From: Lytechinus pictus | Taxonomy: Eukaryota | Assembly: GCF_037042905.1 (NCBI RefSeq) | Contig: NC_087247.1 | Coordinates: 5,394,001 to 5,458,000 of the forward strand | Direction of reading: 5' to 3' | Length of the DNA stretch: 64,000 nucleotides | The notes under the pieces: model-generated | Database searches by the model: none | Seen by the model: the letters and a program-made list of their open reading frames with translations, nothing else | Told to the model about the DNA's origin: nothing | Part shown: piece by piece, positions 1 to 64,000 of the stretch | How the letters are laid out: each line of letters begins with the position of its first letter | Numbering within the stretch: the stretch's first letter is position 1 | Translations under genes and position numbers: made by a program

Positions 1-25
1 TATGTCTGTCCATTCAAGGCGTAGT

Positions 26-50
26 ATGTGTGTGGTGCGCGCACACACGG

Positions 51-81
<31 letters not shown>

Positions 82-96
82 CGCGCTTGTGTGTGT
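26..96. repeat. (TG)n/(CG)n microsatellite
   Basis: Directly visible dinucleotide run. Confidence 0.9.
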
Positions 97-99
97 TAT

Positions 100-300
100 T
101 TTACCTCATTAAGTATGCATCAGATTGCACGATTTCAAGTTCAAAATTGCAAAAGCTCCCTACCGTGGGAGGGGGGACACCCCCCTCCCACACCCTCCCC
201 CCGCTCGGTCGCTTCGCTCCCTCGCTCGGGCGCTTCGCGCCCTCACTACCGTTGGCAGCCCAGTCATCCCCCCCAGGTGTACGTACCTGTCTACGCCACT
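100..300. mobile_element. Fragment of GC-rich non-autonomous interspersed repeat
   Basis: GC-rich hairpins (GGGAGGGGGGACAC/CCCCTCCC; GGGCGCTTCGCGCCC) ending CTACGCCACT in an AT-rich background. Confidence 0.5.
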
Positions 301-2409
301 TAATGCAATATCATATGAACGTGTATTATCAGTCACTCCGTGGTCTGGCGAATATGACTCGAATCTTTCAGTTTAAAGTCTCTGGGTTAGCATCCCAGAC
401 AAATTGTACGTTCCTTCAGCCAGATATATCCGTACTGCATGTACTGCCCTCAGCCAAGGTTGGGGGCATTGGTACCTGACAAGGTGAATTCATTAAAGCA
501 GATATGAACCAATAGCGCCATCTCGAGTCCTTAACTACTCATACCTGGCCAGTTTCCTGACCCATAATGCTAATGTAATATAGTAAAAAAAGACCCACTT
601 GAATGATAACATGTTTTTTAACTACTCCATACATTTATACCACAATATTTATGTTACCAAGTAGCAAAACAATTACTTTTCCTCTAAAAACATTTTAGTT
701 TCTCAATACAAATACAATTATAAGTCAGTTTATTCTCTGTAGTTATCAGTAAATATCTGAAACGTATATTTTAAGACTATGTATTTATAATAGACAGTCC
801 ATGATATACCACACACAGCTCACTCCCCCTTTAACTTTTCAAAGCGCTTGAGCTAAAGCAACTGTTGCCCTTGACAGGCATACGCGCATCCAGTAATATA
901 ACTTACGCTATTAGTAGTGTTTTTAATATCGTTATTTCCGATGCTCCTCACCTCCAGAATTGAATTGATGCTCTCTTTATTTCAAATCACACTTATATCT
1001 CCAGGGGCGGCGACTTAGTAAAGGAAAGGGCAAACAGGCCTATTAAGTTGACTTCTTTCTTTACTTCTGTCAGTCGAGTATTAACAGAGGTGCATGACCC
1101 AGTACAATCTTTTTGATACTCTATTCTCTTCCTTTTAAAAAAATAACTTCGTCTTACTTTTCCCCTACTCTGCTTTTCCTTTTTTGAAAAATCATGAAGG
1201 TTTTGGGCGCCCCTGCCCCTGTATCGCCCCCTTTTTTGTCGAATGATTACATTAATTTGCAGCGGAAGTAATCCGAGTGGGGGCGGGGGACGCACAACTA
1301 TTGTCATGGATGCTAACAATACAATATTCCATGTCGTCTTATGTACACTGAAATAGTCAGCATCGACATTAATAATTAGAAGGTTAATTACAGCAGAACC
1401 TCTGTTCGGTTGATCAAATCAGGGACCTATTGTTGACGGGTATTCGTTGTTGCGTTTAATAAATTAATTGTGATTGTCTGCTTCAATGTCGTCTCAGTAA
1501 TATTAAAGTAGACACCCAAACGATTGAAAGTATTTTATAATAATATATTTCCCCCTCATTTTAAAGGGGAAGTACTATTCATCAGTATCGGTCGCACAGA
1601 AATGCTGTTAGCTTAACATTGCGCTAACACAGCGCTAACAAAGGGCCCTGTTACAACCGGTAATCTCGCCGCGATGGCTAATGTCAAAGCATGGAGCTAT
1701 TAATGCATTATTTACATCACAATCTGTATATCATTTTTCTTTAACAAATCAGCTACTAACAACATGGGTAGAATGATCGCACAGAAGGCGCAGAAAGCAC
1801 TGTTAGGGCGCCGTTGGGCGCGTGAGTGTTGTTTGGGGATTTGAGTCAGGCAAAATCTATAATTTGTGCGTAGTGATCTAGATTTAACTTAAGATTTAGT
1901 TATGATTATTTGCACATCCTACAAGTTTAAAATCTTGTCTAGGAAAGGGTAAAGGAATGTAATTCATTATTATATAGGCCTACAAAAATTTCCTTATTAT
2001 TACATTTTACACATGAAATGACAGCAAGTAGTAAATATATATTTACTAATTTCATTAAAAAAATATATCGAATTAGCTTTAAGAAGATCAAGAAAATTAG
2101 CCTCTCATGATATTACGATGGAGATTCTGTATACCAAAAGAAAATGCAATCCCACTTTTCATCAGTTTATTTCGTTTGAAAATGCTCTTAACAGACTTCA
2201 CTCATCATGCTCATGATAGAGTATTTGCCAATGATGATTATCATGCGATGAATTTCATCAGCTATTGTTCTTCTTTCTAATGTAGGGTCTATTCTTAAAA
2301 ATGTCTTCAAAGACTTTAAATAAATGATATATCTTGGAAGAAAAAAATCTTGATGAAAAGGATCATATCTTTGGCACTAATCAACATCCCCCGCTATACC
2401 CATTCTTAA

Positions 2410-3059
2410 AGGGGTACTCCAGGCTGAAGAAACTAAGACGGTTTGAACAGTAAAGTGAGAGAAACAAAACACTGACAAATCAATAAAAATTGAAAATGAA
2501 TACAATATATTATGCAGGGGCCGCGGAACGGTTTTCAGAGTGGGGGGGGGGGTGGGCTGACCATGCTAAAAATCACAATCATATGGTCATTTTTACATTT
2601 TTGTACATTTTTGTACACGGTCCCTGTTATCTTAAAATCTTGCATTAGGCCCTACTTCGGTGAAATTTATATTCATGTCTTCAGGAATATGCAATGAGGG
2701 TCTGTTGTATCATACAAAATTAGGTTTATTTAAATTTTGTCGACCCAGAATATTGCTTCAAAGATCATCATTTTGTTACTCGGGTGACATACACACATTC
2801 GAGACAATTACGAGTTCATTTCAATAAAATCAGAAAAAAGGGGACAGAGCTAGAGGATATGGCATCATCGTTCCATTTATTGCATATTCATGGCCACATG
2901 CTGCTCAGTAATATCAATTGCAAAATATATACAGTGTAAAATTTTTATTATTCAAGAATTTTGTTATTTATATCAGATTTTGATGACATTTTCAGCAATT
3001 TGCTCATCTAAGTTTACTCCATTTATTCATATATTGTTGTGAGGGCCCAGAATACCCCT
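2410..3059. mobile_element. Kolobok-like MITE
   Basis: TTAA|AGGGGTACTCC ... GAATACCCCT|TTAA: TIRs with TTAA TSD. Contains a partial copy (2515-2620) of the element at 47176. Confidence 0.7.
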
Positions 3060-4026
3060 TTAATTTGGTCGAGGTCTATTTTAAATTACTTGCTTAATAT
3101 ATTTGCAATCCATATTTCTGCCTTCATCTGTCCTCCGTCAACATGGTCAAGCTAAAATATTAGTGACGTCACATCCCGTACACAGCTGGCTGCAGCTAAT
3201 ATACATGGCATGTACTTTGCACATATTCGTGTCTGTATGAAGGAGTTTTGAAACTTTCAATTTTGTTTGTTTGTCTGATTTGATGTTAAAATGACACAAT
3301 TTTCAGCCTGGGGTACACCTTCAAAGGGGAAGTTCAGCCTGAAGAAAAGTTTTTTGAAAAAATAATAACAAATATTGGCGAAGGTTTGAGGAAAATCCGT
3401 TAAAGGTTAAGAAAGTTAATTGAATTTTTTTTATTTTTTTATTTGTGACGTAATAAACGAGCAGCTGCCCCATATGTTATGTAATATAAAATGCATGAAT
3501 TTCACGCTTTCAATGCTTCCTGGTGATAAACTTTAAGATTCAATAACTTCATTATTTATTATCCGATTTAAATATTTACAGCCCGGAGCGTCTCTTTAAG
3601 AAGTAGTGGTGATAAATTAATATTATTATTATTTCATTACTTAAGAAACGAATCATCTACCTAGCTCTTTATTTATGAATTCACCCTTTCTTTCACTAAT
3701 TCATTCATTTATTCATTCATTCATTCATTTGTATTCATTCATTCATTTTGATTCATTCATTCATTTAACATATCATTCAAGCATTCACGCATAGCATATT
3801 TTGGAAAATAAGAGAAACATAACAGTGTGTTTGTCAAAATTTGTAAAGGTGTACGAACTCTCTGATTATTACTTCTGCGAGGTATTAGCAATGACGCATG
3901 TTTCTTTAACTAGACATGCTATAACAAATATGTAAGTTTATTTTTCGGGTCAATGATAATGTAATCATATTTCTATGCAAAAACGGGTCTCGTTCTTACC
4001 CAAACATCACAAAGCCTTGCATTCAG

Positions 4027-4298
4027 GGTTCCGTCTTACAAAGAGTTGCGATTGATCCGATCAACCACAACTATGGAAAGCCAGCAACATTAACATGTAA
4101 AATGCATGTTTGTTCAAAATATGTGGAAGATCTGATGGATATTCATGCACTAATTGTTTTCTTGAAAATTCAGTGTGCTTCTCTTTGCTTACAAAGGACA
4201 TTGTGCACACTTCGTGTAGAATGAAAATTATGACATTATGGATTTCCCATATTATAGAGGTTGATCGGATCAATCATAACTCTTTGTAAGACGGGGCC
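4027..4298. mobile_element. PIF/Harbinger-like MITE
   Basis: About 38-bp TIRs (CCGTCTTACAAAGAGTT..GATTGATCCGATCAACC) flanked by CAG/CTG. Confidence 0.75.
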
Positions 4299-5035
4299 CT
4301 GTTTTATCACACCCAAAACACAACCAAAATAAACTGACTTAAAAATACACTAGAAAATGCAAACTTTCAATTCATTGTATACAATGAAAATAATTTATTT
4401 ACATGTATATATTCAACTGGCACCACAAAGCACTCCTAAGTAGAATTGGATTGAGACTGTCCATCCTCTATAATCCGAAATCTTCCTTCGTTGTATATAA
4501 TGCCAGATACATTATTCATTTAATTAATTGACACCACCAATACCAATAAGTTATATAAGAAATGACAAGGACATTTTTCATTGATTGTATATATATATAA
4601 TGGAAATGCTTTATTTGTATGTTTTTTATCAATTAGCACCCTAAAGAATTTTTGAAACGAAGTGTTATTAAAGCTCTCCAGCCACTCTAAATAATTAAAT
4701 AAAATTATATTAAGACCTCTATGCATTGTATATTATGCTTTTTATTTATTTAAGGCCGAAGCACCTTCTAAACAAAATTATCTTACAAATGCCCAACCAA
4801 TCTATATAATAACATATATTATGTCTCCATTCATTGTATATTTAATTAATTTGCACCCCAAAACAACTTCTGAAATTAAATAACTTGACCAACAGATAAG
4901 TTCGCCTTTCACTATATATAAAAAAAATGCTTTAATTACTAGGCATATCAATGTTGTATTGTATTTGTGTTACAGGCGTATCCCGCCACAAGATTTGCTT
5001 TTGGGGAATTAGGCCTTCTTCTGTTAACAATTCTT

Positions 5036-5074
<39 letters not shown>

Positions 5075-5187
5075 ACTATATAATTACTATTTTATGACAA
5101 ATAATTTGTATGATTATATCGAACAAAGATATTTTGTATACATGGAAGAAAATGAATGTTTATTTCAATTGAAAAATATAAGCATTG

Positions 5188-5233
<46 letters not shown>

Positions 5234-5582
5234 AAGATTTTGGAGATTCGTTCAATAAAATTGATCATTAATGGCGGATAATTATGTCATTTTATAGAAA
5301 TTGCTCTTAGATCTATTATCAGAGAACAAAAGAAAAAGAAAACTACTAAAAACCTGTACCTCAATTCATACGTTAAACCTCAAAATTAGAAGAGTTTTTT
5401 TTTTCAATGAACGTTATCTTCACCTACGGTTTAAATAGAGACAGAAATAAATATATTATTTACAAACTAAAATAACAAACAAACAAACAAACGATTAAGC
5501 AAAAACAAACACAATATGGATGGGTCCATGAATTATTTCAAGTAGGCAACTCGTCGGCCATGATGGTGGATATAAGTCGATA

Positions 5583-8500
5583 TCAAGCGAAAGCGCCCAG
5601 TGTCAGATCATCTGTAGAAAAAATAAGCGAAGTATAAGAAATACAGAAGTGATTAATTCGATAAGTAAGCATACCAATTCCACAAGCTACTTCGTTGAAA
5701 TGTTTTGGTTATTTTGGTAAAATCATCACGGAAAACTAAAGCATCAAACATCATTTCCTATTTAAACGTTAACTGCTTTATTTCAAATTAAGAGTGCACA
5801 TACATTTACTGTTCACCTTGGTTTAAAGCTCTCTTAACAAATGCCAGAAGCTTTACGCATTCGTGCATGATTGAAGTCACATCATATACATAATAATAAT
5901 ATATAGCATTTATGAGGCGCCGATTATCTAGTTGCCTATTCGAGAGCACGCTAGATATTACTCTGGCTATAGCTCCAGCTGCTCCAGGCGCTTGGTGCAT
6001 TCAAGGAATAAATCCTGCCGGGTACCCATTCACCTTAACTGGGTTGAGTGCAGCACAACGTGGGTAAATTTCTCGCTGAAGGAAAGCACGCCATGGCTAC
6101 GAATCGAACCCACGTCCATCTGATTGAAAGTCAAGAGTCCTCTTACAGCTCGTACATACAGCTCGTACATGCAATGAATGCCGACAGAATGTAGAGTGGC
6201 CCGTTCTCTTTTTTCTGATGGAGGCCTATACCCCCGTAGTTTTGTTAATTATTGGTGTTCCTTTCAGAATAGCAGGTCAGACTACTTAAGCATTTCCTTA
6301 CGCGACGCTCTTATGAAACATACGTTTGAGTGTACTACTCACCATTGTCGTACTGGGTGCATCGTCCGGCGGCGTCACGATGTATGCACCCAGAAGCCCT
6401 TTGCACACCGCTAGTACCATGGTGAATGCAACGTCCAGTAGCATCTAGCTGGGTACAGCCACCTGTTGGGGCATATTGGATACAACGTCCACTGGCATCC
6501 TGGGTGGTACATCCGACAGCCGGAACCTGTTGAACACAACGTCCGTTGGCATCGCGTTGGGTGCAACCACCAGTTGGTGTATGCTGGACACAACGTCCAC
6601 TGGCATCGCGTTGGGTACATCCACCTGTTGGAGCATTTTGAACACAACGTCCACTGGCATCGCGTTGGGTGCAACCACCAGTTGGGGCATGTTGGACACA
6701 ACGGCCACTAGCATCACGTCTAGGGCACGTTCCCCCATCGGTCGGGAACACGCCTGGGGCACGCGGATATGCAGGAGCAGCGGGTGCATATGGAGAGCCT
6801 TGATGATAAGAGTCATCTCCGTAACCTGGATAAGATGGAGCATAAGGTCCAGTCGGTGGAGCATATGGAGACTGTGGGGCATGAGGAGCGTGTGGGGTAT
6901 TTGGTACGTGAGGTGCCTGAGGGGCATTTGGAACATGTGGAGTATGTGGGGCATGCGGCATTTGTGGAGCATGAGGAACTTCCGGGGCATATGGGGTCTG
7001 TGGCAGTTGTGGCGCATGCGGAGTGCGTGGCACACTCGGGGCCTGTGGTGCATGTGGAATTTGGGGGACCCGTGGTGCATTTGGCATTTGGGGGACCCGT
7101 GGTGCATTTGGCATTTGGGGGACCCGTGGGACACTTGGGGCAGATGGTGTGTATGGTGGCAGTTGGGGTGGTGGGGCACGTGGTGAACTTGGAGCTGGTG
7201 GAGCTGGTGCTCGAGGAAAAAGGGGAGGAGCTAAAACGGGGCTCCTTGGGGCAGGTGCACGTGGGCGTGATGGAATTGCTGCTCCTGGAAAGACTGGGAC
7301 ACCCGCAGAAGTCCCTGGTATTACGACACCAGTTGACGTACCACTCCCTGTGCTCCCATCTGTTCCGCCAGTAGCATCAACACCTACTTCTGTGCCATAT
7401 TCTTCCTCACTGCTGTCTTCATCACTACCGTATTCGTATTCTCCATCTGCTGCGTTTTCATATTCCGTAGTGGTAACATCTACATCCGAGATAGGTGCAT
7501 TGGCGGGGGCAACAGGCTGAACAACAGAAACTCCATCCGTTCCATCTGTGCCATCAGTTCCGTCAGTAGTATCAACGCCGGTACCCTCATATTCGTACTC
7601 TTCGCTGCTGCCACTATCGCTGTAACCACCATTTGCAGAGTTACTCAGATCGTATTCAGTAACTGTTACCTCAACATCGGCGTTGACACCTGGTACAGGG
7701 GCATATGCAGGTCCTCCCGGGAGAGGAGCTCGTGGTGGCACAATGGGAGCTCTTGCCGGGGGTAGTGGAGCCTGTGGAAAAGGTGCACGTGGTACCACAG
7801 GAGGGCTTGGAGCGTATGGCTGTCTTGGCGAAAGTGGTACATTTGGAACTGGTGCTCTTGGTACTGCGGGAGCACTTGGATAATATGGCGCTCTTGGTAC
7901 AGGAGGACTCGGAGCACGAGGTACTTGGCGGAACGTTTTATCGCATGATCCTTTGTGTTGTACTGAGACTGAAACGCCCGATTTTACGGAATCGTCATCG
8001 AGATCACATTCATTGTGATACGTGTGTCCGTTTGAACCGCAGACCGCTCCAGATCTGCTGTCACATGAGTCCCTTCGAGCTATGCAGAAAAACAAGACAA
8101 TATTTGATTTGCATATGAGGTACTTGTATGCGGTAATAATCTATTAAACTAAATATAACATGCCGCATACTGCTGTCCTTTGCTTTCTCCTACTATTGAT
8201 AATAGTTTCATATAATTTAATTCAATAACCTTTTGAAAGTCCTTCTGGACAAAAGTCCTCATTTAAACGTAATCTTATTTTGTAAACATTCTATAAATAT
8301 TGTAGTTGATAATCATTTCCTTGCTCCTATTCCGTACAGCTCGTTCTATACTTTGTATCAAGATGATATCCTTCGGGTATGAAGGTGTGCTGAAGCTTTA
8401 GACATGTTAAATTTAAACGTGTAATTTGATTGTAATTGTTTTATTCTGATGTTTACTATTTGTAAACTGATGAATCACGCATGAAGTAAATAGATTAATA

Positions 8501-8889
8501 GATTGATGAAAACAAATTAAATAATAATTGATTGTAATACAAAAACAAATTACACCAAGTAGGGTATTAAACCTTTATGCTTATTCGGTGGTGATTTTGT
8601 CCGTTTTATTAAAATCCAATATAAACACCTTTCAGGCTAGGAAATTGACCAAAATATAAGGTTTTCTTCTTTAAGGTCTCTGATACACAATGACTACATT
8701 CTTTATTTGATATATTACAAATCCAGTTCATGCATACGTATTGTGTATAACCACCCCAGTTTTGAATAGGCATACTTCTAAAGGCCTCAGAAGTCAAATA
8801 TTTTCAATTTAAATCAACTTACTTCTTGGCATTGCCTGGGTTAGGAGAGCTAGTGACAGGAGACATATTGCTGACTTTATCAGCTTCAT
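5583..8889 (-). CDS. g1: secreted Pro/Ala-rich acidic matrix protein with N-terminal 4-Cys Kazal-like domain and 7 C-terminal C-x8-C repeats (~610 aa)
   Basis: Exons 8889-8823 (MKLIKSAICLLSLALLTQAMPR, signal peptide, donor GTAAGT), 8079-6343 (TRRDSCDSRSGAVCGSNGHTYHNECDL...HKGSC; PRAP blocks; SSEEYEY; acceptor ctgcatag, donor GTGAGT) and 5611-5583 (DDLTLGAFA*, acceptor tttctacag). All phase 1 and in frame. Confidence 0.88.
5890..6140 (-). mobile_element. tRNA-derived SINE in g1 last intron
   Basis: B-box GGTTCGATTC on the minus strand; core GTGCTGCACTCAACCCAG..GGTGAATGGGTACCCGGCAGGA shared with copies at 27215 and 58795; (TAT)n tail. Confidence 0.75.
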
Positions 8890-11800
8890 GTCGATCCAAG
8901 AATCTGTCGAATGAAAATCAATGTAAATTTTTTTGAAGTCACGTAAAACTTTGAAATATTATTAGGCATCAATACATACTACGACTGCACGTTCAAACAT
9001 ATCAAAGGCTCATATGAGTGTATCGTAATACACGATAGATAATATTAAAAACTATAAAAGCTTAATGAAATTAAATATCAGACAGTCAAATATTCTGTTT
9101 TCCTCTTCAAGAAAAATAAGAAAGAGGGGAGAATACATGGAAGAAGGGAGAGGAGAAAATAGAGAGAAAGGGAAATGAATACAATAAATGATTAGTCTAA
9201 TGATGAAAAAAAGAACAGTAAGAGATAACGAAATTACAAGAACATGGTAATATACATCATAGATGAATAAAAATAACTGGATATAAATCTACAACAGATA
9301 ACGATACGGTAATCAACGCGTCATGGTTGTAAATAATGCATGGATAGTATCTGATGTGATTTTTTTAATTAATATTTTAGATGAACTGATGAAACTCAAA
9401 TTTCTGAAATGTATTGACCGTTTCAATTTTCAGGATTGAAAGATTACAGGCGAGAATGGCAGTTATATTCAATGTAGCTTGATAAACACTAACCATTAAT
9501 TAAGACATACCTTTCTTTGAAATCCAATATAAACAGGGCACTACACACAGTTCCAAACTCGCAGAAAAGGTTCAACCAGTATCCTGAAAATGTGGAACCT
9601 TAAATTCCTGAGATGCGAAAGATCATGAATGATGCTTTCCTTCGAGAAGGCACATCATTTATAGTTACAAGCACCCAATTATAAATCTTTAAAAAAATAT
9701 GCAAAATCAGTATGAACGTCGCATCTATCTCAATATAATTCAAGAACAAAAACACTCGTGATTCGACGATAGGGTAACCCTGAATGGCTTTACCAGCGCC
9801 AATATTTCTGATGCTGTGATTAACTTTGTTTGGTTTATCTCTACTAGATAGAGACACCCTCTCCTAAATTGCTAAACTATTTCCTGTAAATCATGGTCAG
9901 TTTAATTTATATGATTCGTTTTCTTTATGTAATTTTCATAATGTTTACCCCCTCACCCGAGTGGCTTATACAGGTTGTCATTGGCCCCGATTGATCATGT
10001 TGATAGGCATCGACAAATTCACTGAACGAATTATTGAACAAGCCTGCAGAACGGATGGATGTATAAATCCCATTGAATAGGGGTTAAAACAAACAATGGT
10101 TATCTTTCAAGATTGTTAGAAGGAAGACTGTCTACTTTGAGCAGGATAATATCAGCGAAGACTCGCAATTTAGAAGTTCCTTTCACTTCTTAAAATTGTT
10201 GTTGTCTCAGAACTGTGTAGGGATGGAAGTTTACCAGAAGTTTATTGACTTCAATCAGTAGAAGTCGGATCCATGGTTGAACAAGTCTTGTCTGATAGAA
10301 TGTGGAGCTAATCCAATTTCAAAACACGACGCTAGGATATTTTGCTTGCATGATATTTTTTTTGCGAATTTGCAGTTTATAAACACAATCATAAATATAT
10401 GAGAAAGAATGAATAACTATAACACATGATCCTATTATTAATTTATATATATATATATACACATATATATTAGAATATTTTGTTAATGACATGAAAATGA
10501 ATTAATATGTGTACACGACGGTGTGTTATGGTGTGTGTGTGTGTTTATGGATGCATTCGGGGGGGGGGGTCGATATGTTTAAAACATTTAATCAACATGT
10601 ACTGGCAACAAAGCTTTTCCGTTATCTGATTTGTATGAACAGTAGCGAGGCCCTCTTTGATTTTATCCTTAAAGTCTATTTGTTGGTTTAAGCCTTTCGG
10701 ATTTACTGGGATAAATATCACGCTTCAAGGATTGAGCATTAATGCCAGAGATTCAGGGGCGCTGATTGATAAGCATGATATGCACGTACAAAATATCCTG
10801 TGAGAATTCTTAACGAAATATAGTATAAAATACGAATTATTGAATATGCTAAGTATTGATCAATAAAATTGTCTATTACTTGTAACGTCTCGGTGAAAGA
10901 AAGGAGAGAAAAAAAAGAGATTATGGAAAGGAGAGAGAATGAGGAATAGTCACCTCAGAGAGGGAGAGAGAGAGAAGGAGAAAGGGCGATAAAATGACAT
11001 CTTCAAAAGTCATGAATTATACAAAATGGCAAATGAGATAGAGATAGATAAATAAATGAATATAGATAGATAAAAACATCTAACAGTTACTCGTATTGGC
11101 TTCGATGAAAAACAAAATAATTCTAAAAGTTAATTTGTTTTGTTAATTGAGACTTTATTGTAGGAAAATGCTTAACTTAAATTTGAGAATAATCCTACAA
11201 TAAATACTTAATTGGCAAAAAAAAAACCAGTAACTTTCATAATTATTTTAGATAGATAGAGAAAAGTGTTAAGTAAAATCTAATTTATTTTAAAGAAAAA
11301 AACCCTGAAAAGTTGAAATTTTGTCCTTTTCATGGTGTCCCCATTTATTTCCGGCGTTTTATGTTCTTTCATTCCATTTTGCCTAATACTTGGCCGTAAA
11401 GATCATTATGCTTACGTGTGCCCTGTTGCACTACCATTGTGTTATAACGTTGTCATTAAGTCTAATTATGGTAATTTGATGAGAAATATGAATCTGATAG
11501 GCTGGCATTATTACCAAAGAAGTTAACATTGGGAGCAAACATACTAATAATCGCGAAGGTTTTATACAAATATGTCCAACTCACTTCTTAATTTTGCTTG
11601 CACCCCTCTCATGCATCGCTCTGTCATCGCACTTTCCTCTCTCTCTCTCTCTGCCCATATTTTCGTTTTTATTTTTTCTACCAATTACATTTCCACTCCA
11701 GAATGCTTATGATCCAACTTTACACAATATATTCATTGTGGTTTCGTAACCTCCTTATTCCTTCGAGCTCTTAACCTCTTTCACTGGCGTTTTGTTTTGA

Positions 11801-12131
11801 TAGAAGTGACAATAAACATAAAGACGAATAACCAAATGTAAAATGGCTTATAACTAAATATGGGATCATTGAAAACACGTATTTCCGTTTTGACGTATAT
11901 TCTGATTATTGTTATTCTAGTTTGTTTGTAGCATCCGGTCAACAATTTTGTTCTGGACTTTCCCTTAAACAATTAAACGACAATTTAAGTAGCGCACACT
12001 TTAATAGTCCATTTATAACAATTGAGACTTTAGAAAGGACAAAGTCAGTATGAATGAATTGTCAAAAATCGCGCCTGTTACTTCTCGACATTGGTTCATC
12101 CCTTAACTGTATAGTATCTAGCCTTAAAACA

Positions 12132-12335
12132 CACTGTAAAAACGTTGTTTAGACGTTTAAGCGCTTTGTTTAAGCCCGTCACTCAAGCAATATTTGTTTA
12201 AAGTATTAAACAAGCTATTAAAAAATTGAACAGGTTGTTTAAACAATATTTAGAAATAAATAATTGCTTGAAAATTTAAGCAACTTGTTGTTACAGTGAC
12301 AGGCTTAAACATTGTCCATTATTTGTTTTACTGTG
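12132..12335. mobile_element. CACTG-ended (EnSpm/CACTA-like) MITE
   Basis: CACTGTAAAAAC ... GTTTTACTGTG with CA/CA 2-bp TSD and internal TTTAAAC-like subrepeats. Confidence 0.65.
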
Positions 12336-13001
12336 CAAGATAAACATGACTCGTAACTCCATGGTTCAATTGAAAACGATAAGGAAGATTGCATTCAAGA
12401 ATAAATGGTATACAAGTCGATGGAAATCAAATTTGAACACATTTATTTCAAATCAAAGAAAATAAATAAAATATAATGAGGTAAAAACAGAAATTAACGT
12501 AAACTACATGTAAAACAAAAAGAAAAGAAAAATGAACAAGAAATTTCGAAATACATAGAAGGAAAGAAAATAAATCCTTTAATGCTAGATGAAACTGATT
12601 TTGATTTCATATTTGAACACTTTTCTTAGTGTCAATATTATTCATAATGCAACAGAGCTATCTAAACAAAAAAAAATACTGTATGTCTATGGCAAATAAA
12701 TATATATTTCCCTGTTTGAATTCAAAAATTCCTTTTTTATAAAGATAATTTTAGTTTATTAAAGCCCTTTAATATCAAACATTTGATTTTAGACATCGTG
12801 TTTTCCCCTGTTTTTTGTGTGTGTTTGGTGAATAGACCAAAAAGGCTCCAATTCAATTTTTGTAATTATTTCTCAATCCCATTACCTTATGCATGATGAT
12901 ATTAAACTAATTCATATGAATTAATCCACACATAACTTAATACTTGTAAAATAAACAACTGCAACACCAAGGACACTTTGAGGCCAATATTTATAAAAGT
13001 T

Positions 13002-15099
13002 CTATCGTTTTCCAGACACTCCTCCGGAACATGCTTGACCAGAAGGATCATGGTTGCAACTTCCTCCACTGGGGGCATATACAGGACCTCCTCCTGGTGC
13101 TCCTGGTCCTGCTGGTCCTCCTGGGGCATAAGGGCGAGCTGGAGCGTGTGGTGCTGGAATCCTTTGCCCAGGTGCATTAGGTCTAGGTGCTCTTGGTCCA
13201 GGTAGGGGAGCACGTGGCCCTCCTGCAGGTGCTCGGGGCCGAGTTGATGGAGCACGCGGTCCTCCAATGGGTACACTGGGCCTGGGTACAGGAGCTTGGG
13301 ATCCAGGTGCAGGAGCAAATGGTCCTACAGGTCCCCGTGGAGCAGATGGACGCGGGCCCGGGGCATATGGACGGCCGGATACACGCGGTCCGGTTGGTGC
13401 ACGGGGCCCGCCCGGAGCTCTTGGACTGCCTGGAGCACGTGGACTACCTGGGACACGTGGACTACCTGGAGCACGAGGCGAACCAGGGCGAGGAGCACGT
13501 GAACCTCCACGACTACCACCAATCCCATCAGCTCCGACAGCCCCATCAGTCCCGCCATCTCCACCAGCCCCATCAGCTCCACCAGTACCGTCTCCAGCAT
13601 CAGCACCATCAACACCATCTGCGCCATCAATATCACCAGAACCGTAGTTATAGTACTCTTCACCACTACCACTGCTTTCGTCACTGCCGCTTGAACCTTC
13701 ACCTTCGTAATCTCCGTAGTCAGCATCAACTTCACCATCGTAATCACCAACGTCTCCTCCATCTCCACCATCCCCACCGTCACTTGGGGAAACGGGTGCA
13801 AATCTTGTTTCGGGAACTACTGGTGCGGCTGGTGCAGCGGGGACAGGTGCAGCCGGTCTTGGTGCAACTGGGGCATATGCAGGAGCTCTCGGAGGCTGTG
13901 GTCTTGGTGCAGCGGGTACGTATGTTGGAGCACGGGGCATCGGTGGAGCAGGAGCCCGAGGAGCTTGGGCATCTGACTGCTGATCTGAACTTCCACCAGC
14001 ATCGTTCCCGTCTTGAGTAAATGGACCACTACCTCCAGGGGGTCCCGGTGCGAATCCAGGCATACCTGGAGCATGTGGGGCATGGCTCGGAGGAAATGGA
14101 GCATTTGGATAGTATTGTGGGGAATTTGGCTGGTATCCTGGAGCAAATGGCACACCTGGTGCATGTGCTGGGGCAGATGGTGCATGAGGTTGTTGGGGTG
14201 GTGGGGCGTTAGGAGCTGACGGATAAGGGCCTGGAGCAGGAGCTCTAGGCGGTTGATAGCCTGGGTGTCCTGGAGTGGGAGCTCTAGGTGGTTGATTTCC
14301 TGGATAGCCTGGTGCAGGAGCTCTAGCTGGAGGATAGCCTGGTGCGTGTCCCGGTGCTGGAGCACTAGCAGGAGCCCCTCCTCCCCATGATTGGCGGTCA
14401 GCACCACAAGCGGCACCGGGTTTCCCCAGGTCGCACGAATCTCTTGGAACTGAAAGAAAACGGGCAATCAAATGAAGATAGTAAAGTAGATGTGGCCGGC
14501 TACATTCTAGACGCGTAAGCTTTTTATGGCACAACGAGAAATCAATTTGTTTTATGCTCTTTATTTGTATTCATTCCAACTTGTAAAATCATATTCACAT
14601 CGACTAAGAAAAATAAGTTACACTTGCAGATAAAAATACATATGTACAAAGCAGAGGCTGGACCTGGTTTAGGTGCAGCACTATTATGGATATATTTTTT
14701 TTTTCTGAAGGGACTATTGTCATGTCTTGGATAAGAATAAATAACCCTTCGAGTGAAAAGTGAGAGTCAAAACCACAAGACCATTTCGCTCTCACACCAT
14801 CATATTGAAAATGAATAATTTATATATACCGTATACCACAACTAAAAAAGCTATCAATTATTGATATTGGTTACATATCAATAATATAATAATAATTATA
14901 AAGTACGTTATAAAAGCATTTTGTCGCAAATAACTAAAATGAATTACCAACTTGGATTTAAAAAATTGCAAGGAACTATCATAAAAGTGTAAATCATATG
15001 ACTAATGCAATGAAACTCACATCTAGGAGACGCCAAAGAGGAAACACTCAGCGATAAAATACATGACAATATAGCGACAGTCGCCCTCTGCGTCCTCAT
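13002..15099 (-). CDS. g2: secreted Pro/Ala/Gly-rich acidic matrix protein with truncated Kazal remnant (~508 aa)
   Basis: Exons 15099-15021 (MRTQRATVAILSCILSLSVSSLASPR, donor GTGAGT) and 14449-13002 (FPRDSCDLGKPGAACGADRQSW...; acidic DYGDYEGEGSSGSDESSGSGEEYY; ends SCNHDPSGQACSGGVSGKR*; acceptor ttctttcag). Confidence 0.88.
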
Positions 15100-15506
15100 G
15101 ATGAACTAGTGCCTGCATAAAAATACGAACCAATGTGAAATTAATGTCAAGTCAATCAAAATGTTTTGAAGCATTTATTGCAGGATCAATTCATGGCAGA
15201 GAGTGTGCTACAAAACTAAAATATAAACTCATGGCGAAATTTAAATCCGGGTTAGAAAGACGGTCTTCAAGAAAATACATTGTTTTATCATAAAATTTCA
15301 ATAGATAATGTTAAAAAAAAAATGAAATACTGTAAATCATTAAATATTGTTTATGTGACACGAGTGCAAGAGACAAATATCCAATAGACTTACACGTGTT
15401 GTACAGTTTTCAGAATACAATTACTCTCTGGTATATTTCGCCGACGCTTCTTCCTCCCGAAATGCCCGGAATGGAAAATGTTGTCTTCTCTATCTGAGCC
15501 CAGAAT

Positions 15507-15516
15507 GTATATATAC
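15507..15516 (-). promoter_or_regulatory. Putative TATA box of g2
   Basis: GTATATATAC about 115 nt upstream of a GTAAGT donor (15393) closing a non-coding first exon. Confidence 0.5.
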
Positions 15517-16569
15517 CCTCTGAGATGTGTATTAAAATAATCATCAATTGCTCATCCACAAGGAATAATAGCAAGAAAAATTGAAATAAGTTTGAGAGCG
15601 AGAGAGAAACAAAGAAATGCCAAGGAAGGGGACCACGTGTTTGCAGCGGAAGCTGCCTGTTGTTCACGGTTATTGTTATGACAATCTATTTTTCACTGTG
15701 AACAGTAGCAACCTCGATGGCAGCTTCATGGTCAATACCGCAACTGCTTCTTACAACTTATTATTTTTAACATCCAGTTGGTTTATTTTTAATGTCTTTA
15801 TCTCTTCAATGGCGTGAAAAAAATCAAGAAAATAGCTTGATACATCCCAGCTTTAGGACAATGCAAGGAGTTAATGATATCTAAATTGTTCCCTCATAGA
15901 TCATCATCGAAACTAAGACAGATGCTACGCGATGAGGAGCAATGTCAGAATCGGCCTGTTGCTAATATTCTTTTTTAAAACCATATGCGCCTGAGGTAAT
16001 TAATATTAATTCATCATTTGACCAATCAAACTCTTCAATTCGAGATTCAACTTGATGTGAATGATAATGTATGTTGAAAATCATACTTTCATAACATTTA
16101 TTTACGCTTCATTGCCAATCTTTATTGAAAAATTCATTATCTTTATAGATCTATGAAAATAGATTTTATACATTACAAACACTGAAAAACAATTTGTTTC
16201 AAGATGCCCATTATTCACTTCTTGAGGTGTCTTGTTTGTCTAAACGTTTATTTTGTTTATCGTCCTCTTCTTTGTTTCTTTGCAATTTGATGACAATTTA
16301 TACTTTGCCACTATATACAATCATTGAGGTGTCTTTTCTCTGTTGCAACGATAATTCAACAACTACGTTAAAAAAGGTGGAATCCCACTCACTTTTTTAG
16401 TCTTATAAAGTTTTGATAGAGCAAAGCACAATTAAGACCACTGTGAAGCAAAAAGATGGAGGCGCAATGGTATTTGAAAGGAGGGATGCTAGATGAACTA
16501 TATAAAAATGACGTAAGAATAGAGGTAAATACCAAGACTTAGAATACTATTTTATGTCACTCTTTATTT

Positions 16570-17386
16570 GAAGAGTTTAGTTGCAAAAGGGCTTAGGTCC
16601 ACTTTGGACCATTCTGAGAAAAACCATGTTTTTTATTCTCACTTACTGCAATATTCTTATGAGAAACTAAATTGTCATGATGTACTACCCTATAATGTGA
16701 ACATAAAATTGGGTATAAAAGAAATCTACCTGTCTTCAATTTTTTCTATAAATTCTTTTAAAAATTATCATTGTGGACCTAAGCCCTTTTGCAAGTAAAC
16801 TGAAATGAATCCAATCTATTTTGATTAAAAAAGTGATTTTTATTTGCCACTTTTTTCACGTTTTCATGTAAATTTCAAATTTTCTTTGTTTTCATCAAAG
16901 CGACTAAAAATGTAAAGGTTTTGAGACAGAAAACAATAAAATTTATGAACAATGGACCTAACCCCTTTTGACAAATGAGCTCTTCAGAAGAGTTTGTTTG
17001 CAAAAGGGGTTAGGTCCACTCCAAGAAAATATTTTTTTTATTCTCCTATATTGTATATTCTTATGCGAAACAAAATTGTCAAGATTCCCTACCATGACAA
17101 CATAAAATTGGGTATAAAAGAAATCTTCCTTTATTCATATTTTTTTTAATATTCTTTTCCAAAAAATTCGGTGTGGACCTAATCCCTTTTGCAACTAAAC
17201 TGAAATGGACCTAACCCCTTTTGAAAAAAAAAGTGATTTTTCTTTGCCATTTTTGATCACTTTTAAATAGGAATTTCAACTTTTCTTTGGTATCATCTTA
17301 TAGAGCTACTAAAAATCTATACATTGAGACCAAAAAATCAAATTTGATGAAAAATGGACCTAACCCCTTTTGCAAGTGAGGTCTTC
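16570..17386. mobile_element. Head-to-tail dimer of a ~410-bp TIR element (possibly Sola-type)
   Basis: Units 16570-16985 and 16987-17386, each GAAGAG..TTGCAAAAGGG..TTAGGTCCA ... TGGACCTAACCCCTTTTG..CTTC. ATTT flanks both outer ends. Confidence 0.8.
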
Positions 17387-19413
17387 ATTTGTTTCCCGTT
17401 GTGTTGCCTCTTTTCTTTTTTATCATCCTTTTCCCAATATTTGAAGAAAAAAAATCGCATCATGCACGTGGGTGCATGGGTGGGGTCCCAAGTCCCTTCC
17501 AACGGTTTAGTTTCCGACCATTGTTCTTGTTCTTGATTTGTTTATTGCAATAGTAGGTATCATCATTTTTTATTCATTTTATGAAAGAGTTTGATTTTAC
17601 ATGTTAAAAATTCATAATTATGAAAATGGCGTTTATTGAATTTCATAACCAACAGACATTTTCATTTAATTCATAAATAACCGATGAAAGGCATATCTGA
17701 GTCGATCATTATTCACGTAAGATGTCAAAGACAACTTCTTATTTATCTCAAAACCTTTTGCTGATTATTTGATATTATATCTCATTATGTAAATTTAAAA
17801 CAGTATTCGTTTGAAGAACTCGTTTGGACAACTAAAACAAAAATCGGCAATAATAAGTTTCCTTCAGTTTCAAAATCCTCCTGCAGAAAGAACGTTTAAA
17901 ATTGTTTGAACAGCTGATCACTGAATGCTCGTTGTGGAAATTTGAGAAGAGTGGTGATTATCGTTATTTTGAGCTTTCGTGAAGGATATAACTTGTCCGC
18001 ACTTGACAAATGCAAATACAGGAATGAAAAGTAAGTTCATTATGTGCAAACCCTTCAGACATCATAGAGTAACAATTGTAATTACATGTGACTTAAGTGT
18101 ATTCTGATTGGCTGAAAGTCACGTGATTATTCGGACCATTGTGATTCGCATTAAAATTGTTCCCTCCAGCCCTCCATTTCACTCCTGGACCCCCCCCCCC
18201 TCTCCGCGCGTCATAGCTGAGTCAAACTTTTTTTTCTCTCTTTTTTTTTTCTTTCTATTCAAGCTCAATATTCGTTTTACTCTCGTCTGCGTTTAACTTA
18301 ATGAAAATCAATTACAAGTGCAGTGTTGCTTCGTACTTCGATCGTCTATCATCGGCATGCATTTCTTGTATTTTTTTCAGTGACAACCTGTGATGGTGAA
18401 TCACCAAATTGTTCTGGACCATTTTATAAAGATGTTCGTAATTTATTGTATAAATGACCTTTAGTACAAAATACTTGTGACACCGTGTTGTGCTAATTGA
18501 TTTGCCCCTATCATGCCTATGTAGCTGACTTAGCACCTAAGAACACGCTCGAGTCGTAAGCGTAGTCGTGAGTTACTTTACAGTTTTATGAAACACCCAC
18601 CTGGAAACTACTTTCGATTCAGACCTGTCGGAGAACCACGAACAACACTTGCCTAGAGCATGACTGATAAGTTAGCTAGTGCGATTTTCTTCTGAAGTAT
18701 TTATGTTATTGATTTAGAGTTAAGGTGGCTATGTTTTCATTTCTCACATATTCAATTTTTTTCCCATTCTGTGGCCATTCTAGTTACGTGCATACGCATT
18801 AATTGGGACTTTTCGTAAACCTCACGGACGATAATATTAGGGTCCTCTAACACAAAAGTTGACGCTTAATCATACACTTGAATTTTAAGATTGATTGTAC
18901 ATTATAGTCAATAGAATCAAACGTAGAAACTGCTCTACAATCAATGCTAAGCTTTGTGTTACAGGGGGGTTACAGGCCCTACAGATCTCCTGCGACACCC
19001 GCACCATACATGCATGTACATTACGACTGATAGTCAACATCGTATAGATTATGACATATGGATAAGAAAGTGGTTTTTCAAACAAATCGAGTACATATTG
19101 AGTGAGGAAAAGTTTGAATTAAGGCTTAGATATAGATCATTATAGTCCATCGAATCGATATTGCATTTAATGTGGATTATTGGTGGATCACTGGCAATTG
19201 ATTCCCTTTGTCAGATCACCTCTCCAGCCGAAACCATTTCGCATGCGTTGATATGTACACAGCATGCAGTAGGCCAAATTCGTCTGAACTCAGTCGATTT
19301 TGCGGGGTTTTTTCTTTTGTTTACTCCTTCTACACAAACGATATGCCTCTAGCACAAAATGTAATGGGCATTACGTTTTACTTTCCGCAGAAATGGGGGA
19401 TTAGATTCAAATT

Positions 19414-19712
19414 CCGGGGGGACCACTTCCATTGATAAGTGGATACCAGGCGCTACCATGGGGTTTCGAAAATCACCCTAAACAAGGGAAGCAAGTCTTT
19501 TCCAGATTATGAAAATGCATCTCTTAACAAGTATTTAGCTTGTAAAACCCTACAAGTATTGAAAATATATCCCCATTTTCAGTATTTTAAACATCGTTTT
19601 TGACACCCTTATAACGTTACATAGGCATATAACGTAACGTTCTTGCCCACTCTTTGCCTTTTTACGCGTGGTCGCGCCTGGTATCCACTCTTCAATGGAA
19701 GTGGGCCCCCCG
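19414..19712. mobile_element. MITE with ~40-bp TIRs
   Basis: CCGGGGGG.CCACTTCCATTGA..AGTGGATACCAGGCGC at the left end and its reverse complement at the right end. Confidence 0.8.
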
Positions 19713-21886
19713 GGCGGCCTTTCTCGAGCTCTTGGCGGAATCAAATGTGGCTCTGGAAAGTCGTCCTAAATCGGATATATCGCTGTTACCATAGTAATAA
19801 CCAGAATTTTGCACACGGAACGCAGATTGAATGTTTCCGTTCCAAATGCGAAACGAAAAAAAATCTCATGTCACACAATTTACATTGCAGGACAGAGTTT
19901 TACGACCATGACGGCGGGCCCAAAAGTCTCTTCCAAAATCAACTACCTTTGTAAATAAGCGTACACGTTCTCGAACGAAAGGTCGGGAAAATCCACACGC
20001 GCACCGCAAACCCAAAGACAAACACAAGTCCACAAACATGGGTCCGCACTCAAAAATATTGAAAAAAACCCACCATGAATAGAGGCGAGATCTACCTACA
20101 TCCCCATCCCTCAAAGTTGTGCCATAACCATCTCTTCACACTCGTCTATTCATTATTTCCCTTCCTGTGCTCCCCTCTATTTTCTTCGGAGGCGTTAAAG
20201 TACCATCGACACCTTTTATGTCGACTTTACGATATAACGTTGTCGTCAAGTTGTCATACACAATTTTCTATGTCGACTTCGCGAGATTTTTTATCTCGCC
20301 ATCTCTACAAGTCGATTGCACTTTAGAGCTTCTGCATGTCTAGCACAGAAACGCCCTCACACTCACCAAAACACACAATAACACTTTATTTATTCTTATT
20401 TGGATATTTGTCCCTTTATCTCTCTCTCTCTCTCCCCCTCCCTTTCTTTTCATTCTCAGTTGATGTCACCCCATTTTCTGTCTCCATTCTCTCATCTAAT
20501 CGCTCTTGACGGTTTGTCTGGGTTTTTTTTTTTTTAAAGCATGCTTTACAAGGAATATCTTGGGGTATCTTTTCCCGTTTTATTATCTCTCTGATGCCCT
20601 TTGGTACAATATTTTTGTAATCATTTATCCTCTTGGTTCTCTTTGTACTCGCCTCTTTCATTCAAAAAATATCTGACATTCAAAGAAATTAAAGTCATAA
20701 TAAACGATTAGTTCGAATATAAATTAAATATATAATTCCACACAATCAACAGAAAAAAATCAAATAAAACAATTCAAATAAATAAAAGTACTAAACCACA
20801 AGCAGAATACATTATCATACAAGATCAATGCGGAAAATGAATATTAACAAAACATAATGGTAGTCACTCAATAAACTAAACAACGAAATCATAACGAAAA
20901 TTAGTTTATGATGATTTTCAATAAATAAAGATAAAAAAAAACGATGCAAAAATAAGTTATTATTAATGAATCACAAATGCCTATTATAATGCATGTTAAT
21001 ATATAGATGGTACGCCTCAATTATATGACAGAACTGGAACAATCTTTAGAATATATGTATACAGTGTATTAACACGATCCGATCAATTCGGGTTCGAAAA
21101 AATATATTACATGAGGTCACTTAATTCCAAGAACTTAAGTGACCTTAAGAATGAATAGACAAGTGTATACAACTACTAATAATGATAAACAGCTTTACCG
21201 TAGTGTGTGCATTTTTCAACAATGGAAATCAAATAAAACCCATTAACTGAAATTAAATTTTCGGGAAAAAAACCCATACAATTCTAATTGAATAATTTAT
21301 GCATTTTTCCCTATTCATTCAAATGTAAACATAAAAAGAGGGTGCATCACAAAAAACATGATGACTTATACCAAATTTATGTACGTTATATCCTGCAGAT
21401 CAATATGAAGACAAAGCCATAAGCTCCAAGGAGTCGAAAGTTTGTTGGTGATTGCACTTCGAACCTGATACAAAAGAAAAAGAAATATAATTAAGAATAT
21501 TAGAGAAAAATCAATGTCCATAAAGATGAAGAAATTCAGGTTTTTTTTCATCTTAAAAGACAGGGCAACTGTAACGTATTTAGTGATAGAAAATAACTAT
21601 TTGCCCAAATCCATAAAATAAAAATGAAGATAATCAATTACGTAAAAGCAAAAAAATCATGATTTTATTAATATTATTGATGAAACATAAATGTTATTGC
21701 ATCTGAACCTTTCGAATTTCATGGGGTTATATTAAAAAGTGTAATTTTGCAGAAAGGAACATTCTCATTAGTAGGAGTAGGGGTAAGCTGTAAACACATC
21801 AGTCACTAATTATTATTTTTAGCTTAATGTAAGAGGAAAATAATCTTGTTACTGTTGATAACTCACCTCGATTATGTTCTGCATGT

Positions 21887-24219
21887 CTAGTCATCTAAAA
21901 TAAAGGGGGAGAGAAAATAAAACAAATCAGAAATCAAGCACGAGCGTGCATCAAGCATTAAATATGAAATAATATATTTTTAATTAAATGATGAGACAGA
22001 TTTTCGTCTTACAAGGTAATTTTTTTTCGTTCTTTTTGATGTATTTCTTTACTTTTAATCTAGATTTTCAAACTGACAAAAATTCCTCGAAAGTTAAAAA
22101 ATTATATATTCCCCTTCGACGATTAATAGTAGACAGTGATTAATTGATTGAAATGGTTATACGGGATCATACCTTCATATCTAGCTTTTCATGACAGTGC
22201 ATTGTCGGACATTGTGAGGGCAAGATGAGATTTATATATTAGTTTTGATAGATGCCAATATATTATCATGATTGCATTGATTCATAATGTTGTATTTGTT
22301 TACAATAGTGTTTCTAATAGGCTAAGAAAAATCACCTTCACTTGAATTGTTAGGATCGTTCGCACCACCATCGGTGCAAATGAAATCAGAAACACCATCA
22401 TTACAAGTGCCAGTGCCTGCATCTCCACCTGGGACATTTGCGGTTCCACCATCGGCTCCAGCGGGGACGAAACCAGGAGTTCCAGCGGGTGAAAATCCAG
22501 GAACTATTCCAGGTGCTCCTCCAGGTGCTCCACCAGGTGCTCCGCCAGGTGCTCTTGGCAAAGCACGACCCACACTAGGGACATATGGTCGACTTGGAGC
22601 ATTGGCACGGCGGCGACCACCAGGGGCAGAATATCCAGGACTAGGAGCGAATGATCCAGAGGAAGGAGCAGCTGCAGGGTGTGGAGCACGAGGTAGGGAT
22701 GGGGCACGGGGAAGTGCACGTGGTCTGCCTGGAGCACGTGCAACTCCTACACTTCCACGTGAAGATGGAACACCAGATGTCGTGCCAGGAACACCAGCAA
22801 CTGTCGCAGTTCCGGTCCCAGCATTCCCATCTGCGCCGTCAGCGCCATCAAAACCATCGGCACCGTCAACTCCTTCTGTACCATCAGCACCCTCTGCACC
22901 ATCATATCCTTCGTAATCGTAAGCCTCTTCACTACTGCCACTGCCATCTCCGCCGCCACTTCCGCTTCCTGCACCAGCACCTGCACCGTCACCTGCGCCG
23001 GCTCCTCCTGCTCCAGAATCACCATCAAAATCACCACCAGCATCTGCGGCGAAGCCGGCGAAGCCACCACTACCCACTACTCCTGGAGCATAACCAACGC
23101 CTGGGATTGGAGCATTAGGTGCAAATGCAGGACCAGAAGGAGCGGGTGCAGCAGCAGGTCTTGGTGCGGCTGGTCTCGGTGCAGCGGGTCTTGGTGCCGA
23201 AGGTGTAGGAGCACGGGCAGGGGGAGCACGGGCTGGAGGTGCACGGGCCGGTGGGGCAGCAGGCGATGGAGCATATCCGGGAGCTGAAGGAGCTGCAGGT
23301 GCAGGCGCATACTGAGGTGTTGAGTCATGTGATCCCGAAGTTCCTCCACCTTGATCATATTGCGGACCAGATGGCGCTGCATATCCAGGTTGATATCCGG
23401 GTGCCACAGGGGCATGTGCAGGTGGGGCTGGGGCTGCAGGGCGTGGGACTGGAGCTGCAGGGCGTGGAACAGGGGCAGATGGACGTGGAGCAGGAGCTGG
23501 AGCCCTTGGATGTGGATGAACAGGCGCATTTGGAGCTGCAGCTGGACCATGACCTCCAACTCCGCCTGCTCCCCCAGATCCACCTGGAGCATAGGGGGCT
23601 GATTGTGTCCCCCCTGATGACGATCGGCAAGATCCGTAGTGAGAAACCGATACGTCTTGTCCAGTCCTAGATGCTTCTTTTTCCATCTCGCATTCGTTAT
23701 TGTATGATTTTCCATTGGAGCCACAGACGTTTCTTGTGTCACTCTCGTCACAAGAATCCCTTGGAACTACATAAAACACAAGACATAAATACGGCATCTT
23801 AGAAATTATATACAAAACAGCCACCATACACAAGAAGTTTATGATAAACAATTCAAACTTACGCTTTCCTTAAAACATCATTTTTGGAGCCCACTCTACA
23901 TTTATGCCCCACTTGACAAGCAAATCGCACATAATACCGTAATCCAACATTTATTATTTATTTTACACAATATAGTATTACTGATTACAGAAAAAATATA
24001 AACTTATCATCTTATGAAAAAATACGATTACATGAGACGTTTGCAATAATTTTGTCGACCTGGCTATTCTCTAAAATACATTTATATCTCTATCATAAAT
24101 GGCAATTTAAATCAAAGGCGATGTATGATATATATATACTCACTTCTGGGTGCACCAATTGAAACGGCAATAAGAGAGAATAGGAGGGCCAGGATAACTT
24201 GATGTTTTATAATTTCCAT
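21887..24219 (-). CDS. g3: secreted Pro/Ala/Gly-rich acidic matrix protein with N-terminal 4-Cys Kazal-like domain (~504 aa)
   Basis: Exons 24219-24144 (MEIIKHQVILALLFSLIAVSIGAPR, donor GTGAGT), 23766-22336 (IPRDSCDESDTRNVCGSNGKSYNNECEM...HYGSC; SSEEAYDY; donor GTGATT) and 21894-21887 (DD*, strong pyrimidine-tract acceptor). If the last intron is retained the protein ends GDFS* at 22322. Confidence 0.87.
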
Positions 24220-24330
24220 GTTGACACTGTTATGCAGCTTTACAAAATGTTAGAATTCGATTCTGCTCAAGCTTTCACTGCTTGTGGAGTTTGCTGAAAG
24301 CGAAATGGTGGAGAAGAACTATCGCCCCCA

Positions 24331-24340
24331 ATATTTATAG
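24331..24340 (-). promoter_or_regulatory. Putative TATA box of g3
   Basis: CTATAAATAT on the minus strand about 110 nt upstream of ATG 24219. Confidence 0.55.
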
Positions 24341-25929
24341 AATCGGCATATCTGCTATTATTTATTAACTAATGATGCAACATTTTTTTTTTTTACATGA
24401 AACCCTCAACCACATCAAAACAACAATGACTGAACTTGAGATAATCATAATGTTAATCGGTCTTGGTTGATATCAACACAGTAGCAACCTTAAAATATAG
24501 ACAATGACTAATATAAAGATTTTTGTGCACATTCTTCGATTTCCCCCGATTATCCTCGAATTATACATTATAGATAAAGAAATAGTTTCTTCGACAATAA
24601 GAAAAGAGTGGGATTAACACTTGATGATGCATAGTTTCATTCTTAGAAATGATTCTTTTTGTAGAAGGGGGGGGGGGGTCGGGAAGCTCAATGCCGGCAG
24701 CTGTATTGCGCAAGTAAAAGTGCCTCACCACACACATGACACATGATTCGATATCTGTAGAATCTTAAAATTCTGCATGAATTCTTACGATTATCAATCA
24801 TCCCCCTTAGGATAAGACAGAGGCATATCTCGTTAGGATTTAGATTTAGGGCCGGGGTAAACTTAACTCATAACAGTTTGCTTTCAACTTTCAACAAAAT
24901 GGTCTAGTTGTTAAACAACAACATTTGATATTATTTTTATTATATCATTGATTTTGTATATTCACAATAATAATAAGGAGTGTGTATGCCTACCATCTAT
25001 TCATAATGATCATCTTGTAAGAGGGGAAAATGCATCTTTTATTATTTCAACAACCGTCCAGGTATCTGGATTATTCGTTAATTACTCTAATATGCAGGAT
25101 CATGAAAAATGTTTTGTTTTGTTTTCATATGGATGTAGCGCTACCATTTTCATCCGAATTGTCCACCATATGACCTTAGTTTGTAAGAATTAAATTATTA
25201 ATTTCTTCTCTAAAATTGCTTACTTACTATTTTGTATTTTTTCAAAAGAAAGTGGAGTAAGTTCAGTGGAAAAGTTACCCCTTATCGTCCCCTTCTTTCT
25301 TTCGTCACCCTCGTTCACTACTTGATCTTATTAATACAGTAGCAATGTTAAATCAAGGTCTCCAAATCTGTCATAATCTGCATACGATTAAATGCATTAT
25401 CAATGTCAAAAATGGCAAGTAGAAAAAATATGTCAAATAATTATGAAAATTATGAATATCATAGTTGGAATGCCCTTTTAAAGATGGATTTGTACAAGTC
25501 TTCATGAAATCATTTTAAGTGTTTGTGAATTTATGATGAACAATTATTTTTTTTCTCATTTGTTTTAGTATAAATATATATTTTATTTTATATCATTTTA
25601 TTTTATTTTAATTTTATTTATCTATTTATTAATATATTCATTTATTTATGCAATTACTTATTTATGTTATTATTATTATTTTTTTTTTTGGGGGGGGGGG
25701 TCAGAAAAATATAGGATAACTAGTTATGAAGACAAGGGTAATATGTTGGGTTAATGCAGACAACAATTTTTTTTTTCTTGTATAAAACAGAATGTAGGTA
25801 ACATTCCTTAGATACATACATATTTTTCAAAAAACTGTTTTTATTCAATAAGGCAGTCTAATTCTTTTTAAAAGGTAGCATGAATCAAATATCAAGTAAA
25901 TGCAATTGACTCCTTTAGGTATCAATACT

Positions 25930-26080
25930 TCTAATGAATTTTTTTGTGTGTACAGACGTTTTTCAATTACATAGGATTATTTACTACTGGGACCGACTAG
26001 CGTTTAACGTCACCATCCGAAAGACGTGACCTTGGATTGAATCTCGAACCTCCGCACAAATTAGTGTATAACTTATCCAT
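25930..26080 (-). mobile_element. SINE fragment with Deu/Nin-like central motif
   Basis: Minus strand reads GGTTCGAG (B-box-like) then GTCTTTCGGATGGTGACGTTAAAC..GGTCCC, resembling the conserved deuterostome SINE core (recognised from memory). Confidence 0.45.
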
Positions 26081-27214
26081 GTAGCTAAGATTGTAGATTA
26101 TGTATACAGGCCAACGTCAAAACGTAGGTCTAGGTTTTAAACTTTTCAAGAAGAATCTTGATTTAGATTTCTCACTGAAATTTCAAAGCAAATATTGTTA
26201 CATTTTGTACATAAGCTGCATTCTATGCGAAAAATCCATCTTGAAACTTTCGAAGTAAATATTCAGCGATTCATCTTTACACTATCGGCCCATTTCAAAA
26301 CTTGACAGCACGGATGAGAAAGCCGTTTTAAATACAAAATTATCAAATAAATTCGAAGAATATCAATATAGTCATTTCCCCACACGAGCATTTAACTCGC
26401 AAAATCTTGCCCTGGATGTTTGACGTTGGCTCGTTTTCCATCTTAAGCGAGGTGGTTTCACAAGCTAAGTTAACTAAAACAATACAAGATGAGTTAGAAT
26501 TATTGGTAAATTCCGAATACAGTTTTTAATCAGATGGCAGGGTACCACCAGGTTAAAAAATAATAAAAGAAGGTGGAAAATGAGGGCGATATTAAAAACG
26601 GGAAGGATGAATAGTATAAGAAATTAGAGGTCTGGGCCGTGTTTTTTTCCCCCGCTCATTCAATCGAGAGATTGTCAAAATATCGTAGTATCACCCATAA
26701 CATTAAAAATTAAAAATGAATAAAAATAAAGTAGTTTGGCGAGACTTGTCTGCGAATCATTGACGATGTCACCACATATATCTATATTGAACATGTGGAT
26801 GAAAAGAATGGCGGCATTGTTCATGTTACATTGGTACTATAAAGACAAACATGACAACAACAAAAACATGGGAAAATACATGAATTTGCCGCATTTGAAA
26901 AAAAAACACACACATGCGGGTTCTTGTAGAAATTGCCTGCTATATTATTTACAAATGTTTTTTTGTTCAAACTTTTATCTGTTTACCTTCACATCCCAAG
27001 TCTCTCCTCCTCTCCCATCTTCCCCCTCTCTCTTTCTATCCCTTTGTCTGAACTAAAATTAAGCTGATAAAATTTTCTTATGAAATCACGATGTAATAGG
27101 TTACCTTCTGTAATTACATTAAAAAGAAGGTAAAGATTAATAATGAAAATAATAAAATTCCACTGTAAAGAGCGGTTACATATGCTTAACTGTTTGCGCT
27201 TAATACCTGATATC

Positions 27215-27380
27215 ATATTACTACCCCTGGCTGTAGCTCAAGCCGTCATACTTGTGTAACCATTCAACGAATAAAATATATCGGGTACCCATTTACCTTA
27301 CCTGGGTTAAGTGCAACATATTGTGGATAATTCTTGCAGAAGGAAATTGACACTCACCTGGAGTAGGATTCGACCCTCAC
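27215..27380 (-). mobile_element. tRNA-derived SINE (degenerate copy)
   Basis: CGGGTACCCATTTACCTTACCTGGGTTAAGTGCAACA matches the 5890-6140 copy; B-box GGTCGAATCC on the minus strand. Confidence 0.65.
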
Positions 27381-28232
27381 ACGTACTCACCACACTCATT
27401 CTCCTCCCCCCCCTCTAACTCTTTCTCTATCACACACACAAACACACTTACAACTTCACCTCTTTACTCTTGCACAGATGCATACACTCACACTGTCTCT
27501 TTTACTCTCATGTCTATCCACATTTCCTATGTTGCTCCCTCGTTCTGTCCTTTATTCCTTATCGTATCTCTATTCCTTTAACAATCGCTTCATTGCGAAT
27601 TAAAATAGGAAATGGGTGAATATGGGGAGGGGAAGTGAAGACTATGTATTTTGGAGGTGGAAACCTAGCAAGGAAGTAGAAGGAAACATCAACTATTCTT
27701 TCAGCACAAAGCGTCCATGTCACTCACTCTCTTTCACTCTCTCTCCCTCTCCACAAGATTTCCCTTATTGTCTTATTGTTACCGTCGTGTTGGGGACTTT
27801 TAGATAACGAAATCAATGAGGATCCTTGCAAATGATATAACGCTATCAATACGTTACTTAATACTCTTGATCAGTATTATAATAACATGTAGAACCCTAC
27901 CCCGCCCCACCACCACCACCACCACCAGAAAAGACAATAAATAATTAAATATGAATACAGAGACAAAGACATTCTAGAGAAATCAATAACTATTTAATTG
28001 GGATGAAACATACACTCCAATCAAAATAAATATATAAATACAAACAAAAGTACCAATAAAGAATAAATAATATCAAACAAAAGTGAAAGAAATAAATAAT
28101 GAGCGTCAGTGGAACACGAAGGTCAATGATAGAATAACGTAAACAGGAGAAATATGGACTCTTGTCGATGTTCCCGCTTCAGAAACATTGATCTCTTCGC
28201 GAATGAATTCTTTAAAACAAACCCTTTGCAAG

Positions 28233-28374
28233 ATGAGGCCCGCTTCATTAGGACCTTCAACTATGGTAACTTTTGCCATTATTGTAACTACCATGGAAAC
28301 CTTAATTGCGATTGGCCGCTGAGCCCTTGTTACCAAACATACCATAGTTTACAACGTTTTATGAAACAGGCGCC
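28233..28374. mobile_element. Short palindromic MITE (Harbinger-like)
   Basis: GGCCCGCTTCAT ... ATGAAACAGGCGCC ends with internal ATGGTAAC/GTTACCA inverted motifs. Confidence 0.45.
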
Positions 28375-29270
28375 ACTTCCGGTGCGGAGATGATTTTTAT
28401 ATTAGAATAGGTATATGGGGCCAGTGCAATTATGCATTGACGTGATAGAGGTGTAAATCTTGATTGCAGTATAAGAATTTTATAGTGACTTGTACAAAAG
28501 TATTCTATCCTTGCTCATCAAAAGGAATAATAATAATTTCGACAAATTATTTAAGACAATAACACTCATGTTAAATCACATTCCCTGTAATGACAAGCAG
28601 TGGAATTCGGTTTCTCAGACAGTTAAGACGGTATACTATTTTCAAACTACCTGAGATAAACACTATAAATTATTCTACAAACGAAAACATAAATAAATCC
28701 TAAATTATACAACAAAATCACCGTGTATCATAAGTCGAATCCATTCTTTCGGAGCACATTCTGTGGGGGGGAAAAGACAGTAGTGATTTTTTAATTGAAA
28801 GTCAAAGGTTCTCTTTTGGTATTATTTAATTAAAAAGCAACAAGTTTATTAATACATTTGTTACGATTTTTCAAATTATTATATTTTTGAAAACTTTTTC
28901 TAACTACTGAAGACGGGATGTAAGATCTTGTGGTTTACATATAAATGTGGCTTCTATGGTGATCCAGCTATAAACTATTCTTATAAATTTATTTCAAATA
29001 CGTTTTATTTCAGGTATTTTGGAAGAGGAAACACTTCCGATTTCATCTGAGAAAATCTCACAGGTACATTTATATCAATTATACAATTTCTCTTACTTCA
29101 AAAGGGTCGATTCTTTCAGCGTTGCTATTGCGGTATCGGACACAATATTCACGTAGCATTATAAGAAGAAGTAACTTAAAATGATTTCATATTTTATGGA
29201 GCTACTTACAAATAAATAAAGTTTGGTTGTTGCCGAGTTATGTCGCTCCAGTAATGGGCAATGGACAGTG

Positions 29271-32200
29271 CTAGTCATCTGTATGATATTGAATAAATGC
29301 AAAAGAATTTTTTTTTTTTTTACGATAATATTATTATACTATTTCGAGAAAGGCACGTGCGGAGAGAGGAAATCAAAATTTTTATTAGACTATTTAGGGT
29401 TAATGATTATAATCATTTTATAATGTTTGATATTGATGCAATTTACTGTATATAAGAAAATAAAATAGGAACATAAATTCTTCGAATCTATATGGATTCA
29501 TTAACCCCTTCAAATGAGATTGGTCATCAATTAATGTTGTTTTCAAAAGGGATTTAAAGGCTAGAAGACTTACCATTGTCATAAGCATTGTTTGATGTGC
29601 AACTGTTGCCAGGTGCGTTTTGAGAACAGCTAGCAGTGTCATATCTGAAACCTGGAGCGCCCGGAGCTGCCTGAGCTACTCCCGGTGCTCGTGGTAGAGC
29701 CGGAGATGCACGCCCAAATGAAGGGGCATACGGTCGACGTGGTGTATTGGGGATGAATGGGCGAGGAACTCGTGGAGGTGTTCCTGGCCGAGGTGGAAGC
29801 CCTGGAGGAGGAACACCAGGTCTACCAGGAACAGGCGGTAAATTGGAAACACCAGGTCCGGTAGGAGCACCGGCGATACCAGGTCCACTTGCAGCACCAG
29901 ATACTCCACCTGCAGTGCCAGTACCAGCATCAGCACCAGCGGGAGCTTCTGTTCCCTCCTCTACATCTGTTCCATCATTACCGTCATAGTCGTAGCTCTC
30001 CTCGCTGCTGTCACTGTCATCTCCATCAGTACTAGCTTCTCCACCTTCAGCTCCAGTACCGTCTACGCCATCTGCGTAATTGCCGAATGCTCCAGTTCCT
30101 GGAGCGCTTGGAGCGTATCCAACCCCTGGTGCGTTTGGAGCATACCCAACTCCTGGTCCGACTGGAGCGTATCCGACTCCTGGCCGAGAGGGGGCGAATT
30201 GTCGAGGAGATTGTGGCACAAATCCTGGAGCAGCAGGTCTTGGTGGTAAGGGGGCGAATCCCGGTGCCCTTGGTGCTGGTGGTAAGGGTGCATAACCAGG
30301 TGCTCCTGGAGAGGGTGCGTACCCTTGGGTATCATGCTCGTATCCCGACGTTCCTCCTGCGTATCCTTGATCCGGGTTGAATGATGTGGGATTATGTGGA
30401 GCTGGCGCCCTGTGAGGTGGAACTGGTGCTCTAGGAGCATGTGGAGCTGGAGCTCTAGCTGGAGGACGAGGAGCAGGTGCTCTCGCTCCGGGTTGGTATC
30501 CCGGGCGACTTGGTGCACGAGGAGCGGCTCGCCCAGACGAGCGGCAGTATTCGTAGTTGGTTACCTGTATATTCTGTCGAGTAATAGCATCTTCTTCTTC
30601 CAAGTCACAAAGGTCGTTATAAATCTTGCCGTTTGTGCCGCAGACCGGTCCCGAGGCACCCCTGTCACATGAGTCTCTCGGTGCTAAGGTAGAAAGAGAC
30701 AACGTAAAAAAAAATTATATAACAAAATAAAACAAAAAATGAAGATAACTGCCACACAAAACATTCGTTCTCGAAAGGAAGTAAAATGTGCAAAAGAGCA
30801 GTCAGAAAAATTAGGGAGATGCACATCCATTCAAAAATAAAATTTCATTTTCGTGAACGTAATGTAATTCATCGCCTTACAATTCCTATCCCCCAAACAA
30901 AGACATCAAAACGTATCTAGAAGCGTTCAAAGGGGAAAAAACACATTTATACAGTGCGTATCAAAAATAGTTTACACTTAGAAAAAATCCTGTAAAATTA
31001 TATATTTGTAATATCCTGAAGATTTTTCCACATTTTAACATTGGTACAGATCCACTTAAAGTGATTGGTTAACATTAGTTTGACTTTAAAAAATCTGAGC
31101 TAGAAGGTCACACTTGTCACCTGTGTCTGTGATATGTTACAAAAATAAAGCCCAGAAAAAATTGCGTTCGAAAATAATTATTTAGTGCTTCAAAAATTGA
31201 AATATAAAGTGACCGAAAACACCATCTTGATTTCATCCCATACACTTATGTGTACTATTTAGGCGTCTATAAGACGCCTATTTACAAAATCGGGGTTTGG
31301 CTTGTAGTTTTAGCTTTTCATTCTCAATAATGGTTGTTTTCAGGGTTTATTAGTTCTAATACATGCACTTGTACACATGTTTCATCTTGGTTTGAGAATT
31401 TTTTAAATCGGCTTCTCACAAAGTTAAACAATACCTTTAAGCAAATGACGATATAACTGTCAAAAAATATATCCGCCTGAATGAGCGCCACTTACTTTTG
31501 AAAAGTTAGTGAAAAATTATTTGCGCAAAACTCTGAAATAGTTATGCGAATAAAAGTAGACCTTAATCATGAAGAACACGAGGAATTTTGCTAGTAAAAT
31601 TGATTTGAAGATATCTTTTACCCTTTTCAACCTGTTTTCTTGGCCAAAACACTTCGAAGAGTGCATTGCGCCTCACCCCACTCCCCCACACACCGAGGCC
31701 ATCGTGACGATGTTTGCTTTACACGGAGATGTGACATAAAATGGCTTAGGCTTCATTTTCATTTTGTTAATCATTGTCAAGCTTGGGAAAAGTGTGGAGA
31801 AACAAGTATTAAATGAAAAATGAAAGGTAAACCCACTTTAAATGATACAAACTTAGTGAAAAAATGCTGGAGATGTCAGATATAAACTTTTGTTCAGATT
31901 CAGTTATGTCCTCAGGTCCAGCTGGCACAAAAAGGGTAAAGGTTGTGCTTACTTAGTGTTGAAATTTCAATTTGGGTCATAAAATTGTTACAAAATGCTT
32001 GAATGTATCCGTTTAATTTCAATTGACTAAAAGTGTAAGGGAAATGGATGAGAAATGTTTCGCAGGGTAAGTTTGATTTCGCCCTTTCCCCTTTACACAG
32101 CATGAAAACAAGCATTTCTGCGCAAACAGATTTCTGCGTGCTTTACAAAAATGGACAGTGCTCACTCAAGTGTAACATTCTGTCTAAACTTTAACTTGCA

Positions 32201-32403
32201 TTAGATAGATGAGACCCAAATCCAAGATTACATGTGAAAAAACTACCCACATGTTGCATATTTTTTAATTCCCAGGGCTTTTTCAAAGTGTAAACCTTTT
32301 TTTGATACGCACTGTATATACATATATACTTACATCTTGGTGCCGCAAATGACGCAGATATCATCAACATTAATATGGCCACACTCCTCAACACGTCCAT
32401 CAT
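29271..32403 (-). CDS. g4: secreted Pro/Ala/Gly-rich acidic matrix protein with N-terminal 4-Cys Kazal-like domain (~395 aa)
   Basis: Exons 32403-32334 (MMDVLRSVAILMLMISASFAAPR, donor GTAAGT), 30683-29574 (SPRDSCDRGASGPVCGTNGKIYNDLCDL...YEYC; SDSSEESYDY; donor GTAAGT) and 29278-29271 (DD*). Confidence 0.88.
30952..32314. mobile_element. Tc1/mariner-like non-autonomous element in g4 intron
   Basis: TA|CAGTGCGTATCAAAAA..GTTTACACTT ... AAGTGTAAAC..TTTTTGATACGCACTG|TA; no transposase ORF. Confidence 0.85.
31060..31436. mobile_element. Kolobok-like MITE nested in the Tc1-like element
   Basis: TTAA|AGTGATTGGTTAAC ... GTTAAACAATACCT|TTAA. Confidence 0.7.
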
Positions 32404-32898
32404 TGTTTTTGCGTCTAGAGATTAATGGATAACAAATAATAAACATATTACACAATCGCAATCATCATAAAATTGTAACCAGTATAATATTTACATGTAT
32501 TGACTGAATCCTTATTATTTTGGTTCATTTCACATCCCCCCCCCCCCACCCCACAAAAACACGATCTAACTATAGGACATTGTATAGTAGGTCCATGGTA
32601 CAATGAAACCATATTTTTTACTTGGTACACAGCGATATACAATCCAAATCTCGTAAAAATCTACCAGAGGAGTTGTTAAAAGTAACATCCAGAAGCTAGC
32701 AATGAACTAGCGATTGTCAGGATTTTTTGTTCGCAAAAAATAACCAAAGATGACTCAATTACGTGAACCTCAAACCTGATAAGAAAAAAAAATGCTGGAA
32801 TACTCACATTGTAAACAGAACTCAAAACTTCTAAATAATTTGTTCGTCTCCAGAAGAGTCAGAAGATGAAATTAATGTTAGATCGCTCTGCGCAATGT

Positions 32899-32908
32899 CT
32901 ATTTATAC
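32899..32908 (-). promoter_or_regulatory. Putative TATA box of g4
   Basis: GTATAAATAG on the minus strand about 92 nt upstream of the 5'UTR donor GTGAGT at 32807. Confidence 0.6.
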
Positions 32909-33954
32909 TGTTTTTTTTTGTTCATATCGGTTAATTATGACACGGGGAAATAGGCCTATTAAACTTTTGTAAGAAAAAAAAAGAAAAAAAGAAAAGCTTT
33001 AGAAAGTGTATGGGATTATTTTTTTTCTAGATCGGACAGTAGCAATATCCGCTTAGAAGCCATAATCCACGGTCGTATCAAAGCTTAAACGATAACAACA
33101 CTCATCCATGATACTAGCTGAATGTCACAGAGCAAGATATATATGATTTGAATGTAATCATATAACAAATATATCATGCCTTTGGTCTAATTCTATACTT
33201 TCCCCCTTTTGATTGCATCTTTATCTTTGCCGATAAAACACATGGGTGAGAACTGCGAACGGAAAACTGGAGTCAGGGTATGAGTCAGGGATTAGCACGA
33301 TGAAGGGACAGAAAAACAATTTTCGAAAGGCTCATACGATATAAATCTATATGATTTAAATCGTTGATGGAGTAGCGAAGGCCCATGACCTATTTCTCTT
33401 CAATCAATCGTTTCAATTGGCCCGTTTTGAAGTGACGTTTACTTGTTGATTTGAACTATTTGAACCAGTGTGTTAGAAAATCGCACGTACTTTGCACTTG
33501 ATCGATATCATGATTAATTTAAAACATTACGAGCCGGTGGAAAGCCAGAATTAAAAAATAATTTTAAGTTACATAATGGTAATTTTTACTGTGCTTGTAA
33601 AACTCTTCTTGACAATCATTCCGATTCGTAACAAGTTCTCCTGTAATGAATTCATGTTGACGTCCACTTTATAAAACATATAATGCACAGGTTTGGTGAT
33701 ATGTGTAGTTTTACAGACATCTCGCTTATTATATAAATACAAAAGTACTCGGCAAGTCTCTTGCTCCTGTGACTATCAACAATATTAAACTCACACCTGC
33801 TCATTATTTTGTATCAAAATTCAAATTCATCACAATCAATGTCGGCAATTAACTGGGTTTTGAAATATATTTTGAACATTTCTATTCGTCATTTATTTTT
33901 TGGGGGTATTTTTATCATCTCTCATCCGTTTCCTTTCCGATCTTTTTTTTATAT

Positions 33955-34101
33955 NNNNNNNNNNNNNNNNNNNNNNNNNNNNNNNNNNNNNNNNNNNNNN
34001 NNNNNNNNNNNNNNNNNNNNNNNNNNNNNNNNNNNNNNNNNNNNNNNNNNNNNNNNNNNNNNNNNNNNNNNNNNNNNNNNNNNNNNNNNNNNNNNNNNNN
34101 N
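33955..34101. other. Assembly gap
   Basis: Run of N. Confidence 0.99.
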
Positions 34102-35796
34102 TCTTTTTCTATTTACCCCCCCTCTCTCTCTCTTTGTCCCACTTTTCTTAGTTCGTCATTCACCTGATTTGCTCGGAAAAGATGTTCTATTTTTGATTTA
34201 TTCAATATTAATCATGTTGATTAGTTCATATATTTATTCGTTATCTATATTTCTGTCTACTTAATTATAAGCCGTTTTTCACTTTGCTTATACTCTATAT
34301 TGAATTGTGATAAGCTTTATTAATATGCTTAGTCTACCCTGAACAAAATTACCAACTTTCTAACATTTGATTGCAATTCAATTCATTTTATTCGTCAAAA
34401 AATAATAAATTACATGAGGCATAAACGTTAGCAGATGACATCATCATAGCAGAAAAGCAACGAGCATACGATATTACACCTTCTGCGAGCTATAGGAGGT
34501 AGCTTGAGAAAATTATCCTGAGAAATGCACATCAACAACAATCATGAAAATTAAAAGCAAAACGATTAAAGCAAGAGGTATCTCACAAAATTGGAATGCA
34601 AATACTGCCTGAGTTTAAGCATAGAATAGAGCTGTCTAGGCATTAAATACTGAGTGATAAGCTGGATCTAATTGTCCAATCTTAGCTTGAAAAGGCGAGA
34701 CAACTATGATTACAACGTTTTCCATGTTTGCTCGAATTCAAAGAAAAGAGGATTAACCCTTTATGAATATTCATCATTTTTAACACATCAGCAAAACAAG
34801 TTGGATCAACTTGTTTTGCTGTCCTTTTGCAGATTACTACCTTAACATTTTCATGCAATTAATGTATTACCATAAAATGCCTGATTTAAAATAGACCCCT
34901 TTCATTTAAAAGCACATTTCAATGTGAATAGAAGCAACCCTGAAAATTAGTGTTATTACTTATAGACATAATATAGCAAAACACACACTGTTCTTTCACA
35001 TGCGTTTGACACGAGCTTTTGAAAAAGTCCAATGATATTAATTACATTGGACTATAAATGTAACATTATACTGATACAAACAAGTTCCGTGATATTTATA
35101 AATCCATCAATTGGCACCTTAAGAATTTGTCCCCATTATTAACTTTTCGATCTGTATTTCGATGGATTTTATCTTAGTTTACTCTTAACGAATGCCCGTC
35201 GAATTATAATTTTATATAATTCTTATTTTAAGGCAGTAAACTATATGCGTTGGCATTTTAATTGAAGGTTTATCATAATTAGCACTTCACCATGTTTACC
35301 TCGCAGATATGCTTCATGGAATGGCCATTTGTTTTACCTGGCAATCAACATTCATAGAATAACTTCATACAAGCGTAACCTCTGTAAATAGGCATATACT
35401 TGATACAATTAACTTCGAACCATGTGGATTATAATTTAAATGCGAACTGTTCACTTTGATAGAAAAGTTTAGTTTATAAGAATACAATCAATTTGTTCTA
35501 AGTATGTGAATGAAAATATTTTGTTGTAAACTTGTAACTTGATATGAGCATACCTTTTCCCAGTATGGCATGTTTAATAATCTATAAGAATCTAAGCACA
35601 ATTTTGGACTGCAAATATATTAATAAAATATACAACTTTTACAAGAACAAATAAAATAGATAAAATTATAATTTAAAATACATGTTTATACATAACAAAA
35701 AAACCAATTTCAAACCATAAACAGAACACATTGCGCTAAGAAACACCAGTAGTAAGCGCCTTATAAATGTTATGTATAATTATTATATATATTTAT

Positions 35797-38700
35797 CTAA
35801 CAGGGTCCGTTTCTAATCTGTTTAAGACGATGATCCTTCCTTACACACGCCGAATGTCGTAGATCACATGAACTTCTGTAAGTTTGTCCGTCAGTCCCAC
35901 ACACTTGCATCGGTTGAGCGATGAAAAGACGAGGACAAATCTCACAAGGCTCGTCAGCAAATCCTGCAAATCAAAAGAAAATAAATCACCTATTTAGGTA
36001 GCATATTTTGGAGTTTCGCACGATGCACGGCTGATTCAAGAAGACAATAAAGGTATTGAAAGTGCCCGTCAAATGACAATGCACAGTTGAAAGGTCATTT
36101 TCGAAAATTCTTAAAACCAGAACCGCAGCTCGTCCTTAGTTTTGGAGCTGACTAACAATTGCAAACATGTTGTTTGTCGTTTGTCAGAGTCCATGCAGTA
36201 CAAAATTCCTGTTTTGATTTACAAATTTTCGACTTTACGGTTGCTCATTGTCATGGAGGACATTTGAAAATATAGTTCTATGTTCGTAAAAGCGTCACGC
36301 GTGGTGCGTAACTACCTGTTATTAGAATAGCTTAAGGGTGTAGGTGATGATAAATGTGTTTCTGCATACAACGATTGACGATCTTAGATTTTTAGAACTA
36401 CAAAGTGCTTTTAAGAAACCGTATTAATTATTTATTTTGTTCTAGACAACGATTAAATCATTTACAAACATATTCACAATTCGCTAATGAATTCACCCTT
36501 TTACAGATATTGGGCGATACGAAAGAGGAAACACGAGAGTGTCAAATTAACACTATTTTGACTAATGAAAACTAGGCGTGTAGGGATGTTTCGAAAATAA
36601 TAATGTATAATTACCTAAACTGATTTACCATTATCATTAGTTGGAGCGTCGCATCCGTTACTTGTCCCTCCATTTTCTCCATTTTCCCCGCATTCCTTAT
36701 CTCTACTTGGTGTCTCAGGTTCCGGAGCTGGCGCTTTCGGTGATGGCTTCGGAGCAGGAGGAGGTGGAGGAGGAGGGATCGGTGCTTTTGGTTTGGGCGC
36801 TTTTGGGACGACAGGTGGAGGAGCCGGCCTTCGTGGAGGAGCGGATGGAGCCGCTGGACGGCGAGCGGGAGAGCGGGGAGCTGGGGGAGGAGCTCTAGGA
36901 ATAGTGTTGGAGATTCGATGACGTGGAGATGGGGCTGCGACATGGGGTCTAACTGGAGCTGCAGCAGGTGTATTTCTCCCAGGGGATAGATGAATGTCTA
37001 CCTCTCCTTCGGTTACCTCTCCGCCGTGTCCTCCCTCTGATGGTTCGACATCTCCTGGTGAAGAGATGTCACACTCCTCGCTGCTGTCGCTTCCACAACC
37101 TACACAATTGCAAAATTTATATAATTATGAAATTTCAGGGATCCCAAAAAAGTATTTCTGAATCCCCTGAAATACCATTAAAAGTAGGTAATTATCGAAT
37201 TACAATATTCAGGGCATAACGCACCGCGATAGTCATCATAATTATAATCATAATCAGACTTATACTTAACATCTATTGTATAATGATATTATTTCATTCT
37301 TGTGAGGACGACAAGAGCAGTCTTGCCGAAGTGTCCAGTTTGGGTGGTCTTTTTCACTAGCAGCATATGCCCACGAAAGAATACATGATGTACCGTGAAA
37401 CCACTATCATTTTAATTGTCCAATTCTATCAAGTCTGTCGAGTGCCTCTTAGAAAGAATAAAAACTACTTACATGTATATATACCTGTCTAAATTTAGTT
37501 CTTTACAGCAACAACAGCCCTTATTCTAATAGTATTAGTGAACGGGAGTAACGTTTGTCGAGCAAATCACAACAACTCTATACGACGACAAATGAAAACT
37601 TGAGACGGCAGAATATAATTGTATTATTATCTGTTTTGTCATAATGTTGTGTTAAGGAGTTATTTTCGCACGAGGGGTAATAATAGAAATTGCATCCCTC
37701 TTGTCGTACAACTTCAACTAACCTGCTCCTCCTATGCTTCCTCCATCAAATCCTCCGTCAGTTGCGTCATTAGTGCCATCTACCCCATCTACAGCATCAT
37801 GAGCTCCAGCTGAGGGGACGAGGGCCGGTTGGTCTCTAGCTGGAGGAGCCCGGGCAGGAGCGCCCATGACAGGTGCTTTTGTGAAGAAAATGCATATTTG
37901 GCAACAATGAATACGAAGAATATTATCATGACTATTGGAATGCAGAGACATGAAAATGATATCAGATTTATATCAATCTGTAATGTTTGTAAAGGATTCA
38001 GTCATGTTTATGGGCAAACAGGGACGTAAATCAATGTTTCGGATGGGGGGGGGGGGAGTTTATTTATGTCACAAATTCTGTTCTAATACAGAAATTGACA
38101 ATTTAGCATCAAACCGTACAAAGCATTTCATGGGCCCATTTCGTCTGGGGACAATAGTGACTCTAATATGCTTGTGCCTGGGCCCATACATGTCTGTCGT
38201 TGTTGGTGCTGGATACGCTAGTGATGATGCACATGACACGAGAGAATATTCACAGCTACTAAAGCCTTCTGATTACCATGATTATCATAATATCGGAAAT
38301 TTGGAATGACAAACCTTTGGGTGCCCGGGCCGGGGATCGGGGCCTTGGGGCACGCGGAGGTGCTGGAGCAAGTGGTGTTCTAGGGTTTGGCATAGGTGCT
38401 CGTGGGGCTGGGATCGGTGGAGGAGGAGGAGCTCGAGGTGGAGTACCATGCGCAGGAGCTGTAGGGGTACAGGGAGCAGGGTCTCCTCCGCATTGCCCAT
38501 TGGAGCCACACGATCCTCCATTGTCGTCTCGTTTAACTGTTTACAAAAAATAAAATGATGACACTGTCGATCGTTTCATTTGTAATATCAAGTAAGCATG
38601 ACTTTCTGCACTCTAGAGAGGTAACTTGCTACACTCTAAAAAAAATATTGGGTAAAAATATTCCATGAGGATCATGTGTCCAAACAACATTGGGCATTTC

Positions 38701-39387
38701 TTTTGGGCATTTTCATTATCCAGTGTGATGAAAATTTTGCCCATTCTAAAGTAATTGCTGCTTATTTTTAACCTTACTGGACAATCAAGATGCTTCCCGC
38801 ATTGGGTAAAATACTGCCCCAAATTAGTTGGAACATAATTACCCTCGTGCTGGTTAAAATTGTACCCAATATGTTTTTACAGTGTATGAAGCCGGGGCGT
38901 TGTGAGAATTTCACACATTTTGTAATCAATTGTAAATCGATTTCGGTCCAAGAAGCAATCATAAGTCTTGCAAGAAAATTCAAATAATTCCGTATTAATC
39001 ATTTTCTAGCTCCATAACAAAATCTATAACTGGCAATGGTCCATCGTTTTCTACTGTTAAAATTTACACTTTATTCTTCTAGCAACATCTACAATGTGCA
39101 TAGAGGGGCATCGTTACCCCCTTTTCATAGGAGATGGCATTTTAAACTGGTTAAATTGGAGAATCTAATCACAGATTATGTGATAAGCAAGTAAAAGCCA
39201 TTCCATCAGTTAATGTGCAACTTACAGTGGATTTTCTTTTACTAGCTAGTATTAAATACTGCAAGAAAACTAAGCACGCGGAAAAAATACTGTGAATGAT
39301 ATTGGTTACAATACCTTTTGTTTCAGCCGATATCATCGATGAGAGCATGATTACAGTAAGAACAGTCCACATGTTACGGATACACAT
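35797..39387 (-). CDS. g5: secreted Pro/Ala-rich protein with C-terminal 6-Cys Kazal domain (~361 aa)
   Basis: Exons 39387-39315 (MCIRNMWTVLTVIMLSSMISAETK), 38536-38315 (VKRDDNGGSCGSNGQCGGDPAPC...), 37875-37723, 37099-36629 (GCGSDSSEEC...GGTSNGCD) and 35963-35797 (GFADEPCEICPRLFIAQPMQVCGTDGQTYRSSCDLRHSACVRKDHRLKQIRNGPC*). All GT-AG, phase 1. Mostly missed by the ORF track. Confidence 0.85.
38632..38884. mobile_element. CACT-ended MITE in g5 intron
   Basis: TA|CACTCTAAAAAAAATATTGGGTA ... TACCCAATATGTTTTTACAGTG|TA. Confidence 0.7.
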
Positions 39388-39891
39388 CTTCTGGCAAAAC
39401 TGACAATACTGGCAATGCAAGGATAACGGTAAAATCAGTACGGTGAGGAATCAGTATTGCAATGAATATGATGAAATTCATATTGCTTATAATATAAACA
39501 TATAAAACAACAATTTTGACGAAAATTGTTAATTATGAAACTAATAATGATGATGATAATAACAGTAGCAATAACCACGAGCATTGTAAGACGAATGATA
39601 AGTCATGGACTGCATTTATCAATAATTGACATTATATAAATGTAACTATAAAAAAAAATGACTGCCAATCTATACAATATATACCTCTGAACTTTTGCCA
39701 TATGGCCATTTTATCATTACGATATACAGTTCAAGTTTCTCGCTCTTACCTCTTGATCAAAAAAGGAAACAATAGTGGTATTATTCTCTGTCTTATTGTT
39801 CAAATCTGTCTTCTACTCTGTACGAAATATCCGATTTAAAGCATGATATTTGCCAGTTAAATGGTGAATCCTACTCACTGAAGTCGAAGTG

Positions 39892-39902
39892 CCCTTATAT
39901 AC
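39892..39902 (-). promoter_or_regulatory. Putative TATA box of g5
   Basis: GTATATAAGGG on the minus strand about 143 nt upstream of donor GTAAGA at 39749. Confidence 0.5.
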
Positions 39903-40719
39903 ATATCTCGAAAGGCTTGTTCTTCAATTTACTTATTTTGCTTTATTTCAATAAAAGGTACTAACTCTGTTTCTTAATTATGATTTTTTTAGTCATTCAT
40001 CATTAATTGAGGCCATTTGATTTTTATTTCTATCTATGTTATCATCATATCAGACTTATTTCTTACTACGTTCTCTTAAATATCACATTTCAACCCTTTC
40101 TCAAGTATATTGAAGGCTAAATCGATTAAGCTTGATTATTGTATAAACTGGTATATTAAGAATACACAAAGTTGCATCTGAAAAATAGATATAACTATGC
40201 ATATATCTTTATTGCGCGGATGATTATATACCGTTTTAAATGTCACGCCCTTTATCCCGTTTCTATCACGACAGATGCAGGTTTGTTATCGCTTTGATAC
40301 AGGAAGTCAAGAAAAAGAATGAATGCATCTTATTCAATGTCAATCTGAGATGAGAAATGACGCATCTCTGATATGAAAAAGGTCAATGATGAGACTTTTA
40401 TTAATCAACATAAATTAGGCAGGTGGGATAAAATGTTGCAGAAACTTGCCTGCCAATTTCATTTCCGATGTCTTTCTTTTAACCATTTGTACTCAATTTC
40501 AATATTCGCTAAGGGTTACAGAAAGGCTGATGAATTCGAGGCCTTGGATTTTTTTTCAATATACATGTATACCCAAATTCATGTAAATTACAGTCGCTAG
40601 TTTCCAGATCTTCAAGGAAGTTAAATGTGCTGGTAAATTTGGGGGCTTCGGGATTTTCGATTTTGTGGGACAACTTTTTGGGTTTCATCGCGTTCTGGTA
40701 TACCACTGTAATACGGGTG

Positions 40720-40962
40720 CACTGCAAAAACGCTGGTGTTAATTTAACACCAGCCTGGTATCTAAATCGGTCCACACCAGAGAGGTGTTGAAACAACACC
40801 GATTTGGCGTTAGGCTAAAACTAATTTGGCATTTAAACAGCACCAATAAGTGTAAAACCAATATCTGTTTGATTCTTAACTTGTGTTGTTTCAACGCTTC
40901 TCTGGTATGGACCGATATAGATACCGGGCTGGCGTTTAGTTAACACCGGTGTTTTTGCAGTG
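40720..40962. mobile_element. CACTG-ended palindromic MITE
   Basis: TG|CACTGCAAAAAC.C.GGTGTTAA ... TTAACACCGGTGTTTTTGCAGTG|TG with long imperfect TIRs. Confidence 0.8.
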
Positions 40963-41562
40963 TGACTTATAACTAGATTTCCGTCGTTTTTATCGTCTCC
41001 TGTCTGCCGTTTATTTTACCTTTTTCTTCACCTTCATTTTCTTTTTTTCTACAGACGTAATTACCTTATGATTCGATCAGATTATGTTTCCTATCTCTCA
41101 TTTTCTCTTCAAAATACGAGTACGCACTCCTTTCTATCCGCCTGGAGCCTTCCTTGTATCTCAAATCATCGAATTTTCCATCGGCCTCAAACTAACATTA
41201 ACGAGAGCAAAAACACTCAAAGGCAACTTCAAAGTGTAATGCACCAACTCAAAATCATCGTTATCATTCAAGGTTTAATACAAAGGTTACATAAAAATGT
41301 AATAAGGAATATTATGTAGAGAGAGAGAGAGAAGTTTGATATCTCAAAAATAACGTTACTCTATAGGCAATAGGCCTTACACATTATTCGGATAGTTTTT
41401 ATATCATCCTAAGTATTGTCGATGACTCTTGCAACAGAGATAGTGGTTCGGGTTTAATACGATAATAATCTGTTTTATAATATTCCCAGGCTTCCATAAT
41501 TAGTTACTATTTTTGGGGGGGGTTAAAAATATTTATATCAGTGCAATCAAATGAGTACTTGA

Positions 41563-41720
41563 ACATTTTCATAATTTCATAACGTTGAGATCATGGCCTC
41601 CTTCCATACAGGATGTATACTGGAGATCGCACAGAGTGGTATACGTTCTTCCATCTGACCCGCAGACTTCACTACCCCTTGAGACCCCTTGAGATCTCAA
41701 CCGGACACGGGATACAGATG
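41563..41720 (-). pseudogene. Decayed Kazal-coding segment of g6
   Basis: 10-bp tandem duplication ACCCCTTGAG (41674-41693) shifts the frame. The out-of-frame remainder reads SEVCGSDGRTYTTLCDLQYTSCMEGGHDLNVMKL*KC, with TGA at 41569-41571 where paralogues have the Gly of the terminal G-x-C. Confidence 0.85.
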
Positions 41721-44333
41721 TCAGCATCCTTCGTATCGCACCCTTCCTCACACACTTCTTCAACATGTTCACCATCAGTGGGGTTTCCACCATCCCCGTC
41801 ACCACCACCATTACTACCATCTTCGTCACCATCACCTTCCCCACCACCACCACCACCACCACCATTACCCCCAGCCACACCCTTCCCGCCACCACCACCA
41901 CCACTTTGTTCTGTGGAGCTACCAGTAGGAGAATTGGAAGAGTAGACAACAACTGGAACCAACTTAGGCATGTTAGGGATGAGGTGAACAATGGTTTGAT
42001 GGAAACCTGATGATACTTTCTTATCGCCTCCTTCTTTTCGAGTGCTGCCTCCTGTATCACCCGCATCCTCACCTGCGTACAGGGAGAACAAGGTCGTGAG
42101 ATACGGGCGTTTTAATCACAGGAGGCAGTACCATCCATGAACACACATCAAGACCACAACAATAACAACAACAAACATTTTATTTGGACAACCGAGACAG
42201 GATACAATCTAAAACGGAATCGAATTAACTAATTCGTGTTATATGTTTTATTATTCACGTATAAATTTCAAAACAAAAAAAATCTATAATAAATAAGTAC
42301 AAACAAAATAAATAGTAAACAAAAGTACAAGATGTAGATCAAATGGAATGAACTTAATAAATATCAATTCTCAAGCTATTTATATCACCCAAGTCATTGG
42401 ATTCTATTCCTAGAAGAAATGTGAGTAACGGTTCGAGAGGAACATATAGTAACAATTACTACGGTATAAAATGGAAATGACATTTAAAATATTATTCTTG
42501 ATGTGACATAACTAGACCTGATAATTTCAGCTAAAGTTTTGTCGAAAACCTATAAGAGGACTACCGCTACGTTCAATTTCAAAGAAGGAGAAAGGGAACA
42601 AACAAACAAAAATCCTTAGCCCACTCAAACATACAAGCAAAGTAACATACAAAAGATCAACGAAATATACTCATTGCTCAACCATTTGGGCCACCAATAT
42701 CAATGCAATCAAAATCTATAGCTAGCAATGACTGTCATGGGGAATGAAGATTACCGCGCACCTGACGTGCCCCCAGCATCTCCACCACCATCACCGCCTT
42801 CGCAACCACCTTCACCACAACCACCGTCACCCCCTTCACCACCGCATCCTTCGCCTCCTCCTTCACCTCCCTCGCATCCCTCCCCGCCACCGGATTCGCC
42901 ATCTGTACTCTCTTCACTGCTGGAGCTGCTGCTGCTACCTTCACCACCACTGACACCACCATCGGCACCACCACTGGCACCCTCTCCAGCATCACAACCA
43001 CCACCACCACTGGCGTCTCCACCCTCACATCCTCCGTCACCGCCGCCATCACCGCCGCCGTCACCACCACCACCATCGCCTCCACCGCAGCCGCCTTTTC
43101 CGCATCCGCCATCTCCGCCACCGTCTCCGCCATCTCCGCCACCGTCTCCGCCACCATCGCCTCCACCGCAGCCGCCTTTTCCGCATCCGCCACCGTCACC
43201 ACCTCCATCACCGCAACCATCGGCTCCTGCATCGCAAGTGCCTCCTCCTCCACCTCCCCCTCCTGATGGAATAATAACCAACGTAATAAATAACAAGAAC
43301 GTGGGGGGGGGGCTTGATATCGAGAATTGATGTATATGGGAACCGAAATAGTCATTTCCAATTCATACGTCCTTTTTTCAAATGTTTTAATATAACTTTC
43401 ATGAATTTAGAAATTTTACAAATTTGCTTGGAATGGTAGCGGTTCTTTGTTTTGCTTTATTAGCTATTAAGAGTAATCCGTAAGCATAATGCTGTGCGTG
43501 AATACAGGGGCGGATCCAGGATTTTCCAAAGGGGGAGGGGGCAAATTTTGCGGAGGAAAATTTTGACAAGCCAAAAAAAAAAAGGTTTTCAACCATGAAT
43601 TAAAGACATTTCGTGCCCGAAAAAAGTTGACAAGCAAAAAAAAAGGTCTTTAATTTTAAAGGGGGGGGGGGGACATTTCGGTTTCAATTGTATTTTTACA
43701 TTACAAATTTTAATTTCTCTTCTCAAAGGGGGGCACGTGCCCTATGTGCCCCCCTCTGGATCTGCGCCTGCGTGAATATAAATTTGTCATTTTCGTGTCA
43801 TCTAATGGAACAAACTGTTGGGCATTTAATAGTCGTTCAAATGTCTTTAATATCAAGAAGCATACATTTTCTTAACAACTTTCTCACATAATTATGTTCT
43901 CAATGTTAGGGACACTGCTAAAAACTTACAAAGCCCGAAATATTGTTTTTCTTTTATCACTAATCAATATTTTTGAAAGTCTGGAGGATTATGCTCATTC
44001 AAATATTTAATTGTTAGAAAGAGGATTTCGGAAAAAAATAAAAACAGACATTGACTGTCGGCTTGTTTATAGATCCAATATAATCTGTCAAATATTATTT
44101 GCATTTTACAAATTCTAAATCTACAAGAAATTCCATAGCAAGGCAAAAGTGAACATGCTGGAAATAAAAAGAAAATGATTCATCATTTTGACATCAAACA
44201 TAATGAGTGGTAGCTGAAATATATATATGTATATAAAACAAAAAATCTTACGCTTTTCTCTTGGAGCTCCTTCAGTTACCCTACACAAGAGGAAGAAACA
44301 GACAAGGAGTGCCAATCCGGTGACAGTCTTCAT
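41672..44333 (-). CDS. g6: secreted Gly/Asp/Cys-rich acidic protein, Kazal domain truncated by frameshift (~327 aa; may be a pseudogene)
   Basis: Exons 44333-44252 (MKTVTGLALLVCFFLLCRVTEGAPREK), 43262-42762 (RGGGGGGGTCDAGADGC...SSSSSSSEES..., donor GTGCGC) and 42072-41672 (ends DICIPCPVEISRGLKG*). Confidence 0.75.
43505..43770. mobile_element. CAGGGGCGGATCC-type short element in g6 intron
   Basis: CAGGGGCGGATCCAG ... CTGGATCTGCGCCTG with 8-bp TSD CGTGAATA (43497-43504, 43771-43778). Confidence 0.8.
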
Positions 44334-44909
44334 TATGATGGCTTCTGAAAATATAATATTTATTTCATTCACCTTATATTTTCAAATTACAGCAAAATAT
44401 AACAAACATACAACGCAAACTAATTCGAAATATATAATATGCGGTAATGAGTAAATGTAAATAAAATGGCATACAAATTTCAATAACATGAAATTAAAGG
44501 CAATGGTAAAAAGCTGATTTTGTACACTGCATTCCCACCTAATCACTTGTGGACAAACAGTTATCAATGGTTGAAATTTGTGGAGCTGACGTTTTATGAT
44601 ATGCGATGTATTGCAGGAACTCTTAATATAAAAACAAATGATTTATGTAAATCATGTTTTTCATAGTTTCTTTTGCGAAAAATTAACAGGAAATCTTGTA
44701 AGTATTTTTCATAATCCAGCAACACTTTTCTTCAACAGGATTCACTTTAAATCAAAACATTTTATGTAGTAGAAATTCAATACCAAATGTTACCAAGTAG
44801 ATTATACTCACAGCTTATAATCTTGTAGCCAGGAAAGAATATGTGCAAATGTTTCTTTGATTACTCTGCTTGGGAGAGTGAGTAGTGAGTTCGAATAAAA
44901 TTCTCCTTC

Positions 44910-44919
44910 CTATTTATAC
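44910..44919 (-). promoter_or_regulatory. Putative TATA box of g6
   Basis: GTATAAATAG on the minus strand about 100 nt upstream of donor GTGAGT at 44811. Confidence 0.6.
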
Positions 44920-45608
44920 TTGATTTTAAACTCCATGACCGATGATGCCAATGGGTGGGCCATCTTCACTCGACATTGGGCGGGCACGAGATGCTCAGGG
45001 TATCTTGGGATAATCTTCAAAAATAGGAAATAAATAATTACGACGTCCATGGGCCCTGACGATATACATATTTGTCTATCTACATATTATAGGTATAGAA
45101 ACTAATAAATATATCAATCGTTGCTTTGACAATGACCATGATTTAACATGTAAGCGCCGGTCAAGAAAAGGGATAAACGTTGTTTGATATCACATCTTGT
45201 ACTGTACGAGACCACACCCTCTCTAAACTGACACATCTGTTAGACAGTATAAACTGCAACACGTGGGAAGATAATAGGCGAAATACAGAGATTTACGTCA
45301 GAGCTACAATGTTATCATTTTCAATATCATTGTTTCCGAGAATTCATGAATGACACATATTGATATGAGCATCGGGCCGGATTAAATGTTTTTTTTTACA
45401 ATAAATATTTTGTGATTTTTATCAAATGTATTATTGTTATTTTATTAAAAAGTACAAACTTGTACAGGGGCGGATCCAGCCTTCGCCAATAGGGGGGGCC
45501 GGAATTTTGTCAGCCATATTTTCCCCGATCGGCCGCTCGAAGATGATTTTTTTGTTTCTTTCTTTGAAGGGGGTAGTCCTATAAGTCACTTCTTAGCTTT
45601 ATTCTATA

Positions 45609-47696
45609 CACAACAAAAAAAGTAAGTCCCCCCTTGAACAAACATAAATAATTTCCGAACCAATGCGAGTTTTTGATATATTTTTACATGAGCGTGTAGG
45701 TAATTTTATAAGCTACCATCTGAGTAAATGTTATGGACGTATTTTACGTCATGCTTCAGTGAGCACCATCAGAAGGCAAAAATGTCACTTTTCAAAAGTC
45801 ACAAGCCAAATATCATGACTTTGATTCCATTTTATTGGAACTGATTCCATATTCTCATCATGAAAAATAGTCAAAAGGCTTGTAAAAGGCACTTTCTAAA
45901 AGACGATGCAGCTTTTTTGGTTAAATTTCACGGTTGAATAAACACAAGTCCAAATTTGCTATAATTGGATTTTTTACGCATTTTTATCATTAAAAATGAT
46001 AGAATATGATGACAGTTATTTTGGGGAAGAGTATCTTCAACAATATTCATCGTTTCACGGTTCAATGAACATATATTGAAAACAAAAAATACGATTTTCA
46101 AATATCATAGGCAAGAATTGTTTCATTTTGGTTACTGAAACTGATCTTTTATCAACTTTGTCGTTATGTTCATGACCAATTAATATGTTTTAATGATTCA
46201 AAGGCGTTTACTTAAATATTCACGCTTGAATGAACATGTGGAATGTGATTAGCTCTTTGTTACGTTATTGGAAAAAATGCAATTTGTAACTATGGATATC
46301 TGTCACAAGCCTCCTTGCATGGTTCATTTGATTTTATTTTTATGAAAATCCCGATGTTTAATGCATCAGTGAGCACACAATATTCGAAAATTATGCAAAT
46401 GAGAAGAAAGTTCAAGGCCTTGGCCCCACTCTGTGCCGTATTGAATTGCTATTTTGATATGCGCGCCTTTTGGATAGTGTTACTCTGAAGCCATGTGCGA
46501 AGTTTCATGAAATAACCGTTGGCAGAAGTTACAAAAATCGTCCATGAAACAAACCCTTATTTCATATTTGTTGAAATTTTGACTTCCTCTCTCATAGACT
46601 TGTGTACATTATGGGTGTTTATGTTTAAGAACAAGTAACCCCTTATTCAATATGGTGGAACTTTTTTTCAAGGCTGTCTTTAGCAATGTCATTTGGCAGT
46701 AATGTTTATCAACCTATGGGCAGAATTCTGTGCAAAAATGAAATCGATTTGTTTATTTATGGATGAGTGAGCACGCATCAAAGTGGGAAAATGGGTATTT
46801 TCAATGTCACAGACTCATTTTAAAGGGTAATAGGTGAATAGTGAGGGCAAATTCGGTCTCAAATGTGACTTTAATTGCTGTTGTTTTTATCATCCATCAT
46901 TTCTATCACCACACACTTTCCGAACTTTTAACATTTTCATGGTTGAGCGAGCACATTCGAAAAGAATGAATACTCTTTATACTGCATAAATGTATTCTTT
47001 TCCTTACAATTTCTCATGATCAGTTTGATTTATGGACAAATCAGGGGTGGATCCAAAATAAAAAAATGGGGAGGGGCCTATAATCGGGGGAGCTACCAAC
47101 ATTTTCAAATTTTAATATGACCTATCAAGTTGTAGAGGATACTACCGAAACCCCCTATGATGATACGTCACAATACAGGGGCCGCGGAACGGTTTTCAAA
47201 GTGTGGGGGGGGGGGCTTAGCCAAAAGTGGGGAGGGTGGCTGACCATGCAAAAAAATTACAATCGTATGGTCATATTTACATTGTTGTACATGCTTTTGG
47301 AAAAAAGTGGGGGACCCCAGCCCCCCCCCCCCCCGCTTCTGCGGCCCCTGCAATATTGTGCTCTTTCAACCATGAACATACGATATCAAAATTGTGTGTG
47401 GAGTGGCTAAATGATGGATAGTAAAACAGCATTAACATCATAAAATTCACCTAACAACATTTTTTGCCCAACTTTGTATTTGCCCAATCTGAAAAACGAC
47501 TCTTGTGACTTTCAAAAATGGTCATTTTTAATTCAATCTTTAATTACTCATGCATGACTCAACCGATCAATCTCATTTTTCCCTAGGAGTTGCTTAATGA
47601 GTGTAGAAAACCACCAACGAAATATCATATCTCAAAATAATTCCGTTCAAAAGTTACAGCAATTTGATTTAGGGGGGACTTACTTTTTTTGTTGTG
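45609..47696. mobile_element. TA-targeted TIR element (Tc1/mariner-like) nested in 45465-49592
   Basis: TA|CACAACAAAAAAAGTAAGTCCCCCCT ... AGGGGGGACTTACTTTTTTTGTTGTG|TA, 26-bp perfect TIR; no transposase ORF. Confidence 0.85.
47176..47350. mobile_element. Short CAGGGGCCGCGGAA element (third nesting level)
   Basis: CAGGGGCCGCGGAA ... TTCTGCGGCCCCTG with CAATA/CAATA TSD; partial second copy at 2515-2620. Confidence 0.8.
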
Positions 47697-47739
47697 TATA
47701 TAAATCAACATAAATACATTATATCATAATCCTTATTTT

Positions 47740-49420
47740 ATAATGCAAGCGCGAAGCGAGAGCTAATTTTTTTTTGAAATTGTATGTATTTTTCCTAAAA
47801 TTTGAACATTCTTGGCAAAGTTTTTATCCTGGAAAAGATGTGCCTGCAACTGAATAATTACTGAGAACGCGAAGCGCGAGCAGAAATTTTTGATACACGT
47901 TTTGAACTGATCGAAAAGGTAGGCCTGCCTGATAAAGACTGCTTGCAGTTAGCCATGAAGACGTTACATATTTCTACAATCAAATAATGCGAGCGCGGAT
48001 CGCGAGCGGAAAAATTCGAGATTTAGACCTAGAACGGGACACTCTATTCATGTTTTGTAAATCATGAAAAGGATGAGTAAGAGGGGATCTTCCTATATTA
48101 ATAATGCGAGCGCAAAACGCGAGCAGAAAATGTTTGTATTCGTTTTGAACTGATTGAAAAAGTGCCTTTTAAGGACTGCTTGCACCTAGCCATGCAAACG
48201 TTACATATTTTAACAATCAAATAATGCGAGCACGAAGTGCGAGCTGAAAATTTTTGAAATTTCTACATAAAGAATGGAAAATTTTAATCATTTTTTGTAA
48301 TCGTGAACAGGATAGCTATATAACTTAACAATTGATGCGAGCGCGAAGCACGAGCAGAAAAATTCGAGATTTAGTCCTAGAACGGGACACTCTATTCATG
48401 TTTTGTAAATCATGAAAAGGATGAGAAAGAGGGGATCTTCCTACATTAATAATTCGAGCACAAAGGGCGAGCAGAAAATTTTTGATATTGTGATCTGAAA
48501 CTGGATAACTGAATGAACATGCGCGTGCGTGTTTCAGATTTAGACCTAGAATCTAGGCATTCTAAATACATCTTTTATTATTAAAATAAAAGCGAGCGCA
48601 AAGCGCGAGCTTAAAATATTGATATTCCGATCTGAAAAGGGGGTCATTTTCAGCTTTATATTTCAAGCACTTTGTAGGAAAACTGCAAGGTGGATATAAA
48701 TCGCACTTAATAAAGAGCTGATATTTTTCATTATTATTACTTTGAGACATAGGACCGGGACATCCTTAGGACATGTTATCATATGAATATGATGACTATC
48801 TTTCTATTCCTCTTGCTAAGCGCGAGATTAAACAAAAGGGACAATTTAATTATTAATGGATATCTTATTTATTAATGCATAATGAAGGCGCGGAATCTGA
48901 TGATATTATGGCCTGAACACTACATTTCAAGTACTTGTATTATTATGAATAGGATGCATCAGTAATCAGTTGATATGTTTTTAACCATTAATGCGAGCGC
49001 AAATCGCGAGCCTAAATTTTTGATTAACTGTCATGAAAAGGGGATTTTAAGTAGTTTGTTATATAATCAATATTGAGACATACATAACCCGCCAATAAAA
49101 ATGCAAGCAAGGCAGCGCTAGCTGATACGTTTTGACAATCAGACCTGAAAAGGGATATTATTTGAAAATAATAGGTACCTGATAAATCAAAATTCGCGAG
49201 CGCGTAGCGCGAGCAGAAAATGATATTCAGACCATAAAACTAGCATTTTTACAGAGCATTTAAAAAAAATCAATTTGTAAATCAAACAAAATAATGATAG
49301 TTCGATTTCCGAGGAGAAATATGTTTTGTATATTGACTTCCAAACTTGATATTTAATCTACATGTTGAACAAGATATGTGAATCACCTAACAGGCAATGC
49401 GAGCGCGAAGCGCGAGCGAA
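47740..49420 (+). repeat. ~115-120-bp diverged tandem array with GCGAGCGCGAAGCGCGAGC core
   Basis: Core recurs near 47746, 47868, 47988, 48105, 48225, 48337, 48455, 48592, 48993, 49103, 49196 and 49398; 48011-48105 is nearly identical to 48360-48455. Confidence 0.85.
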
Positions 49421-51444
49421 AATTTTATATAGTGACATGAAAGATTTTATTTTATTCACTCGTCTTCCTCCTCTTCTTTTTTCTCCTTCCTTTTCCTTCC
49501 TTTTTTCTTTCTTTCTTTCCTTTTTTTTTTTTTTTTTGCTCCACCAATAGGGTGGGGGGCGGGCCCCTCGGGCCCCCCTTGATCCGCCTTTGCTTGTACA
49601 TCGAATCAATAGGATTGTCTGTTAATGTTCCTTCTTCTTGAAAAGTTGTAATTAGCGGATTAGCAGTGCATGCATTCAATTGCGTAGAAGGTCAATAATT
49701 GTATCAATATACCTACAGGATTTGTCTAGAACATGTTCATGATATAATGAAACATCGTAGTTGTCTATCTAATAAATTAATTATGGGACCCATGGGATTG
49801 TTGACTATGCTACCATACCTAAACAACTCTGAAACTTGAATTCAATGTGAGTTGCGAAACGAGCCAAAGGTTTAAACTCCAGACGTGGCGCGTGGGACAA
49901 ATTTTCTATTAAAAAACACGAGCTAGCAAAACATGTTATTTTTCATACTGCAAATCTTATTTTGGAATAGATTTTGACATTTCATGAAAAATCGTATCAT
50001 ATTTCACTCTTTTTCCTTTCGTTTTTCACTCTTTTTTATATGATTTAACTTGGTCGTTGAAATTGTCTGTCCCCTCCCAACATTTGTAAGTCTCCAAGGC
50101 ATTAAATGATAGGCATTACTATTTTTGAAGCCAAATGGATTATCGCATTGTAATAATATAATTATACATATCCCAATCAATCACATGAGACTATAATCTA
50201 CAAGGCTTCTTTCTTCTTTAGGCCTCCATTTCTTCTCCTTTACTATTTTTTGTTCTGAACTGCATCGGGATGTTCCTTTATTCCATGTGCATAAATTAGT
50301 TGGTTCCTGAATATCGTAGTAACTATGTCTTTTAATTTATAGTTGCATTCAGTGGTGTTGGAATGTTTAAATGTGTCAAAAATCTCGTAGGATGGCCCAT
50401 TTTCAACAGTAGGATGAGCCACTCTCAACACACAATGTTTCGCCCTTCAAAACCTATGTCAGATTTAAACGTTTGCCTTAATTTGTATACATGTATTTGC
50501 ATTGTACTGTTAGTACATGTACAATTTCACTTGAGGTGAAAATGTGGAACGAAAGTTTGTAAGCTTATTTCAAATCATAAATCCACTAGTTGGGCCAGAT
50601 AACTCAAGCTGACTTTAGAAAAGTAGATGCAGTATCCACCTTGTAAATCATCGGGGTAGAGAAAGGAAATTCAATAAAAGGGAGAGGGGGGGGGCTGGGC
50701 GAAGAAAAGGTACTCAGCTTGCCCTTCTCTAGTGCTATTTGTAAAGTTTATGTTTCTCGCATATCTCACATTTTCTTTGTCATTCTCCAGCATGTTCCCA
50801 ATTTATATCTCTCGCTATTCTTTAGCTATCACGATGGTATGCAAATGAGGAACTGATGACGTCACATAGTCATTATTTTTGTATCTTATTTTATGAATTT
50901 CATTTTCCCTCCTACATGTAAAACACATAATGTTGAACTTGGTTTGACCATATCGTACCGTTAACATGTTGAACCTGCAGATTTGCGACATTTTAAAAGT
51001 TTATTTCAATCAAGTGCTTTCTTAGTTATCAAGTATATAAAAATTTAAATATATCATGTCATATAACACAATACAAAATAAATAGTGCGTTGCTGCATCT
51101 CCTCCCTATGTTTGATGTTTCCAATTTCCGACATGTAACTTTTTAGTGAAATAAAGCGAATTCGAGAGACTATTAACATACAACGTTAATTATTGCACAT
51201 CCAATATACATTAAATCTCAGTTTTGTGCTTGTTAGATTGATATTTTGCTTTTGAATTAAAACAACTTGTTTTGGGGTTAAACTTGACCTTAACCCCCAC
51301 TCTGTCTTTTTCCTTTACTCTCTCTCTCTCTCTCCTTTCATCATCCCTCTCGTTCTCCTCTTTTTGAAACTTCCTGTTTTGCACCATGCATCCGTGGAAG
51401 GACCACATTCTTTCTATTATATTTGACTCAAACTCACATTCTTT

Positions 51445-51478
<34 letters not shown>

Positions 51479-52672
51479 CCCCATTCTTCATTATGTCTTC
51501 AAAGTCATCTCCAATGTTCACTCTCGTTAATTCGTTTTTCTTCTATTCCCCTCTATACTTGTCTTTCATTTTACCCTCTCCCATGTTTTGTAGCTGTAAC
51601 CATTATGTATTCCATATTCTAGATTTTCCAACTCGTAATTATCTTTTAAAATACAATATTTTAAAAAAATTGCAAAACACGAAACATAGATTTTTCTGTC
51701 ATTTAATTGTTACGTATTAGCATTACAAGTCAATGACGAATAAATAAAAATAAAACATAAATAATAAAATAAAGGAATGTAAAAGACAAAATCATGGCCT
51801 GAAACGTAAACATGCTAAAAAATAACGAAGAATAAATAATGTCTCCTAATAACCATTTGCATCTGTCATAATGTAGAACTCTGGATTGTTGAGAATCTAT
51901 AATTGAATTGAGTCTTATTGGCCTTCTATTCGAATCACTTTCCCTGTTTAAACACGCATCCAATGAACACCATTTTCAATAAATAATGATAACTGTCATC
52001 ACGGTACAATGAAATAAATCAATTAACCTAACGAAATTCATAAGCCGATTGTCACAGTCATTAATATGGGATGTCAGACCGTCTGTTCAGGTGCATATCC
52101 TTGAAAATAGAATCTGTAAAAAAAGAAGTAAAGAAAACCAAAATTGATTTAGCCTACATCAAAGTTTATAGACACGGTCTATGCAAATTGGCAAAATGAC
52201 ACAGCACAGTGTATTGTTAAGATGAACTGCAAAAGTGAGAAATTAAAGTGATGGAAAGCTTCCCCGAGTCAGAAGGCATTTTGTTTTCATTTAAACACAC
52301 GGGGAACACAAAAACTTTGTAATCCATCAGCTACAAGGAAGTGTCCATTAATTTTGCTCACGAGCAGTTCAACAAAATACTCATATATGAGCGAAATAAC
52401 AAAACCCTGAAAAGCGACGAGAACTTCATTGAAGAATAAACTAGTTTGAATGATCACACTTTGCTACGAATGTGCTAAGTTTCGTGTACATCGTGTTACG
52501 TCACACCCACACCAACAGAACCCGACTCCAAATCCATATGCCATTGACAATAATGTAAAACTTGTTACCTGACTGGAGTATACTTGGTTAGTATGACTGC
52601 TGCATAATGTTGTTGTTTCACTACTATTTTCATTCAGAAATTTGTCAAAAATCTTAATATCAAATATTGGTG

Positions 52673-52868
52673 CACTCTATACAAAGGTTTACCAAATATT
52701 GGGTAAAAGGGGAACATGCATGTTGATTTGGTAAAAATATATTTTGTAAATTTTACGCAACGTTGCGTTGAAATAGCCCAATATGGGGTAAACAAAAATA
52801 CCCAGCAAACATGCATGTTCCCTTTCTACCCAATATTGGGTGAAATTTTACTCAGTGTTTTTAGAATG
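52673..52868. mobile_element. CACT-ended palindromic MITE in g7 3'UTR intron
   Basis: Inverted arms AATATTGGGTA.AAGGG.AACATGCATGTT; TG/TG flanks. Confidence 0.65.
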
Positions 52869-52993
52869 TGTGAGCGAACATCAATCTTTCCGCTTCCTTA
52901 CGAGTTAATTAGGTCCAATTAGAATATTAACATTAACTATTTTTGGATTATAGGAACTACATAATTCAGAAATCGACGACTTTATACCTACCT

Positions 52994-55707
52994 TTAGCAG
53001 GCTCCATCCTTTGCCTTCGAAAGCAGGAGATCACCACGGATACAAGCAGAGTATCGGAGGTCACATGCACTTCTGTATGTCTGTCCGTCTGTACCGCACA
53101 CCCCCATGCTATGTCCCACGAAATGGTTTGGACAGGGAACGCAGTGGTTTCTCAGGTCCTCTAAATGCAGAAGGAAGTCATATGATAGGGTCAGGTATAA
53201 TTTTCTTGATTAGATAATAATATTGGAGAAATTAAAAGAATGTATTGAATTTTAAAGGATTTTCATCAAGATTATTAGTTGATATGTTTTTATTATACGT
53301 ACCACTAATTTGATGCTTATTGACATATTACATATGTTACGCCTTGACCTTACAAGATGAGGTAACATATTCAATTTTGTCTTTCAATTGATTTATTACA
53401 TTTTTTTATATACCTTCATTTCAAATCACCGTGTCACCATAATACTCCTAAAGAGATGTACTTTTCTGAAATTATTTGAAATAATATAAGTGAAGTGAAA
53501 ACAAATCAATGGTTCCAGGGAGATGTCTCTCTTTTATGCTTATTTCATATCCATTCAATATCGAAGCAAATCGTTGCAAAATGTGTTGCATTGATTTATA
53601 ATACTGCACCGCCTATAGCTATCCCCGAAGTATTTTTTTCTAAACGCAGCTAAATGGGTAATACAATTATTATTGCAGCATTGCTACAAACAATGCCACC
53701 CTACCTTTTCGCAAAAGAAGCATCAGGATTGATGTTCCTCAAGAGAGGTTCACATTTCCCCCTCAAAAACCAAAATAGCATAAGCGGGAGATTTTGTTTT
53801 ATGTGACGTGTATCGATGAAGACGGCCATTGAATGTGACTACATTTAAACAAAAAAATGTCCCACCGTAATCACCATTGGTATCACAACCATTACTGGTG
53901 CCGCCATCTCCATTATCACCACATCCGTTGTCGCCATTGTCTCCATCACTGGGGCTTTCGGGTTCAGGTGCAGATGGAGCCTTTGGAGCGGGAGCTGGTG
54001 CAGGAGGAGCAGGGGGAGCAGGAGCAGGTGGAGCTCTCGGTGCTGGAGCTGGTGCAGGTGCTGGAGCTCTTGGTGCCGGGGCAGGAACTCTTGGTGCCGG
54101 GGCTGGAGCTCTTGGTGCCGGGGCTGGAGCTCTTGGTGCCGGGGCTCTATAAACAGGCGCCCTAGGAGCCTGAGCTGGGGCTCTATAAACAGGCGCCCTA
54201 GGAGCTGATGGTGCAGCGGCGGGTGCATATGCAGGAGCACGGGGAGATGGAGCACGCGCTGGTGCACTAGGGGCTGGTGCCCTTGCAGGAGCTCTGGGGG
54301 CTGGTGCTTGTGCAGGTGCTCGTGGACGTGGAGCGGCAGCAGGGTAACCAGAAGGAGCAGCAGCAGGTGCTCCAGCTCCTCCGCCTCCGGCTCCTCCACT
54401 AAAGCCTCCACCATCGCCGCCGCCAGCACCTCCTCCCCCACCACCACTTGAACCACTTCCGGCACCGTATTCATATCCTCCACACTCTTCACTACTGTCA
54501 CCACCACAACCGCCTGTAAACATTGAGACATTTATATATTATGTATTTTAGCAATAAAGATATACTCTACCACTATAGATAGCATTAACATTTATTGATA
54601 CTGGTATTTTCGTTACATTTTCTGAATGAGATGTTTTCATTGTCTCTTTAGTCTTACATAATTTTTAATTCCGAAGGAATATAGGCCTACATTTAGTTTC
54701 TTTTTTCAATGTGACTTAAACTAACAGATCTGGGGCAGTAACTTCAACCTTCTTCATTTCCAATAGCATCATATATCAAAATTACCCATCGGATGATAAT
54801 TTATTATAAGCTGATATATTCAAATCGGAGTAAAACCATTAAAGAAAACTTTTCCCGGGATAACAATGATATAATTAGGCCTATATATTGCTCGAATAAT
54901 GAAAGTATATTTATTTTACCTCCGAATCCATCTTCGCTGCTGCCTCCACCGTAGTCGTATTCATAACCGTAATCGTATCCCTCGGCTCCATCTCCTCCCT
55001 CTGCTTCACCGTACGCTGCATAATAACCTGGCCCTGATGGAGCAAATGCGGGAGCAGAAGGAGCTCTTGCGGGTGCTCTCATCGGAGCCCTAGGTGATGG
55101 AGCGGCTGGGATCGGTGCCCGAGGTGCTGGGGCTGGAGCACGTGCTCGTGGGGCTGGAGCTCGTGGGGGAGGAGGAGGTGGAGGCGGAGCTCGGGGAGCA
55201 GGCACTGGGGCTGGGGCTGGTGCAGGAGCAGCCGGTGCACATGCCCTGGGATCTGCTGAGCAGGGATCCGTGGAGCCACAGTCAGATCCGCCGTTGTCAC
55301 ATCCATTTCCGTTATCATCACGTTTCTCTGCAAACATTCAGTGCAAAATGAAGGAAATCTGATTTTTGTTTCAATGTACAATTTTCTCTTTAGAGACGGG
55401 TATATTTTTTAATCAATGGCATATTAACCATCTGTAATAGAAATTATATGACAACATTAAATGTAACGTCTCCATTTTACTAATCTCTGTGACAACTGTC
55501 TGCCAATTCACCCCCCCCCAAAAAAAAAAAGGAACAATATCACATTTCATGTTTTTAAATGCCAAGTCAATATGATCAAATCAAATCAAGCCTTGCTTTC
55601 TTTGGGTGGTGTGAACACTTCTTACCTCGCGGCGCTGCGACAGAGGGGTCGACCGTCAATGCCAGCAAAACTAGCAACACTAGGGTTTTCACCAAATCCA
55701 TCTTCAT
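52994..55707 (-). CDS. g7: secreted Pro/Ala/Arg-rich protein with C-terminal 6-Cys Kazal domain (~434 aa)
   Basis: Exons 55707-55626 (MKMDLVKTLVLLVLLALTVDPSVAAPR), 55327-54920 (EKRDDNGNGCD...), 54513-53866 (GGCGGDSSEEC...APAPRAP repeats...GGTSNGCD) and 53160-52994 (EDLRNHCVPCPNHFVGHSMGVCGTDGQTYRSACDLRYSACIRGDLLLSKAKDGAC*). All phase 1. Confidence 0.88.
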
Positions 55708-56173
55708 GACTTCACAACCTGCTGTGTATAAGGAAAACATGAATACATTTATTAGCAGGGAACATTATTTCACGGGGATTTCACGAAATAAAGACTAAAA
55801 GTCACCTAAAATTCGACAATCATGTCTTCAAAAATATTGATAGCTATTCATTAAGTTTACATTGCAGTCCATATTCGGAGTTAAAAATATATATACATGA
55901 AAAAAAAAAAAGGAAATGTGAATATTGAATCATTACCAATGATGTCAATGTGTGCAAAAATCGGATATAAAAACACCAATGCATTAACATGATTAAAATA
56001 ATAAATTGTTCGACTTATACAAAAAATGAAAAGTCATAAATTATACTTACAAACCAGTTAGTTCCTATTTTTATATCTTGTTAAACTATAACAGAGGTTA
56101 ATTGTCCTTAATTTTGTATGTTGATTGGCTCCTCAACTCTGGGAAACTGGGTGATATGCTTTTGGTATTTCCT

Positions 56174-56183
56174 GTATTTATAA
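56174..56183 (-). promoter_or_regulatory. Putative TATA box of g7
   Basis: TTATAAATAC on the minus strand about 125 nt upstream of donor GTAAGT at 56050. Confidence 0.55.
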
Positions 56184-56799
56184 TATTTCTGAAAATCTAT
56201 TTGTTTCATGTCGGGAAAACGCATATTCTGCATCCCTTTTAATTGGGAAGTTGCAATTTATTTTAAATATAGTAATATATAAAGATATCAATTTGTATTG
56301 ATATTTTTGTGTATAATGTTGATTATGATCATATCGATGACTATGTTCCGAGAATCGATTTAAGTTTGAACGTCATCTTACAATCTACCAATCAGCAATG
56401 CATTTCATTAGAGAACTATTTCTTATGTCTTTAGTTTATTCATCACGATCAAATGTGACATTTAAAAGCGAACATCAGTTCACAGAGATCCATCTCCGAG
56501 ACAAAGCCAAGTGTACCCTTGACAGATAAACATTTATTACTCTCATTTTTCTGTGGATTGACAAATTCCGGATCCACTTCAGAAGGGCTTTTGATGATAC
56601 GTGACGCGATTAGATGTAATTCCAGAACATTCGTTTGTCTTTATTCAACAAATGTGCAAAATGTTTTAAGTCTTTGTCACGTTTTGAGTTGAACTGGGAC
56701 ATGCGACGATCCGCATCATTTCTCTTTCACTTTTAATATCTCTTATTTCGTTGTACACGAATTGTGAGAAGTAGTATAAGGCAATCGGAGTGGATGGAT

Positions 56800-57300
56800 A
56801 AAATGAGAAAGAGAAGAAAAGGATGATCAAGGAGAAGAAGAAGTGGTAAAGAGAATAGGAAGGAGAAGAAAATGGAGAAATGAAAAGAAGAAGAAACAGG
56901 AGAAAATAAAAAAGTACAGGAATATTAACGAAGAAGAAGAAGAAGGAGAAAAGAAGAAGAAGAAGGATAAGAAGAAGAAGAAGAGCAAGAAGAAGAAGGA
57001 GAAAAGAAGAAGTGCAAGAAGAAGGAGAAAAGAAGAAAAGGATAAAAAGAAGAAGGAGAGGAAGAAGGTGAAGAAGAAGAAGAAAAAGAAGGAGGAGGAG
57101 GAGAAGAAGAAAAAAGTGAGGAGGAGGAAAAGAAGATTAACAAAGAAGAAAAAAGAAGAAGAAGATGATGGTGATGAAGAAGATAATGAGAAGGTGATGA
57201 AGAAGGACAAGAACAACAACAAGAAAAGGATAAAGAAAAGAGAAGTGAATAAGGAGGACGAGGACGAAGCAAAATAATTATAAGAGGATGATGGTGGAAA
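56800..57300. repeat. Degenerate (GAA/GGA)n purine-rich simple repeat
   Basis: Directly visible; the source of the spurious K/E-rich and F/S-rich ORFs. Confidence 0.9.
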
Positions 57301-57584
57301 GGAGGGTAACAATCACGGAAGCGATGGTGAGAAAAAATTTGGAATTTGCCGTGAAAAAGATAAAAAAATAGGAACAAAGAAACTAATACCGTACAAAAAG
57401 ACGACAAATAAAAAAATAACATGAGAGTAATGATATATAAAATAAACGGAAATAGATAAACTAAAAACAAAATAAGGAGTGGAAGGAAAAGAGGAAAGGA
57501 TATATTCATCCTTTAACGATTAATGAACTTTTTTCTACTATTCAATGAAAGTATTTAATATGCGTGCATCATTGCCACCAATCG

Positions 57585-57890
57585 GCATCACCAGTATCAT
57601 CATCATCATTGTCATCATCATCATCATTATATGCATAATTATCACATAATCATCACAACCATCTCGACGTTATATCGCAATAATCAAATCACCAACACCA
57701 CCACCATGCATCATCATCATCATCACCATCATCATCATCCTCCTTATCATCATCACCGTCATCATTATCGTTGTCATCGTCATCACCGTCATGATTATCA
57801 ACATCATCATCAATTTATTTATTATCACCACAAACATCATTGGAAAAGTCATTACTACCGCCATCACCACCACCCCACCATCGTCCTCAT
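57585..57890. repeat. Degenerate (CAT/CAC)n simple repeat
   Basis: Directly visible, abutting the assembly gap. Confidence 0.85.
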
Positions 57891-57896
57891 TGAAAT

Positions 57897-58048
57897 NNNN
57901 NNNNNNNNNNNNNNNNNNNNNNNNNNNNNNNNNNNNNNNNNNNNNNNNNNNNNNNNNNNNNNNNNNNNNNNNNNNNNNNNNNNNNNNNNNNNNNNNNNNN
58001 NNNNNNNNNNNNNNNNNNNNNNNNNNNNNNNNNNNNNNNNNNNNNNNN
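57897..58048. other. Assembly gap
   Basis: Run of N. Confidence 0.99.
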
Positions 58049-58794
58049 ATTATCACCATCACTATAACAGTTTAGACCACATCAATTACTTCAATCATTA
58101 GTCCTCATTTACCAATGAGATGAAAAAAATATAATATAGTACACGTTATGATTTTTCAAAACAATTTATTTTTTCTATGCATAGGAATGCAAATAAATAA
58201 GACACTAGAAACGAAATCATACAGCAAAGCAAAACAGAAATAAAATCAACGTAAAAGAACAGAGTACAAAACTTGGACAAACAAAAAAGGTAAAAGAGTT
58301 GACATGAAACCAAAAAAAATGATCAAAGGCAAACTACAATTTTTAGTAAAAGGTGCGTAAGAAGGATTACAATGATATAACATCACCAACAGAACAAAGA
58401 CGAATGGAGTATCGAAACAAATATACAAGAGATCAAGGATTTGTTTTATGTAATTCAAATTGTGGAGATAGTACATCATACGGTTGTATGTTTCCAGTCT
58501 TGTGATTATGTAACAAATGACTAAACATCATCACCGTTCCTGTAAAGAAAAAAATAGGAAAATGATAAGAGAAAATACAATGATAATCCACATGCTGATA
58601 ACAGTGAATTAAACAATAATCAAGATAATCGGCGTAATATATTTTGCGCATATTCGTAAAGTGAATTAAAATTTCATGAAAAGTACAGCAGACGACCGTT
58701 ATATGAGTAGCAAAGCATCATCCAAACTTGGTGTCACTTCCGCGGTACAGACAGCTTTTATCGATTACCTAATTATGCATGTTCAGATTAATAA

Positions 58795-59010
58795 TGATAG
58801 AAATTTATCCACATTGTGCTGCACTCAACCCAGGTGAGGTGAATGGGTACCCGGCAGGAGTAATTCCTTGAATGCACTGAGCGCTGAAAGGCAGCTCGAG
58901 CTAAAGCCGGGATAATAATAATAATAAACAATGCGCCTCGGCATAGATTATTTCTAGATAGATGGCACTATATAAATGCCTATTATTATTATTATTATTA
59001 TTGTTATTAT
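58795..59010 (+). mobile_element. 5'-truncated SINE with (TAT)n tail in g8 3'UTR intron
   Basis: TTGTGCTGCACTCAACCCAGGTGAGGTGAATGGGTACCCGGCAGGA...TTCCTTGAATGCAC is the reverse complement of the 5890-6140 copy; (TAT)n tail. Confidence 0.8.
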
Positions 59011-59338
59011 TGATATAATACGAGTTATAGTGGAGGGTGTTCTGATTCAGTTTAAAGAAATGTTTTACAGCAGCGACCTCAAAACTGTATGTACATTATC
59101 GAGTTATGATATGAAGATTATACAGCCTAAAATCTGTAACCGCTTATAATCCCTCTGGCCATTTTGTATGCATAATCTCTTCTCCATATGGAGTATTTCA
59201 TCCAGAAGTAAACATTTAAAAACTTTTCTTCATTTTTGCTCTTTCATGTTCGATAAGTCATTTATACTATGGATGATAAGTAATAGCTACTGAGATCACG
59301 ATTCTAGACAATTAAGATAGGCATGGGAACTCACCATT

Positions 59339-62300
59339 TTAGCAGCGCCCTATCTTGGTCATCGTGAGCTTCTTGTTGGCTTTGGAACAGGCTTCGTAGC
59401 TTAGGTGACATGGACTTTCATAGGTCTTTCCGTTAGAACCACATACCTTGTACTGCTTTACCATATTTGCTGGGCATTTAGTACATCCATGTCTGGTGGA
59501 ACCTGCATTGATGCACAAATAATTTCTGCACAATTTACAAGAATTTCTGCTATGGAATAGTAAGGTATTGGTTTCGTATATGTTCGTTCATAAAATGTTC
59601 GTTCGAGAATAGCAAAGGCACCACTTAAAACCAGGATGTAAGTTTTGTTTCATTTTGTTTTATTTTTTAAACCTTATTGTAAGTGCTTTAGTCATGATTT
59701 CGATGCCATTATTTTGTTTCAAACATTTCATTTTCAGCATCAGTTGAATTGGATGAATTTCAACAGCCTGTTTGTAATATTCCCTGTCCTGTGAGAGCTT
59801 TGATTCAACTATCCACAGTTGACGCTGGTTTAAAACCAAATGATAAGCGATATATTAATCAAATAGTAAGATAGTTTTGTCATGAAAATGTAAACTTGTG
59901 ATACAATCCTCACATATTCCTTACCACCGTTTCCTCCACCGCCGATCCCGCCGCCATTACCGCCAGCTCCAGTTCTCTCTTCGATACCACCAGCTCCATT
60001 CCCTCCAGCGTCACATAATTCACCACCAGCCAGGTTGCAACCGCCATCTCCTCCATTCCCTCCTCCTCCTCCATCACCACCATCGCATCCCTCGCCTCCG
60101 TTGCCATCGCAACCACCATCTCCGCCATCACCACCACCATCTCCGCCATCACCATTATCTCCGCCATCACCTCCATCACCACCATCACCTCCATCACCAC
60201 CGTCACCTCCATCACCGTCTCCGCCACTCTGCCCACCGACCCACCTAGGAATGTAGATTGGGATGAACTGAGGGCGAGAAGGAGGGAATACATTGTTGTA
60301 GCTTCCACCTGGGGGGTCTGCACTGCTTTCTTCATATCCATCGCCGCCATCACCGCCACCGTCTCCACCACCGTCTCCGCCACCATCTCCACCGCCATCA
60401 CCTCCGTCACCTCCATCCCCACCATCACATTCTTCTTCACTGCTGCTGCTACTGCTTCCTCCTCCTCCTGTGCATCCACCTCCACCGTCAGCAGCTAATG
60501 CACATCAAAGGTAAATAAGAAATGTGAGGCCGTATTGTCGATGCAATGCACGCACTTCCTATGTTATAGTTATAGTTAGTATATGGCTTTTTCAACAAAG
60601 TAAAATTATATAATTATATAAAATAACATAGTCCAGACCATGTTTGTCACTTCAGATAAGTATAACAGGAGTAAATCATTATTCAACCACAGATTATTTA
60701 ATTTTTTTTCAAATCGTAAAAATGGGGATGTAGAACAAAAACACAGAAAGAGTAAAAAGTACATCAAAAAGAGAGGTATGGGAGATGCAACTAATTATTT
60801 CCCATATTATTTGACTGAGAGAAAAAGTAACTTCACACCTAGATCGTCTTGCCCCCCTTCCTATCAACATATCCCCGCAATCATGACAAAAGCGACAAAG
60901 AAAAAAGTCAAACTTACCCGAAGCTCCACCAGCATCGCCACCATCACCTCCGTCACACCCGCCATCACCTCCACATCCGCCATCTCCACCACCGTCACCA
61001 CCTCCACAATCTCCGCCACAATCTCCACCGCCGTCACCACCATTTCCACCACAGTCGCCGCCACAGTCGCCGCCACCATCCCCTCCGCAATCGCCACCGC
61101 CACAGTCGCCTCCACCGTCTCCGCCATCTCCACCATCACAGTTGTTACCGCTGCAATCTCCTCCGTCTCCTCCATCGCCCCCGTCGCCGCCATCACAACC
61201 TCCGTCTCCACCGTCACACCCTCCATCACATCCACCATCGCCGCCATCACCACCATCGCATCCACCTCCGTCACCGCCTTCAGCATCGCCTTCCTCTTCA
61301 CTGCTGCTGCTGCTGCTCCCGCCTCCACTTCCACCAGCAGATGCACCACCATCACCGCCATCACCACCGTCTCCGCCACCATCGCCGCCTCCATCGCCAC
61401 CACCGTCACCACCTCCTCCATCTCCTCCACCACCATCTCCTCCACCACCACCATCTCCTCCACCACCACCATCTCCTCCGCCTCCATCACCACCGCCACC
61501 ACCACCACCGCCACCACCGCCGTTTCCATCATTACCGCCACCGCAGTCACCACCTCCACCGTCGCAGCCACCATTGCCGCCTCCATCACCACCACCTCCA
61601 TCACCTCCACCATCGCCGCCGCCATCTCCACCGTCACCGCCATCACCTCCGTCACATCCATCCCCGTTACCACCATCGCATCCATCTCCACCACCGTCTC
61701 CTCCGCCATCCCCTCCATCACAACCGTCTCCATTACCCCCATCACAAGAATCTCCGTCTCCTGTAAATAAAAGTACATAATTATTATAATGATGACAATG
61801 ATGATGATGTTGATGATGATAATAATGATAATTATAAAAATAATGATAATAAACATGATAAATGTAATAATAATAACAATAATGATAATAGTACGTTTTA
61901 TTTTAATGTTACCCGTTTACATCAAAATTTTGTTCAAATCTGTCATACTTTGAGGAGCCCATAATATACAAGCTTTGCTTTCTATAGATCCCACTATAGT
62001 TGGATCCTCAATTTTCGCAACTTATAAATCATATTATCCTTTGTATTTTATCATCATAATGTGTCTATTTTAAGTTGATTTGATGACCTTGGAATACTAT
62101 TTATGACATTGACTTGTTGCGATTATATTAACTTGGCTTATATTTGTTCAAATTGAAATAAATGAAATGAAATGAAATAATAATAATGATAGTATCTTAT
62201 TCTTGAAATATTGCTTATTGAAGCTTTATCCCCAACTATAAAAGACTGGATGACTGACTATCATATTCAAATATAACTGTTTCCTGAATGGCGTTGAAAC

Positions 62301-62718
62301 CACATCATGATAATGATGCATGAGTTGGCGTGTTTATTAGACAATGCAATTAGTGTCAGATGCTGCAAAAATAACAACTAAAACATCACACTCCCACTGA
62401 TACTGCAATTTCTGGAGACTTCTCACATTTATATATATATATATATATATTCAAATGTTTCTTGATTTAGAAAAAAAACTCATGACAATGAAATACCTTT
62501 ACATCTGATGACATGGCTCAAGAAAAACTTGAAATAAACCCAAATGAAAGACGAAAATTCAAAATTGAAATTACTATTCTTGTAAGTTATATGCCTGTGT
62601 CTCATGACTTTGAGGAATACCTACGTTTCGTGATCATGTTTAACCTAGGAGCTGCTACAGCACTGTCTACGACAAATCCTAGGCAAGCCAGGAGAGCGAA
62701 CACGGCTACCGGCCTCAT
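59339..62718 (-). CDS. g8: secreted Gly/Asp/Cys-rich acidic protein with C-terminal 6-Cys Kazal domain (~556 aa)
   Basis: Exons 62718-62625 (MRPVAVFALLACLGFVVDSAVAAPRLNMITK), 61760-60918 (RDGDSCDGG...GGDGG repeats, SSSSSSEEE), 60494-59925 (SSSSSSEEEC...PQFIPIYIPRW...) and 59502-59339 (GSTRHGCTKCPANMVKQYKVCGSNGKTYESPCHLSYEACSKANKKLTMTKIGRC*). All phase 1. The true Gly-rich frame is absent from the ORF track. Confidence 0.86.
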
Positions 62719-63472
62719 GCTGGTAAATGTGCCTGCAACAGAAAAAAAACAAAATTAAAACAAAAGAGGAAAATCAACAAAATCAATCAAAGTCAAAAGA
62801 ATATATCGTGAGGATAATCAACGTGCTCGACGAATATCCTCCACCATATTTTACGCCTACTACTCACTCAGATAGAAATCTTCTTTTTTTTATAATCATC
62901 CCTGGATGAAATTTTGAATTTTGTTTGAAATGCATAACTCCCATTACGATTCTATTGTTGTCAATTTTTTTCCACTGCACAGTGTTTTTTTTTTATTCTT
63001 TCTTGTTAACTTTTGACATTTCGTTTGATGCATGGCATTCCTTCGTGTAAAAATTTTAACAAATCTTTATGAAATTCCAGCTGATAAACTGTCTACTCCA
63101 TGATGTTTTTCCATGACGTCATACACTTTGCGAGTATTTATTGTGGTAGGTATTTTCTGGTTTGACGCTGGAACTATCTCATAGATCCTACCAATCTAAT
63201 TTCCAGAAGATTCATTTTGAATAAAGAATAATCGCTCCAAGAATGTGATTTACACATTCACAAAGTCATATAAAAGTGAAAAACATTTTTTTTCCAATTT
63301 GCTCTTGGGATCGTATGATACCGAACCAATGCAAATCAATTAATAGAGTATACTTACTCCTTGAATATTATAATTCCACAGATTTATTAAGATGTTTCTC
63401 TCCTGATGATTCCCTGTGTCTCAAAAACGGCTCGAACGAGCAAAAAATGATACTTCTTTCAAGACAAGTTCT

Positions 63473-63482
63473 CTATTTATAA
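63473..63482 (-). promoter_or_regulatory. Putative TATA box of g8
   Basis: TTATAAATAG on the minus strand about 116 nt upstream of donor GTAAGT at 63357. Confidence 0.6.
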
Positions 63483-64000
63483 TGAATTGCGTTGGGAGAA
63501 AATCATTTACGAAACAAATCACACAATATGGGTGGATAGTTCTCACAATCTCAGTCCAATCAAATCATATGCTAACAAACGTAGATTAATTTCATCGAAA
63601 CTTTTCCTATATGACCATGGAATAGTTTCAGCGGTCAAAAAAGAAGAAGAAAGGAATAAAGAAGAAAATTGCTGTAGCGAATAAAGACCTTCGTTGCTAT
63701 CTTATTTGCAAAAGTCATAATGGTACACACCCAACTTTCTAGCAGCTATTGGCATGGCCAGGGAAGACACATGTTTCTAGCTAAACTATCAAAGGCGATT
63801 GATAATGTTGTTCAGTTTTACTAATCCAAGAATGAGTCATGGCCATTCGGATATATATCTCTCGCTTATCCACTCCAAATGTATGGAGTATGTATGGACA
63901 TAACAGAATTCCAAGAAATGACAATGGATTATGGAGAATAGGGGAAAGTACTTCACAAACATGGAAAACGTGGACAAACCATTTAAACAATCCAGGGGCC

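Follow-up and report, generated by a model that had tools for sequence, protein, structure and literature searches.

We analysed a stretch of 64,000 nt of Lytechinus pictus DNA (NC_087247.1:5394001-5458000), which we call the window. It contains eight genes, g1 to g8, arranged in tandem and all on the minus strand. They share one plan: a phase-1 signal-peptide exon, an R-x-x-R or K-R site and low-complexity blocks, namely Pro/Ala and acidic Gly/Asp blocks. An earlier interpretation made from the sequence alone (the sequence-only reading) had described eight co-oriented genes with one plan and with these blocks; every claimed element is present, and both types of block are found in the gene models. 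All eight genes have open frames (327-603 codons), consensus splice sites and consistent phase, and in the complete GT-AG models of g1-g8 the coding introns are without exception phase 1. Neither of the two assembly gaps touches a predicted exon, though further sequence may lie hidden within them. The features are as follows.

6335..8079, minus strand: g1 main exon; RTRR, 4-Cys Kazal, P/A/V/R block, two acidic SSEE blocks, P/Q block and seven 18-aa C-x8-C repeats
8823..8889, minus strand: g1 signal-peptide exon, ATG at 8889; MKLIKSAICLLSLALLTQAMPR plus 1 nt, GTAAGT donor, phase 1
13002..14449, minus strand: g2 main exon; half-Kazal remnant RDSCDLGKPGAACGADRQSWGG, AP-rich and acidic Gly/Asp blocks
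15021..15099, minus strand: g2 signal-peptide exon, ATG at 15099; end ...SLASPR plus 1 nt
15515: g2 candidate TATA motif (sequence signal)
22322..23766, minus strand: g3 main exon; 4-Cys Kazal, AP-rich blocks, acidic block with SSEE
24144..24219, minus strand: g3 signal-peptide exon, ATG at 24219; no 5' acceptor
29554..30683, minus strand: g4 main exon; 4-Cys Kazal, AP-rich blocks, acidic block with SSEE
32334..32403, minus strand: g4 signal-peptide exon, ATG at 32403; end ...SFAAPR plus 1 nt
32907: g4 candidate TATA motif (sequence signal)
33955..34101: intergenic assembly gap, separating the g5 stop (35797) from the g4 promoter region
35797..35963, minus strand: g5 C-terminal 6-Cys Kazal exon; Kazal_2 42 bits
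36629..37099, minus strand: g5 exon; GCGSDSSEEC, then AP/K-rich, end ...NDNG
37723..37875, minus strand: g5 exon; AP-rich, then acidic Gly/Asp
38315..38536, minus strand: g5 exon; KR/DDNGGSCGSNGQCGG, then AP-rich block
39315..39387, minus strand: g5 putative signal-peptide exon, ATG at 39387/39372; MCIRNMWTVLTVIMLSSMISAETK plus 1 nt, weak donor GTATTG
39901: g5 candidate TATA motif (sequence signal)
41572..41697, minus strand: g6 out-of-frame Kazal core; this piece scores 35.7 bits with Kazal_2
41672..42072, minus strand: g6 last exon as in the assembly; TAG stop within the Kazal
42762..43262, minus strand: g6 Gly/Asp/Cys-rich exon; contains SSSSSSSEE
44252..44333, minus strand: g6 signal-peptide exon, ATG at 44333; end ...EGAPREK plus 1 nt
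44918: g6 candidate TATA motif (sequence signal)
52994..53160, minus strand: g7 C-terminal 6-Cys Kazal exon; Kazal_2 34.7 bits
53866..54513, minus strand: g7 exon; GCGGDSSEEC, then Gly-rich, AP-rich, DNG/Cys
54920..55327, minus strand: g7 exon; EKR/DDNGNGCDNGG, then AP-rich and acidic Tyr/Gly
55626..55707, minus strand: g7 signal-peptide exon, ATG at 55707; end ...SVAAPR plus 1 nt
56182: g7 candidate TATA motif (sequence signal)
57897..58048: intergenic assembly gap flanked by simple repeats, separating the g8 stop (59339) from the g7 TATA (56182)
59339..59502, minus strand: g8 C-terminal 6-Cys Kazal exon; Kazal_2 40.9 bits, contains CPANMVK
59925..60494, minus strand: g8 second Gly/Asp-rich exon; contains SSSSSSEEE
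60918..61760, minus strand: g8 Gly/Asp/Cys-rich exon; contains SSSSSSEEE
62625..62718, minus strand: g8 signal-peptide exon, ATG at 62718; end ...AVAAPRLNMITK plus 1 nt
63470..63481, minus strand: g8 candidate TATA TATAAATAGAGA (sequence signal); GTAAGT donor 124 nt downstream

A hydrophobic N-terminal exon for a putative signal peptide is present in all eight genes; the weakest is that of g5, the least certain exon of the set. Each signal exon ends at a GT donor after the first base of a codon (phase 1). The claim that these exons mostly end in (A/S/M)PR was right, since five of them end in (M/S/A)PR and the others differ (AETK in g5, APREK in g6, APRLNMITK in g8). The proposed basic cleavage site spans the first coding junction in every gene (g1 RTRR, g2 RFPR, g3 RIPR, g4 RSPR, g5 KVKR, g6 REKR, g7 REKR and g8 ITKR). 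Further upstream, the short non-coding exon and the TATA box, each claimed for seven of the eight genes, are both borne out as sequence signals. An AG acceptor lies 10-15 nt 5' of the ATG in all genes except g3. For g2, g4, g5, g6, g7 and g8 we saw a motif of the TATA type, mostly TATAAATAG, followed after 100-160 nt by a GT donor, and g3 has a TATA (TATAAATA) about 120 nt before its ATG; no TATA box was found for g1.

The composition of the proteins varies. In g1-g5 and g7 we see 17-24% P and 11-23% A together with acidic Gly/Asp islands, and g6 and g8, the acidic extreme, consist almost wholly of Gly/Asp/Cys (G 44-50%). The overall pI of g2 and g5 is about 7-8, that is, these two are not acidic. 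Outside the Kazal domain there is one conserved island, the SSEE motif. It had been claimed for all eight genes; it is present in seven, and g2 has the variant SDESSGSGEE. The description of the proteins as S-x-E rich is too strong, because there are only 2-5 such sites per protein. As expected from the low alignable similarity noted before, little can be aligned outside the signal peptide and the Kazal region; a nucleotide comparison of the paralogues' promoters and signal exons gave nothing alignable.

The Kazal domain occurs in two architectures, either as an N-terminal domain with four Cys or as a separate C-terminal exon with six. We called a Kazal domain when a Pfam profile (PF07648 / PF00050) matched above its curated cut-off. 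Kazal_2 exceeds the cut-off in g1, g3, g4, g5, g7 and g8 (for example, 38 bits in g1, 37 bits in g3 and 23.9 bits against a cut-off of 22.8 in g4). In g2 the Pfam search gave no match and only the remnant RDSCDLGKPGAACGADRQSWGG is left. In g6 a 10-bp tandem duplication at 41694-41675, where TCTCAAGGGG occurs twice, shifts the frame of the domain, which runs into a premature stop; a second stop lies two codons ahead of the position of the last Cys. A Kazal domain in every gene, as had been stated, is therefore not what we find: six of the eight are intact.

The domains of g1, g3, g4 and the 17590-like genes (class A) have four Cys, and those of g5, g7 and g8 (class B) have the six-Cys pattern of the canonical Kazal domain. 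The canonical disulfides are 1-5, 2-4 and 3-6; class A lacks Cys1 and Cys5, as assigned by spacing only, and thus loses the Cys1-Cys5 pair. The Kazal identity of these domains follows from Pfam score together with predicted fold. The 4-Cys domain of g1 was modelled by AlphaFold with a pLDDT of 81.6 and is predicted to have a Kazal fold; in a Foldseek search of this model against the PDB, the best 50 matches are all Kazal or follistatin (TM 0.60-0.76), with E-values of only 2e-3 to 3e-2 for this 50-residue query. In a Kazal tree based on only 52 columns, class A falls on one side of a branch with support 89/84, and the same 52-column alignment neither shows nor rejects a monophyletic class B (AU p = 0.30). 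The inferred reactive-site P1 residue differs among the copies (S, E, R, R, N, A); we located it by eye in the alignment, two positions past the second Cys.

The data fit an origin of the family by local duplication, as the sequence-only reading had inferred. Of the 14 sequences closest to the g7 Kazal exon in the 812-Mb genome, 11 fall within C3:5.215-5.530 Mb, and the phase-1 signal exons are common to the array. The suspicion that the cluster runs past the right edge was also correct: a ninth gene, g9, which has no Kazal domain, has a signal exon starting at window +72806. The array belongs to a cluster of about 325 kb, which includes an orthologue of phosphodontin about 122 kb to the left. 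Phosphodontin (GLEAN3_18919) is a phosphoprotein of the tooth matrix (Mann et al. 2010, PMC2830187). The orthologue in the cluster has a signal exon of the same design (end ...TAAP, phase 1), but phosphodontin differs in its EISSGEGEEPK-type repeats and lack of Pro/Ala blocks; no Kazal was seen in its repeat exon.

The sequence-only reading had pointed to proteomic work on sea urchin tooth matrix that reported abundant proteins rich in Ala/Pro, with acidic Gly-rich motifs and Kazal domains, and this literature proved both real and applicable. Five proteins from hypochlorite-treated tooth powder of Strongylocentrotus purpuratus, GLEAN3_17586-17590, for which sequences and peptides were given, have the same block architecture (Mann et al. 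2008, PMC2614417). Like the genes described here, they combine a signal peptide, a Kazal domain, AP-rich blocks that are neutral or basic, and Gly-rich acidic blocks carrying SSEE; on the other hand, they come from another species, and genes of the 17590/22278 type are found beyond the window, at -39, -54 and -71 kb. Mann et al. proposed that the group may be tooth-specific. In Mann et al. 2010 (PMC2830187), two of the relatives, GLEAN3_17588 and GLEAN3_17590/22278, yielded phosphopeptides, and the tooth matrix contained a FAM20C-like protein.

The genes of the array are orthologous to these MS/MS-sequenced proteins of tooth mineral. The published MS/MS peptides (PMC2614417) map best to g1, g2, g3, g4, g6, g7 and g8; none has been reported for the segment orthologous to g5. 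Three peptides are identical in the window, APTPGHPGYQPPR and APAPPMPR in g2 and CPANMVK, assigned to GLEAN3_17586, in g8. The diagnostic peptides are about 70-100% identical between the species, as judged by eye. By sequence comparison, the orthologue of GLEAN3_17589 is g1 and that of GLEAN3_17587 is g7, which has a C-terminal Kazal exon that the old GLEAN3_17587 model lacks. GLEAN3_17588 is collinear with the window within its model (g6-g5-g4-g3-g2), its C-terminal part corresponding to g2. Five genes are joined in this 1982-residue model, and the "acidic Val-rich motif" described for it is the Gly/Asp exon of g6 (42762..43262) read in the wrong frame. For GLEAN3_17586, two of three peptides are absent from the window; one of its peptides, YACFTNTPK, is found in a multi-Kazal gene at +127 kb.

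A protein-database search with g1 (whole protein and Kazal region) returned low-complexity bacterial matches or nothing, and no echinoderm relatives; the orthology is therefore based on the sequences and peptides given in PMC2614417. Given these, and the phosphopeptides in PMC2830187, the family was already known. The locus, proposed as a candidate for biomineral matrix proteins, is thus not a new one but the counterpart of a known tooth-matrix family. Its gene structure and its place in a larger tooth-matrix cluster appear to be unreported: in the literature searched, we found no report of the GLEAN3_17588 fusion, the Val-frame error, the two architectures, the all-phase-1 introns or the ~325 kb cluster, and the identifiers of these proteins were mentioned in no other paper. 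There has been almost no follow-up on them since 2008-2010. The corrected models alter the list of echinoderm biomineral proteins, as five genes replace one, the Val-rich domain disappears and proteins of the 17587 type gain a Kazal exon.

Very probably, then, the eight genes of the array arose by tandem duplication and encode secreted matrix proteins of the echinoid tooth that are largely disordered; these may act as follows. After removal of the signal peptide, a proprotein convertase would cut at the conserved R-x-x-R or K-R site, whose codons straddle the first phase-1 junction. The Golgi kinase FAM20C, an orthologue of which is itself found in the tooth matrix, would phosphorylate the conserved D-S-S-E-E-x-Y motif. 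The alternating blocks, Arg-bearing polyproline-like Pro/Ala and acidic Gly/Asp/phospho-Ser, might then bind Ca2+, amorphous carbonate, Mg-calcite and each other, and would end up occluded in and around the tooth mineral. The Kazal module could act as an inhibitor of matrix serine proteases or as a compact folded anchor. Its decay in g2 and g6 and its lack in g9 make it seem dispensable. Exon-level tandem duplication, with symmetrical phase-1 exons, probably enlarged the family.

Potentially, the proteins could instead belong mainly to a soft matrix or sheath around the tooth elements, or be working Kazal protease inhibitors, and have been co-purified with the mineral without regulating it. 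Mann et al. (2008) found their abundance to be similar in intact and powdered S. purpuratus teeth and suggested a dual distribution; because of this similarity, part of the pool may be extracrystalline and not occluded in mineral. The six intact Kazal domains with their varying P1 residues would also suit inhibitors, and echinoderm skeletal proteomes commonly contain agrin-like Kazal proteins. However, the proteins survive hypochlorite cleaning of the tooth powder, and the conserved island, SSEE, is not part of the Kazal domain. Moreover, g2, g6 and g9 have a missing or damaged Kazal but intact reading frames through the low-complexity parts, an argument against the Kazal being the essential part. 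We consider this explanation unlikely, at roughly one chance in a few.

It is far less probable that the product has nothing to do with mineral (an adhesive, mucus or egg coat, for example) and that the S. purpuratus matches are contaminants of the tooth matrix. The composition does resemble that of some adhesive or coat proteins, and no RNA evidence ties the genes to the tooth in Lytechinus pictus. Over 5001-10900, two RNA-seq runs of unknown tissue had no reads on g1, which does not show that the gene is silent; apart from a repeat at 5890-6085 they gave no signal there and no splice-junction support for the gene models. A search for runs matching the g5-g6 stretch found none, and another run search gave weak matches only. 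In two small runs, which we guess to be RNA, the listed non-repeat contig pieces are short and lie only inside the g1 coding exon, a weak hint of transcription. Contamination is at odds with the multiple peptides per protein in the S. purpuratus tooth matrix (e.g. 10 for GLEAN3_17589) and with the genomic linkage to phosphodontin, the major tooth phosphoprotein. That the plan is a low-complexity artefact or a pseudogene array is largely refuted and hardly credible: low-complexity DNA does give long open frames in several frames, the g6 Kazal does have a frameshift and a premature stop and half of the g2 Kazal is gone, but consensus splice sites, consistent phase, intact signal peptides and open frames are found in all eight genes, the Kazal domains pass the Pfam cut-offs and orthologous proteins have been sequenced by MS/MS.

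Returning to the tooth-matrix genes, we asked how they compare with the vertebrate SCPP cluster (SIBLINGs, enamel proteins and caseins), which is derived from SPARCL1 and of which the array had been called an analogue. As an analogy this is sound. Both are tandem arrays for secreted, disordered, low-complexity mineral-matrix proteins with acidic and Pro-rich members, and both have SSEE-type FAM20C motifs (in seven of eight genes here), with phosphopeptides known from the S. purpuratus relatives. In both, the 5' exons are conserved (a non-coding exon followed by a signal-peptide exon, the former being here a candidate drawn from sequence signals), and the presumed parent had a Kazal-type module that was repeatedly lost. 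The introns of SCPP genes are phase 0, whereas those described here are phase 1; there is no sequence homology, and the mineral is Mg-calcite instead of apatite. A genome search for SPARC_Ca_bdg (PF10591) gave matches on C18 and C7 only, none near C3:5.2-5.5 Mb. Membership of the SCPP family, and with it homology, was rejected on the phase-1 introns and the missing SPARC linkage; the cluster is an SCPP analogue, not a member. The linkage to phosphodontin and the common type of 5' signal exon suggest that a dedicated tooth-matrix gene cluster came together in sea urchins in the way the SCPP cluster did in vertebrates. If this is true, the convergent evolution of mineral-matrix gene families becomes directly testable.

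A broader reading, to which we give slightly less than an even chance, takes the eight genes as the core of a ~325 kb tooth-matrix super-cluster (C3:5.21-5.54 Mb) descended from one Kazal-bearing ancestor with repeated loss of the Kazal. It would comprise about 17 genes with the signal-exon design or variants of it, among them the phosphodontin orthologue, the 17590/22278-type genes and genes for Asp/Cys-rich and Gly/Asp-rich proteins whose Kazal exon is C-terminal. Symmetrical phase-1 exons would have been duplicated in tandem to build the super-cluster, and the Kazal would have been lost in g2, g6, g9 and phosphodontin. If so, it would be an independent echinoderm replay of the origin of SCPP genes from the Kazal-bearing SPARCL1.

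Finally, we looked for further C-terminal exons or Kazal relics 3' of g1-g4 and found none. A minor observation concerns the ends of g1 and g4, where a donor-like DNG/GTRAGT is seen; the main exon of g4 ends in ...YDNG, followed by a GTAAGT-like site.

The minus strand carries GC-rich coding islands, as composition and open-frame scans of the window show. We built eight gene models from consensus GT-AG sites, and the eight co-oriented genes seen by the sequence-only reading were borne out: all are modelled on this strand and share a plan in which every coding intron is in phase 1.

Gene models g1 to g8, numbered from left to right (window coordinates)
g1: exons 8889-8823 and 8079-6335, minus strand, 603 aa, class A (N-terminal Kazal)
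g2: exons 15099-15021 and 14449-13002, minus strand, 508 aa, class A
g3: exons 24219-24144 and 23766-22322, minus strand, 506 aa, class A
g4: exons 32403-32334 and 30683-29554, minus strand, 399 aa, class A
g5: exons 39372-39315 (alternative start 39387), 38536-38315, 37875-37723, 37099-36629 and 35963-35797, minus strand, 356 aa, class B (separate C-terminal Kazal exon)
g6: exons 44333-44252, 43262-42762 and 42072-41672, minus strand, 327 aa, class B
g7: exons 55707-55626, 55327-54920, 54513-53866 and 53160-52994, minus strand, 434 aa, class B
g8: exons 62718-62625, 61760-60918, 60494-59925 and 59502-59339, minus strand, 556 aa, class B

The signal-peptide exon closes with (M/S/A)PR plus one base in five of the eight genes; in the other three the ending is APREK (g6), APRLNMITK (g8) or AETK (g5). 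A basic site is completed by the second coding exon and reads, from g1 to g8, RTRR, RFPR, RIPR, RSPR, KVKR, REKR, REKR and ITKR. In class A a single large exon then encodes the N-terminal Kazal domain, Pro/Ala blocks, an SSEE-bearing acidic Gly/Asp block, more Pro/Ala and a C-x8-C tail. This tail consists of seven tandem 18-aa repeats GGCTQRDASGRCVQHAPT (C-x8-C) in g1 (window 6346-6736) and of a single C-x(8-9)-C unit in each of g2, g3 and g4. Class B genes have two or three low-complexity exons ahead of the Kazal exon. Acidic islands interrupt Pro/Ala-rich sequence in g5 and g7, and g6 and g8 are composed of 44-50% Gly and 10-17% Asp, plus Cys and an S6-7E2-3 run. The Gly/Asp exons contain neither Lys nor Arg. 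The ends of g1 (6335-6345) and g4 (29554-29575) read ...DNG directly before GTGAGT or GTAAGT, that is, the same phase-1 donor context as before the C-terminal Kazal exon of g5. We found neither a further exon nor remnants of a Kazal 3' of either gene, so both ends may be vestiges of an exon that was lost. There are two assembly gaps, one that separates the g5 stop from the g4 promoter region (33955-34101) and one, within simple-repeat DNA, that separates the g8 stop from the g7 promoter (57897-58048). Since neither adjoins a predicted exon, the models are unaffected by continuity or frame across them.

The earlier counts of promoter features, taken as sequence signals, were reproduced. Seven of the eight genes, all but g3, have an AG acceptor 10-15 nt ahead of the ATG, in agreement with a short non-coding exon. 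A TATA motif of the TATAAATAG type, followed after 100-160 nt by a GT donor, is present in g2 and g4-g8, g3 has a TATA box 120 nt upstream of its ATG, and for g1 no TATA-type motif was found. Similarity is otherwise as low as had been noted: SEG-filtered BLASTP gives next to no matches beyond the signal peptide and Kazal region, and upstream DNA could not be aligned between genes of the family.

Five protein models from the S. purpuratus tooth matrix, GLEAN3_17587, 17588, 17589, 17590 and 22278, have been described as one group, four of them with Kazal domains (Mann et al. 2008, PMC2614417). The sequences as published proved collinear with the window: g1 corresponds to GLEAN3_17589, g7 to GLEAN3_17587, and GLEAN3_17588 (1982 residues) spans g6, g5, g4, g3 and g2 in that order (window 13002-44333), with the signal peptide of g4 in its interior. 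Because of this collinearity and the internal signal peptide, we read GLEAN3_17588 as a fusion of five separate genes. The published MS/MS peptides have their best matches in g1, g2, g3, g4, g6, g7 and g8; APTPGHPGYQPPR, APAPPMPR and CPANMVK are identical, and others are 50-90% identical, so that the window belongs to a relative of S. purpuratus and not to that species itself. Phosphopeptides are known from the portion of GLEAN3_17588 that corresponds to g6 and from 17590/22278, and a FAM20C-like protein is present in the tooth matrix (PMC2830187). The group is possibly tooth-specific (spicule paper of Mann et al.), and in the literature searched we found no mention of these GLEAN3 identifiers elsewhere. 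It is very probable that g1-g8 encode secreted tooth-matrix proteins of one family that arose by tandem duplication; this applies to their identity and to their matrix role alike. The proposal of a candidate biomineral matrix locus is therefore supported only in part: the kinship with tooth-matrix proteins stands, but the protein family is already known and not a new candidate. What is new is useful detail at the level of genes and of the cluster.

Some of this detail concerns the published models. The N-terminal region of GLEAN3_17588, described as an "acidic Val-rich motif" (PMC2614417), aligns with an alternative frame of the Gly/Asp/Cys exon of g6 (42762-43262), which reads ...VAAAAPAVKR...KEEAKDAVVKG...VVAKAVMVVEML where the published sequence has ...VAAAAPAVRR...KEEEKDAVVKE...VVAKVVMVVEML. 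Read in the Gly/Asp frame, the exon joins the family-typical donor of the signal exon, after APREK, to the downstream exon validated by MS, with phase-1 sites at both ends, and carries an SSSSSSSEE motif, as does the paralogue g8. On the fit of these splice sites and the motif, the Gly/Asp frame is probably the real one. GLEAN3_17587 was described as the sole member without a Kazal domain (PMC2614417). Its orthologue g7 does carry an intact, phase-compatible six-Cys Kazal exon (52994-53160), 57% identical to that of g5, and the published C-terminal tail, which is not conserved, appears to be intron read-through in place of this exon. The GLEAN3_17586 peptide YACFTNTPK has an exact match in a multi-Kazal gene at +127.2 kb, some 68 kb away from the g8 exon holding CPANMVK, so that this model may likewise be composite.

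A Kazal domain had been assigned to all eight genes. Pfam Kazal_2 scores above its cut-off in g1, g3, g4, g5, g7 and g8, but in g2 the second half of the domain is missing and that of g6 (41572-41697) is broken at two points. Tandem duplication of 10 bp (TCTCAAGGGG in two copies, 41694-41675) puts a TAG in frame, and a second stop lies two codons ahead of the last Cys position; the remainder of the gene is open. This disruption could reflect genuine loss, allelic variation or a mistake in the assembly. The Kazals of class A contain four Cys; by spacing, the missing ones are Cys1 and Cys5, which pair together in classical Kazals. Modelled with AlphaFold (pLDDT 81.6), the g1 domain has Kazal or follistatin domains as all of its top 50 PDB matches.

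Judging from the conserved motifs and the S. purpuratus data, the secreted proteins would be cleaved by a convertase, FAM20C would phosphorylate the D-S-S-E-E-x-Y island, the Arg-bearing Pro/Ala blocks would interplay with the acidic blocks, and the proteins would bind mineral. As the main alternative, they may chiefly be extracrystalline matrix proteins or protease inhibitors. We keep this explanation, unlikely as we consider it, because their abundance is similar in intact and powdered S. purpuratus teeth; the Kazal domain has decayed repeatedly while the low-complexity frames were preserved, which speaks against the Kazal as the key part. The likeness to the vertebrate SCPP cluster proposed earlier is a good analogy, but membership is ruled out by the phase-1 introns, the lack of SPARC linkage (C18 and C7 carry the SPARC-type EC-domain genes) and the lack of homology.

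Two RNA-seq runs of unknown tissue left g1 without reads; short contig pieces from two small runs, whose kind is uncertain, fell only inside the g1 exon, and a search with the g5-g6 stretch listed no run. An interspersed repeat just downstream of g1 (5890-6085) draws many partly matching RNA reads and contigs and is the sole RNA-seq signal on the stretch around g1.

The window lies at C3:5394001-5458000, and the analysis also covered DNA on either side of it. As had been suspected, the cluster extends past the right edge. A further gene, g9, at +70030 to +72806 has the same design, with MKFEQSVFALVFLSFLIGTAITAP as its signal exon and then Gly-rich, AP-rich and (DNG)n exons; we found no Kazal in it. 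Multi-Kazal (agrin-like) genes follow on the same strand at +80 to +86.5 kb and +124 to +144 kb. To the left, at -39, -54 and -71 kb, are three genes of the 17590/22278 type with a 4-Cys Kazal and an Asp6 run (NKCTRGVSGTVCG.NGVTY.DACDVDDDDDD). The one at -71 kb resembles GLEAN3_22278 in its C-terminus of (K)DEED repeats, and just downstream of it, at -72.9 kb, there is a six-Cys Kazal exon. Further left, a plus-strand arm holds Gly/Asp-, Asp/Cys- and Ser/Asp-rich genes, and class-B-type Kazal exons occur among the left-arm genes at -179, -169, -157 and -77 kb. The phosphodontin orthologue, with about 25 EISSGEGEEPK-type repeats, is on the plus strand at C3:5271876-5272733 (window -122124 to -121267); its signal exon at -122931 (MDRLFVIVLFVAMATITTAAP, "...AAP", phase 1) is of the same type as in g1-g8. 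Taken together, C3:5.21-5.54 Mb (-181 kb to +144 kb) is a super-cluster of about 17 genes with the signal-exon design or variants of it and many class-B-type Kazal exons, with its left arm on the plus strand and its right arm on the minus strand. Eleven of the 14 best genome-wide matches to the g7 Kazal exon fall within C3:5.215-5.530 Mb. Between the 17590-type genes and g1 there is also a kringle-domain-like open frame (-33743 to -33411), and reverse-transcriptase-like frames are seen at -22 to -21 kb.

Follow-up and report, generated by a model that had tools for sequence, protein, structure and literature searches.

Not all Kazal domains carry the typical six cysteines, paired 1-5, 2-4 and 3-6. 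GmSPI-2 of Galleria silk, a free insect inhibitor of 36-40 residues that is potent against subtilisin and proteinase K, has two disulfides, Cys5-Cys24 and Cys13-Cys39, which correspond to C2-C4 and C3-C6, with seven residues between its first two Cys and no C1-C5 bridge. Domain 1 of CrSPI-1 from the horseshoe crab, the first head of a two-headed haemolymph inhibitor for which furin is the proposed target, likewise has only two disulfides, Cys1(P3)-Cys19 and Cys8-Cys35, and lies substrate-like in the subtilisin active site (PDB 3PIS; PMC3082530). Phytophthora EPI1a, LEKTI domains and ShSPI are also two-disulfide forms, but without C3-C6; their fold is retained, as is their activity where this has been tested. 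Kazal-fold domains occur, too, in large extracellular-matrix proteins such as agrin, follistatin and SPARC, where they are mostly not inhibitors.

In sea urchins, the Strongylocentrotus purpuratus gene models Glean3:17588, 17589, 17590 and 22278 were reported as tooth-matrix proteins (Mann, Poustka, Mann 2008, Proteome Sci 6:33; PMC2614417). The portions of the 2008 report that concern this family speak of a "predicted Kazal" or "acidic Kazal_1" domain and do not mention a missing disulfide. They describe a species other than the one studied here, and model 17588 fuses several of the genes that we treat separately. The first-pass annotation of the present locus had missed both this family description and the non-classical C1/C5 spacing of the six-Cys relatives discussed below.

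Genes of a tooth-matrix family

The window, that is, the whole stretch of 64,000 nucleotides of Lytechinus pictus contig NC_087247.1 that was analysed, holds four genes of interest, g1 to g4, and all features given here are on its minus strand. Leader exons were located for all four; those of g1, g3 and g4 hold nothing but the code for a hydrophobic leader, which ends in PR, and one further base. For g1, the sequence places the start codon and secretion leader at 8823..8889, directly followed by a GTAAG donor (phase 1), with the splice assigned by analogy with g3. The g1 main exon (6343..8079, with a predicted splice from the GTGAGT donor at 6342) encodes the Kazal domain, Ala/Pro-rich, acidic and Pro/Gln-rich blocks and seven C-x8-C repeats, which fits the description of Glean3:17589. 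The g3 structure comes from spliced contigs: the leader exon (24144..24219) has its end defined by contigs of runs X1 and X4, the joint 23766/24144 delimits a GT..AG intron of 377 nt (23767..24143), and exon 2 extends over 22336..23766. A 28-nt third exon, which adds two final residues and a stop codon, was placed at 21867..21894 from the loose end of the X1 contig, a spliced contig that we take as transcript-derived and that also indicates a further 3´ UTR exon from about 21465. In g4, the leader exon (32334..32403) joined to exon 2 reads APRSPRDSCD, as printed for S. purpuratus, and the main exon (29574..30683, with a predicted splice from the GTAAGT donor at 29573) encodes the Kazal domain, Ala/Pro-rich and acidic blocks and one C-x8-C. 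At its N-terminus, g2 has a remnant (14385..14449), the first half of the same Kazal type with C2 and C3 kept, after which the sequence turns Pro-rich. The main exons follow the leader immediately and open 3-5 residues ahead of C2, and no Cys was found between leader and C2 in g1, g3 or g4, either in the spliced g3 contig or in the leader exons.

Judged by sequence and gene order, g1, g3 and g4 are collinear orthologues of Glean3:17588, 17589 and 17590, the tooth-matrix family of "Ala/Pro-rich + acidic Gly-rich + Kazal" proteins. Their composition agrees with membership, the main-exon translations having 17-19% Pro, 11-19% Ala, 10-19% Gly and a computed pI of 5.3-5.7. Domains near-identical to those of g4, g3, the g2 half-domain and the 17590-type paralogue are printed, in the same gene order, in Additional file 7 of the S. 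purpuratus study (PMC2614417); visual comparison with these published sequences and the peptides gives about 85-95% Kazal identity between the two species, with all four Cys kept. The same four Cys appear in the sequences printed for 17588 and 17590/22278, and the 17589 peptide is without C5. Tooth-matrix peptides identified by MS/MS include TYHNECDVEDDSSR and SGVSISVNHK from the 17589 Kazal domain, matching g1, and LYNDKCDLEEEDAYTQQNIR from that of 17588, matching g4 (PMC2614417). The g2 half-domain is also printed for S. purpuratus and was seen as an MS/MS peptide; 17587 has another acidic Cys-rich stretch in place of the Kazal domain, yet it is an abundant matrix protein, as is g2 (PMC2614417). 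The family is phosphorylated and adjoins other acidic tooth-matrix genes. These tooth-matrix proteomics are from S. purpuratus, and in L. pictus the proteins are represented by genes and transcript-like spliced contigs.

Four-cysteine Kazal domains and their relatives

After the signal peptide, the Kazal domains of g1, g3 and g4 each have exactly four Cys, C2, C3, C4 and C6, and are thus atypical Kazal members. From C2 codon to C6 codon, they occupy 7943..8065 in g1 (aligned with ovomucoid, agrin and follistatin), 23627..23752 in g3 (aligned with Kazal domains of the same genome) and 30544..30669 in g4. The interval 7943-30675, to which the first-pass annotation had assigned these domains, fits this map, since the C6 codon of g1 ends at 7943 and 30675 falls within the RDSCD lead-in of g4. 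With the first complete exon 2 codon counted as 1, the Cys are at 5, 13, 24 and 45 in g1 and at 5, 14, 25 and 46 in g3 and g4. Kazal_2 (Pfam PF07648, curated cut-off 22.8 bits) is significant for all three, with 38.1 bits (E 1.7e-9) for g1, 37.2 (E 3.2e-9) for g3 and 23.9 (E 4.4e-5) for g4; Kazal_1 (PF00050, cut-off 21) scores g1 (31.5) and g3 (29.6) above its threshold and g4 (15.8) below. A phmmer alignment to the ovomucoid third domain assigns the four Cys to C2, C3, C4 and C6 and shows Asp where C5 would be. That exactly C1 and C5 are absent, and that under the 1-5, 2-4, 3-6 scheme these two are partners, had been proposed in the first-pass annotation; the Pfam matches, the ovomucoid alignment and an alignment with 33 other domains bear this out.

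Three further paralogues, 40-70 kb away, have the same four-Cys pattern. At the C5 column (C4+7), g1 has V, g3 S, g4 A and the three paralogues D. The C3 of the VCG motif and C6 do not vary across the six domains. Whole proteins have an even number of Cys, four in the Kazal domain plus the C-x8-C pairs at the C-terminus. By their Cys positions, the domains would belong to the two-disulfide class without C1-C5 (C2-x6/7-C3-x10-C4), with the pairing predicted. The 5/13/24 spacing of GmSPI-2 is that of g1 (5/13/24/45 in g1, 5/13/24/39 in GmSPI-2), and CrSPI-1 domain 1 matches g1 at E 0.0054. GmSPI-2, like the urchin proteins, is part of a secreted structural material; it differs in being a free inhibitor of shown activity that is not acidified, whereas the urchin domain heads a long matrix protein. 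The class that includes EPI1a, LEKTI and ShSPI was considered and excluded, as C3 and C6 are both present.

The best sequence and structure matches are modules of agrin, follistatin, FSTL1 and SPARC/hevin (agrin E 2.8e-34, summed over nine domains), one of which, in agrin (8s9p residues 345-389), also has no Cys in the helix. These follistatin-type modules share a non-classical C1/C5 spacing with six-Cys relatives in the urchin genome, in which C1 lies 2-3 residues before C2 and C5 is at C4+7. They are preceded by an EGF-like hairpin, whereas the urchin proteins have a single N-terminal module and then disordered repeats. A full FS domain was also excluded, given that no EGF-like N-terminal hairpin with extra disulfides lies ahead of the Kazal part.

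Relatives were recovered by searching for the Pfam family and by querying the genome with the N-terminal 240 aa of g4; when the 50-aa g3 domain was the query, its only match in the genome was itself. Protein-database searches with the g3 Kazal region and the whole of g4 gave no matches, the former being limited by its length window (the S. purpuratus model has 1982 aa) and the latter swamped by low-complexity words, so that neither outcome bears on absence. In a profile search against 1.84 billion representatives, most of what matched was multi-Kazal proteins, and no orthologue could be recognised. We used its 1161 Kazal cores as a background sample only: about 30-40 (~3%) have C2 and C6 without C5 under a rough pattern rule that also counts some cores with a shifted C5. 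Among 33 other Kazal domains from this genome, in which the Kazal cluster at 5.2-5.55 Mb of the contig was sampled in part, none has the four-Cys pattern and all have a Cys at C4+7. The contrast in C1-C5 absence, 6/6 against 0/33, is beyond chance; it counts as one evolutionary event because the six domains form one tree group (98/99 support), which holds when the N-terminal and helix columns are removed (SH-aLRT 95). This well-supported grouping implies that the non-classical C1-C5 pair was probably lost once, before the family duplicated and before the split from the Strongylocentrotus lineage. With six-Cys relatives present in this genome, the loss within echinoids appears to have been independent of the arthropod examples, and the loss in GmSPI-2 was probably a separate one.

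Fold, acidic helix and possible roles

Structure prediction suggests that the beta-hairpin/helix Kazal fold is kept in g1 and g4, as had been anticipated. The AF2 model of g1 (pLDDT 84.2) has strand 12-14, helix 23-33 and strand 39-42, that of g4 (pLDDT 85.5) has the same order of elements, and the top PDB matches of both models are Kazal domains only. For the g4 model, VIA-align gives Z 7.4 to FSTL1 (TM 0.79) and 7.2 to infestin 1. Superposed on structures of inhibitor-protease complexes, both models fit at about 2 A. They rest on an alignment mostly of six-Cys Kazals. The C2-C3 reactive loop, at 7-8 residues, has the canonical length; P1 is Ser in g1, Glu in g3 (Gly in S. purpuratus) and Arg in g4 and the 17590-type domain, where it is kept between the two species. 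P2 is Asp before the P1 of g1 and g3, and g4 and the 17590-type have P3 Cys and a P1' Gly after the Arg.

The helix after C4 had been noted as acidic (DLDDD, EMEKE and DLEEED in g1, g3 and g4), and a charge table agrees, though weakly for g3. Over the nine residues after C4, g1 has a net charge of -3, g3 of -1, g4 of -5 and the three paralogues of -7 each; the 33 six-Cys domains range from -3 to +2. Thus, five of the six four-Cys domains are at -3 to -7, and g3 is weakly acidic in this genome; its helix is more acidic in a related species and in S. purpuratus, because it reads ELEEE there. The helix of the 17590-type has a run of up to seven Asp.

From the missing bridge, the first-pass annotation had suggested that the domain was repurposed, possibly for cation or mineral binding. 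Its disulfide bookkeeping, retained fold, acidity and link to a biomineral matrix stand, the last through the S. purpuratus orthologues, but this step does not: GmSPI-2 and CrSPI-1 domain 1 inhibit or bind proteases with the same pattern, and solved Kazals without C1-C5 that bind proteases mean that the missing bridge is not proof of a new role. Since such Kazals can still inhibit, we infer that bridge loss by itself is functionally neutral. Together with the distinctive helix, this makes a role as an acidic head the most likely one. Our preferred explanation, to which we give a probability of about one half, is that the N-terminal domain of these tooth-matrix orthologues is a Kazal with two disulfides, C2-C4 and C3-C6, which lost the other pair once and acts as an acidic head. 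The domain is not clipped but stays on the mature protein in and around the tooth mineral, with the acidified helix as its distinguishing trait. It would then serve as a small disulfide-stabilised head where mineral and matrix meet, either docking there or contacting calcium or calcite, and canonical inhibition would be at most secondary, in paralogues with P1 Arg. A narrower version, in which an inhibitor fold became a mineral-contact module, we consider rather unlikely: once C1-C5 was shed, Asp and Glu would have accumulated in the exposed helix, which would now bind Ca2+ or calcite where the tooth grows. In favour of an acidic head are the helix charges and the P1 residues of g1 and g3; g2, with its half-domain in both species and in MS data, and 17587, without a Kazal domain, are still matrix proteins, and the family is phosphorylated and has acidic tooth-matrix genes as neighbours. 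Against it count the weak acidity of the g3 helix in this genome, the six-Cys basis of the fold models and the inhibitors with this Cys pattern, and also the canonical loop length, the conserved P1 Arg and a loop whose conservation equals that of the other parts of the domain and would fit a specific protease target equally well.

Those last observations would suit a working serine-protease inhibitor tethered to the matrix, which might guard the tooth matrix against proteolysis or control a processing protease in the space where mineral forms, as GmSPI-2 protects silk, with the acidity incidental or tuning specificity. We hold this as a tentative but serious alternative: GmSPI-2 and CrSPI-1 domain 1 have the same Cys pattern, the former inhibiting subtilisin and proteinase K and the latter binding subtilisin, g4 and the 17590-type combine a loop of canonical length with P3 Cys and the conserved P1 Arg, and the models fit inhibitor-protease complexes. 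Weighing against such an inhibitor are P1 Ser in g1 and Glu/Gly in g3 after P2 Asp, which we take to be poor inhibitor residues, the P1' Gly after Arg, and the abundance in the matrix of g2 and 17587, with half a domain and none. Matrix domains of the agrin, follistatin and SPARC type are also mostly not inhibitors. The half-domain of g2 and the Kazal-free 17587-type could instead mark the path of a decaying relic without a function of its own, for which C1-C5 loss would be a first step towards losing the whole domain; this is improbable given that the domains agree with those of S. purpuratus in all four Cys and in 85-95% of residues, that the pattern recurs in six paralogues and that the domain is present in the mature matrix protein. 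It is far less probable again that the pattern is an artefact, with Cys removed by assembly errors or C1 in an unrecognised exon, and nothing in favour of this was seen. A hidden exon is excluded by the spliced contig, which joins the leader exon straight to the exon starting just before C2; leader exons were located for all four genes, and S. purpuratus sequences and peptides provide an independent match.

Both the domain type and the protein family were already known, and what is new is modest detail rather than a new kind of system. The old fused model 17588 is corrected to separate genes of two to four exons, and the Kazal head is assigned to the two-disulfide class without C1-C5, a form with probably a single origin in the family, where it has been maintained together with an acidified helix. 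This leaves two testable alternatives, a tethered inhibitor and an acidic mineral-contact head, with exact 45-residue constructs defined. Vertebrate mineral-matrix genes arose from SPARC-like genes (PMC4336488); if the mineral-contact reading is true, the Kazal head of the sea-urchin tooth would be an echinoderm parallel to this SPARC-like route to acidic mineral-matrix proteins.

Exon structure of the gene row

The eukaryotic DNA of the window is AT-rich but has GC-rich exons, and related genes of a tooth-matrix family lie in a row on its minus strand. In four of these genes the long exon is an open reading frame, 382-586 codons in length, located on the minus strand at 6335-8095 (g1), 13002-14534 (g2), 22322-23851 (g3) and 29554-30702 (g4). 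In each gene, a short 5´ exon codes for a hydrophobic leader alone; it finishes with Pro-Arg and a single extra base, after which comes GTAAG or GTGAG. For g3, the splice between leader and main exon is established rather than guessed: contigs from two sequencing runs, X1 (2553 nt, 99+% identical) and X4 (from a relative, ~95% identical), skip the minus-strand GT..AG intron at 23767-24143. At the 3´ end of the g3 long exon, the X1 contig leaves from a GT donor at 22335 and enters a 28-nt exon (21867-21894) that adds two residues and a stop codon, with spliced 3´ UTR exons after it. Phase-1 GT donors lie a few codons ahead of the apparent stops of g1 (GTGAGT, 6342, minus), g3 and g4 (GTAAGT, 29573, minus), and the g3 donor is used, which argues that these reading-frame tails are not protein. 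Given the consensus donors, the true C-termini of g1 and g4 probably come from a small downstream exon.

Cysteine pattern, predicted fold and origin of the domain

The long exons of g1, g3 and g4 begin with a Kazal domain, matching Pfam Kazal_2 at 38.1 bits (E 1.7e-9), 37.2 bits (E 3.2e-9) and 23.9 bits (E 4.4e-5), respectively, all above the cut-off of 22.8 bits; g2 has no Kazal_2 match. When residues are numbered from the main exon's first complete codon, the domain's cysteines are 5, 13, 24 and 45 in g1, and 5, 14, 25 and 46 in g3 and g4. There is no cysteine between the leader and the first of these, and the remaining cysteines of the three proteins are all in C-terminal C-x8-C pairs, so that the total is even. 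These pairs form seven units in g1, with a cysteine every nine residues from 451 to 573 in exon numbering (6346-6736, minus), and one unit each in g3 and g4. Between leader and domain, g1 reads R-T-R-R, a furin-type motif (8066-8079, minus), where g3 and g4 read P-R-x-P-R.

Aligned by phmmer with the ovomucoid third domain, the four cysteines fall on C2, C3, C4 and C6 of the typical six, and an Asp faces C5. The first-pass annotation was thus correct that exactly the disulfide partners C1 and C5 are absent, and this is true of at least six genes. Three more, 40-70 kb below the window on the same contig (C3:5322915, C3:5339188 and C3:5354307), carry the same four-cysteine domain with Asp at C4+7, seven consecutive Asp in the helix and, here too, Ala/Pro-rich sequence after the domain; we call them 17590-type after their S. 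purpuratus counterpart. A total of 39 distinct Kazal domains, taken from the window and from loci sampled elsewhere in the same genome, were aligned, and all 33 besides these six have six cysteines in a non-classical spacing, with C1 two to three residues ahead of C2 and C5 at C4+7, the position of Val in g1, Ser in g3 and Ala in g4. A maximum-likelihood tree built from all 39 puts the six four-cysteine domains on one side of a branch with support 98/99, and the branch keeps an SH-aLRT of 95 after removal of the N-terminal columns and nine helix columns. The pattern therefore probably reflects one event rather than six. The alignment is too short for the tree to place the group among the six-cysteine domains.

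The Kazal fold is predicted to be kept, as had been proposed. AlphaFold2 modeled the g1 domain, from a 39-row alignment, at pLDDT 84.2 (strand 12-14, helix 23-33, strand 39-42) and the g4 domain at 85.5 with the same topology; the alignment behind the models consists mostly of six-cysteine Kazals. Foldseek matched the g1 model in the PDB to Kazal domains without exception (FSTL1, ovomucoid third domain, rhodniin, follistatin, infestin and SPINK1), at a TM of 0.65-0.83 normalised to query and a probability of 1.00. VIA-align placed the g4 model at Z 7.4 against FSTL1 and 7.2 against infestin 1, superposing 45-47 of the 47 residues at ~2 A.

In the models the helix carries the acidic residues. 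Over the nine residues after C4, net charge is -7 in each 17590-type paralogue, -5 in g4, -3 in g1 and -1 in g3, against -3 to +2 in the 33 six-cysteine domains. The acidic helix previously described is confirmed, and the 17590-type domains have it too; g3 is only weakly acidic. Two codons differ in the relative's g3 helix (X4 contig), Met to Leu and Lys to Glu, yielding ELEEE, which is also printed for the S. purpuratus g3 counterpart (Additional file 7, PMC2614417); the weak acidity in this genome is thus a recent change.

Tooth-matrix counterparts and other cluster members

Four S. purpuratus tooth-matrix proteins, Glean3:17588, 17589, 17590 and 22278, have a predicted Kazal domain, and a fifth, Glean3:17587, has none (Mann, 2008, PMC2614417). 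Compared by eye with the sequences in Additional file 7 of that paper, 17590 and 22278 carry the poly-Asp four-cysteine domain nearly letter for letter as in the three extra paralogues, and in the long model 17588 counterparts of the g4 domain, the g3 domain and the g2 half-domain follow one another in that order. Ahead of each stands what is evidently a leader of the next gene, so that 17588 is a fusion of several neighbouring genes. The published model, 1982 aa long, has leader peptides in its interior and corresponds, in order, to g6/g5-like, g4, g3 and g2 sequence at 13000-43400 of the window. By eye, domain identity is ~85-95%, with all four cysteines kept and C1 and C5 both absent; the pattern is thus conserved between urchin species. 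MS/MS peptides fall inside the domain of 17589, the g1 counterpart (TYHNECDVEDDSSR and SGVSISVNHK), and of 17588, the g4 counterpart (LYNDKCDLEEEDAYTQQNIR), so the domain remains part of the mature protein in tooth matrix (PMC2614417). Both 17588 and 17590 are phosphoproteins. The sections of Mann (2008, PMC2614417) that were read carry no comment on the cysteine pattern, and we found no other paper naming these genes in the literature searched.

In g2 (13002-14534 plus a leader exon from 15099, minus), the C2-C3 loop is the only Kazal part left. This half-domain is also printed for S. purpuratus, where it is represented by an MS/MS peptide (PMC2614417), and the truncation is thus old and tolerated. 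Canonical six-cysteine Kazal exons lie at 35800-35949, 52997-53146 and 59342-59491 (minus), each downstream of a cluster exon that is acidic or rich in Val/Glu; their frames stop right after C6, as expected of terminal coding exons. Some cluster members may therefore have a C-terminal six-cysteine Kazal in place of the N-terminal four-cysteine one. At 41563-42091 and 42735-43361 (minus), g6 is Val/Glu-rich and Gly/Asp-rich like the start of 17588; we rejected it as a four-cysteine member, since its Kazal is of the six-cysteine type (C-I-P-C-P, C5 present) and broken by a frameshift. More widely, the large region around the window, C3:5214877-5537927, is rich in Kazal domains, with >25 Pfam matches within 330 kb, and C14:9149541-9168182, on another contig, an agrin-like multi-Kazal gene.

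Acidic head or tethered inhibitor

The four-cysteine pattern is not new among Kazals. The better-known atypical class, including Phytophthora EPI1a, LEKTI and ShSPI, lacks C3-C6, but the class without C1-C5 is known as well. In GmSPI-2 from wax-moth silk, the only disulfides are Cys5-Cys24 and Cys13-Cys39, and seven residues separate Cys5 from Cys13; X-ray and NMR structures show a Kazal fold, and the protein is potent as an inhibitor of both subtilisin and proteinase K. In domain 1 of horseshoe crab CrSPI-1, which matches g1 weakly in sequence (E 0.0054), Cys1(P3)-Cys19 and Cys8-Cys35 are the only disulfides, and the domain occupies the active site of subtilisin (PMC3082530). When 1.84 billion representatives were searched with a profile, the best 150 proteins contained 1161 Kazal cores; ~30-40 of these (roughly 3%) have no C5 but keep C2 and C6, and one agrin module shows this too. 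The missing bridge alone is thus no argument for a new function, and the earlier step from its absence to a repurposed domain fails, because the same class includes an inhibitor and a subtilisin-bound domain.

We give a probability of about one half to the domain being a non-inhibitory acidic head. Acidification is restricted to the four-cysteine clade, and at P1, following Asp at P2, g1 has Ser and g3 has Glu or Gly, residues considered poor for an inhibitor. Since the species split g2 has kept the first loop alone and is still a matrix protein, and 17587 bears a different acidic Cys-rich N-terminus instead of a Kazal. A working inhibitor tethered to a matrix protein is a serious, if somewhat doubtful, alternative: the reactive loop is of canonical length, with Cys at P3, and both g4 and the 17590-type domains have an Arg at P1 that is kept across species. 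That the Kazal domain is a relic seems improbable, and an artefactual four-cysteine pattern hardly credible. The acidic-head reading also draws on where the modules stand, at the head of long matrix proteins that are disordered and phosphorylated and occur both within the mineral and outside it. The L. pictus domains belong to two known kinds, the two-disulfide Kazals lacking C1-C5 and the Kazal proteins of the echinoid tooth matrix.

What the first reader, a model, noticed from the sequence alone, without database searches (positions are those of the whole stretch)
6346..6736. Unrecognised 18-aa C-x8-C repeat: seven copies in g1, one copy in g2, g3 and g4
Seen: g1 ends with seven units of consensus GGCTQRDASGRCVQxAPT (54-nt period, central units nearly identical in DNA). 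At the equivalent position g2 has SCNHDPSGQAC, g3 TCNDGVSDFIC and g4 SCSQNAPGNSC, all C-x8-C. I do not recognise this as a named domain. Inference: a disulfide-closed beta-hairpin (DASG turn) recently amplified in g1, acting as a multivalent cross-linking or binding module.
Basis: partly seen in the sequence, partly recalled or inferred. Interest (0 to 1): 0.7.

Follow-up and report, generated by a model that had tools for sequence, protein, structure and literature searches.

The report
Cysteine-hairpin repeat in urchin tooth-matrix protein
The repeat is real and expressed: it is an unnamed, old and selectively maintained array of 14 evenly spaced cysteines at the tail of a sea-urchin tooth-matrix protein whose family is already known, and it most likely serves as a disulfide-based cross-linking or docking tail.

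Summary
g1 (minus strand) carries seven C-x8-C units at window 6344-6733. g2, g3 and g4 each carry one. No Pfam, NCBIfam, PDB or ESM Atlas family matches the repeat.

- The cysteines sit every 9 residues, in 12 consecutive gaps of 8. The 18-aa unit is therefore two alternating loops, A (TQRDASGR) and B (VQNAPTGG).
- Central units are 78-85% identical in DNA, not nearly identical. Between units pS is about 0.60 and pN about 0.19, so the array is old and under purifying selection, not recent.
- g1 does not end at the ORF stop. An RNA contig splices 6343 to 5611 and adds nine residues.
- In S. purpuratus the g2 and g3 loops are C-x9-C. The Cys pair is conserved; the spacing is not.

[quoted passage not shown] 2008. 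g1 is the orthologue of Glean3:17589. g2-g4 were fused in the Glean3:17588 model.

A low-confidence AlphaFold2 model gives one hairpin per A loop. The nearest sequence look-alikes are YD/RHS repeats and unnamed bacterial C-x3-D-x2-G-x-C repeats. These are resemblances, not membership.

Disulfide connectivity and function are untested. A cross-linking tail is my best guess. The scan has not reported this repeat on other DNA.

The parts
8823..8889 (-). g1 exon 1: start codon and 22-aa signal peptide (ending AMPR), closing in phase 1 before a GTAAGT donor
   Evidence: Scan for ATG, a hydrophobic core and a phase-1 donor. Joining it to exon 2 keeps the frame. g2, g3 and g4 have equivalent exons at 15021-15099, 24144-24219 and 32334-32403.
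6343..8079 (-). g1 exon 2: Kazal-like domain, Ala/Pro-rich block, acidic Gly/Asp/Ser-Glu block, second Ala/Pro/Gln-rich block and the Cys repeat array
   Evidence: ORF 6335..8095. The acceptor is ...TGCATAG|CT at 8080/8079. The donor after 6343 is shown by an RNA contig.
7943..8077 (-). Kazal-like domain with only four Cys (the Cys1-Cys5 pair is absent)
   Evidence: Pfam Kazal_2 E=1.7e-9 and Kazal_1 E=1.8e-7 over residues 7-51. Cys positions.
6344..6733 (-). Cys repeat array: 14 Cys and seven C-x8-C units. Units lie at 6680-6733, 6626-6679, 6572-6625, 6518-6571, 6464-6517, 6410-6463 and 6341-6394, with a 5-aa insertion at 6395-6409.
   Evidence: AlphaFold2 hairpin pattern. Tiled by RNA contigs.
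5612..6342 (-). g1 intron 2 (GTGAGT ... polypyrimidine tract ... CAG)
   Evidence: Run X2, contig record 12: its positions 310 and 311 join window 5611 to 6343 (table 8). Splice-site sequences.
5583..5611 (-). g1 exon 3, coding part: the true C-terminus ...CTQYDN-DDLTLGAFA followed by stop. The 3' UTR continues to at least 5289.
13029..13058 (-). g2 single loop CNHDPSGQAC. The S. purpuratus orthologue has CNNNGPSGQAC, which is C-x9-C.
   Evidence: Mann et al. 2008, Additional file 7.
22376..22405 (-). g3 single loop CNDGVSDFIC. The S. purpuratus orthologue has CSEGVSADYGC, which is C-x9-C.
29599..29628 (-). g4 single loop CSQNAPGNSC. The S. purpuratus orthologue has CTQNAPGNTC, which is C-x8-C. 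It is followed by ...YDN and a GTAAGT donor, as in g1.

Best explanation
g1 is a spliced, expressed gene for a secreted protein of 610 aa. It is the orthologue of S. purpuratus Glean3:17589, the most abundant member of the published sea-urchin tooth-matrix group with a Kazal domain, Ala/Pro-rich blocks and acidic Gly-rich blocks.

Its C-terminal 130 aa are an old expansion of the short Cys-bracketed loop that closes the main exon of the paralogues g2-g4. The expansion is under purifying selection.

The array is a 9-residue Cys periodicity with two alternating loop types. Loop A (x-Q-R-D-A-S-G-R) is a YD-like D-x-x-G hairpin turn. Loop B (V-Q-x-x-P-T-G-G) is a more variable Pro/Gly linker.

Inferred mechanism: the rest of the protein is predicted to be disordered, and the array gives it a compact tail of about seven mini-hairpins carrying 14 cysteines. 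After secretion these form disulfides within the tail, between chains, or both. g1 would then act as a multivalent node that ties matrix proteins into the insoluble organic matrix of the tooth. The single-pair paralogues could make only one such link.

Shown here: the repeat, its expression and splicing, the family identity, and selection on the sequence. Inferred: the hairpin fold (weak model support), disulfide formation and the cross-linking role.
For: - Repeat and Cys periodicity.
- Expression and the 6343>5611 splice.
- Full gene model with a signal-peptide exon, 18 Cys in the mature chain (4 in the Kazal domain, 14 in the array).
- Family identity: Mann et al. 2008 (PMC2614417) describe the same architecture. 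The 17589 peptides TYHNECDVEDDSSR, SGVSISVNHK and TTFQVPR match g1 apart from a few substitutions each. The 17588 sequence contains orthologues of g4, g3 and g2, each with its Cys pair.
- Selection: pS 0.60, pN 0.19, ratio 0.32 over all codons, 0.23 for loop A plus both Cys, 0.41 for loop B. All 14 Cys are retained.
- Hairpins: AlphaFold2 places strands at each Cys, turns at DASGR, and pLDDT below 50 in the APTGG linkers. The unrelated bacterial look-alike family gives the same pattern.
- phmmer hits include confirmed RHS/YD repeat proteins that share RDxxGR.
- The array is unique within this 812-Mb genome.
Against: - No experiment or model shows any disulfide.
- In the AlphaFold2 strand register the two Cys of a unit are not cross-strand neighbours. 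The model is of low confidence (pLDDT 57.9, pTM 0.22).
- No peptide from such an array is listed for S. purpuratus 17589. That model appears to be only about 445 aa long (129 peptide residues at 29% coverage), so the array may be missing or unannotated there.
- No orthologue could be retrieved to test conservation.
- The RNA runs that hold g1 are of unknown tissue, so tooth expression in this species is assumed from the S. purpuratus proteome.
- The pN/pS pairs among repeat units are not independent, and gene conversion could distort them.
Confidence: 0.5

Rival explanations
1. The array is a multivalent, non-covalent binding module. Intramolecular disulfides only stiffen each mini-hairpin. 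The repeated Asp/Ser/Arg-bearing turns bind a periodic ligand, either a calcite or amorphous-carbonate surface or another matrix protein or glycan, much as YD or furin-like hairpin stacks present binding surfaces.
For: Selection is strongest on loop A residues (Q-R-D-A-S-G-R), not only on the Cys. An even Cys number allows full internal pairing. The weak Foldseek rows are furin-like Cys-rich rods and RHS shells. The family occurs both inside and outside the mineral in S. purpuratus.
Against: The structural matches are not significant (best E 0.3). The loop has a net positive charge and only one acidic residue, unlike typical calcite-binding motifs. The acidic Ser/Glu/Asp blocks elsewhere in the protein are better mineral-binding candidates. 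No partner is known.
Confidence: 0.25
2. The array is a dispensable low-complexity expansion produced by replication slippage or unequal crossing-over, with no specific role beyond being tolerated at the C-terminus of a disordered protein.
For: The whole locus is rich in tandem repeats. The loop sequence and length of the single-copy versions drift between species, x8 versus x9. The S. purpuratus 17589 model may lack the array.
Against: pN/pS is 0.32 with near-saturated synonymous divergence. All 14 Cys are kept at an exact 9-residue spacing over 12 intervals. The array is expressed and correctly spliced.
Confidence: 0.1
3. The array is a genuine, divergent member of an ancient hairpin-repeat superfamily: YD/RHS or the bacterial EC-x-W-D-P-S-G-E-C type. 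It would have been inherited or acquired rather than evolved locally.
For: phmmer E-values run from about 1e-3 down to 4e-11 against bacterial repeat proteins and RHS proteins. Identity to the P0014 array is 45% over 69 aa, with the same two-loop 18-19-aa unit.
Against: The Pfam RHS_repeat and Bflower models do not match g1 at E<=10. The E-values are inflated because one 18-aa coincidence is multiplied by the repeats. The paralogues g2-g4 and their S. purpuratus orthologues carry a single loop at the homologous exon end, which points to local expansion. There is no trace elsewhere in the genome.
Confidence: 0.1

Closest known systems
[quoted passage not shown]
   Same: Same architecture: signal peptide, Kazal-like domain of about 40 aa, basic AP-rich block, acidic Gly/Asp/Ser-Glu block, then a second AP(Q)-rich block. 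Same tandem gene cluster. The 17589 peptides match g1. 17588 contains the g4, g3 and g2 orthologues with a Cys pair at each module end.
   Different: The paper does not describe any C-terminal Cys repeat. The S. purpuratus 17589 model seems too short (about 445 aa) to hold a 7-unit array. 17588 is a fusion of genes that here each have their own signal-peptide exon.
YD / RHS repeats (Pfam PF05593; teneurin and Tc-toxin shells)
   Same: A period of about 18-21 aa. A hairpin with a D-x-x-G-R turn. The hexapeptide RDAAGR of unit 7 is identical to a YD core in P0076. RHS proteins appear among the phmmer hits.
   Different: The Pfam RHS_repeat model does not match. The defining Tyr is mostly absent. 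YD repeats have no conserved Cys. Seven units are far too few for a shell.
Unnamed bacterial secreted repeat proteins: small TAT/lipoproteins with four EC[VI]xWDPSGEC[VI]xW units (P0008, P0029, P0036, P0042, P0051, P0058, P0068, P0069, P0077) and a Calx-beta protein with CIQYDSSGRCIQYSSSGT units (P0014)
   Same: The same C-x3-D-x2-G-x-C-[VI] signature. In P0014 the same alternation of a DxxGR loop and a Ser/Gly linker, with 45% identity over 69 aa. AlphaFold2 gives the same strand-turn-strand pattern.
   Different: They are bacterial and have conserved Trp/Tyr after each Cys, which g1 lacks. No Pfam or NCBIfam family covers them. The resemblance is most likely convergent.
Cnidarian minicollagen cysteine-rich domains (recalled from general knowledge, not tested here)
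   Same: Short Cys-rich terminal modules flanking Pro-rich, otherwise extended chains. They polymerise a secreted structural matrix by disulfide exchange. This is the functional analogy behind the cross-linking reading.
   Different: A completely different Cys pattern (C-x3-C series), a different fold and a different lineage. No sequence similarity is claimed.

Membership tests
Sea-urchin tooth-matrix AP-rich / acidic Gly-rich Kazal protein group (Mann et al. 2008) | N-terminal signal peptide | tested here: met
   A separate exon 1 encodes 22 aa with a hydrophobic core ending AMPR, followed by a phase-1 GTAAGT donor. It joins exon 2 in frame. This is a heuristic prediction; no signal-peptide program was available.
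Sea-urchin tooth-matrix AP-rich / acidic Gly-rich Kazal protein group (Mann et al. 2008) | Kazal-like domain of about 40 aa directly after the signal peptide | tested here: met
   Pfam Kazal_2 E=1.7e-9, above the gathering score.
Sea-urchin tooth-matrix AP-rich / acidic Gly-rich Kazal protein group (Mann et al. 2008) | Alternating neutral or basic Ala/Pro-rich blocks and acidic Gly-rich blocks | tested here: met
   Read directly from the translation. The order of blocks matches the description of Glean3:17589.
Sea-urchin tooth-matrix AP-rich / acidic Gly-rich Kazal protein group (Mann et al. 2008) | Orthology to the published proteins | tested here: met
   MS peptides of 17589 align to g1 with a few substitutions each. 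The 17588 sequence aligns module by module to g4, g3 and g2.
Sea-urchin tooth-matrix AP-rich / acidic Gly-rich Kazal protein group (Mann et al. 2008) | Presence in the organic matrix of the tooth | not testable with these tools
   Transcripts exist in runs X1 and X2, but the tissue is coded. Two other RNA runs, X4 and X5, show no reads on g1.
RHS / YD repeat (Pfam PF05593) | Match to the family HMM at or above the gathering score | tested here: not met
   No RHS_repeat hit for g1 at E<=10. The same library scores true RHS proteins at E 1e-32 to 1e-143.
RHS / YD repeat (Pfam PF05593) | Y-D-x-x-G-R-[LIV] core in each repeat | tested here: inconclusive
   D-x-x-G-R is present in all seven units. 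The Tyr is replaced by Arg, Gln or Leu, and the [LIV] position by Cys.
Beta-flower (Pfam PF21784-6, clan CL0395) | HMM match, and four- to six-fold hairpin petals around a hydrophobic channel | tested here: not met
   No hit for g1. The bacterial look-alike P0008 reaches only E=0.19, 12.6 bits against a cut-off of 25. The models show no barrel at usable confidence. Family definition taken from PMC10584680.
Classical Kazal inhibitor domain (PF00050 / PF07648), for the N-terminal domain only | Six Cys forming the 1-5, 2-4 and 3-6 disulfides | tested here: not met
   Only four Cys are present in g1, g3 and g4, at the positions corresponding to Cys 2, 3, 4 and 6. g2 keeps two. The HMM match itself is met.

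The most novel reading that the evidence does not exclude
The C-x3-D-x2-G-[RE]-C-[VI] unit is an undescribed, recurrent mini-module: a Cys-flanked YD-like hairpin. It would have arisen independently in an echinoid tooth-matrix protein and in several families of bacterial secreted proteins. In g1 its 14 evenly spaced cysteines would make the protein the covalent network node of the sea-urchin tooth organic matrix. This would be a new type of disulfide cross-linking domain in a biomineral.
Probability: 0.25. Interest if true: 0.55.

Novelty: new variant of a known kind. Interest (0 to 1): 0.4.

Why it matters
Sea-urchin teeth are a model for hard, self-sharpening biominerals. The AP-rich Kazal proteins are the tooth-specific part of their matrix, and their function is still unknown.

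A conserved array of 14 cysteines on the most abundant member offers a concrete, testable handle on how these disordered proteins are fixed in the matrix. The tests are disulfide mapping, deletion of the array, and counting repeat units across species.

The work also corrects the published gene models. Glean3:17588 is a fusion of several genes, and g1 has a third exon. Finally, it flags an unnamed Cys-flanked hairpin motif that recurs in bacterial secreted proteins and could merit a family definition.

Tried and rejected
- **Family and structure libraries.** Pfam at E<=10 found only the Kazal domain. NCBIfam found nothing relevant. PDB by sequence gave only a chance match, E 0.03, to an aminopeptidase. 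The ESM Atlas gave no usable hit. Foldseek against the PDB with the g1 model gave a best E of 0.3, which is not meaningful at pLDDT 58.
- **Orthologue searches.** Three homologous-protein searches returned nothing: the g1 repeat region, whole g4, and the g1 Kazal region. The exhaustive HMMER search returned no echinoderm relative. Conservation of the g1 array in other species could therefore not be tested. These blanks say little, because fused or absent gene models may fall outside the length window or the library.
- **Most of the 78 HMMER hits are artefacts.** They are period-9 tandem-repeat ORFs, for example P0005, P0013, P0047 and P0071. I discarded them.
- **Own-genome hits other than g1** are out-of-frame satellites or unrelated repeats.
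- **Conserved terminal exon or flanks among g1-g4.** Protein and DNA comparison of the intergenic regions found only a shared SINE-like element.
- **Beta-flower membership** was considered and rejected.
- **Origin of the loop from the Kazal Cys2-Cys3 loop**, which is also C-x8-C in g2-g4: the registers do not align, so I dropped the idea.
- **Antimicrobial hairpin-peptide precursor.** Rejected, because there are no dibasic processing sites and the units are neither cationic nor amphipathic.
- **Neighbouring regions.** The 20 kb below the window and two other Kazal hits on the contig hold no further family member with the repeat.
Full report
**1. What is in the sequence**

The finding lies on the minus strand. 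Tandem Repeats Finder reports a 54-nt array at 6429-6719 (5.4 copies, score 316). The same stretch also gives periods of 108 nt and 27 nt.

The ORF 6335..8095 translates into a Kazal-like head, a Pro/Ala/Val/Arg block, an acidic Gly/Asp/Thr block with Ser-Glu and Tyr clusters, a second Pro/Ala/Gln/His block, and then the Cys repeat.

The Cys positions are separated by 12 consecutive gaps of exactly 8 residues, then 13, then 8. Six are in strict 18-aa register and the seventh follows a 5-aa insertion.

The spacers between units are also exactly eight residues long. The array is better described as a 9-residue Cys periodicity with two alternating loops. Loop A is T-Q-R-D-A-S-G-R and loop B is V-Q-N/H-A/T-P-T-G-G.

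g2, g3 and g4 each carry one C-x8-C pair near the end of their large exon. It is the only Cys pair outside the Kazal region.

**2. Age and selection**

Units 2-4 are 78-85% identical in DNA and the other regular units 56-76%. This is less than 'nearly identical'.

Pooled over the 15 pairs of the six regular units, Nei-Gojobori counts give the following:
- All codons: pS = 0.60, pN = 0.19, ratio 0.32.
- Loop A with both Cys: ratio 0.23.
- Loop B: ratio 0.41.

Units 2 and 3 differ at 6 synonymous but only 2 non-synonymous positions.

The pairs are not independent and gene conversion could play a part. Even so, the picture is an old expansion whose peptide sequence, loop A and the cysteines above all, has been maintained. 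It is not a recent amplification.

**3. Gene model and expression**

The ORF stop at 6335-6337 is not the end of the protein. The sequence AAT G|GTGAGT at 6343/6342 is a strong donor.

A 544-nt contig from run X2 (record 12) lies on 6343-6576 and continues without extra letters on 5611-5289 (table 8). The skipped stretch 5612-6342 begins GTGAGT and ends with a polypyrimidine tract and CAG.

The true C-terminus is ...C-T-Q-Y-D-N followed by D-D-L-T-L-G-A-F-A and a stop. Contigs from X1 and X2 tile the whole array (6343-6886) with few mismatches. Two other RNA-seq runs, X4 and X5, have no reads on g1.

Upstream, each of g1-g4 has its own signal-peptide exon ending in (A/M/S)-P-R, in phase 1, with a GT[AG]AGT donor:

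| Gene | Signal-peptide exon | Start of large exon |
|---|---|---|
| g1 | 8889-8823 | 8079 |
| g2 | 15099-15021 | 14449 |
| g3 | 24219-24144 | 23766 |
| g4 | 32403-32334 | 30683 |

Assembled, g1 encodes 610 aa. The mature chain has 18 Cys, 4 in the Kazal domain and 14 in the array.

**4. What the genes are**

A full-text search led to Mann, Poustka and Mann 2008 (Proteome Sci 6:33, PMC2614417). That paper describes five secreted proteins specific to the S. purpuratus tooth matrix. [quoted passage not shown]

The peptides sequenced for 17589 (TYHNECDVEDDSSR, SGVSISVNHK, TTFQVPR and others) match g1 apart from a few substitutions each. The block order described for 17589 is that of g1. g1 is therefore its orthologue, in a different but fairly close species.

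Additional file 7 of the paper gives the 17588 sequence. It is a fusion model that contains, in order, orthologues of g4, g3 and g2. The fusion was possible because all the large exons are phase-1 symmetric.

The phosphoproteome paper PMC2830187 confirms 17588 and 17590 as matrix phosphoproteins. Neither paper mentions a C-terminal Cys repeat.

**5.

*Is there a Pfam match?* No. Only the Kazal domain matches at E<=10. NCBIfam, PDB sequences and the ESM Atlas also gave nothing.

*Is the spacing conserved in orthologues?* Only partly:

| Gene | Loop here | Loop in S. purpuratus |
|---|---|---|
| g4 | C-x8-C | CTQNAPGNTC (C-x8-C) |
| g2 | C-x8-C | CNNNGPSGQAC (C-x9-C) |
| g3 | C-x8-C | CSEGVSADYGC (C-x9-C) |

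The Cys pair and its position just before the exon end are conserved. The loop length is not, and in g3 the loop sequence is not either.

The g4 loop resembles loop B of g1 (Q-N-A-P shared, 6 of 10 positions) rather than the DASG loop (3 of 10).

Whether S. purpuratus 17589 has the array could not be settled. Its sequence is only in a figure. Its 10 peptides total 129 residues at a stated 29% coverage, which implies a model of about 445 aa. That is roughly g1 without the array. This is a weak inference, and the old gene model may simply be truncated.

**6. Searches for relatives**

Three word-indexed searches found nothing. The exhaustive HMMER search of 1.84 billion representatives gave 78 hits at E<=1e-3, none of them echinoderm.

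Most hits are meaningless period-9 repeat ORFs. Three groups are informative:
- **Small bacterial TAT/lipoproteins** with four EC[VI]xWDPSGEC[VI]xW units (alignment A1).
- **A bacterial Calx-beta protein, P0014**, with CIQYDSSGRCIQYSSSGT units. It is 45% identical to g1 over 69 aa and has the same two-loop unit.
- **Bona fide RHS/YD repeat proteins and CPAP G-box proteins**. Unit 7 of g1 contains RDAAGR, identical to a YD core.

None of the bacterial proteins has a Pfam or NCBIfam family for the repeat. The weak Bflower hit (E 0.19) does not hold up against the published definition of that fold.

Two observations argue that the resemblance is convergence on a D-x-x-G hairpin and not shared ancestry. 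The paralogues carry a single loop at the homologous site. The array is also unique in the 812-Mb genome. The E-values are inflated because one 18-aa coincidence is repeated several times.

**7. Structure**

AlphaFold2 without an alignment gives a poor model overall (pLDDT 57.9, pTM 0.22). Its secondary-structure pattern is regular, however. Four-residue strands start at each Cys, the turns fall on D-A-S-G-R, and confidence drops below 50 in the A-P-T-G-G linkers. The bacterial family, modelled with nine sequences, gives the same pattern (pLDDT 61.6).

In that register the two Cys of a unit are not opposite each other. The models therefore do not support a hairpin closed by its own disulfide, although they are too weak to exclude it. 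Foldseek found nothing significant. The top, non-significant rows are furin-like Cys-rich rods and RHS shells.

**8. Interpretation**

Firmly established:
- The repeat is real, expressed and maintained by selection, and it has no named family.
- It sits at the C-terminus of the orthologue of a known tooth-matrix protein.

Inferred:
- It forms YD-like mini-hairpins.
- Its 14 evenly spaced cysteines make disulfides that fix or polymerise an otherwise disordered protein in the extracellular tooth matrix. On this reading g1 is a multivalent node and the single-pair paralogues are monovalent.

A non-covalent multivalent binding role is the main rival. A neutral expansion is unlikely given the substitution pattern.

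The feature is a new variant within a known protein family and is of moderate interest. Its value lies in giving a testable handle on proteins whose function has been unknown since 2008.

No stretches written N were filled in. The single read-laying run used 6,000 letters, as required.

Noticed in passing
window 13002-30702 (g2, g3, g4) with signal-peptide exons at 15021-15099, 24144-24219 and 32334-32403: The published S. purpuratus model Glean3:17588 (Sp-Hypp_136) joins the large exons of the g4, g3 and g2 orthologues into one protein of 1982 aa. Here each gene has its own signal-peptide exon with a strong phase-1 donor, so the published model is probably a chimera. All large exons are phase-1 symmetric, which makes such fusions, or real read-through splicing, easy.
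   Followed up: partly
window 42735-43361, minus strand: Two long overlapping minus-strand frames are open. One reads Gly/Asp/Cys-rich (GGGDGGCGKGGCGGG...). The other reads Val/Glu/Ala-rich (VAVMEVVTVADAEKAAAVEAM...). The 'acidic Val-rich motif' reported for the N-terminus of Glean3:17588 corresponds to the second frame. No MS peptide listed in the paper lies in that motif, so which frame is translated remains open.
   Followed up: partly
window 4030-4300, 5990-6130 and 27261-27346: Interspersed repeat elements. Read depth in all RNA runs is enormous at 4030-4300 and 5990-6130, with many chimeric joints at the former. The 5990-6130 and 27261-27346 copies are about 80% identical to each other and tRNA-like in part. 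The 5990-6130 copy sits inside g1 intron 2.
   Followed up: no
window 7542: An RNA contig from run X1 lacks 9 nt here, which is three codons of the Thr-Asp-Gly repeats in the acidic block of g1. This looks like an allelic length polymorphism.
   Followed up: no
window 5289-5611: The spliced contig from run X2 differs from the assembly at 17 bases and 15 gap positions in the 3' UTR, but at only 2 of 234 bases in the coding part. This is consistent with a divergent allele and constraint on the repeat-coding sequence.
   Followed up: no
window 14406-14435 (g2), 23723-23752 (g3), 30640-30669 (g4): The first two Cys of the Kazal-like domain are also spaced C-x8-C in g2-g4, and C-x7-C in g1. g2 has lost the rest of the domain. 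Its mature protein therefore has just two C-x8-C pairs, one at each end.
   Followed up: partly
window 53750-55337, minus strand: Orthologue of Glean3:17587, the family member without a Kazal domain. Its C-terminal ...DGDNGDNGCGDNGDGGTSNGCD... matches the published sequence almost exactly, and its Cys pair is spaced C-x11-C. Short Cys pairs at module ends are thus a family-wide feature with variable spacing.
   Followed up: partly
L017 4570-5442 (G000:C3, about 70 kb before the window): A further family member of the 17590/22278 type. Its Kazal helix is replaced by an Asp run (…CDVDDDDDDTNGNGG…), followed by YAP/HAP-rich repeats. The fetched exon contains no C-terminal Cys array.
   Followed up: partly

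What the first reader, a model, noticed from the sequence alone, without database searches (positions are those of the whole stretch)
7380..61330. Casein-like SSEE/SSSEE phosphorylation clusters in all eight proteins
Seen: g1 SGSSEEYEY and DSSEEEY; g2 SSGSDESSGSGEEYY; g3 SGSSEEAYDY; g4 SDSSEESYDY; g5 SDSSEEC; g6 SSSSSSSEES; g7 SSED and DSSEEC; g8 SSSSSSEEE twice. Knowledge: S-x-E/pS is the FAM20C secretory-kinase consensus, and pS-pS-pS-E-E is the casein calcium-binding centre. This is the clearest motif surviving inside otherwise unalignable blocks. Adjacent Tyr in acidic context are candidate sulfation sites (inference).
Basis: partly seen in the sequence, partly recalled or inferred. Interest (0 to 1): 0.7.

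Follow-up and report, generated by a model that had tools for sequence, protein, structure and literature searches.

The report
Conserved phospho-serine motif in urchin tooth proteins
Eight neighbouring sea-urchin genes for secreted tooth and skeleton matrix proteins all keep a short Ser-Ser-Glu-Glu patch that fits the target site of the secretory kinase Fam20C, which adds a modest detail to a protein family first described in 2008.

Summary
All eleven quoted strings are at exact coordinates in eight complete minus-strand gene models. Both assembly gaps lie at least 1.29 kb from any coding exon.

Strict SSEE occurs in 7 of 8 proteins. Gene g2 has SGEE here, while its S. purpuratus orthologue has SSEE. 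Composition-preserving shuffles give 0.02-0.32 proteins with SSEE and never more than 3.

The genes are not new. They are orthologues, in the same order, of the S. purpuratus tooth-matrix "Ala/Pro-rich + acidic Gly-rich + Kazal" proteins Glean3:17587-17590 (Mann 2008). The core [DG]-S-S-E-E, usually followed by acidic Tyr, is kept in the S. purpuratus orthologues and in two more paralogues left of the window. Its third codon positions vary freely.

Published tooth phosphoproteomics (Mann 2010) places a phosphate on the S-x-E serine of a second D-S-S-E site (DS*SEK) in one family member. It also finds Fam20C in the same matrix. This genome encodes Fam20C and TPST orthologues.

Phosphorylation of the SSEE core itself is still untested, because the core lies in blocks that trypsin does not cut. 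The strict casein centre (three or more Ser, then EE) fits only g6 and g8.

First readers of the scan noted this cluster (s1-320000) and similar acidic Kazal genes elsewhere in the genome (s1-317584, s1-320106).

The parts
6335..8889 (-). g1 CDS (exons 8889-8823 and 8079-6335). Layout: signal peptide, N-terminal Kazal, AP-rich and acidic blocks, seven C-x8-C repeats. Orthologue of S. purpuratus Glean3:17589.
   Evidence: Pfam Kazal_2 E 1.7e-09; MS/MS peptides TYHNECDVEDDSSR and SGVSISVNHK of 17589 match it
7589..7615 (-). g1 motif SGSSEEYEY
7397..7417 (-). g1 second motif DSSEEEY
13002..15099 (-). g2 CDS (exons 15099-15021 and 14449-13002). Orthologue of the last segment of the fused model Glean3:17588.
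13650..13694 (-). g2 degenerate motif SSGSDESSGSGEEYY. It has no strict SSEE; the S. purpuratus orthologue has SSGSSEEYYDY.
22322..24219 (-). g3 CDS (exons 24219-24144 and 23766-22322)
   Evidence: Pfam Kazal_2 E 3.2e-09
22913..22942 (-). g3 motif SGSSEEAYDY (S. purpuratus: SDSSEEAYDY)
29554..32403 (-). g4 CDS (exons 32403-32334 and 30683-29554)
   Evidence: Pfam Kazal_2 E 4.4e-05
29986..30015 (-). g4 motif SDSSEESYDY (S. purpuratus: SESSEEGYDY)
35797..39372 (-). g5 CDS, five exons (39372-39315, 38536-38315, 37875-37723, 37099-36629, 35963-35797). The last exon is a classical Kazal domain.
   Evidence: Pfam Kazal_2 E 9.3e-11
37071..37091 (-). g5 motif SDSSEEC, starting three codons after an intron (S. 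purpuratus: identical GCGSDSSEEC)
41672..44333 (-). g6 CDS, three exons (44333-44252, 43262-42762, 42072-41672). It is Gly/Asp/Cys-rich. The C-terminal Kazal is interrupted by a 10-bp tandem duplication.
42907..42936 (-). g6 motif SSSSSSSEES (full casein-type run)
52994..55707 (-). g7 CDS, four exons (55707-55626, 55327-54920, 54513-53866, 53160-52994). The last exon is a Kazal domain. Orthologue of Glean3:17587.
54930..54941 (-). g7 motif SSED
54482..54499 (-). g7 motif DSSEEC, just after an intron (S. purpuratus: CGDSSEECGGY)
59339..62718 (-). g8 CDS, four exons (62718-62625, 61760-60918, 60494-59925, 59502-59339). It is Gly/Asp/Cys-rich with a C-terminal Kazal. Probable orthologue of the tooth phosphoprotein Glean3:10589.
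61291..61317 (-). g8 motif SSSSSSEEE (exon 2)
60430..60456 (-). g8 motif SSSSSSEEE (exon 3)
33955..34101 (.). Assembly gap, intergenic between the g5 stop and the g4 start. It is not part of any CDS.
57897..58048 (.). Assembly gap, intergenic between the g8 stop and the g7 start. It is not part of any CDS.

Best explanation
The window holds eight members of an echinoid tandem family with at least eleven genes. The family encodes secreted, largely disordered biomineral matrix proteins, known from S. purpuratus tooth matrix as the "Ala/Pro-rich + acidic Gly-rich + Kazal" proteins.

Each protein carries one or two copies of a short linear motif under purifying selection. The core is [D/G]-S-S-E-E. 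In the type with an N-terminal Kazal domain the motif extends to S-[D/G]-S-S-E-E-x-Y-[D/E]-Y. In g6 and g8 it extends to S6-7-E-E.

Proposed mechanism (inferred). During passage through the Golgi, the Fam20C orthologue phosphorylates both Ser of S-S-E-E, since each is an S-x-E site. It then phosphorylates the primed Ser upstream (S-x-pS). This would give about 3 phosphates per site, or 6-7 in g6 and g8. TPST may add sulfate to the flanking acidic Tyr.

The result would be a small centre of very high negative charge inside an Asp/Gly-rich block, bracketed by basic Pro/Ala/Arg spacers. That centre would bind Ca2+, amorphous calcium carbonate or calcite surfaces at the matrix-mineral interface.

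Shown here or in print: the motif, its conservation, the secretory route, both enzymes in the genome, the family and Fam20C in tooth matrix, and phosphate on the S-x-E serine of another DSSE site in a family member.

Inferred: phosphorylation of the SSEE core, Tyr sulfation, and the mineral-binding role.
For: - Motif coordinates and complete gene models.
- SSEE in 7 of 8 proteins, against 0.32 or fewer expected from local-composition shuffles.
- The motif aligns in one column across six N-terminal-Kazal paralogues whose flanks barely align.
- Across the 13 copies of the core examined (eleven in the window, two left of it), third codon positions vary freely (AGC/AGT, GAA/GAG). Only two amino-acid changes occur, while the neighbouring positions are highly variable.
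- S. purpuratus orthologues keep the core in g2-g5 and g7, and in 17590/22278.
- Two further paralogues left of the window carry DSDSSEEGYGYEYY.
- Signal-peptide exons all end in a ..PR / phase-1 junction.
- The Fam20C orthologue on contig C10 has a C-terminus identical to the S. purpuratus tooth-matrix Fam20C peptide and is closest to zebrafish and human FAM20C structures.
- The TPST orthologue matches human TPST1 at E 1.4e-95.
- PMC2830187: DS(ph)SEK with probability 0.896 in Glean3:22278, GVAGGS(ph)EDVGK in 17588, and Fam20C in the same matrix.
- PMC7719703: fam20C is a direct Alx1 target in sea-urchin skeletogenic cells.
- 37 of 143 Tyr lie within 12 residues of the motif, a zone covering 7.5% of total length.
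Against: - No phosphopeptide covering an SSEE core has been reported. The acidic blocks lack Lys and Arg, so tryptic proteomics could not see one.
- Two RNA-seq runs of this species showed no reads over g1. Expression here is therefore unproven, although the tissue of those runs is unknown.
- Outside the core, S-x-E sites are only modestly enriched (2-5 observed against 0.6-2.6 expected). These are not heavily phosphorylatable proteins like phosvitin or phosphophoryn.
- g2 has lost the strict motif in this species.
- The reading frame of the g6 and g8 Gly-rich exons rests on splice-phase logic and on the S. purpuratus protein evidence, not on RNA from this species.
- Orthologues are about as similar overall as in the motif, so conservation between the two species alone is weak evidence. 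The paralogue comparison carries the argument.
Confidence: 0.6

Rival explanations
1. The conserved Ser/Glu/Tyr patch works without phosphorylation. It could be a plain acidic Ca2+- or mineral-binding patch, a protein-protein contact, or a target of some kinase other than Fam20C.
For: The motif sits inside blocks that are already strongly acidic, with 13-16% Asp in places. No phosphopeptide of the core exists. S-to-G in g2 and E-to-D in g7 are tolerated.
Against: If only charge mattered, Ser would drift to Asp or Glu. Yet Ser-Ser is kept in 12 of the 13 copies, with AGY codons whose third positions vary. A sister DSSE site is demonstrably phosphorylated on the S-x-E serine.
Confidence: 0.15
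2. The motif has no function of its own. It is a relic of the ancestral acidic block, kept by recent duplication, gene conversion or a low-complexity codon repeat, such as the (AGC)n run in g6 and g8.
For: The genes are tandem paralogues and therefore not independent. The Ser runs of g6 and g8 are AGC/AGT microsatellite-like. Low-complexity acidic sequence gives SSEE by chance in 1-11% of local shuffles.
Against: Flanks have diverged until they are almost unalignable, while the 4-residue core persists in 9 of the 11 cluster genes seen; g2 (SGEE) and g9 (SSSSSES) are the exceptions. The same core persists in S. purpuratus. Free synonymous variation at third positions argues against recent conversion.
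Confidence: 0.13
3. The Ser-Gly plus acidic context marks a glycosaminoglycan attachment (xylosylation) site, which would make these proteins part-time proteoglycans.
For: g1 (DSGSSEE), g3 (GSGSSEE) and g2 (SSGSGEE) contain Ser-Gly next to acidic residues. This resembles the xylosyltransferase preference, which is recalled from general knowledge and was not tested here. The genome has three Fam20 loci, and one may be the xylose kinase Fam20B.
Against: Ser-Gly is not conserved. g4, g5, g7 and the two left-flank paralogues have S-D-S-S-E-E, and the S. purpuratus orthologue of g3 has SDSSEE. The invariant part is S-S-E-E.
Confidence: 0.06

Closest known systems
S. purpuratus tooth-matrix 'Ala/Pro-rich + acidic Gly-rich + Kazal' proteins, Glean3:17587, 17588, 17589, 17590/22278 (Mann et al. 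2008, PMC2614417; phosphoproteome 2010, PMC2830187)
   Same: [quoted passage not shown] The gene order is the same (17588 is a fusion of g6-g5-g4-g3-g2). N-termini and MS/MS peptides are near-identical. The DSSEE cores are the same.
   Different: This is another species, with separate and complete gene models. The family-wide DSSEE-Tyr core was not pointed out in those papers: no mention of phosphorylation, sulfation or tyrosine was found in the 2008 text. Here g5 and g7 have a C-terminal Kazal exon, whereas 17587 was reported as lacking Kazal. The published 'acidic Val-rich motif' of 17588 looks like a wrong-frame reading of the Gly/Asp exon.
Casein phosphate centres (pS-pS-pS-E-E) and other Fam20C substrates of vertebrate SCPP/SIBLING genes
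   Same: Both are secreted, disordered, tandemly duplicated mineral-handling proteins with Ser clusters followed by Glu-Glu that fit S-x-E/pS. Both combine Pro-rich and acidic composition. In both cases a Fam20C kinase is present in the mineralising tissue.
   Different: There is no sequence homology. All introns here are phase 1, whereas SCPP introns are phase 0 (recalled from memory, not tested). Only g6 and g8 have three or more consecutive Ser. The mineral is Mg-calcite rather than calcium phosphate. A Kazal domain is retained.
Phosphodontin (Glean3:18919), the major acidic sea-urchin tooth phosphoprotein
   Same: It comes from the same tissue and has Ser-Ser followed by acidic residues (E-I-S-S-G-E-G-E) that are phosphorylated in vivo.
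   Different: Phosphodontin has about 35 tandem repeats, each with a site, and has no Kazal or AP-rich blocks. The proteins here have only one or two sites each.

Membership tests
Echinoid tooth-matrix AP-rich / acidic Gly-rich / Kazal family (Mann 2008) | N-terminal secretory signal peptide | tested here: met
   Each of the eight genes has a first exon encoding an M..hydrophobic..(A/S/G)xx(A/S) stretch. In g1-g4, g6 and g7 it runs through ..PR to a phase-1 GT donor (in g6 via ..PREK); in g8 the exon continues past PR to ..LNMITK, and g5 has no PR and ends ..AETK. This was read by eye; no SignalP run was available.
Echinoid tooth-matrix AP-rich / acidic Gly-rich / Kazal family (Mann 2008) | Kazal-type domain | tested here: met
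   Pfam Kazal_2 scores above cut-off in g1, g3, g4 and g6 and in the C-terminal exons of g5, g7 and g8. g2 keeps only a remnant and has no Pfam hit.
Echinoid tooth-matrix AP-rich / acidic Gly-rich / Kazal family (Mann 2008) | [quoted passage not shown] | tested here: met
   Composition of the open frames and the assembled proteins.
Echinoid tooth-matrix AP-rich / acidic Gly-rich / Kazal family (Mann 2008) | Orthology and synteny with Glean3:17587-17590 | tested here: met
   The published sequences and peptides match g1-g7 segment by segment and in the same order. The 17590/22278 orthologues lie 39-56 kb to the left of the window.
Echinoid tooth-matrix AP-rich / acidic Gly-rich / Kazal family (Mann 2008) | Protein occluded in tooth or test mineral | not testable with these tools
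   This is known only for S. purpuratus. Two RNA runs of this species had no reads over g1.
Fam20C (Golgi casein kinase) substrates | S-x-E/pS consensus on a protein in the secretory pathway | tested here: met
   Both Ser of S-S-E-E are S-x-E sites and the upstream Ser is an S-x-pS site. All eight proteins have signal peptides.
Fam20C (Golgi casein kinase) substrates | The kinase is present in the organism and the tissue | tested here: met
   The genome has three Fam20 loci. The one on contig C10 ends in EAMQPYGSDLDDDDFDF, the tooth-matrix Fam20C peptide of S. purpuratus, and best matches FAM20C structures. Presence in the tissue is known from S. purpuratus only.
Fam20C (Golgi casein kinase) substrates | Phosphate found on the site in vivo | not testable with these tools
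   There is only indirect evidence: DS(ph)SEK in the 22278 orthologue and GS(ph)ED in 17588. The SSEE core has never been covered by a peptide.
Casein-type phosphate centre (pS-pS-pS-E-E) | Three or more consecutive Ser directly followed by Glu-Glu | tested here: inconclusive
   The feature is met in g6 (S7EE) and twice in g8 (S6EEE). It is not met in g1-g5 and g7, which have S-x-S-S-E-E.
Casein-type phosphate centre (pS-pS-pS-E-E) | Homology to vertebrate SCPP/casein genes | tested here: not met
   An exhaustive HMMER search of 1.84 billion representatives with g4 (exon 2) as the only query found only generic Kazal proteins, and Pfam found nothing but Kazal. The resemblance is functional, not familial.
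TPST tyrosine-sulfation sites | Tyr with Asp or Glu close by, on a secreted protein, with TPST present | tested here: inconclusive
   Acidic Tyr cluster beside the motif in g1-g4, g7 and the two left-flank paralogues (36 of 61 acidic-context Tyr). None occur beside the motif in g5, g6 or g8. A TPST orthologue is present. No sulfation data exist.

The most novel reading that the evidence does not exclude
The DSSEE-Tyr core could be the shared phospho/sulfo mineral-binding centre of an echinoid-specific gene family. That family would have grown by tandem duplication from a neighbouring multi-Kazal gene. In doing so it would replay, by convergence, the vertebrate path from SPARC (which contains a Kazal module) through SPARCL1 to the SCPP genes. 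The shared features would be the same kinase (Fam20C), the same S-x-E cluster logic, the same Pro-rich plus acidic disordered architecture, and the same clustered genomic layout, applied to calcite instead of apatite.
Probability: 0.25. Interest if true: 0.65.

Novelty: new member of a known kind. Interest (0 to 1): 0.4.

Why it matters
The protein family and its partial phosphorylation have been published for S. purpuratus, so the genes are ordinary orthologues.

What this work adds is a precise and testable target. One invariant five-residue core per acidic block is shared by at least nine of eleven paralogues and by two urchin species. It has been invisible to tryptic proteomics.

If the core is the Fam20C-made charge centre of these proteins, a single peptide assay or a Ser-to-Ala edit could test how sea-urchin teeth use phosphoproteins. 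It would also strengthen the case that Fam20C plus S-x-E clusters is a toolkit recruited independently for carbonate and phosphate skeletons.

The corrected gene models (Kazal exons in g5 and g7, and the Gly frame rather than the Val frame in g6) are useful for annotating both species.

Tried and rejected
- The search for homologous proteins with g1 returned only Corynebacterium Fe-S proteins, matched through Pro/Ala low complexity; these hits are spurious.
- The same tool restricted to the g4 Kazal region scored nothing. Its length filter and the make-up of its database make that blank uninformative.
- The exhaustive HMMER search with g4 gave only generic multi-Kazal proteins at 31-45% identity (33-37% among the best hits) and no orthologues. 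No third species could therefore be compared.
- Read laying on 5000-10000 found no reads over g1 in two RNA runs, X12 and X13. Only a repeat at 5890-6090 was covered. One run that is only guessed to be RNA (X9) has low-depth contigs at 6549-6886. This gives no verdict on expression, and the tissues are unknown.
- The Val/Ala/Glu-rich frame of the g6 exon, used by the S. purpuratus Glean model, was rejected. It needs a phase-0 donor inside the signal peptide and then runs out of frame with the exon that encodes the MS/MS-verified peptide.
- The plus-strand Pro/Ser-rich ORFs over g6 and g8 were rejected as mirror frames of the (GGN)n repeats.
- The GAG-attachment reading was considered and ranked low, because Ser-Gly is not conserved.

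Full report
**What is in the window**

The window is AT-rich DNA with GC-rich islands. Each island is a minus-strand gene.

I built eight complete models, each running from ATG to a single stop, with every intron GT..AG and phase 1.

- g1-g4 have two exons. The first encodes a signal peptide that runs through ..PR to the phase-1 donor. The second starts x-(P/R)-R-D-S-C-D and holds an N-terminal Kazal domain (Pfam Kazal_2; g2 keeps only a remnant). It continues with basic Pro/Ala/Arg blocks, an acidic Gly/Asp block, more Pro/Ala, and a Cys-containing tail.
- g5-g8 have three to five exons. After the signal peptide comes K-R-D-(D/G).. with Cys, then Pro/Ala-rich sequence (g5, g7) or Gly/Asp/Cys-rich sequence (g6, g8). 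The last exon encodes a classical six-Cys Kazal domain (Pfam above cut-off for g5, g7 and g8). In g6 this exon is broken.

**The assembly gaps**

- Gap 33955-34101 lies between the g5 stop (35797) and the g4 ATG (32403).
- Gap 57897-58048 lies between the g8 stop (59339) and the g7 ATG (55707).

The nearest coding base is 1291 bp away. No frame or exon depends on continuity across a gap. The fused S. purpuratus model runs g6-g5-g4-g3-g2, which supports the gene order across the first gap.

**The observation**

Strict SSEE occurs in seven of the eight proteins. g2 has SGEE and SDESS instead.

In shuffles that keep composition, the mean number of proteins with SSEE was:

| Shuffle scope | Mean proteins with SSEE |
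|---|---|
| Whole protein | 0.02 |
| 40-residue windows | 0.16 |
| 20-residue windows | 0.32 |

The maximum in 5000 shuffles was 3, against 7 observed.

The genes are paralogues, so this shows retention of a motif rather than independent origin. The more telling evidence is the following:

- In a MAFFT alignment of the six paralogues with N-terminal Kazal domains, the core falls in one column block, D-x-S-[D/G]-S-S-E-E-x-Y-x-Y. Its flanks are mostly gaps.
- Across the 13 copies examined (eleven in the window, two left of it), the four core codons are always AGY AGY GAR GAR. Third positions are mixed. Only two amino-acid changes occur: S to G in g2 and E to D in the first site of g7. The residues on either side vary widely.
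- Tyr is concentrated next to the core. Of 143 Tyr, 37 lie within 12 residues of it, a zone covering 7.5% of the sequence. Of 61 Tyr in acidic context, 36 lie there. This holds only in g1-g4, g7 and the two left-flank genes.

**Identity of the genes**

Earlier notes of the scan call this genome a sea urchin, Lytechinus pictus. I did not verify the species.

The literature search found Mann et al. 2008 (PMC2614417). [quoted passage not shown] Its Additional file 7 gives the sequences. They match this window as follows.

- Glean3:17588 is a fused model of the orthologues of g6, g5, g4, g3 and g2, in that order.
- Glean3:17587 is g7.
- The peptides of 17589 match g1.
- 17590/22278 correspond to two further genes 39-56 kb to the left of the window.
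- A ninth Gly-rich gene with SSSSSES, and a multi-Kazal gene, lie to the right.
- g8 probably corresponds to the Gly/Asp-rich tooth phosphoprotein Glean3:10589 (PIYIPVSVPR there, QFIPIYIPR here).

The S. purpuratus sequences keep the core:

| Gene | S. purpuratus orthologue |
|---|---|
| g5 | GCGSDSSEEC |
| g4 | DDSESSEEGYDYDG |
| g3 | GSDSSEEAYDYDG |
| g2 | SSGSSEEYYDY |
| g7 | CGDSSEECGGY |
| 17590/22278 | DDSDSSEEGYGYEYY |

So the refutation condition stated in the finding ("not conserved in orthologues") is not met.

**Is the motif modified?**

Mann et al. 2010 (PMC2830187) list 17588, 17590/22278 and 10589 among 15 tooth-matrix phosphoproteins. Their site table has three relevant entries:

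- In 22278 the phosphate in ..GPSDSSEK is placed on the first Ser of S-S-E with probability 0.896. That is the S-x-E position.
- In 17588 it is GVAGGS(ph)EDVGK.
- The Fam20C orthologue itself (Glean3:13763) is in the matrix, identified by its C-terminal peptide.

This genome has three Fam20 loci. The one on contig C10 ends with exactly that C-terminal peptide. Its closest solved structures are zebrafish and human FAM20C.

A TPST orthologue is also present, matching human TPST1 at E 1.4e-95.

A review reports that fam20C is a direct Alx1 target in sea-urchin skeletogenic cells.

Substrate consensus, secretory route, kinase, and a phosphorylated sister site are therefore all in place. What is missing is any peptide covering an SSEE core. 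The acidic blocks have no Lys or Arg, so tryptic analyses could not have seen one. The 2008 paper does not mention phosphorylation, sulfation or tyrosine.

**Limits**

- RNA evidence in this species is lacking. Two RNA-seq runs had no reads over g1. One run that is only guessed to be RNA has low-depth contigs inside the g1 exon. The S. purpuratus family was described as a set of tooth components not seen in earlier test and spine proteomes, so tissue restriction is a plausible reason.
- The large protein libraries gave nothing useful beyond generic Kazal matches. The comparison therefore rests on one other species.
- The Gly/Asp frame of the g6 and g8 exons is chosen for three reasons. It is the frame produced by the family's phase-1 donor and acceptor. 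It continues in frame into the exon carrying the homologue of the MS/MS peptide FVPVVVFPSK. And 10589 is described as Gly- and Asp-rich.
- The casein comparison is exact only for g6 and g8. The other genes have S-x-S-S-E-E. There is no homology to caseins or SCPP genes.

**Verdict**

The genes are orthologues of a known family. What is new is the recognition of a family-wide DSSEE-Tyr core, together with corrected gene models.

Noticed in passing
window 35797-35963 and 52994-53160 (minus strand): g5 and g7 each have a C-terminal exon encoding a classical six-Cys Kazal domain, joined by a phase-1 intron. The S. purpuratus orthologue of g7 (Glean3:17587) was published as the only family member without Kazal. 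Its model appears to read through the donor (..GDY|VTIFK).
   Followed up: yes
window 42762-43262 (minus strand): The 'acidic Val-rich motif' reported for S. purpuratus Glean3:17588 corresponds to the +1 frame of this Gly/Asp/Cys-rich exon. Its AAAAPAVRR would read SSSSSSSEE in the Gly frame if the Arg codons are AGR. The Gly frame is the one that fits the phase-1 splice sites on both sides.
   Followed up: partly
window about 41681-41700 (minus strand): A 10-bp tandem duplication (tctcaagggg twice) shifts the frame inside the g6 Kazal exon. The downstream frame also stops before the last Cys. This agrees with the scan's note s1-320109. It could be a real lesion, an allele or an assembly error.
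   Followed up: partly
G000:C3 5337700-5354900 (L014, L013, L007; 39-56 kb left of the window): Two further paralogues, orthologues of Glean3:17590/22278, sit here. Each has DSDSSEEGYGYEYY at the end of an exon. One keeps the experimentally phosphorylated DDSSEK site; the other has DDSKEK.
   Followed up: partly
G000:C3 5464030-5466032 (L006) and 5475362-5477593 (L010), right of the window: A ninth Gly/Ala/Pro-rich gene carries GGGSSSSSESGGG. About 10 kb further on is a multi-Kazal gene (Pfam Kazal_2 E 8e-18), which could be the parent of the cluster.
   Followed up: partly
window 5890-6090: A short repeat, probably a SINE, just 3' of g1 is covered at high depth by partly matching reads and contigs in all four runs laid. 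Nothing else in 5000-10000 is covered in the two RNA-seq runs.
   Followed up: no
window 6346-6736 (minus strand): The g1 tail has seven copies of an 18-residue C-x8-C repeat (GGCTQRDASGRCVQ..). g2-g4 have one copy each. This matches the scan's note s1-320110.
   Followed up: no
G000:C10 10692926-10719135 and G000:C2 12413484-12414065: These are the Fam20C orthologue, whose C-terminal 17 residues are identical to the S. purpuratus tooth-matrix phosphopeptide, and a single-exon TPST orthologue.
   Followed up: yes

Follow-up and report, generated by a model that had tools for sequence, protein, structure and literature searches.

Does g6, a gene of the sea urchin Lytechinus pictus whose Kazal domain is broken in the genome assembly, still encode a secreted matrix protein, or has it recently become a pseudogene? 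The window, by which we mean the whole 64-kb stretch of DNA that was analysed, contains eight same-strand genes for secreted low-complexity proteins, of which g1-g4 carry an N-terminal Kazal domain (g2 only half of one) and g5-g8 a C-terminal one. An earlier note on this DNA had described two lesions in the Kazal domain of g6 and had offered a Kazal-less protein or a young pseudogene as the outcome; both stay the right alternatives.

Changes in the Kazal segment of g6

On the minus strand, the assembly has a perfect 10-bp tandem duplication at 41674-41693, inside the Kazal domain of g6, which shifts the reading frame by +1 between the second and third Kazal cysteines (Cys2 and Cys3). The duplicated unit is TCTCAAGGGG on the minus strand, and the plus strand reads ACCCCTTGAG twice at 41674-41693 or, equivalently, at 41675-41694. 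From 41740 towards 41560 the minus-strand letters run GAC ATC TGT ATC CCG TGT CCG GTT GAG ATC TCA AGG GGT CTC AAG GGG TAG, which translates as DICIPCPVEISRGLKG and a stop; the g6 protein as encoded ends in ...CIPCPVEISRGLKG, with ISRGLKG as its C-terminus and the stop TAG at 41674-41672. After this new stop the letters continue TGA AGT CTG, and the adjacent frame, taken from 41673, reads SEVCGSDGRTYTTLCDLQYTSCMEGGHDLNVMKL and then TGA (41571-41569), AAA TGT and TCA. This frame holds an out-of-frame Kazal remnant (SEVCGSDGRTY..LCDL..SC..MKL, 41572-41673, minus strand) with Cys3, Cys4 and Cys5 and a match to the Kazal_2 profile. The TGA at 41569-41571 is the second lesion: it replaces the invariant Gly of the G-x-Cys6 motif, a residue that is Gly in all nine other aligned Kazal domains of the family and is encoded by GGA in the orthologous contig described below (L006), as the earlier note had supposed. 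The following AAA TGT TCA (41560-41568) specifies Lys and Cys6 and ends in a third change, new with respect to that note, since the ancestral stop directly after the last cysteine is now TCA; L006 reads AAC TGT TAA here. The codon after Cys6 is likewise a stop in the three C-terminal Kazal paralogues of the window (g5, g7 and g8), while distant paralogues outside the window extend 2-20 residues beyond Cys6. Frameshift, nonsense codon and lost stop all lie within the 125-bp Kazal segment, and relative to its functional relatives g6 thus bears disabling lesions of the kind that define pseudogenes.

The identity of the damaged segment was examined with the Kazal profiles PF07648 and PF00050 and with an alignment of nine other Kazal domains, namely those of eight L. 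pictus paralogues and of the orthologue L006. Taken alone, the g6 remnant (41572-41682) matched Pfam Kazal_2 with 35.8 bits (E 8.9e-9) against a curated cut-off of 22.8 bits, the match covering only profile positions 11-37 of 48. Invariant among the nine domains are Cys1, Cys2-Pro, V-C-G-S/T-D/N-G-x-T-Y, Cys4-x-L, Cys5 and G-x-Cys6, and g6 retains every one of these residues save the Gly that is now TGA. The spacing of 10 residues between Cys2 and Cys3, found in L006 and g8, is reached in g6 only with a single copy of the repeat, which bears out the claim that the duplication breaks the domain. In its core VCGSDGRTY...C......C, in the Cys1-x2-Cys2-Pro ahead of it and in a spacing like that of the paralogues, g6 resembles a Kazal domain; unlike one, it has a frameshift between Cys2 and Cys3 and a stop two codons before Cys6. 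A full Kazal domain comprises six cysteines in one continuous frame, paired 1-5, 2-4 and 3-6, whereas in g6 Cys1 and Cys2 lie in the upstream frame, Cys3 to Cys5 in the +1 frame and Cys6 behind the TGA, and the encoded protein can hold Cys1 and Cys2 only. We also considered a 14-nt GT..AG 'mini-intron' across the second repeat copy, but it is too short and its removal fails to restore the frame.

The doubled ACCCCTTGAG has a single match in the 64-kb window, with 0 expected from 100 shuffles. Perfect non-periodic 10-bp tandem duplications as a class occur four times in the window against 0.06 expected in block shuffles, which indicates that they are a normal mutation type in the L. pictus genome, and further perfect 10-bp duplications of the type of the g6 lesion are present in non-coding DNA of the same genome. 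These counts bear on whether the damage is fixed at all. The reference haplotype may carry a segregating null allele, or the duplication may have been introduced by assembly or polishing at a site that is heterozygous. Heterozygosity in sea urchins is high; given this, it would be nothing unusual for two alleles to differ by two substitutions in 125 bp, the assembly has one haplotype only, and a single segregating null allele could carry all three changes. However, a perfect duplication of 10 bp that is not a homopolymer is atypical as a consensus error, its like is found in non-coding DNA, and two substitutions in the very segment disabled by the duplication would be hard to explain if the duplication were unreal. 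We hold an unfixed allele or an artefact to be unlikely; in the assembly, both reported lesions are present. When a second haplotype or a duplicate of g6 was sought across the assembly, only low-complexity matches were obtained elsewhere. The window contains two runs of N, at 33955-34101 (147 bases) and 57897-58048 (152 bases), neither of them close to g6.

Gene model and reading frame of g6

The earlier note had further held that the rest of the gene, including about 310 upstream codons, is intact. This agrees with a three-exon model of 984 nt (327 codons and a stop) whose junctions are consistently in phase 1. Exon 1 (44252-44333, minus strand, as are all g6 exons) starts with ATG at 44333, encodes the signal peptide MKTVTGLALLVCFFLLC... 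and APREK(R), and ends at the phase-1 donor AAGC/gtaaga (slashes mark splice sites). Exon 2 (42762-43262, 501 nt) lies between the acceptor ccatcag/GA and the phase-1 donor TCAG/gtgcgc. Exon 3 as now read (41672-42072) begins at the acceptor gtacgcag/GT and encodes, in this order, a unique segment (..KKVSSGFHQ..KLVPVVVYSSNSP..), a Gly/Asp run, VCEEGCDTKDADI, the Cys1-Cys2 part of the Kazal domain (CIPCP), and VEISRG followed by LKG and TAG. The signal exon, both splice junctions and the 324 upstream codons are undamaged. The intactness itself stands, but its weight is small: two of the three frames are stop-free over exon 2 and the upstream part of exon 3, so an open upstream frame is weak evidence for a working gene. 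At the end of exon 1 (44252-44270), the APREKR that follows the signal peptide is a furin-type R-x-K-R dibasic motif, which is common to Strongylocentrotus purpuratus GLEAN3_17587 (AAAPREKRDDNG) and could, judged from the sequence, be a short propeptide cleavage site.

In composition, exon 2 is 57% Gly and 12% Asp with about 8% each of Glu, Ser and Cys, and has a Ser run followed by EES; the whole g6 model is 41% Gly, 10% Asp, 8% Glu, 7% Ser and 5.5% Cys. With 3.7% Ala and less than 2.4% Pro it has no Ala/Pro-rich neutral or basic motif, and g6 is of the Gly/Asp/Cys type without AP blocks. It does combine a signal peptide with an acidic Gly-rich motif that contains an SSEE-type serine cluster. 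A tryptic peptide predicted from the three-exon model in the Gly frame is DADICIPCPVEISR.

Two other frames were considered. Exon 2 can be read in a Val/Ala/Glu-rich frame by way of two other GT sites, as in the S. purpuratus model GLEAN3_17588. This frame has the variable site on codon position 2 and G in 137 of 167 third positions, whereas in the Gly frame the periodicity is normal and the variable site is the third codon position (entropy 1.78 versus 0.86 at position 1); we rejected the Val/Ala/Glu-rich frame for this reason and because the Gly frame carries the Ser-run-plus-Glu cluster typical of the paralogues. A frame of 167 codons that leads from exon 3 on into the Kazal remnant is a by-product of the +1 shift, and we rejected it because the other frame of exon 3 is confirmed by S. 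purpuratus MS/MS peptides, as detailed below. A shared promoter motif was sought among g1, g2 and g5-g8, and none was found.

Orthologous and paralogous genes of the matrix cluster

A word-indexed protein search with g6 exon 3 gave one match, P0001, the product of a genomic Logan contig of 1.38 kb, L006, and an exhaustive protein search added only P0004 and P0082, the latter being the L. pictus RefSeq protein XP_063953989.1. Because it is nearly identical to a segment of GLEAN3_17588, L006 is of strongylocentrotid origin. Protein searches for a nearer relative returned P0001 alone with exon 3 as query, the query itself with the g6 part of P0082, and nothing with exon 2. L006 contains the end of the intron and a last exon fused in the same way as that of g6, whose Kazal domain, ...DAFICKPIPCPVEISQNSEVCGSDGRTYASLCDLKYASCMKRGLKLEVVKSGNC, is intact and closed by a stop (GNC-stop). 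In the DNA alignment with g6 it has no 10-bp repeat, reads GGA for the TGA of g6 and TAA for its TCA, after which both sequences continue with the same AGTACTCATTT; the other indels in the exon, of 60, 3, 3 and 6 nt, are all multiples of 3. Nothing in the whole 812-Mb L. pictus assembly apart from g6 matches P0001 closely; g6 is therefore its orthologue, and there is no intact spare copy. On contigs C3 and C2 at least 12 further Kazal-coding exons gave matches, and no match was interrupted by a stop.

Judged by this comparison the lesions are derived, being absent from the orthologue of the other family and from all paralogues. Between g6 and L006, dS is 0.6-0.8, and dN/dS is 0.35 over 122 alignable upstream codons and 0.34 over the 34 codons of the remnant, with synonymous differences in excess in both parts (P = 1e-4 and P = 0.04, respectively). 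The earlier note had expected a comparison of dN/dS upstream and downstream of the frameshift to be informative; the two values do reveal past constraint, but as one pairwise comparison that is not split by branch they do not separate the possible outcomes. Nucleotide identity is 77.5% in the remnant, with no indel, 69% in the intron and 59% in the 3' flank, where there are gaps. Since L006 has neither the duplication nor the TGA nor the TCA, and since the remnant is still conserved, the damage must be lineage-specific and young. The recent domain loss that had been proposed is thus upheld: the lesions are missing from orthologue and paralogues, all invariant residues but the Gly are kept, and the remnant is more conserved than the intron or the 3' flank. 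From these alignments, purifying selection acted on the Kazal domain during most of the period since the two urchin families split and was lifted recently; a third change within the 125-bp segment agrees with relaxed constraint on it. The remnant represents a share of 0.17 of the one-step nonsense targets in g6, and a single nonsense codon there is therefore no significant sign of selection on the upstream part.

A second strongylocentrotid copy of the g6-type exon, P0004, comes from a 4.6-kb contig (ENA ERZ26222911) of a very close relative of the L006 species. It has six GGSEDxGKGVAGG units (13 residues, a 39-nt repeat), compared with two in L006 and about five in GLEAN3_17588, and after these repeats it is in the +1 frame through the whole Kazal domain. 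This change of frame could be a frameshift allele that arose independently, or else the assembly may have slipped within the 39-nt repeat.

The window is orthologous to the S. purpuratus tooth and test matrix cluster GLEAN3_17586-17590, with order and sequences matched to GLEAN3_17586-17589, and g6 has both a conserved position in this tandem cluster and orthology to a listed matrix protein. Further members with a C-terminal Kazal domain lie on the same chromosome at 5.21-5.52 Mb, their Kazal exons all open. In the S. purpuratus tooth matrix, proteins that combine a Kazal domain with low-complexity sequence, in the form of acidic Gly-rich and Ala/Pro-rich motifs, are GLEAN3_17587-17590 and 22278 (Mann et al. 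2008, PMC2614417). GLEAN3_17588, reported there as having '2 Kazal, duplicated set of features' (PMC2614417), is in its published sequence (1982 residues; supplementary file 7 of the same paper) a chain of the g6, g5, g4, g3 and g2 orthologues in window order, and the signal peptide of the g4 orthologue stands inside it (MNILRSAVILMLVFSASLA). The gene order g6-g5-g4-g3-g2, which occupies about 13000-44333 of the window, is conserved between L. pictus and S. purpuratus.

Residues 1-372 of GLEAN3_17588 form the g6 part, whose start, MMKTFTGLALLTCFFLLCR, matches the g6 N-terminus and which consists of the signal peptide, an 'acidic Val-rich motif' and EGTGHMGGSTRKK...FVPVVVFPSK...(GGSEDxGKGVAGG)n...GVCEEECDTTDAFI. 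It shares with g6 the start M-KT-TGLALL-CFFLLCR and the exon-3 segment GGSTRK..KVSS..VPVVV..SP.G..KGVAGG..VCEE.CDT.DA, and by this likeness g6 is the orthologue of the N-terminal part of Sp-Hypp_136 (LOC575627, GLEAN3_17588). The two differ in that the published model is a five-gene chain, takes exon 2 in the other open frame and omits the Kazal domain that L006 encodes after DAFIC, and in that L. pictus g6 has one KGVAGG unit where GLEAN3_17588 has about five GGSEDxGKGVAGG repeats, a basic segment shorter by 60 nt in frame, and a broken Kazal domain. The 'acidic Val-rich motif' is given as 31% Val, 20% Glu and 16% Ala (PMC2614417, supplementary file 7), and L. pictus exon 2 read in the wrong frame yields 30.5% Val, 21.6% Ala and 13.2% Glu; in that frame the Gly codons GGT, GGC, GGA and GGG appear as Val, Ala, Glu and Gly, respectively. 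The motif is very probably the Gly-rich exon read one base off, a frame error of the gene model. The frame of exon 3, in turn, is confirmed by two peptides that both fall in the g6 part, FVPVVVFPSK from the S. purpuratus tooth matrix (PMC2614417) and the phosphopeptide GVAGGSEDVGK from the test matrix (Mann et al. 2010, PMC2830187). Thus, for the S. purpuratus orthologue of g6, location in the matrix is established.

Two side observations concern the genes next to g6. GLEAN3_17587, the orthologue of g7, is reported as the sole family member without a Kazal domain, and L. pictus g7 has a Kazal exon at 52997-53209; the GLEAN3_17587 model probably misses its last exon, and we set it aside as a precedent for a Kazal-less protein. 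The tooth-matrix peptide CPANMVK, assigned to GLEAN3_17586, is an exact match to the Kazal domain of g8 (exon 59342-59587).

The chained S. purpuratus model bears on the only RefSeq model that touches g6. XP_063953989.1 ('skin secretory protein xP2-like', L. pictus) maps to the window at 100% identity; it starts at the first, internal Met of g6 exon 3 (41971) and continues with g5 exons 2-5, its segments being 41717-41971, 38316-38534, 37721-37879, 36627-37100 and 35800-35964, with residues 1-85 placed at 41971-41717 by tblastn. It leaves exon 3 ahead of the lesions, using the donor T/GTATCC inside the Cys1 codon (41710-41716, minus strand) to reach g5 exon 2 at 38536. Among database proteins of 112-355 residues none contains g6 exon 2, and RefSeq appears to hold no stand-alone g6 protein of about 327 residues. 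Taken at face value, this model would make g6 and g5 one transcription unit, in which a splice from 41716 to 38536 leaves the old g6 Kazal domain intronic and the g5 Kazal domain is used instead. The exact junction occurs both in XP_063953989.1 and in GLEAN3_17588 (DAFI/FKRDDNGG), and the corresponding site of L006, T/GTAAGC, is a good donor. Nevertheless, GLEAN3_17588 is an evident five-gene chain that reads through the signal peptide of the next gene, and a protein-guided annotation pipeline could have copied the junction from it. The L. pictus donor T/GTATCC, moreover, matches only 3 of 6 intron consensus positions, and XP_063953989.1 skips a plausible phase-1 signal exon belonging to g5 at 39372-39315 (MWTVLTVIMLSSMISAETK, donor AAAG/gtattg). 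Finally, the Kazal segment behind the donor has been under purifying selection between both families, and so it was translated. On these grounds, namely an over-merged S. purpuratus model, a poor donor, a signal exon of g5 and a conserved Kazal segment, we regard the g6-g5 junction of XP_063953989.1 as doubtful and a joint transcription unit as very improbable.

Fate of the g6 product

Whether a domain of this family can decay while its protein persists is illustrated by g2. This gene encodes only the first half of an N-terminal Kazal domain (14385-14449; PRDSCDLGKPGAACGAD, then RQSWGGG...), the rest having been lost in frame, and its S. purpuratus orthologue is in the same half-Kazal state. 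A peptide from this half domain, DSCDLGTPGAACGSDGQSWGAGGTPAR, was sequenced from the S. purpuratus tooth matrix (PMC2614417). As the half domain is common to both urchin families and the peptide has been sequenced, the g2 state must be old and the protein is made. Like g6, g2 is a member of the same family that has lost part of its Kazal domain and kept its low-complexity body. Unlike g6, its Kazal domain is N-terminal, its loss is in frame and old, and its protein is proven by MS/MS; in g6 the domain is C-terminal, the loss is by frameshift plus nonsense and is seen only in L. pictus, and the protein is a putative one.

With this precedent of tolerated Kazal decay, we favour, at about even odds, a Kazal-less g6 protein that is still made and tolerated over a dead gene. 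Sp-Hypp_136, whose N-terminal part is orthologous to g6, is a secreted, acidic biomineral matrix phosphoprotein rich in Gly, Asp, Ser and Cys, normally with one terminal Kazal-type domain. In the L. pictus lineage, replication slippage would have duplicated 10 bp between Kazal Cys2 and Cys3 and shifted the frame, and the roughly 100 bp downstream, no longer translated, would then have gained two changes, of the Gly codon to TGA and of the stop to TCA; alternatively, the TGA may have come first. In nonsense-mediated decay (NMD) that depends on exon junctions, a stop codon in the last exon leaves the transcript stable, and since the new stop of g6 is in the last exon, its mRNA should escape this pathway. 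If transcribed, the gene would yield a secreted protein of 327 residues, composed of the signal peptide and the acidic low-complexity body without a folded Kazal domain, which would end in ...VCEEGCDTKDADICIPCPVEISRGLKG with Cys1 and Cys2 (CIPC) deprived of their partners Cys5 and Cys4. The loss would be tolerated because the family owes its role in the matrix to the disordered body. In this account we infer that the mRNA escapes NMD, that expression continues and that the loss is tolerated, while the lesions, their derived state and youth, the orthology and the matrix location of the orthologue are shown.

The same damage may instead mark a young unitary pseudogene, in which the whole of g6 is unused, the Kazal segment took the first damage by chance, and the Gly-rich exons stay open owing to stop-poor composition and to repeat slippage in multiples of three. 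Three changes within the last 125 bp and none upstream also fit a recently dead gene, slippage of period-3 repeats keeps the frame without selection, and two of three upstream frames are open in any case. In addition, the database search found no stand-alone g6 protein, and the only RefSeq model touching the gene begins at an internal Met of exon 3 and exits before the lesions. Against this, no damage is seen in the signal exon, at either splice junction or in any of the 324 upstream codons, and a stop located in the last exon is not enough to silence a gene. Moreover, the S. purpuratus orthologue is a genuine matrix protein, and a half-Kazal paralogue has survived since the split of Lytechinus and Strongylocentrotus. 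We consider a dead gene possible, yet less probable than a Kazal-less g6 protein that is still made.

With g6, a known biomineral matrix cluster gains a new, damaged member. The event is of an ordinary kind: taken by itself, it is no surprise that one copy in a fast-evolving tandem family has acquired a lineage-specific frameshift. For annotation, the comparison ties the L. pictus cluster gene by gene to S. purpuratus tooth and test proteome entries, exposes GLEAN3_17588 as a five-gene chain and reveals that XP_063953989.1 repeats the doubtful g6-g5 junction. We tentatively raise a broader reading, in which this echinoid matrix family loses Kazal domains repeatedly and tolerates the loss, with g6 at a first stage and g2 at the settled end state. 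The g6 product would then be an acidic Gly/Asp/Cys protein that is disordered throughout and has two cysteines without partners, its mRNA spared by NMD, and the frameshifted g6 orthologue P0004 may be an independent instance of Kazal loss. In vertebrates, the path from SPARC/SPARCL1 to the SCPP genes led from a gene with a follistatin/Kazal-like module to disordered acidic mineral-binding proteins in tandem arrays. Lineage and family are unrelated to those of g6, and here there is one gene's lesion and no derived family; if true, however, recurrent loss would be a live invertebrate parallel to vertebrate SCPP genes shedding their SPARC-type module. If the truncated g6 protein is made, one or more members of a proven biomineral matrix family would be able to do without the folded Kazal domain, and selection would be retaining the disordered acidic body; as a genetically tractable urchin, L. 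pictus is suited to testing this.
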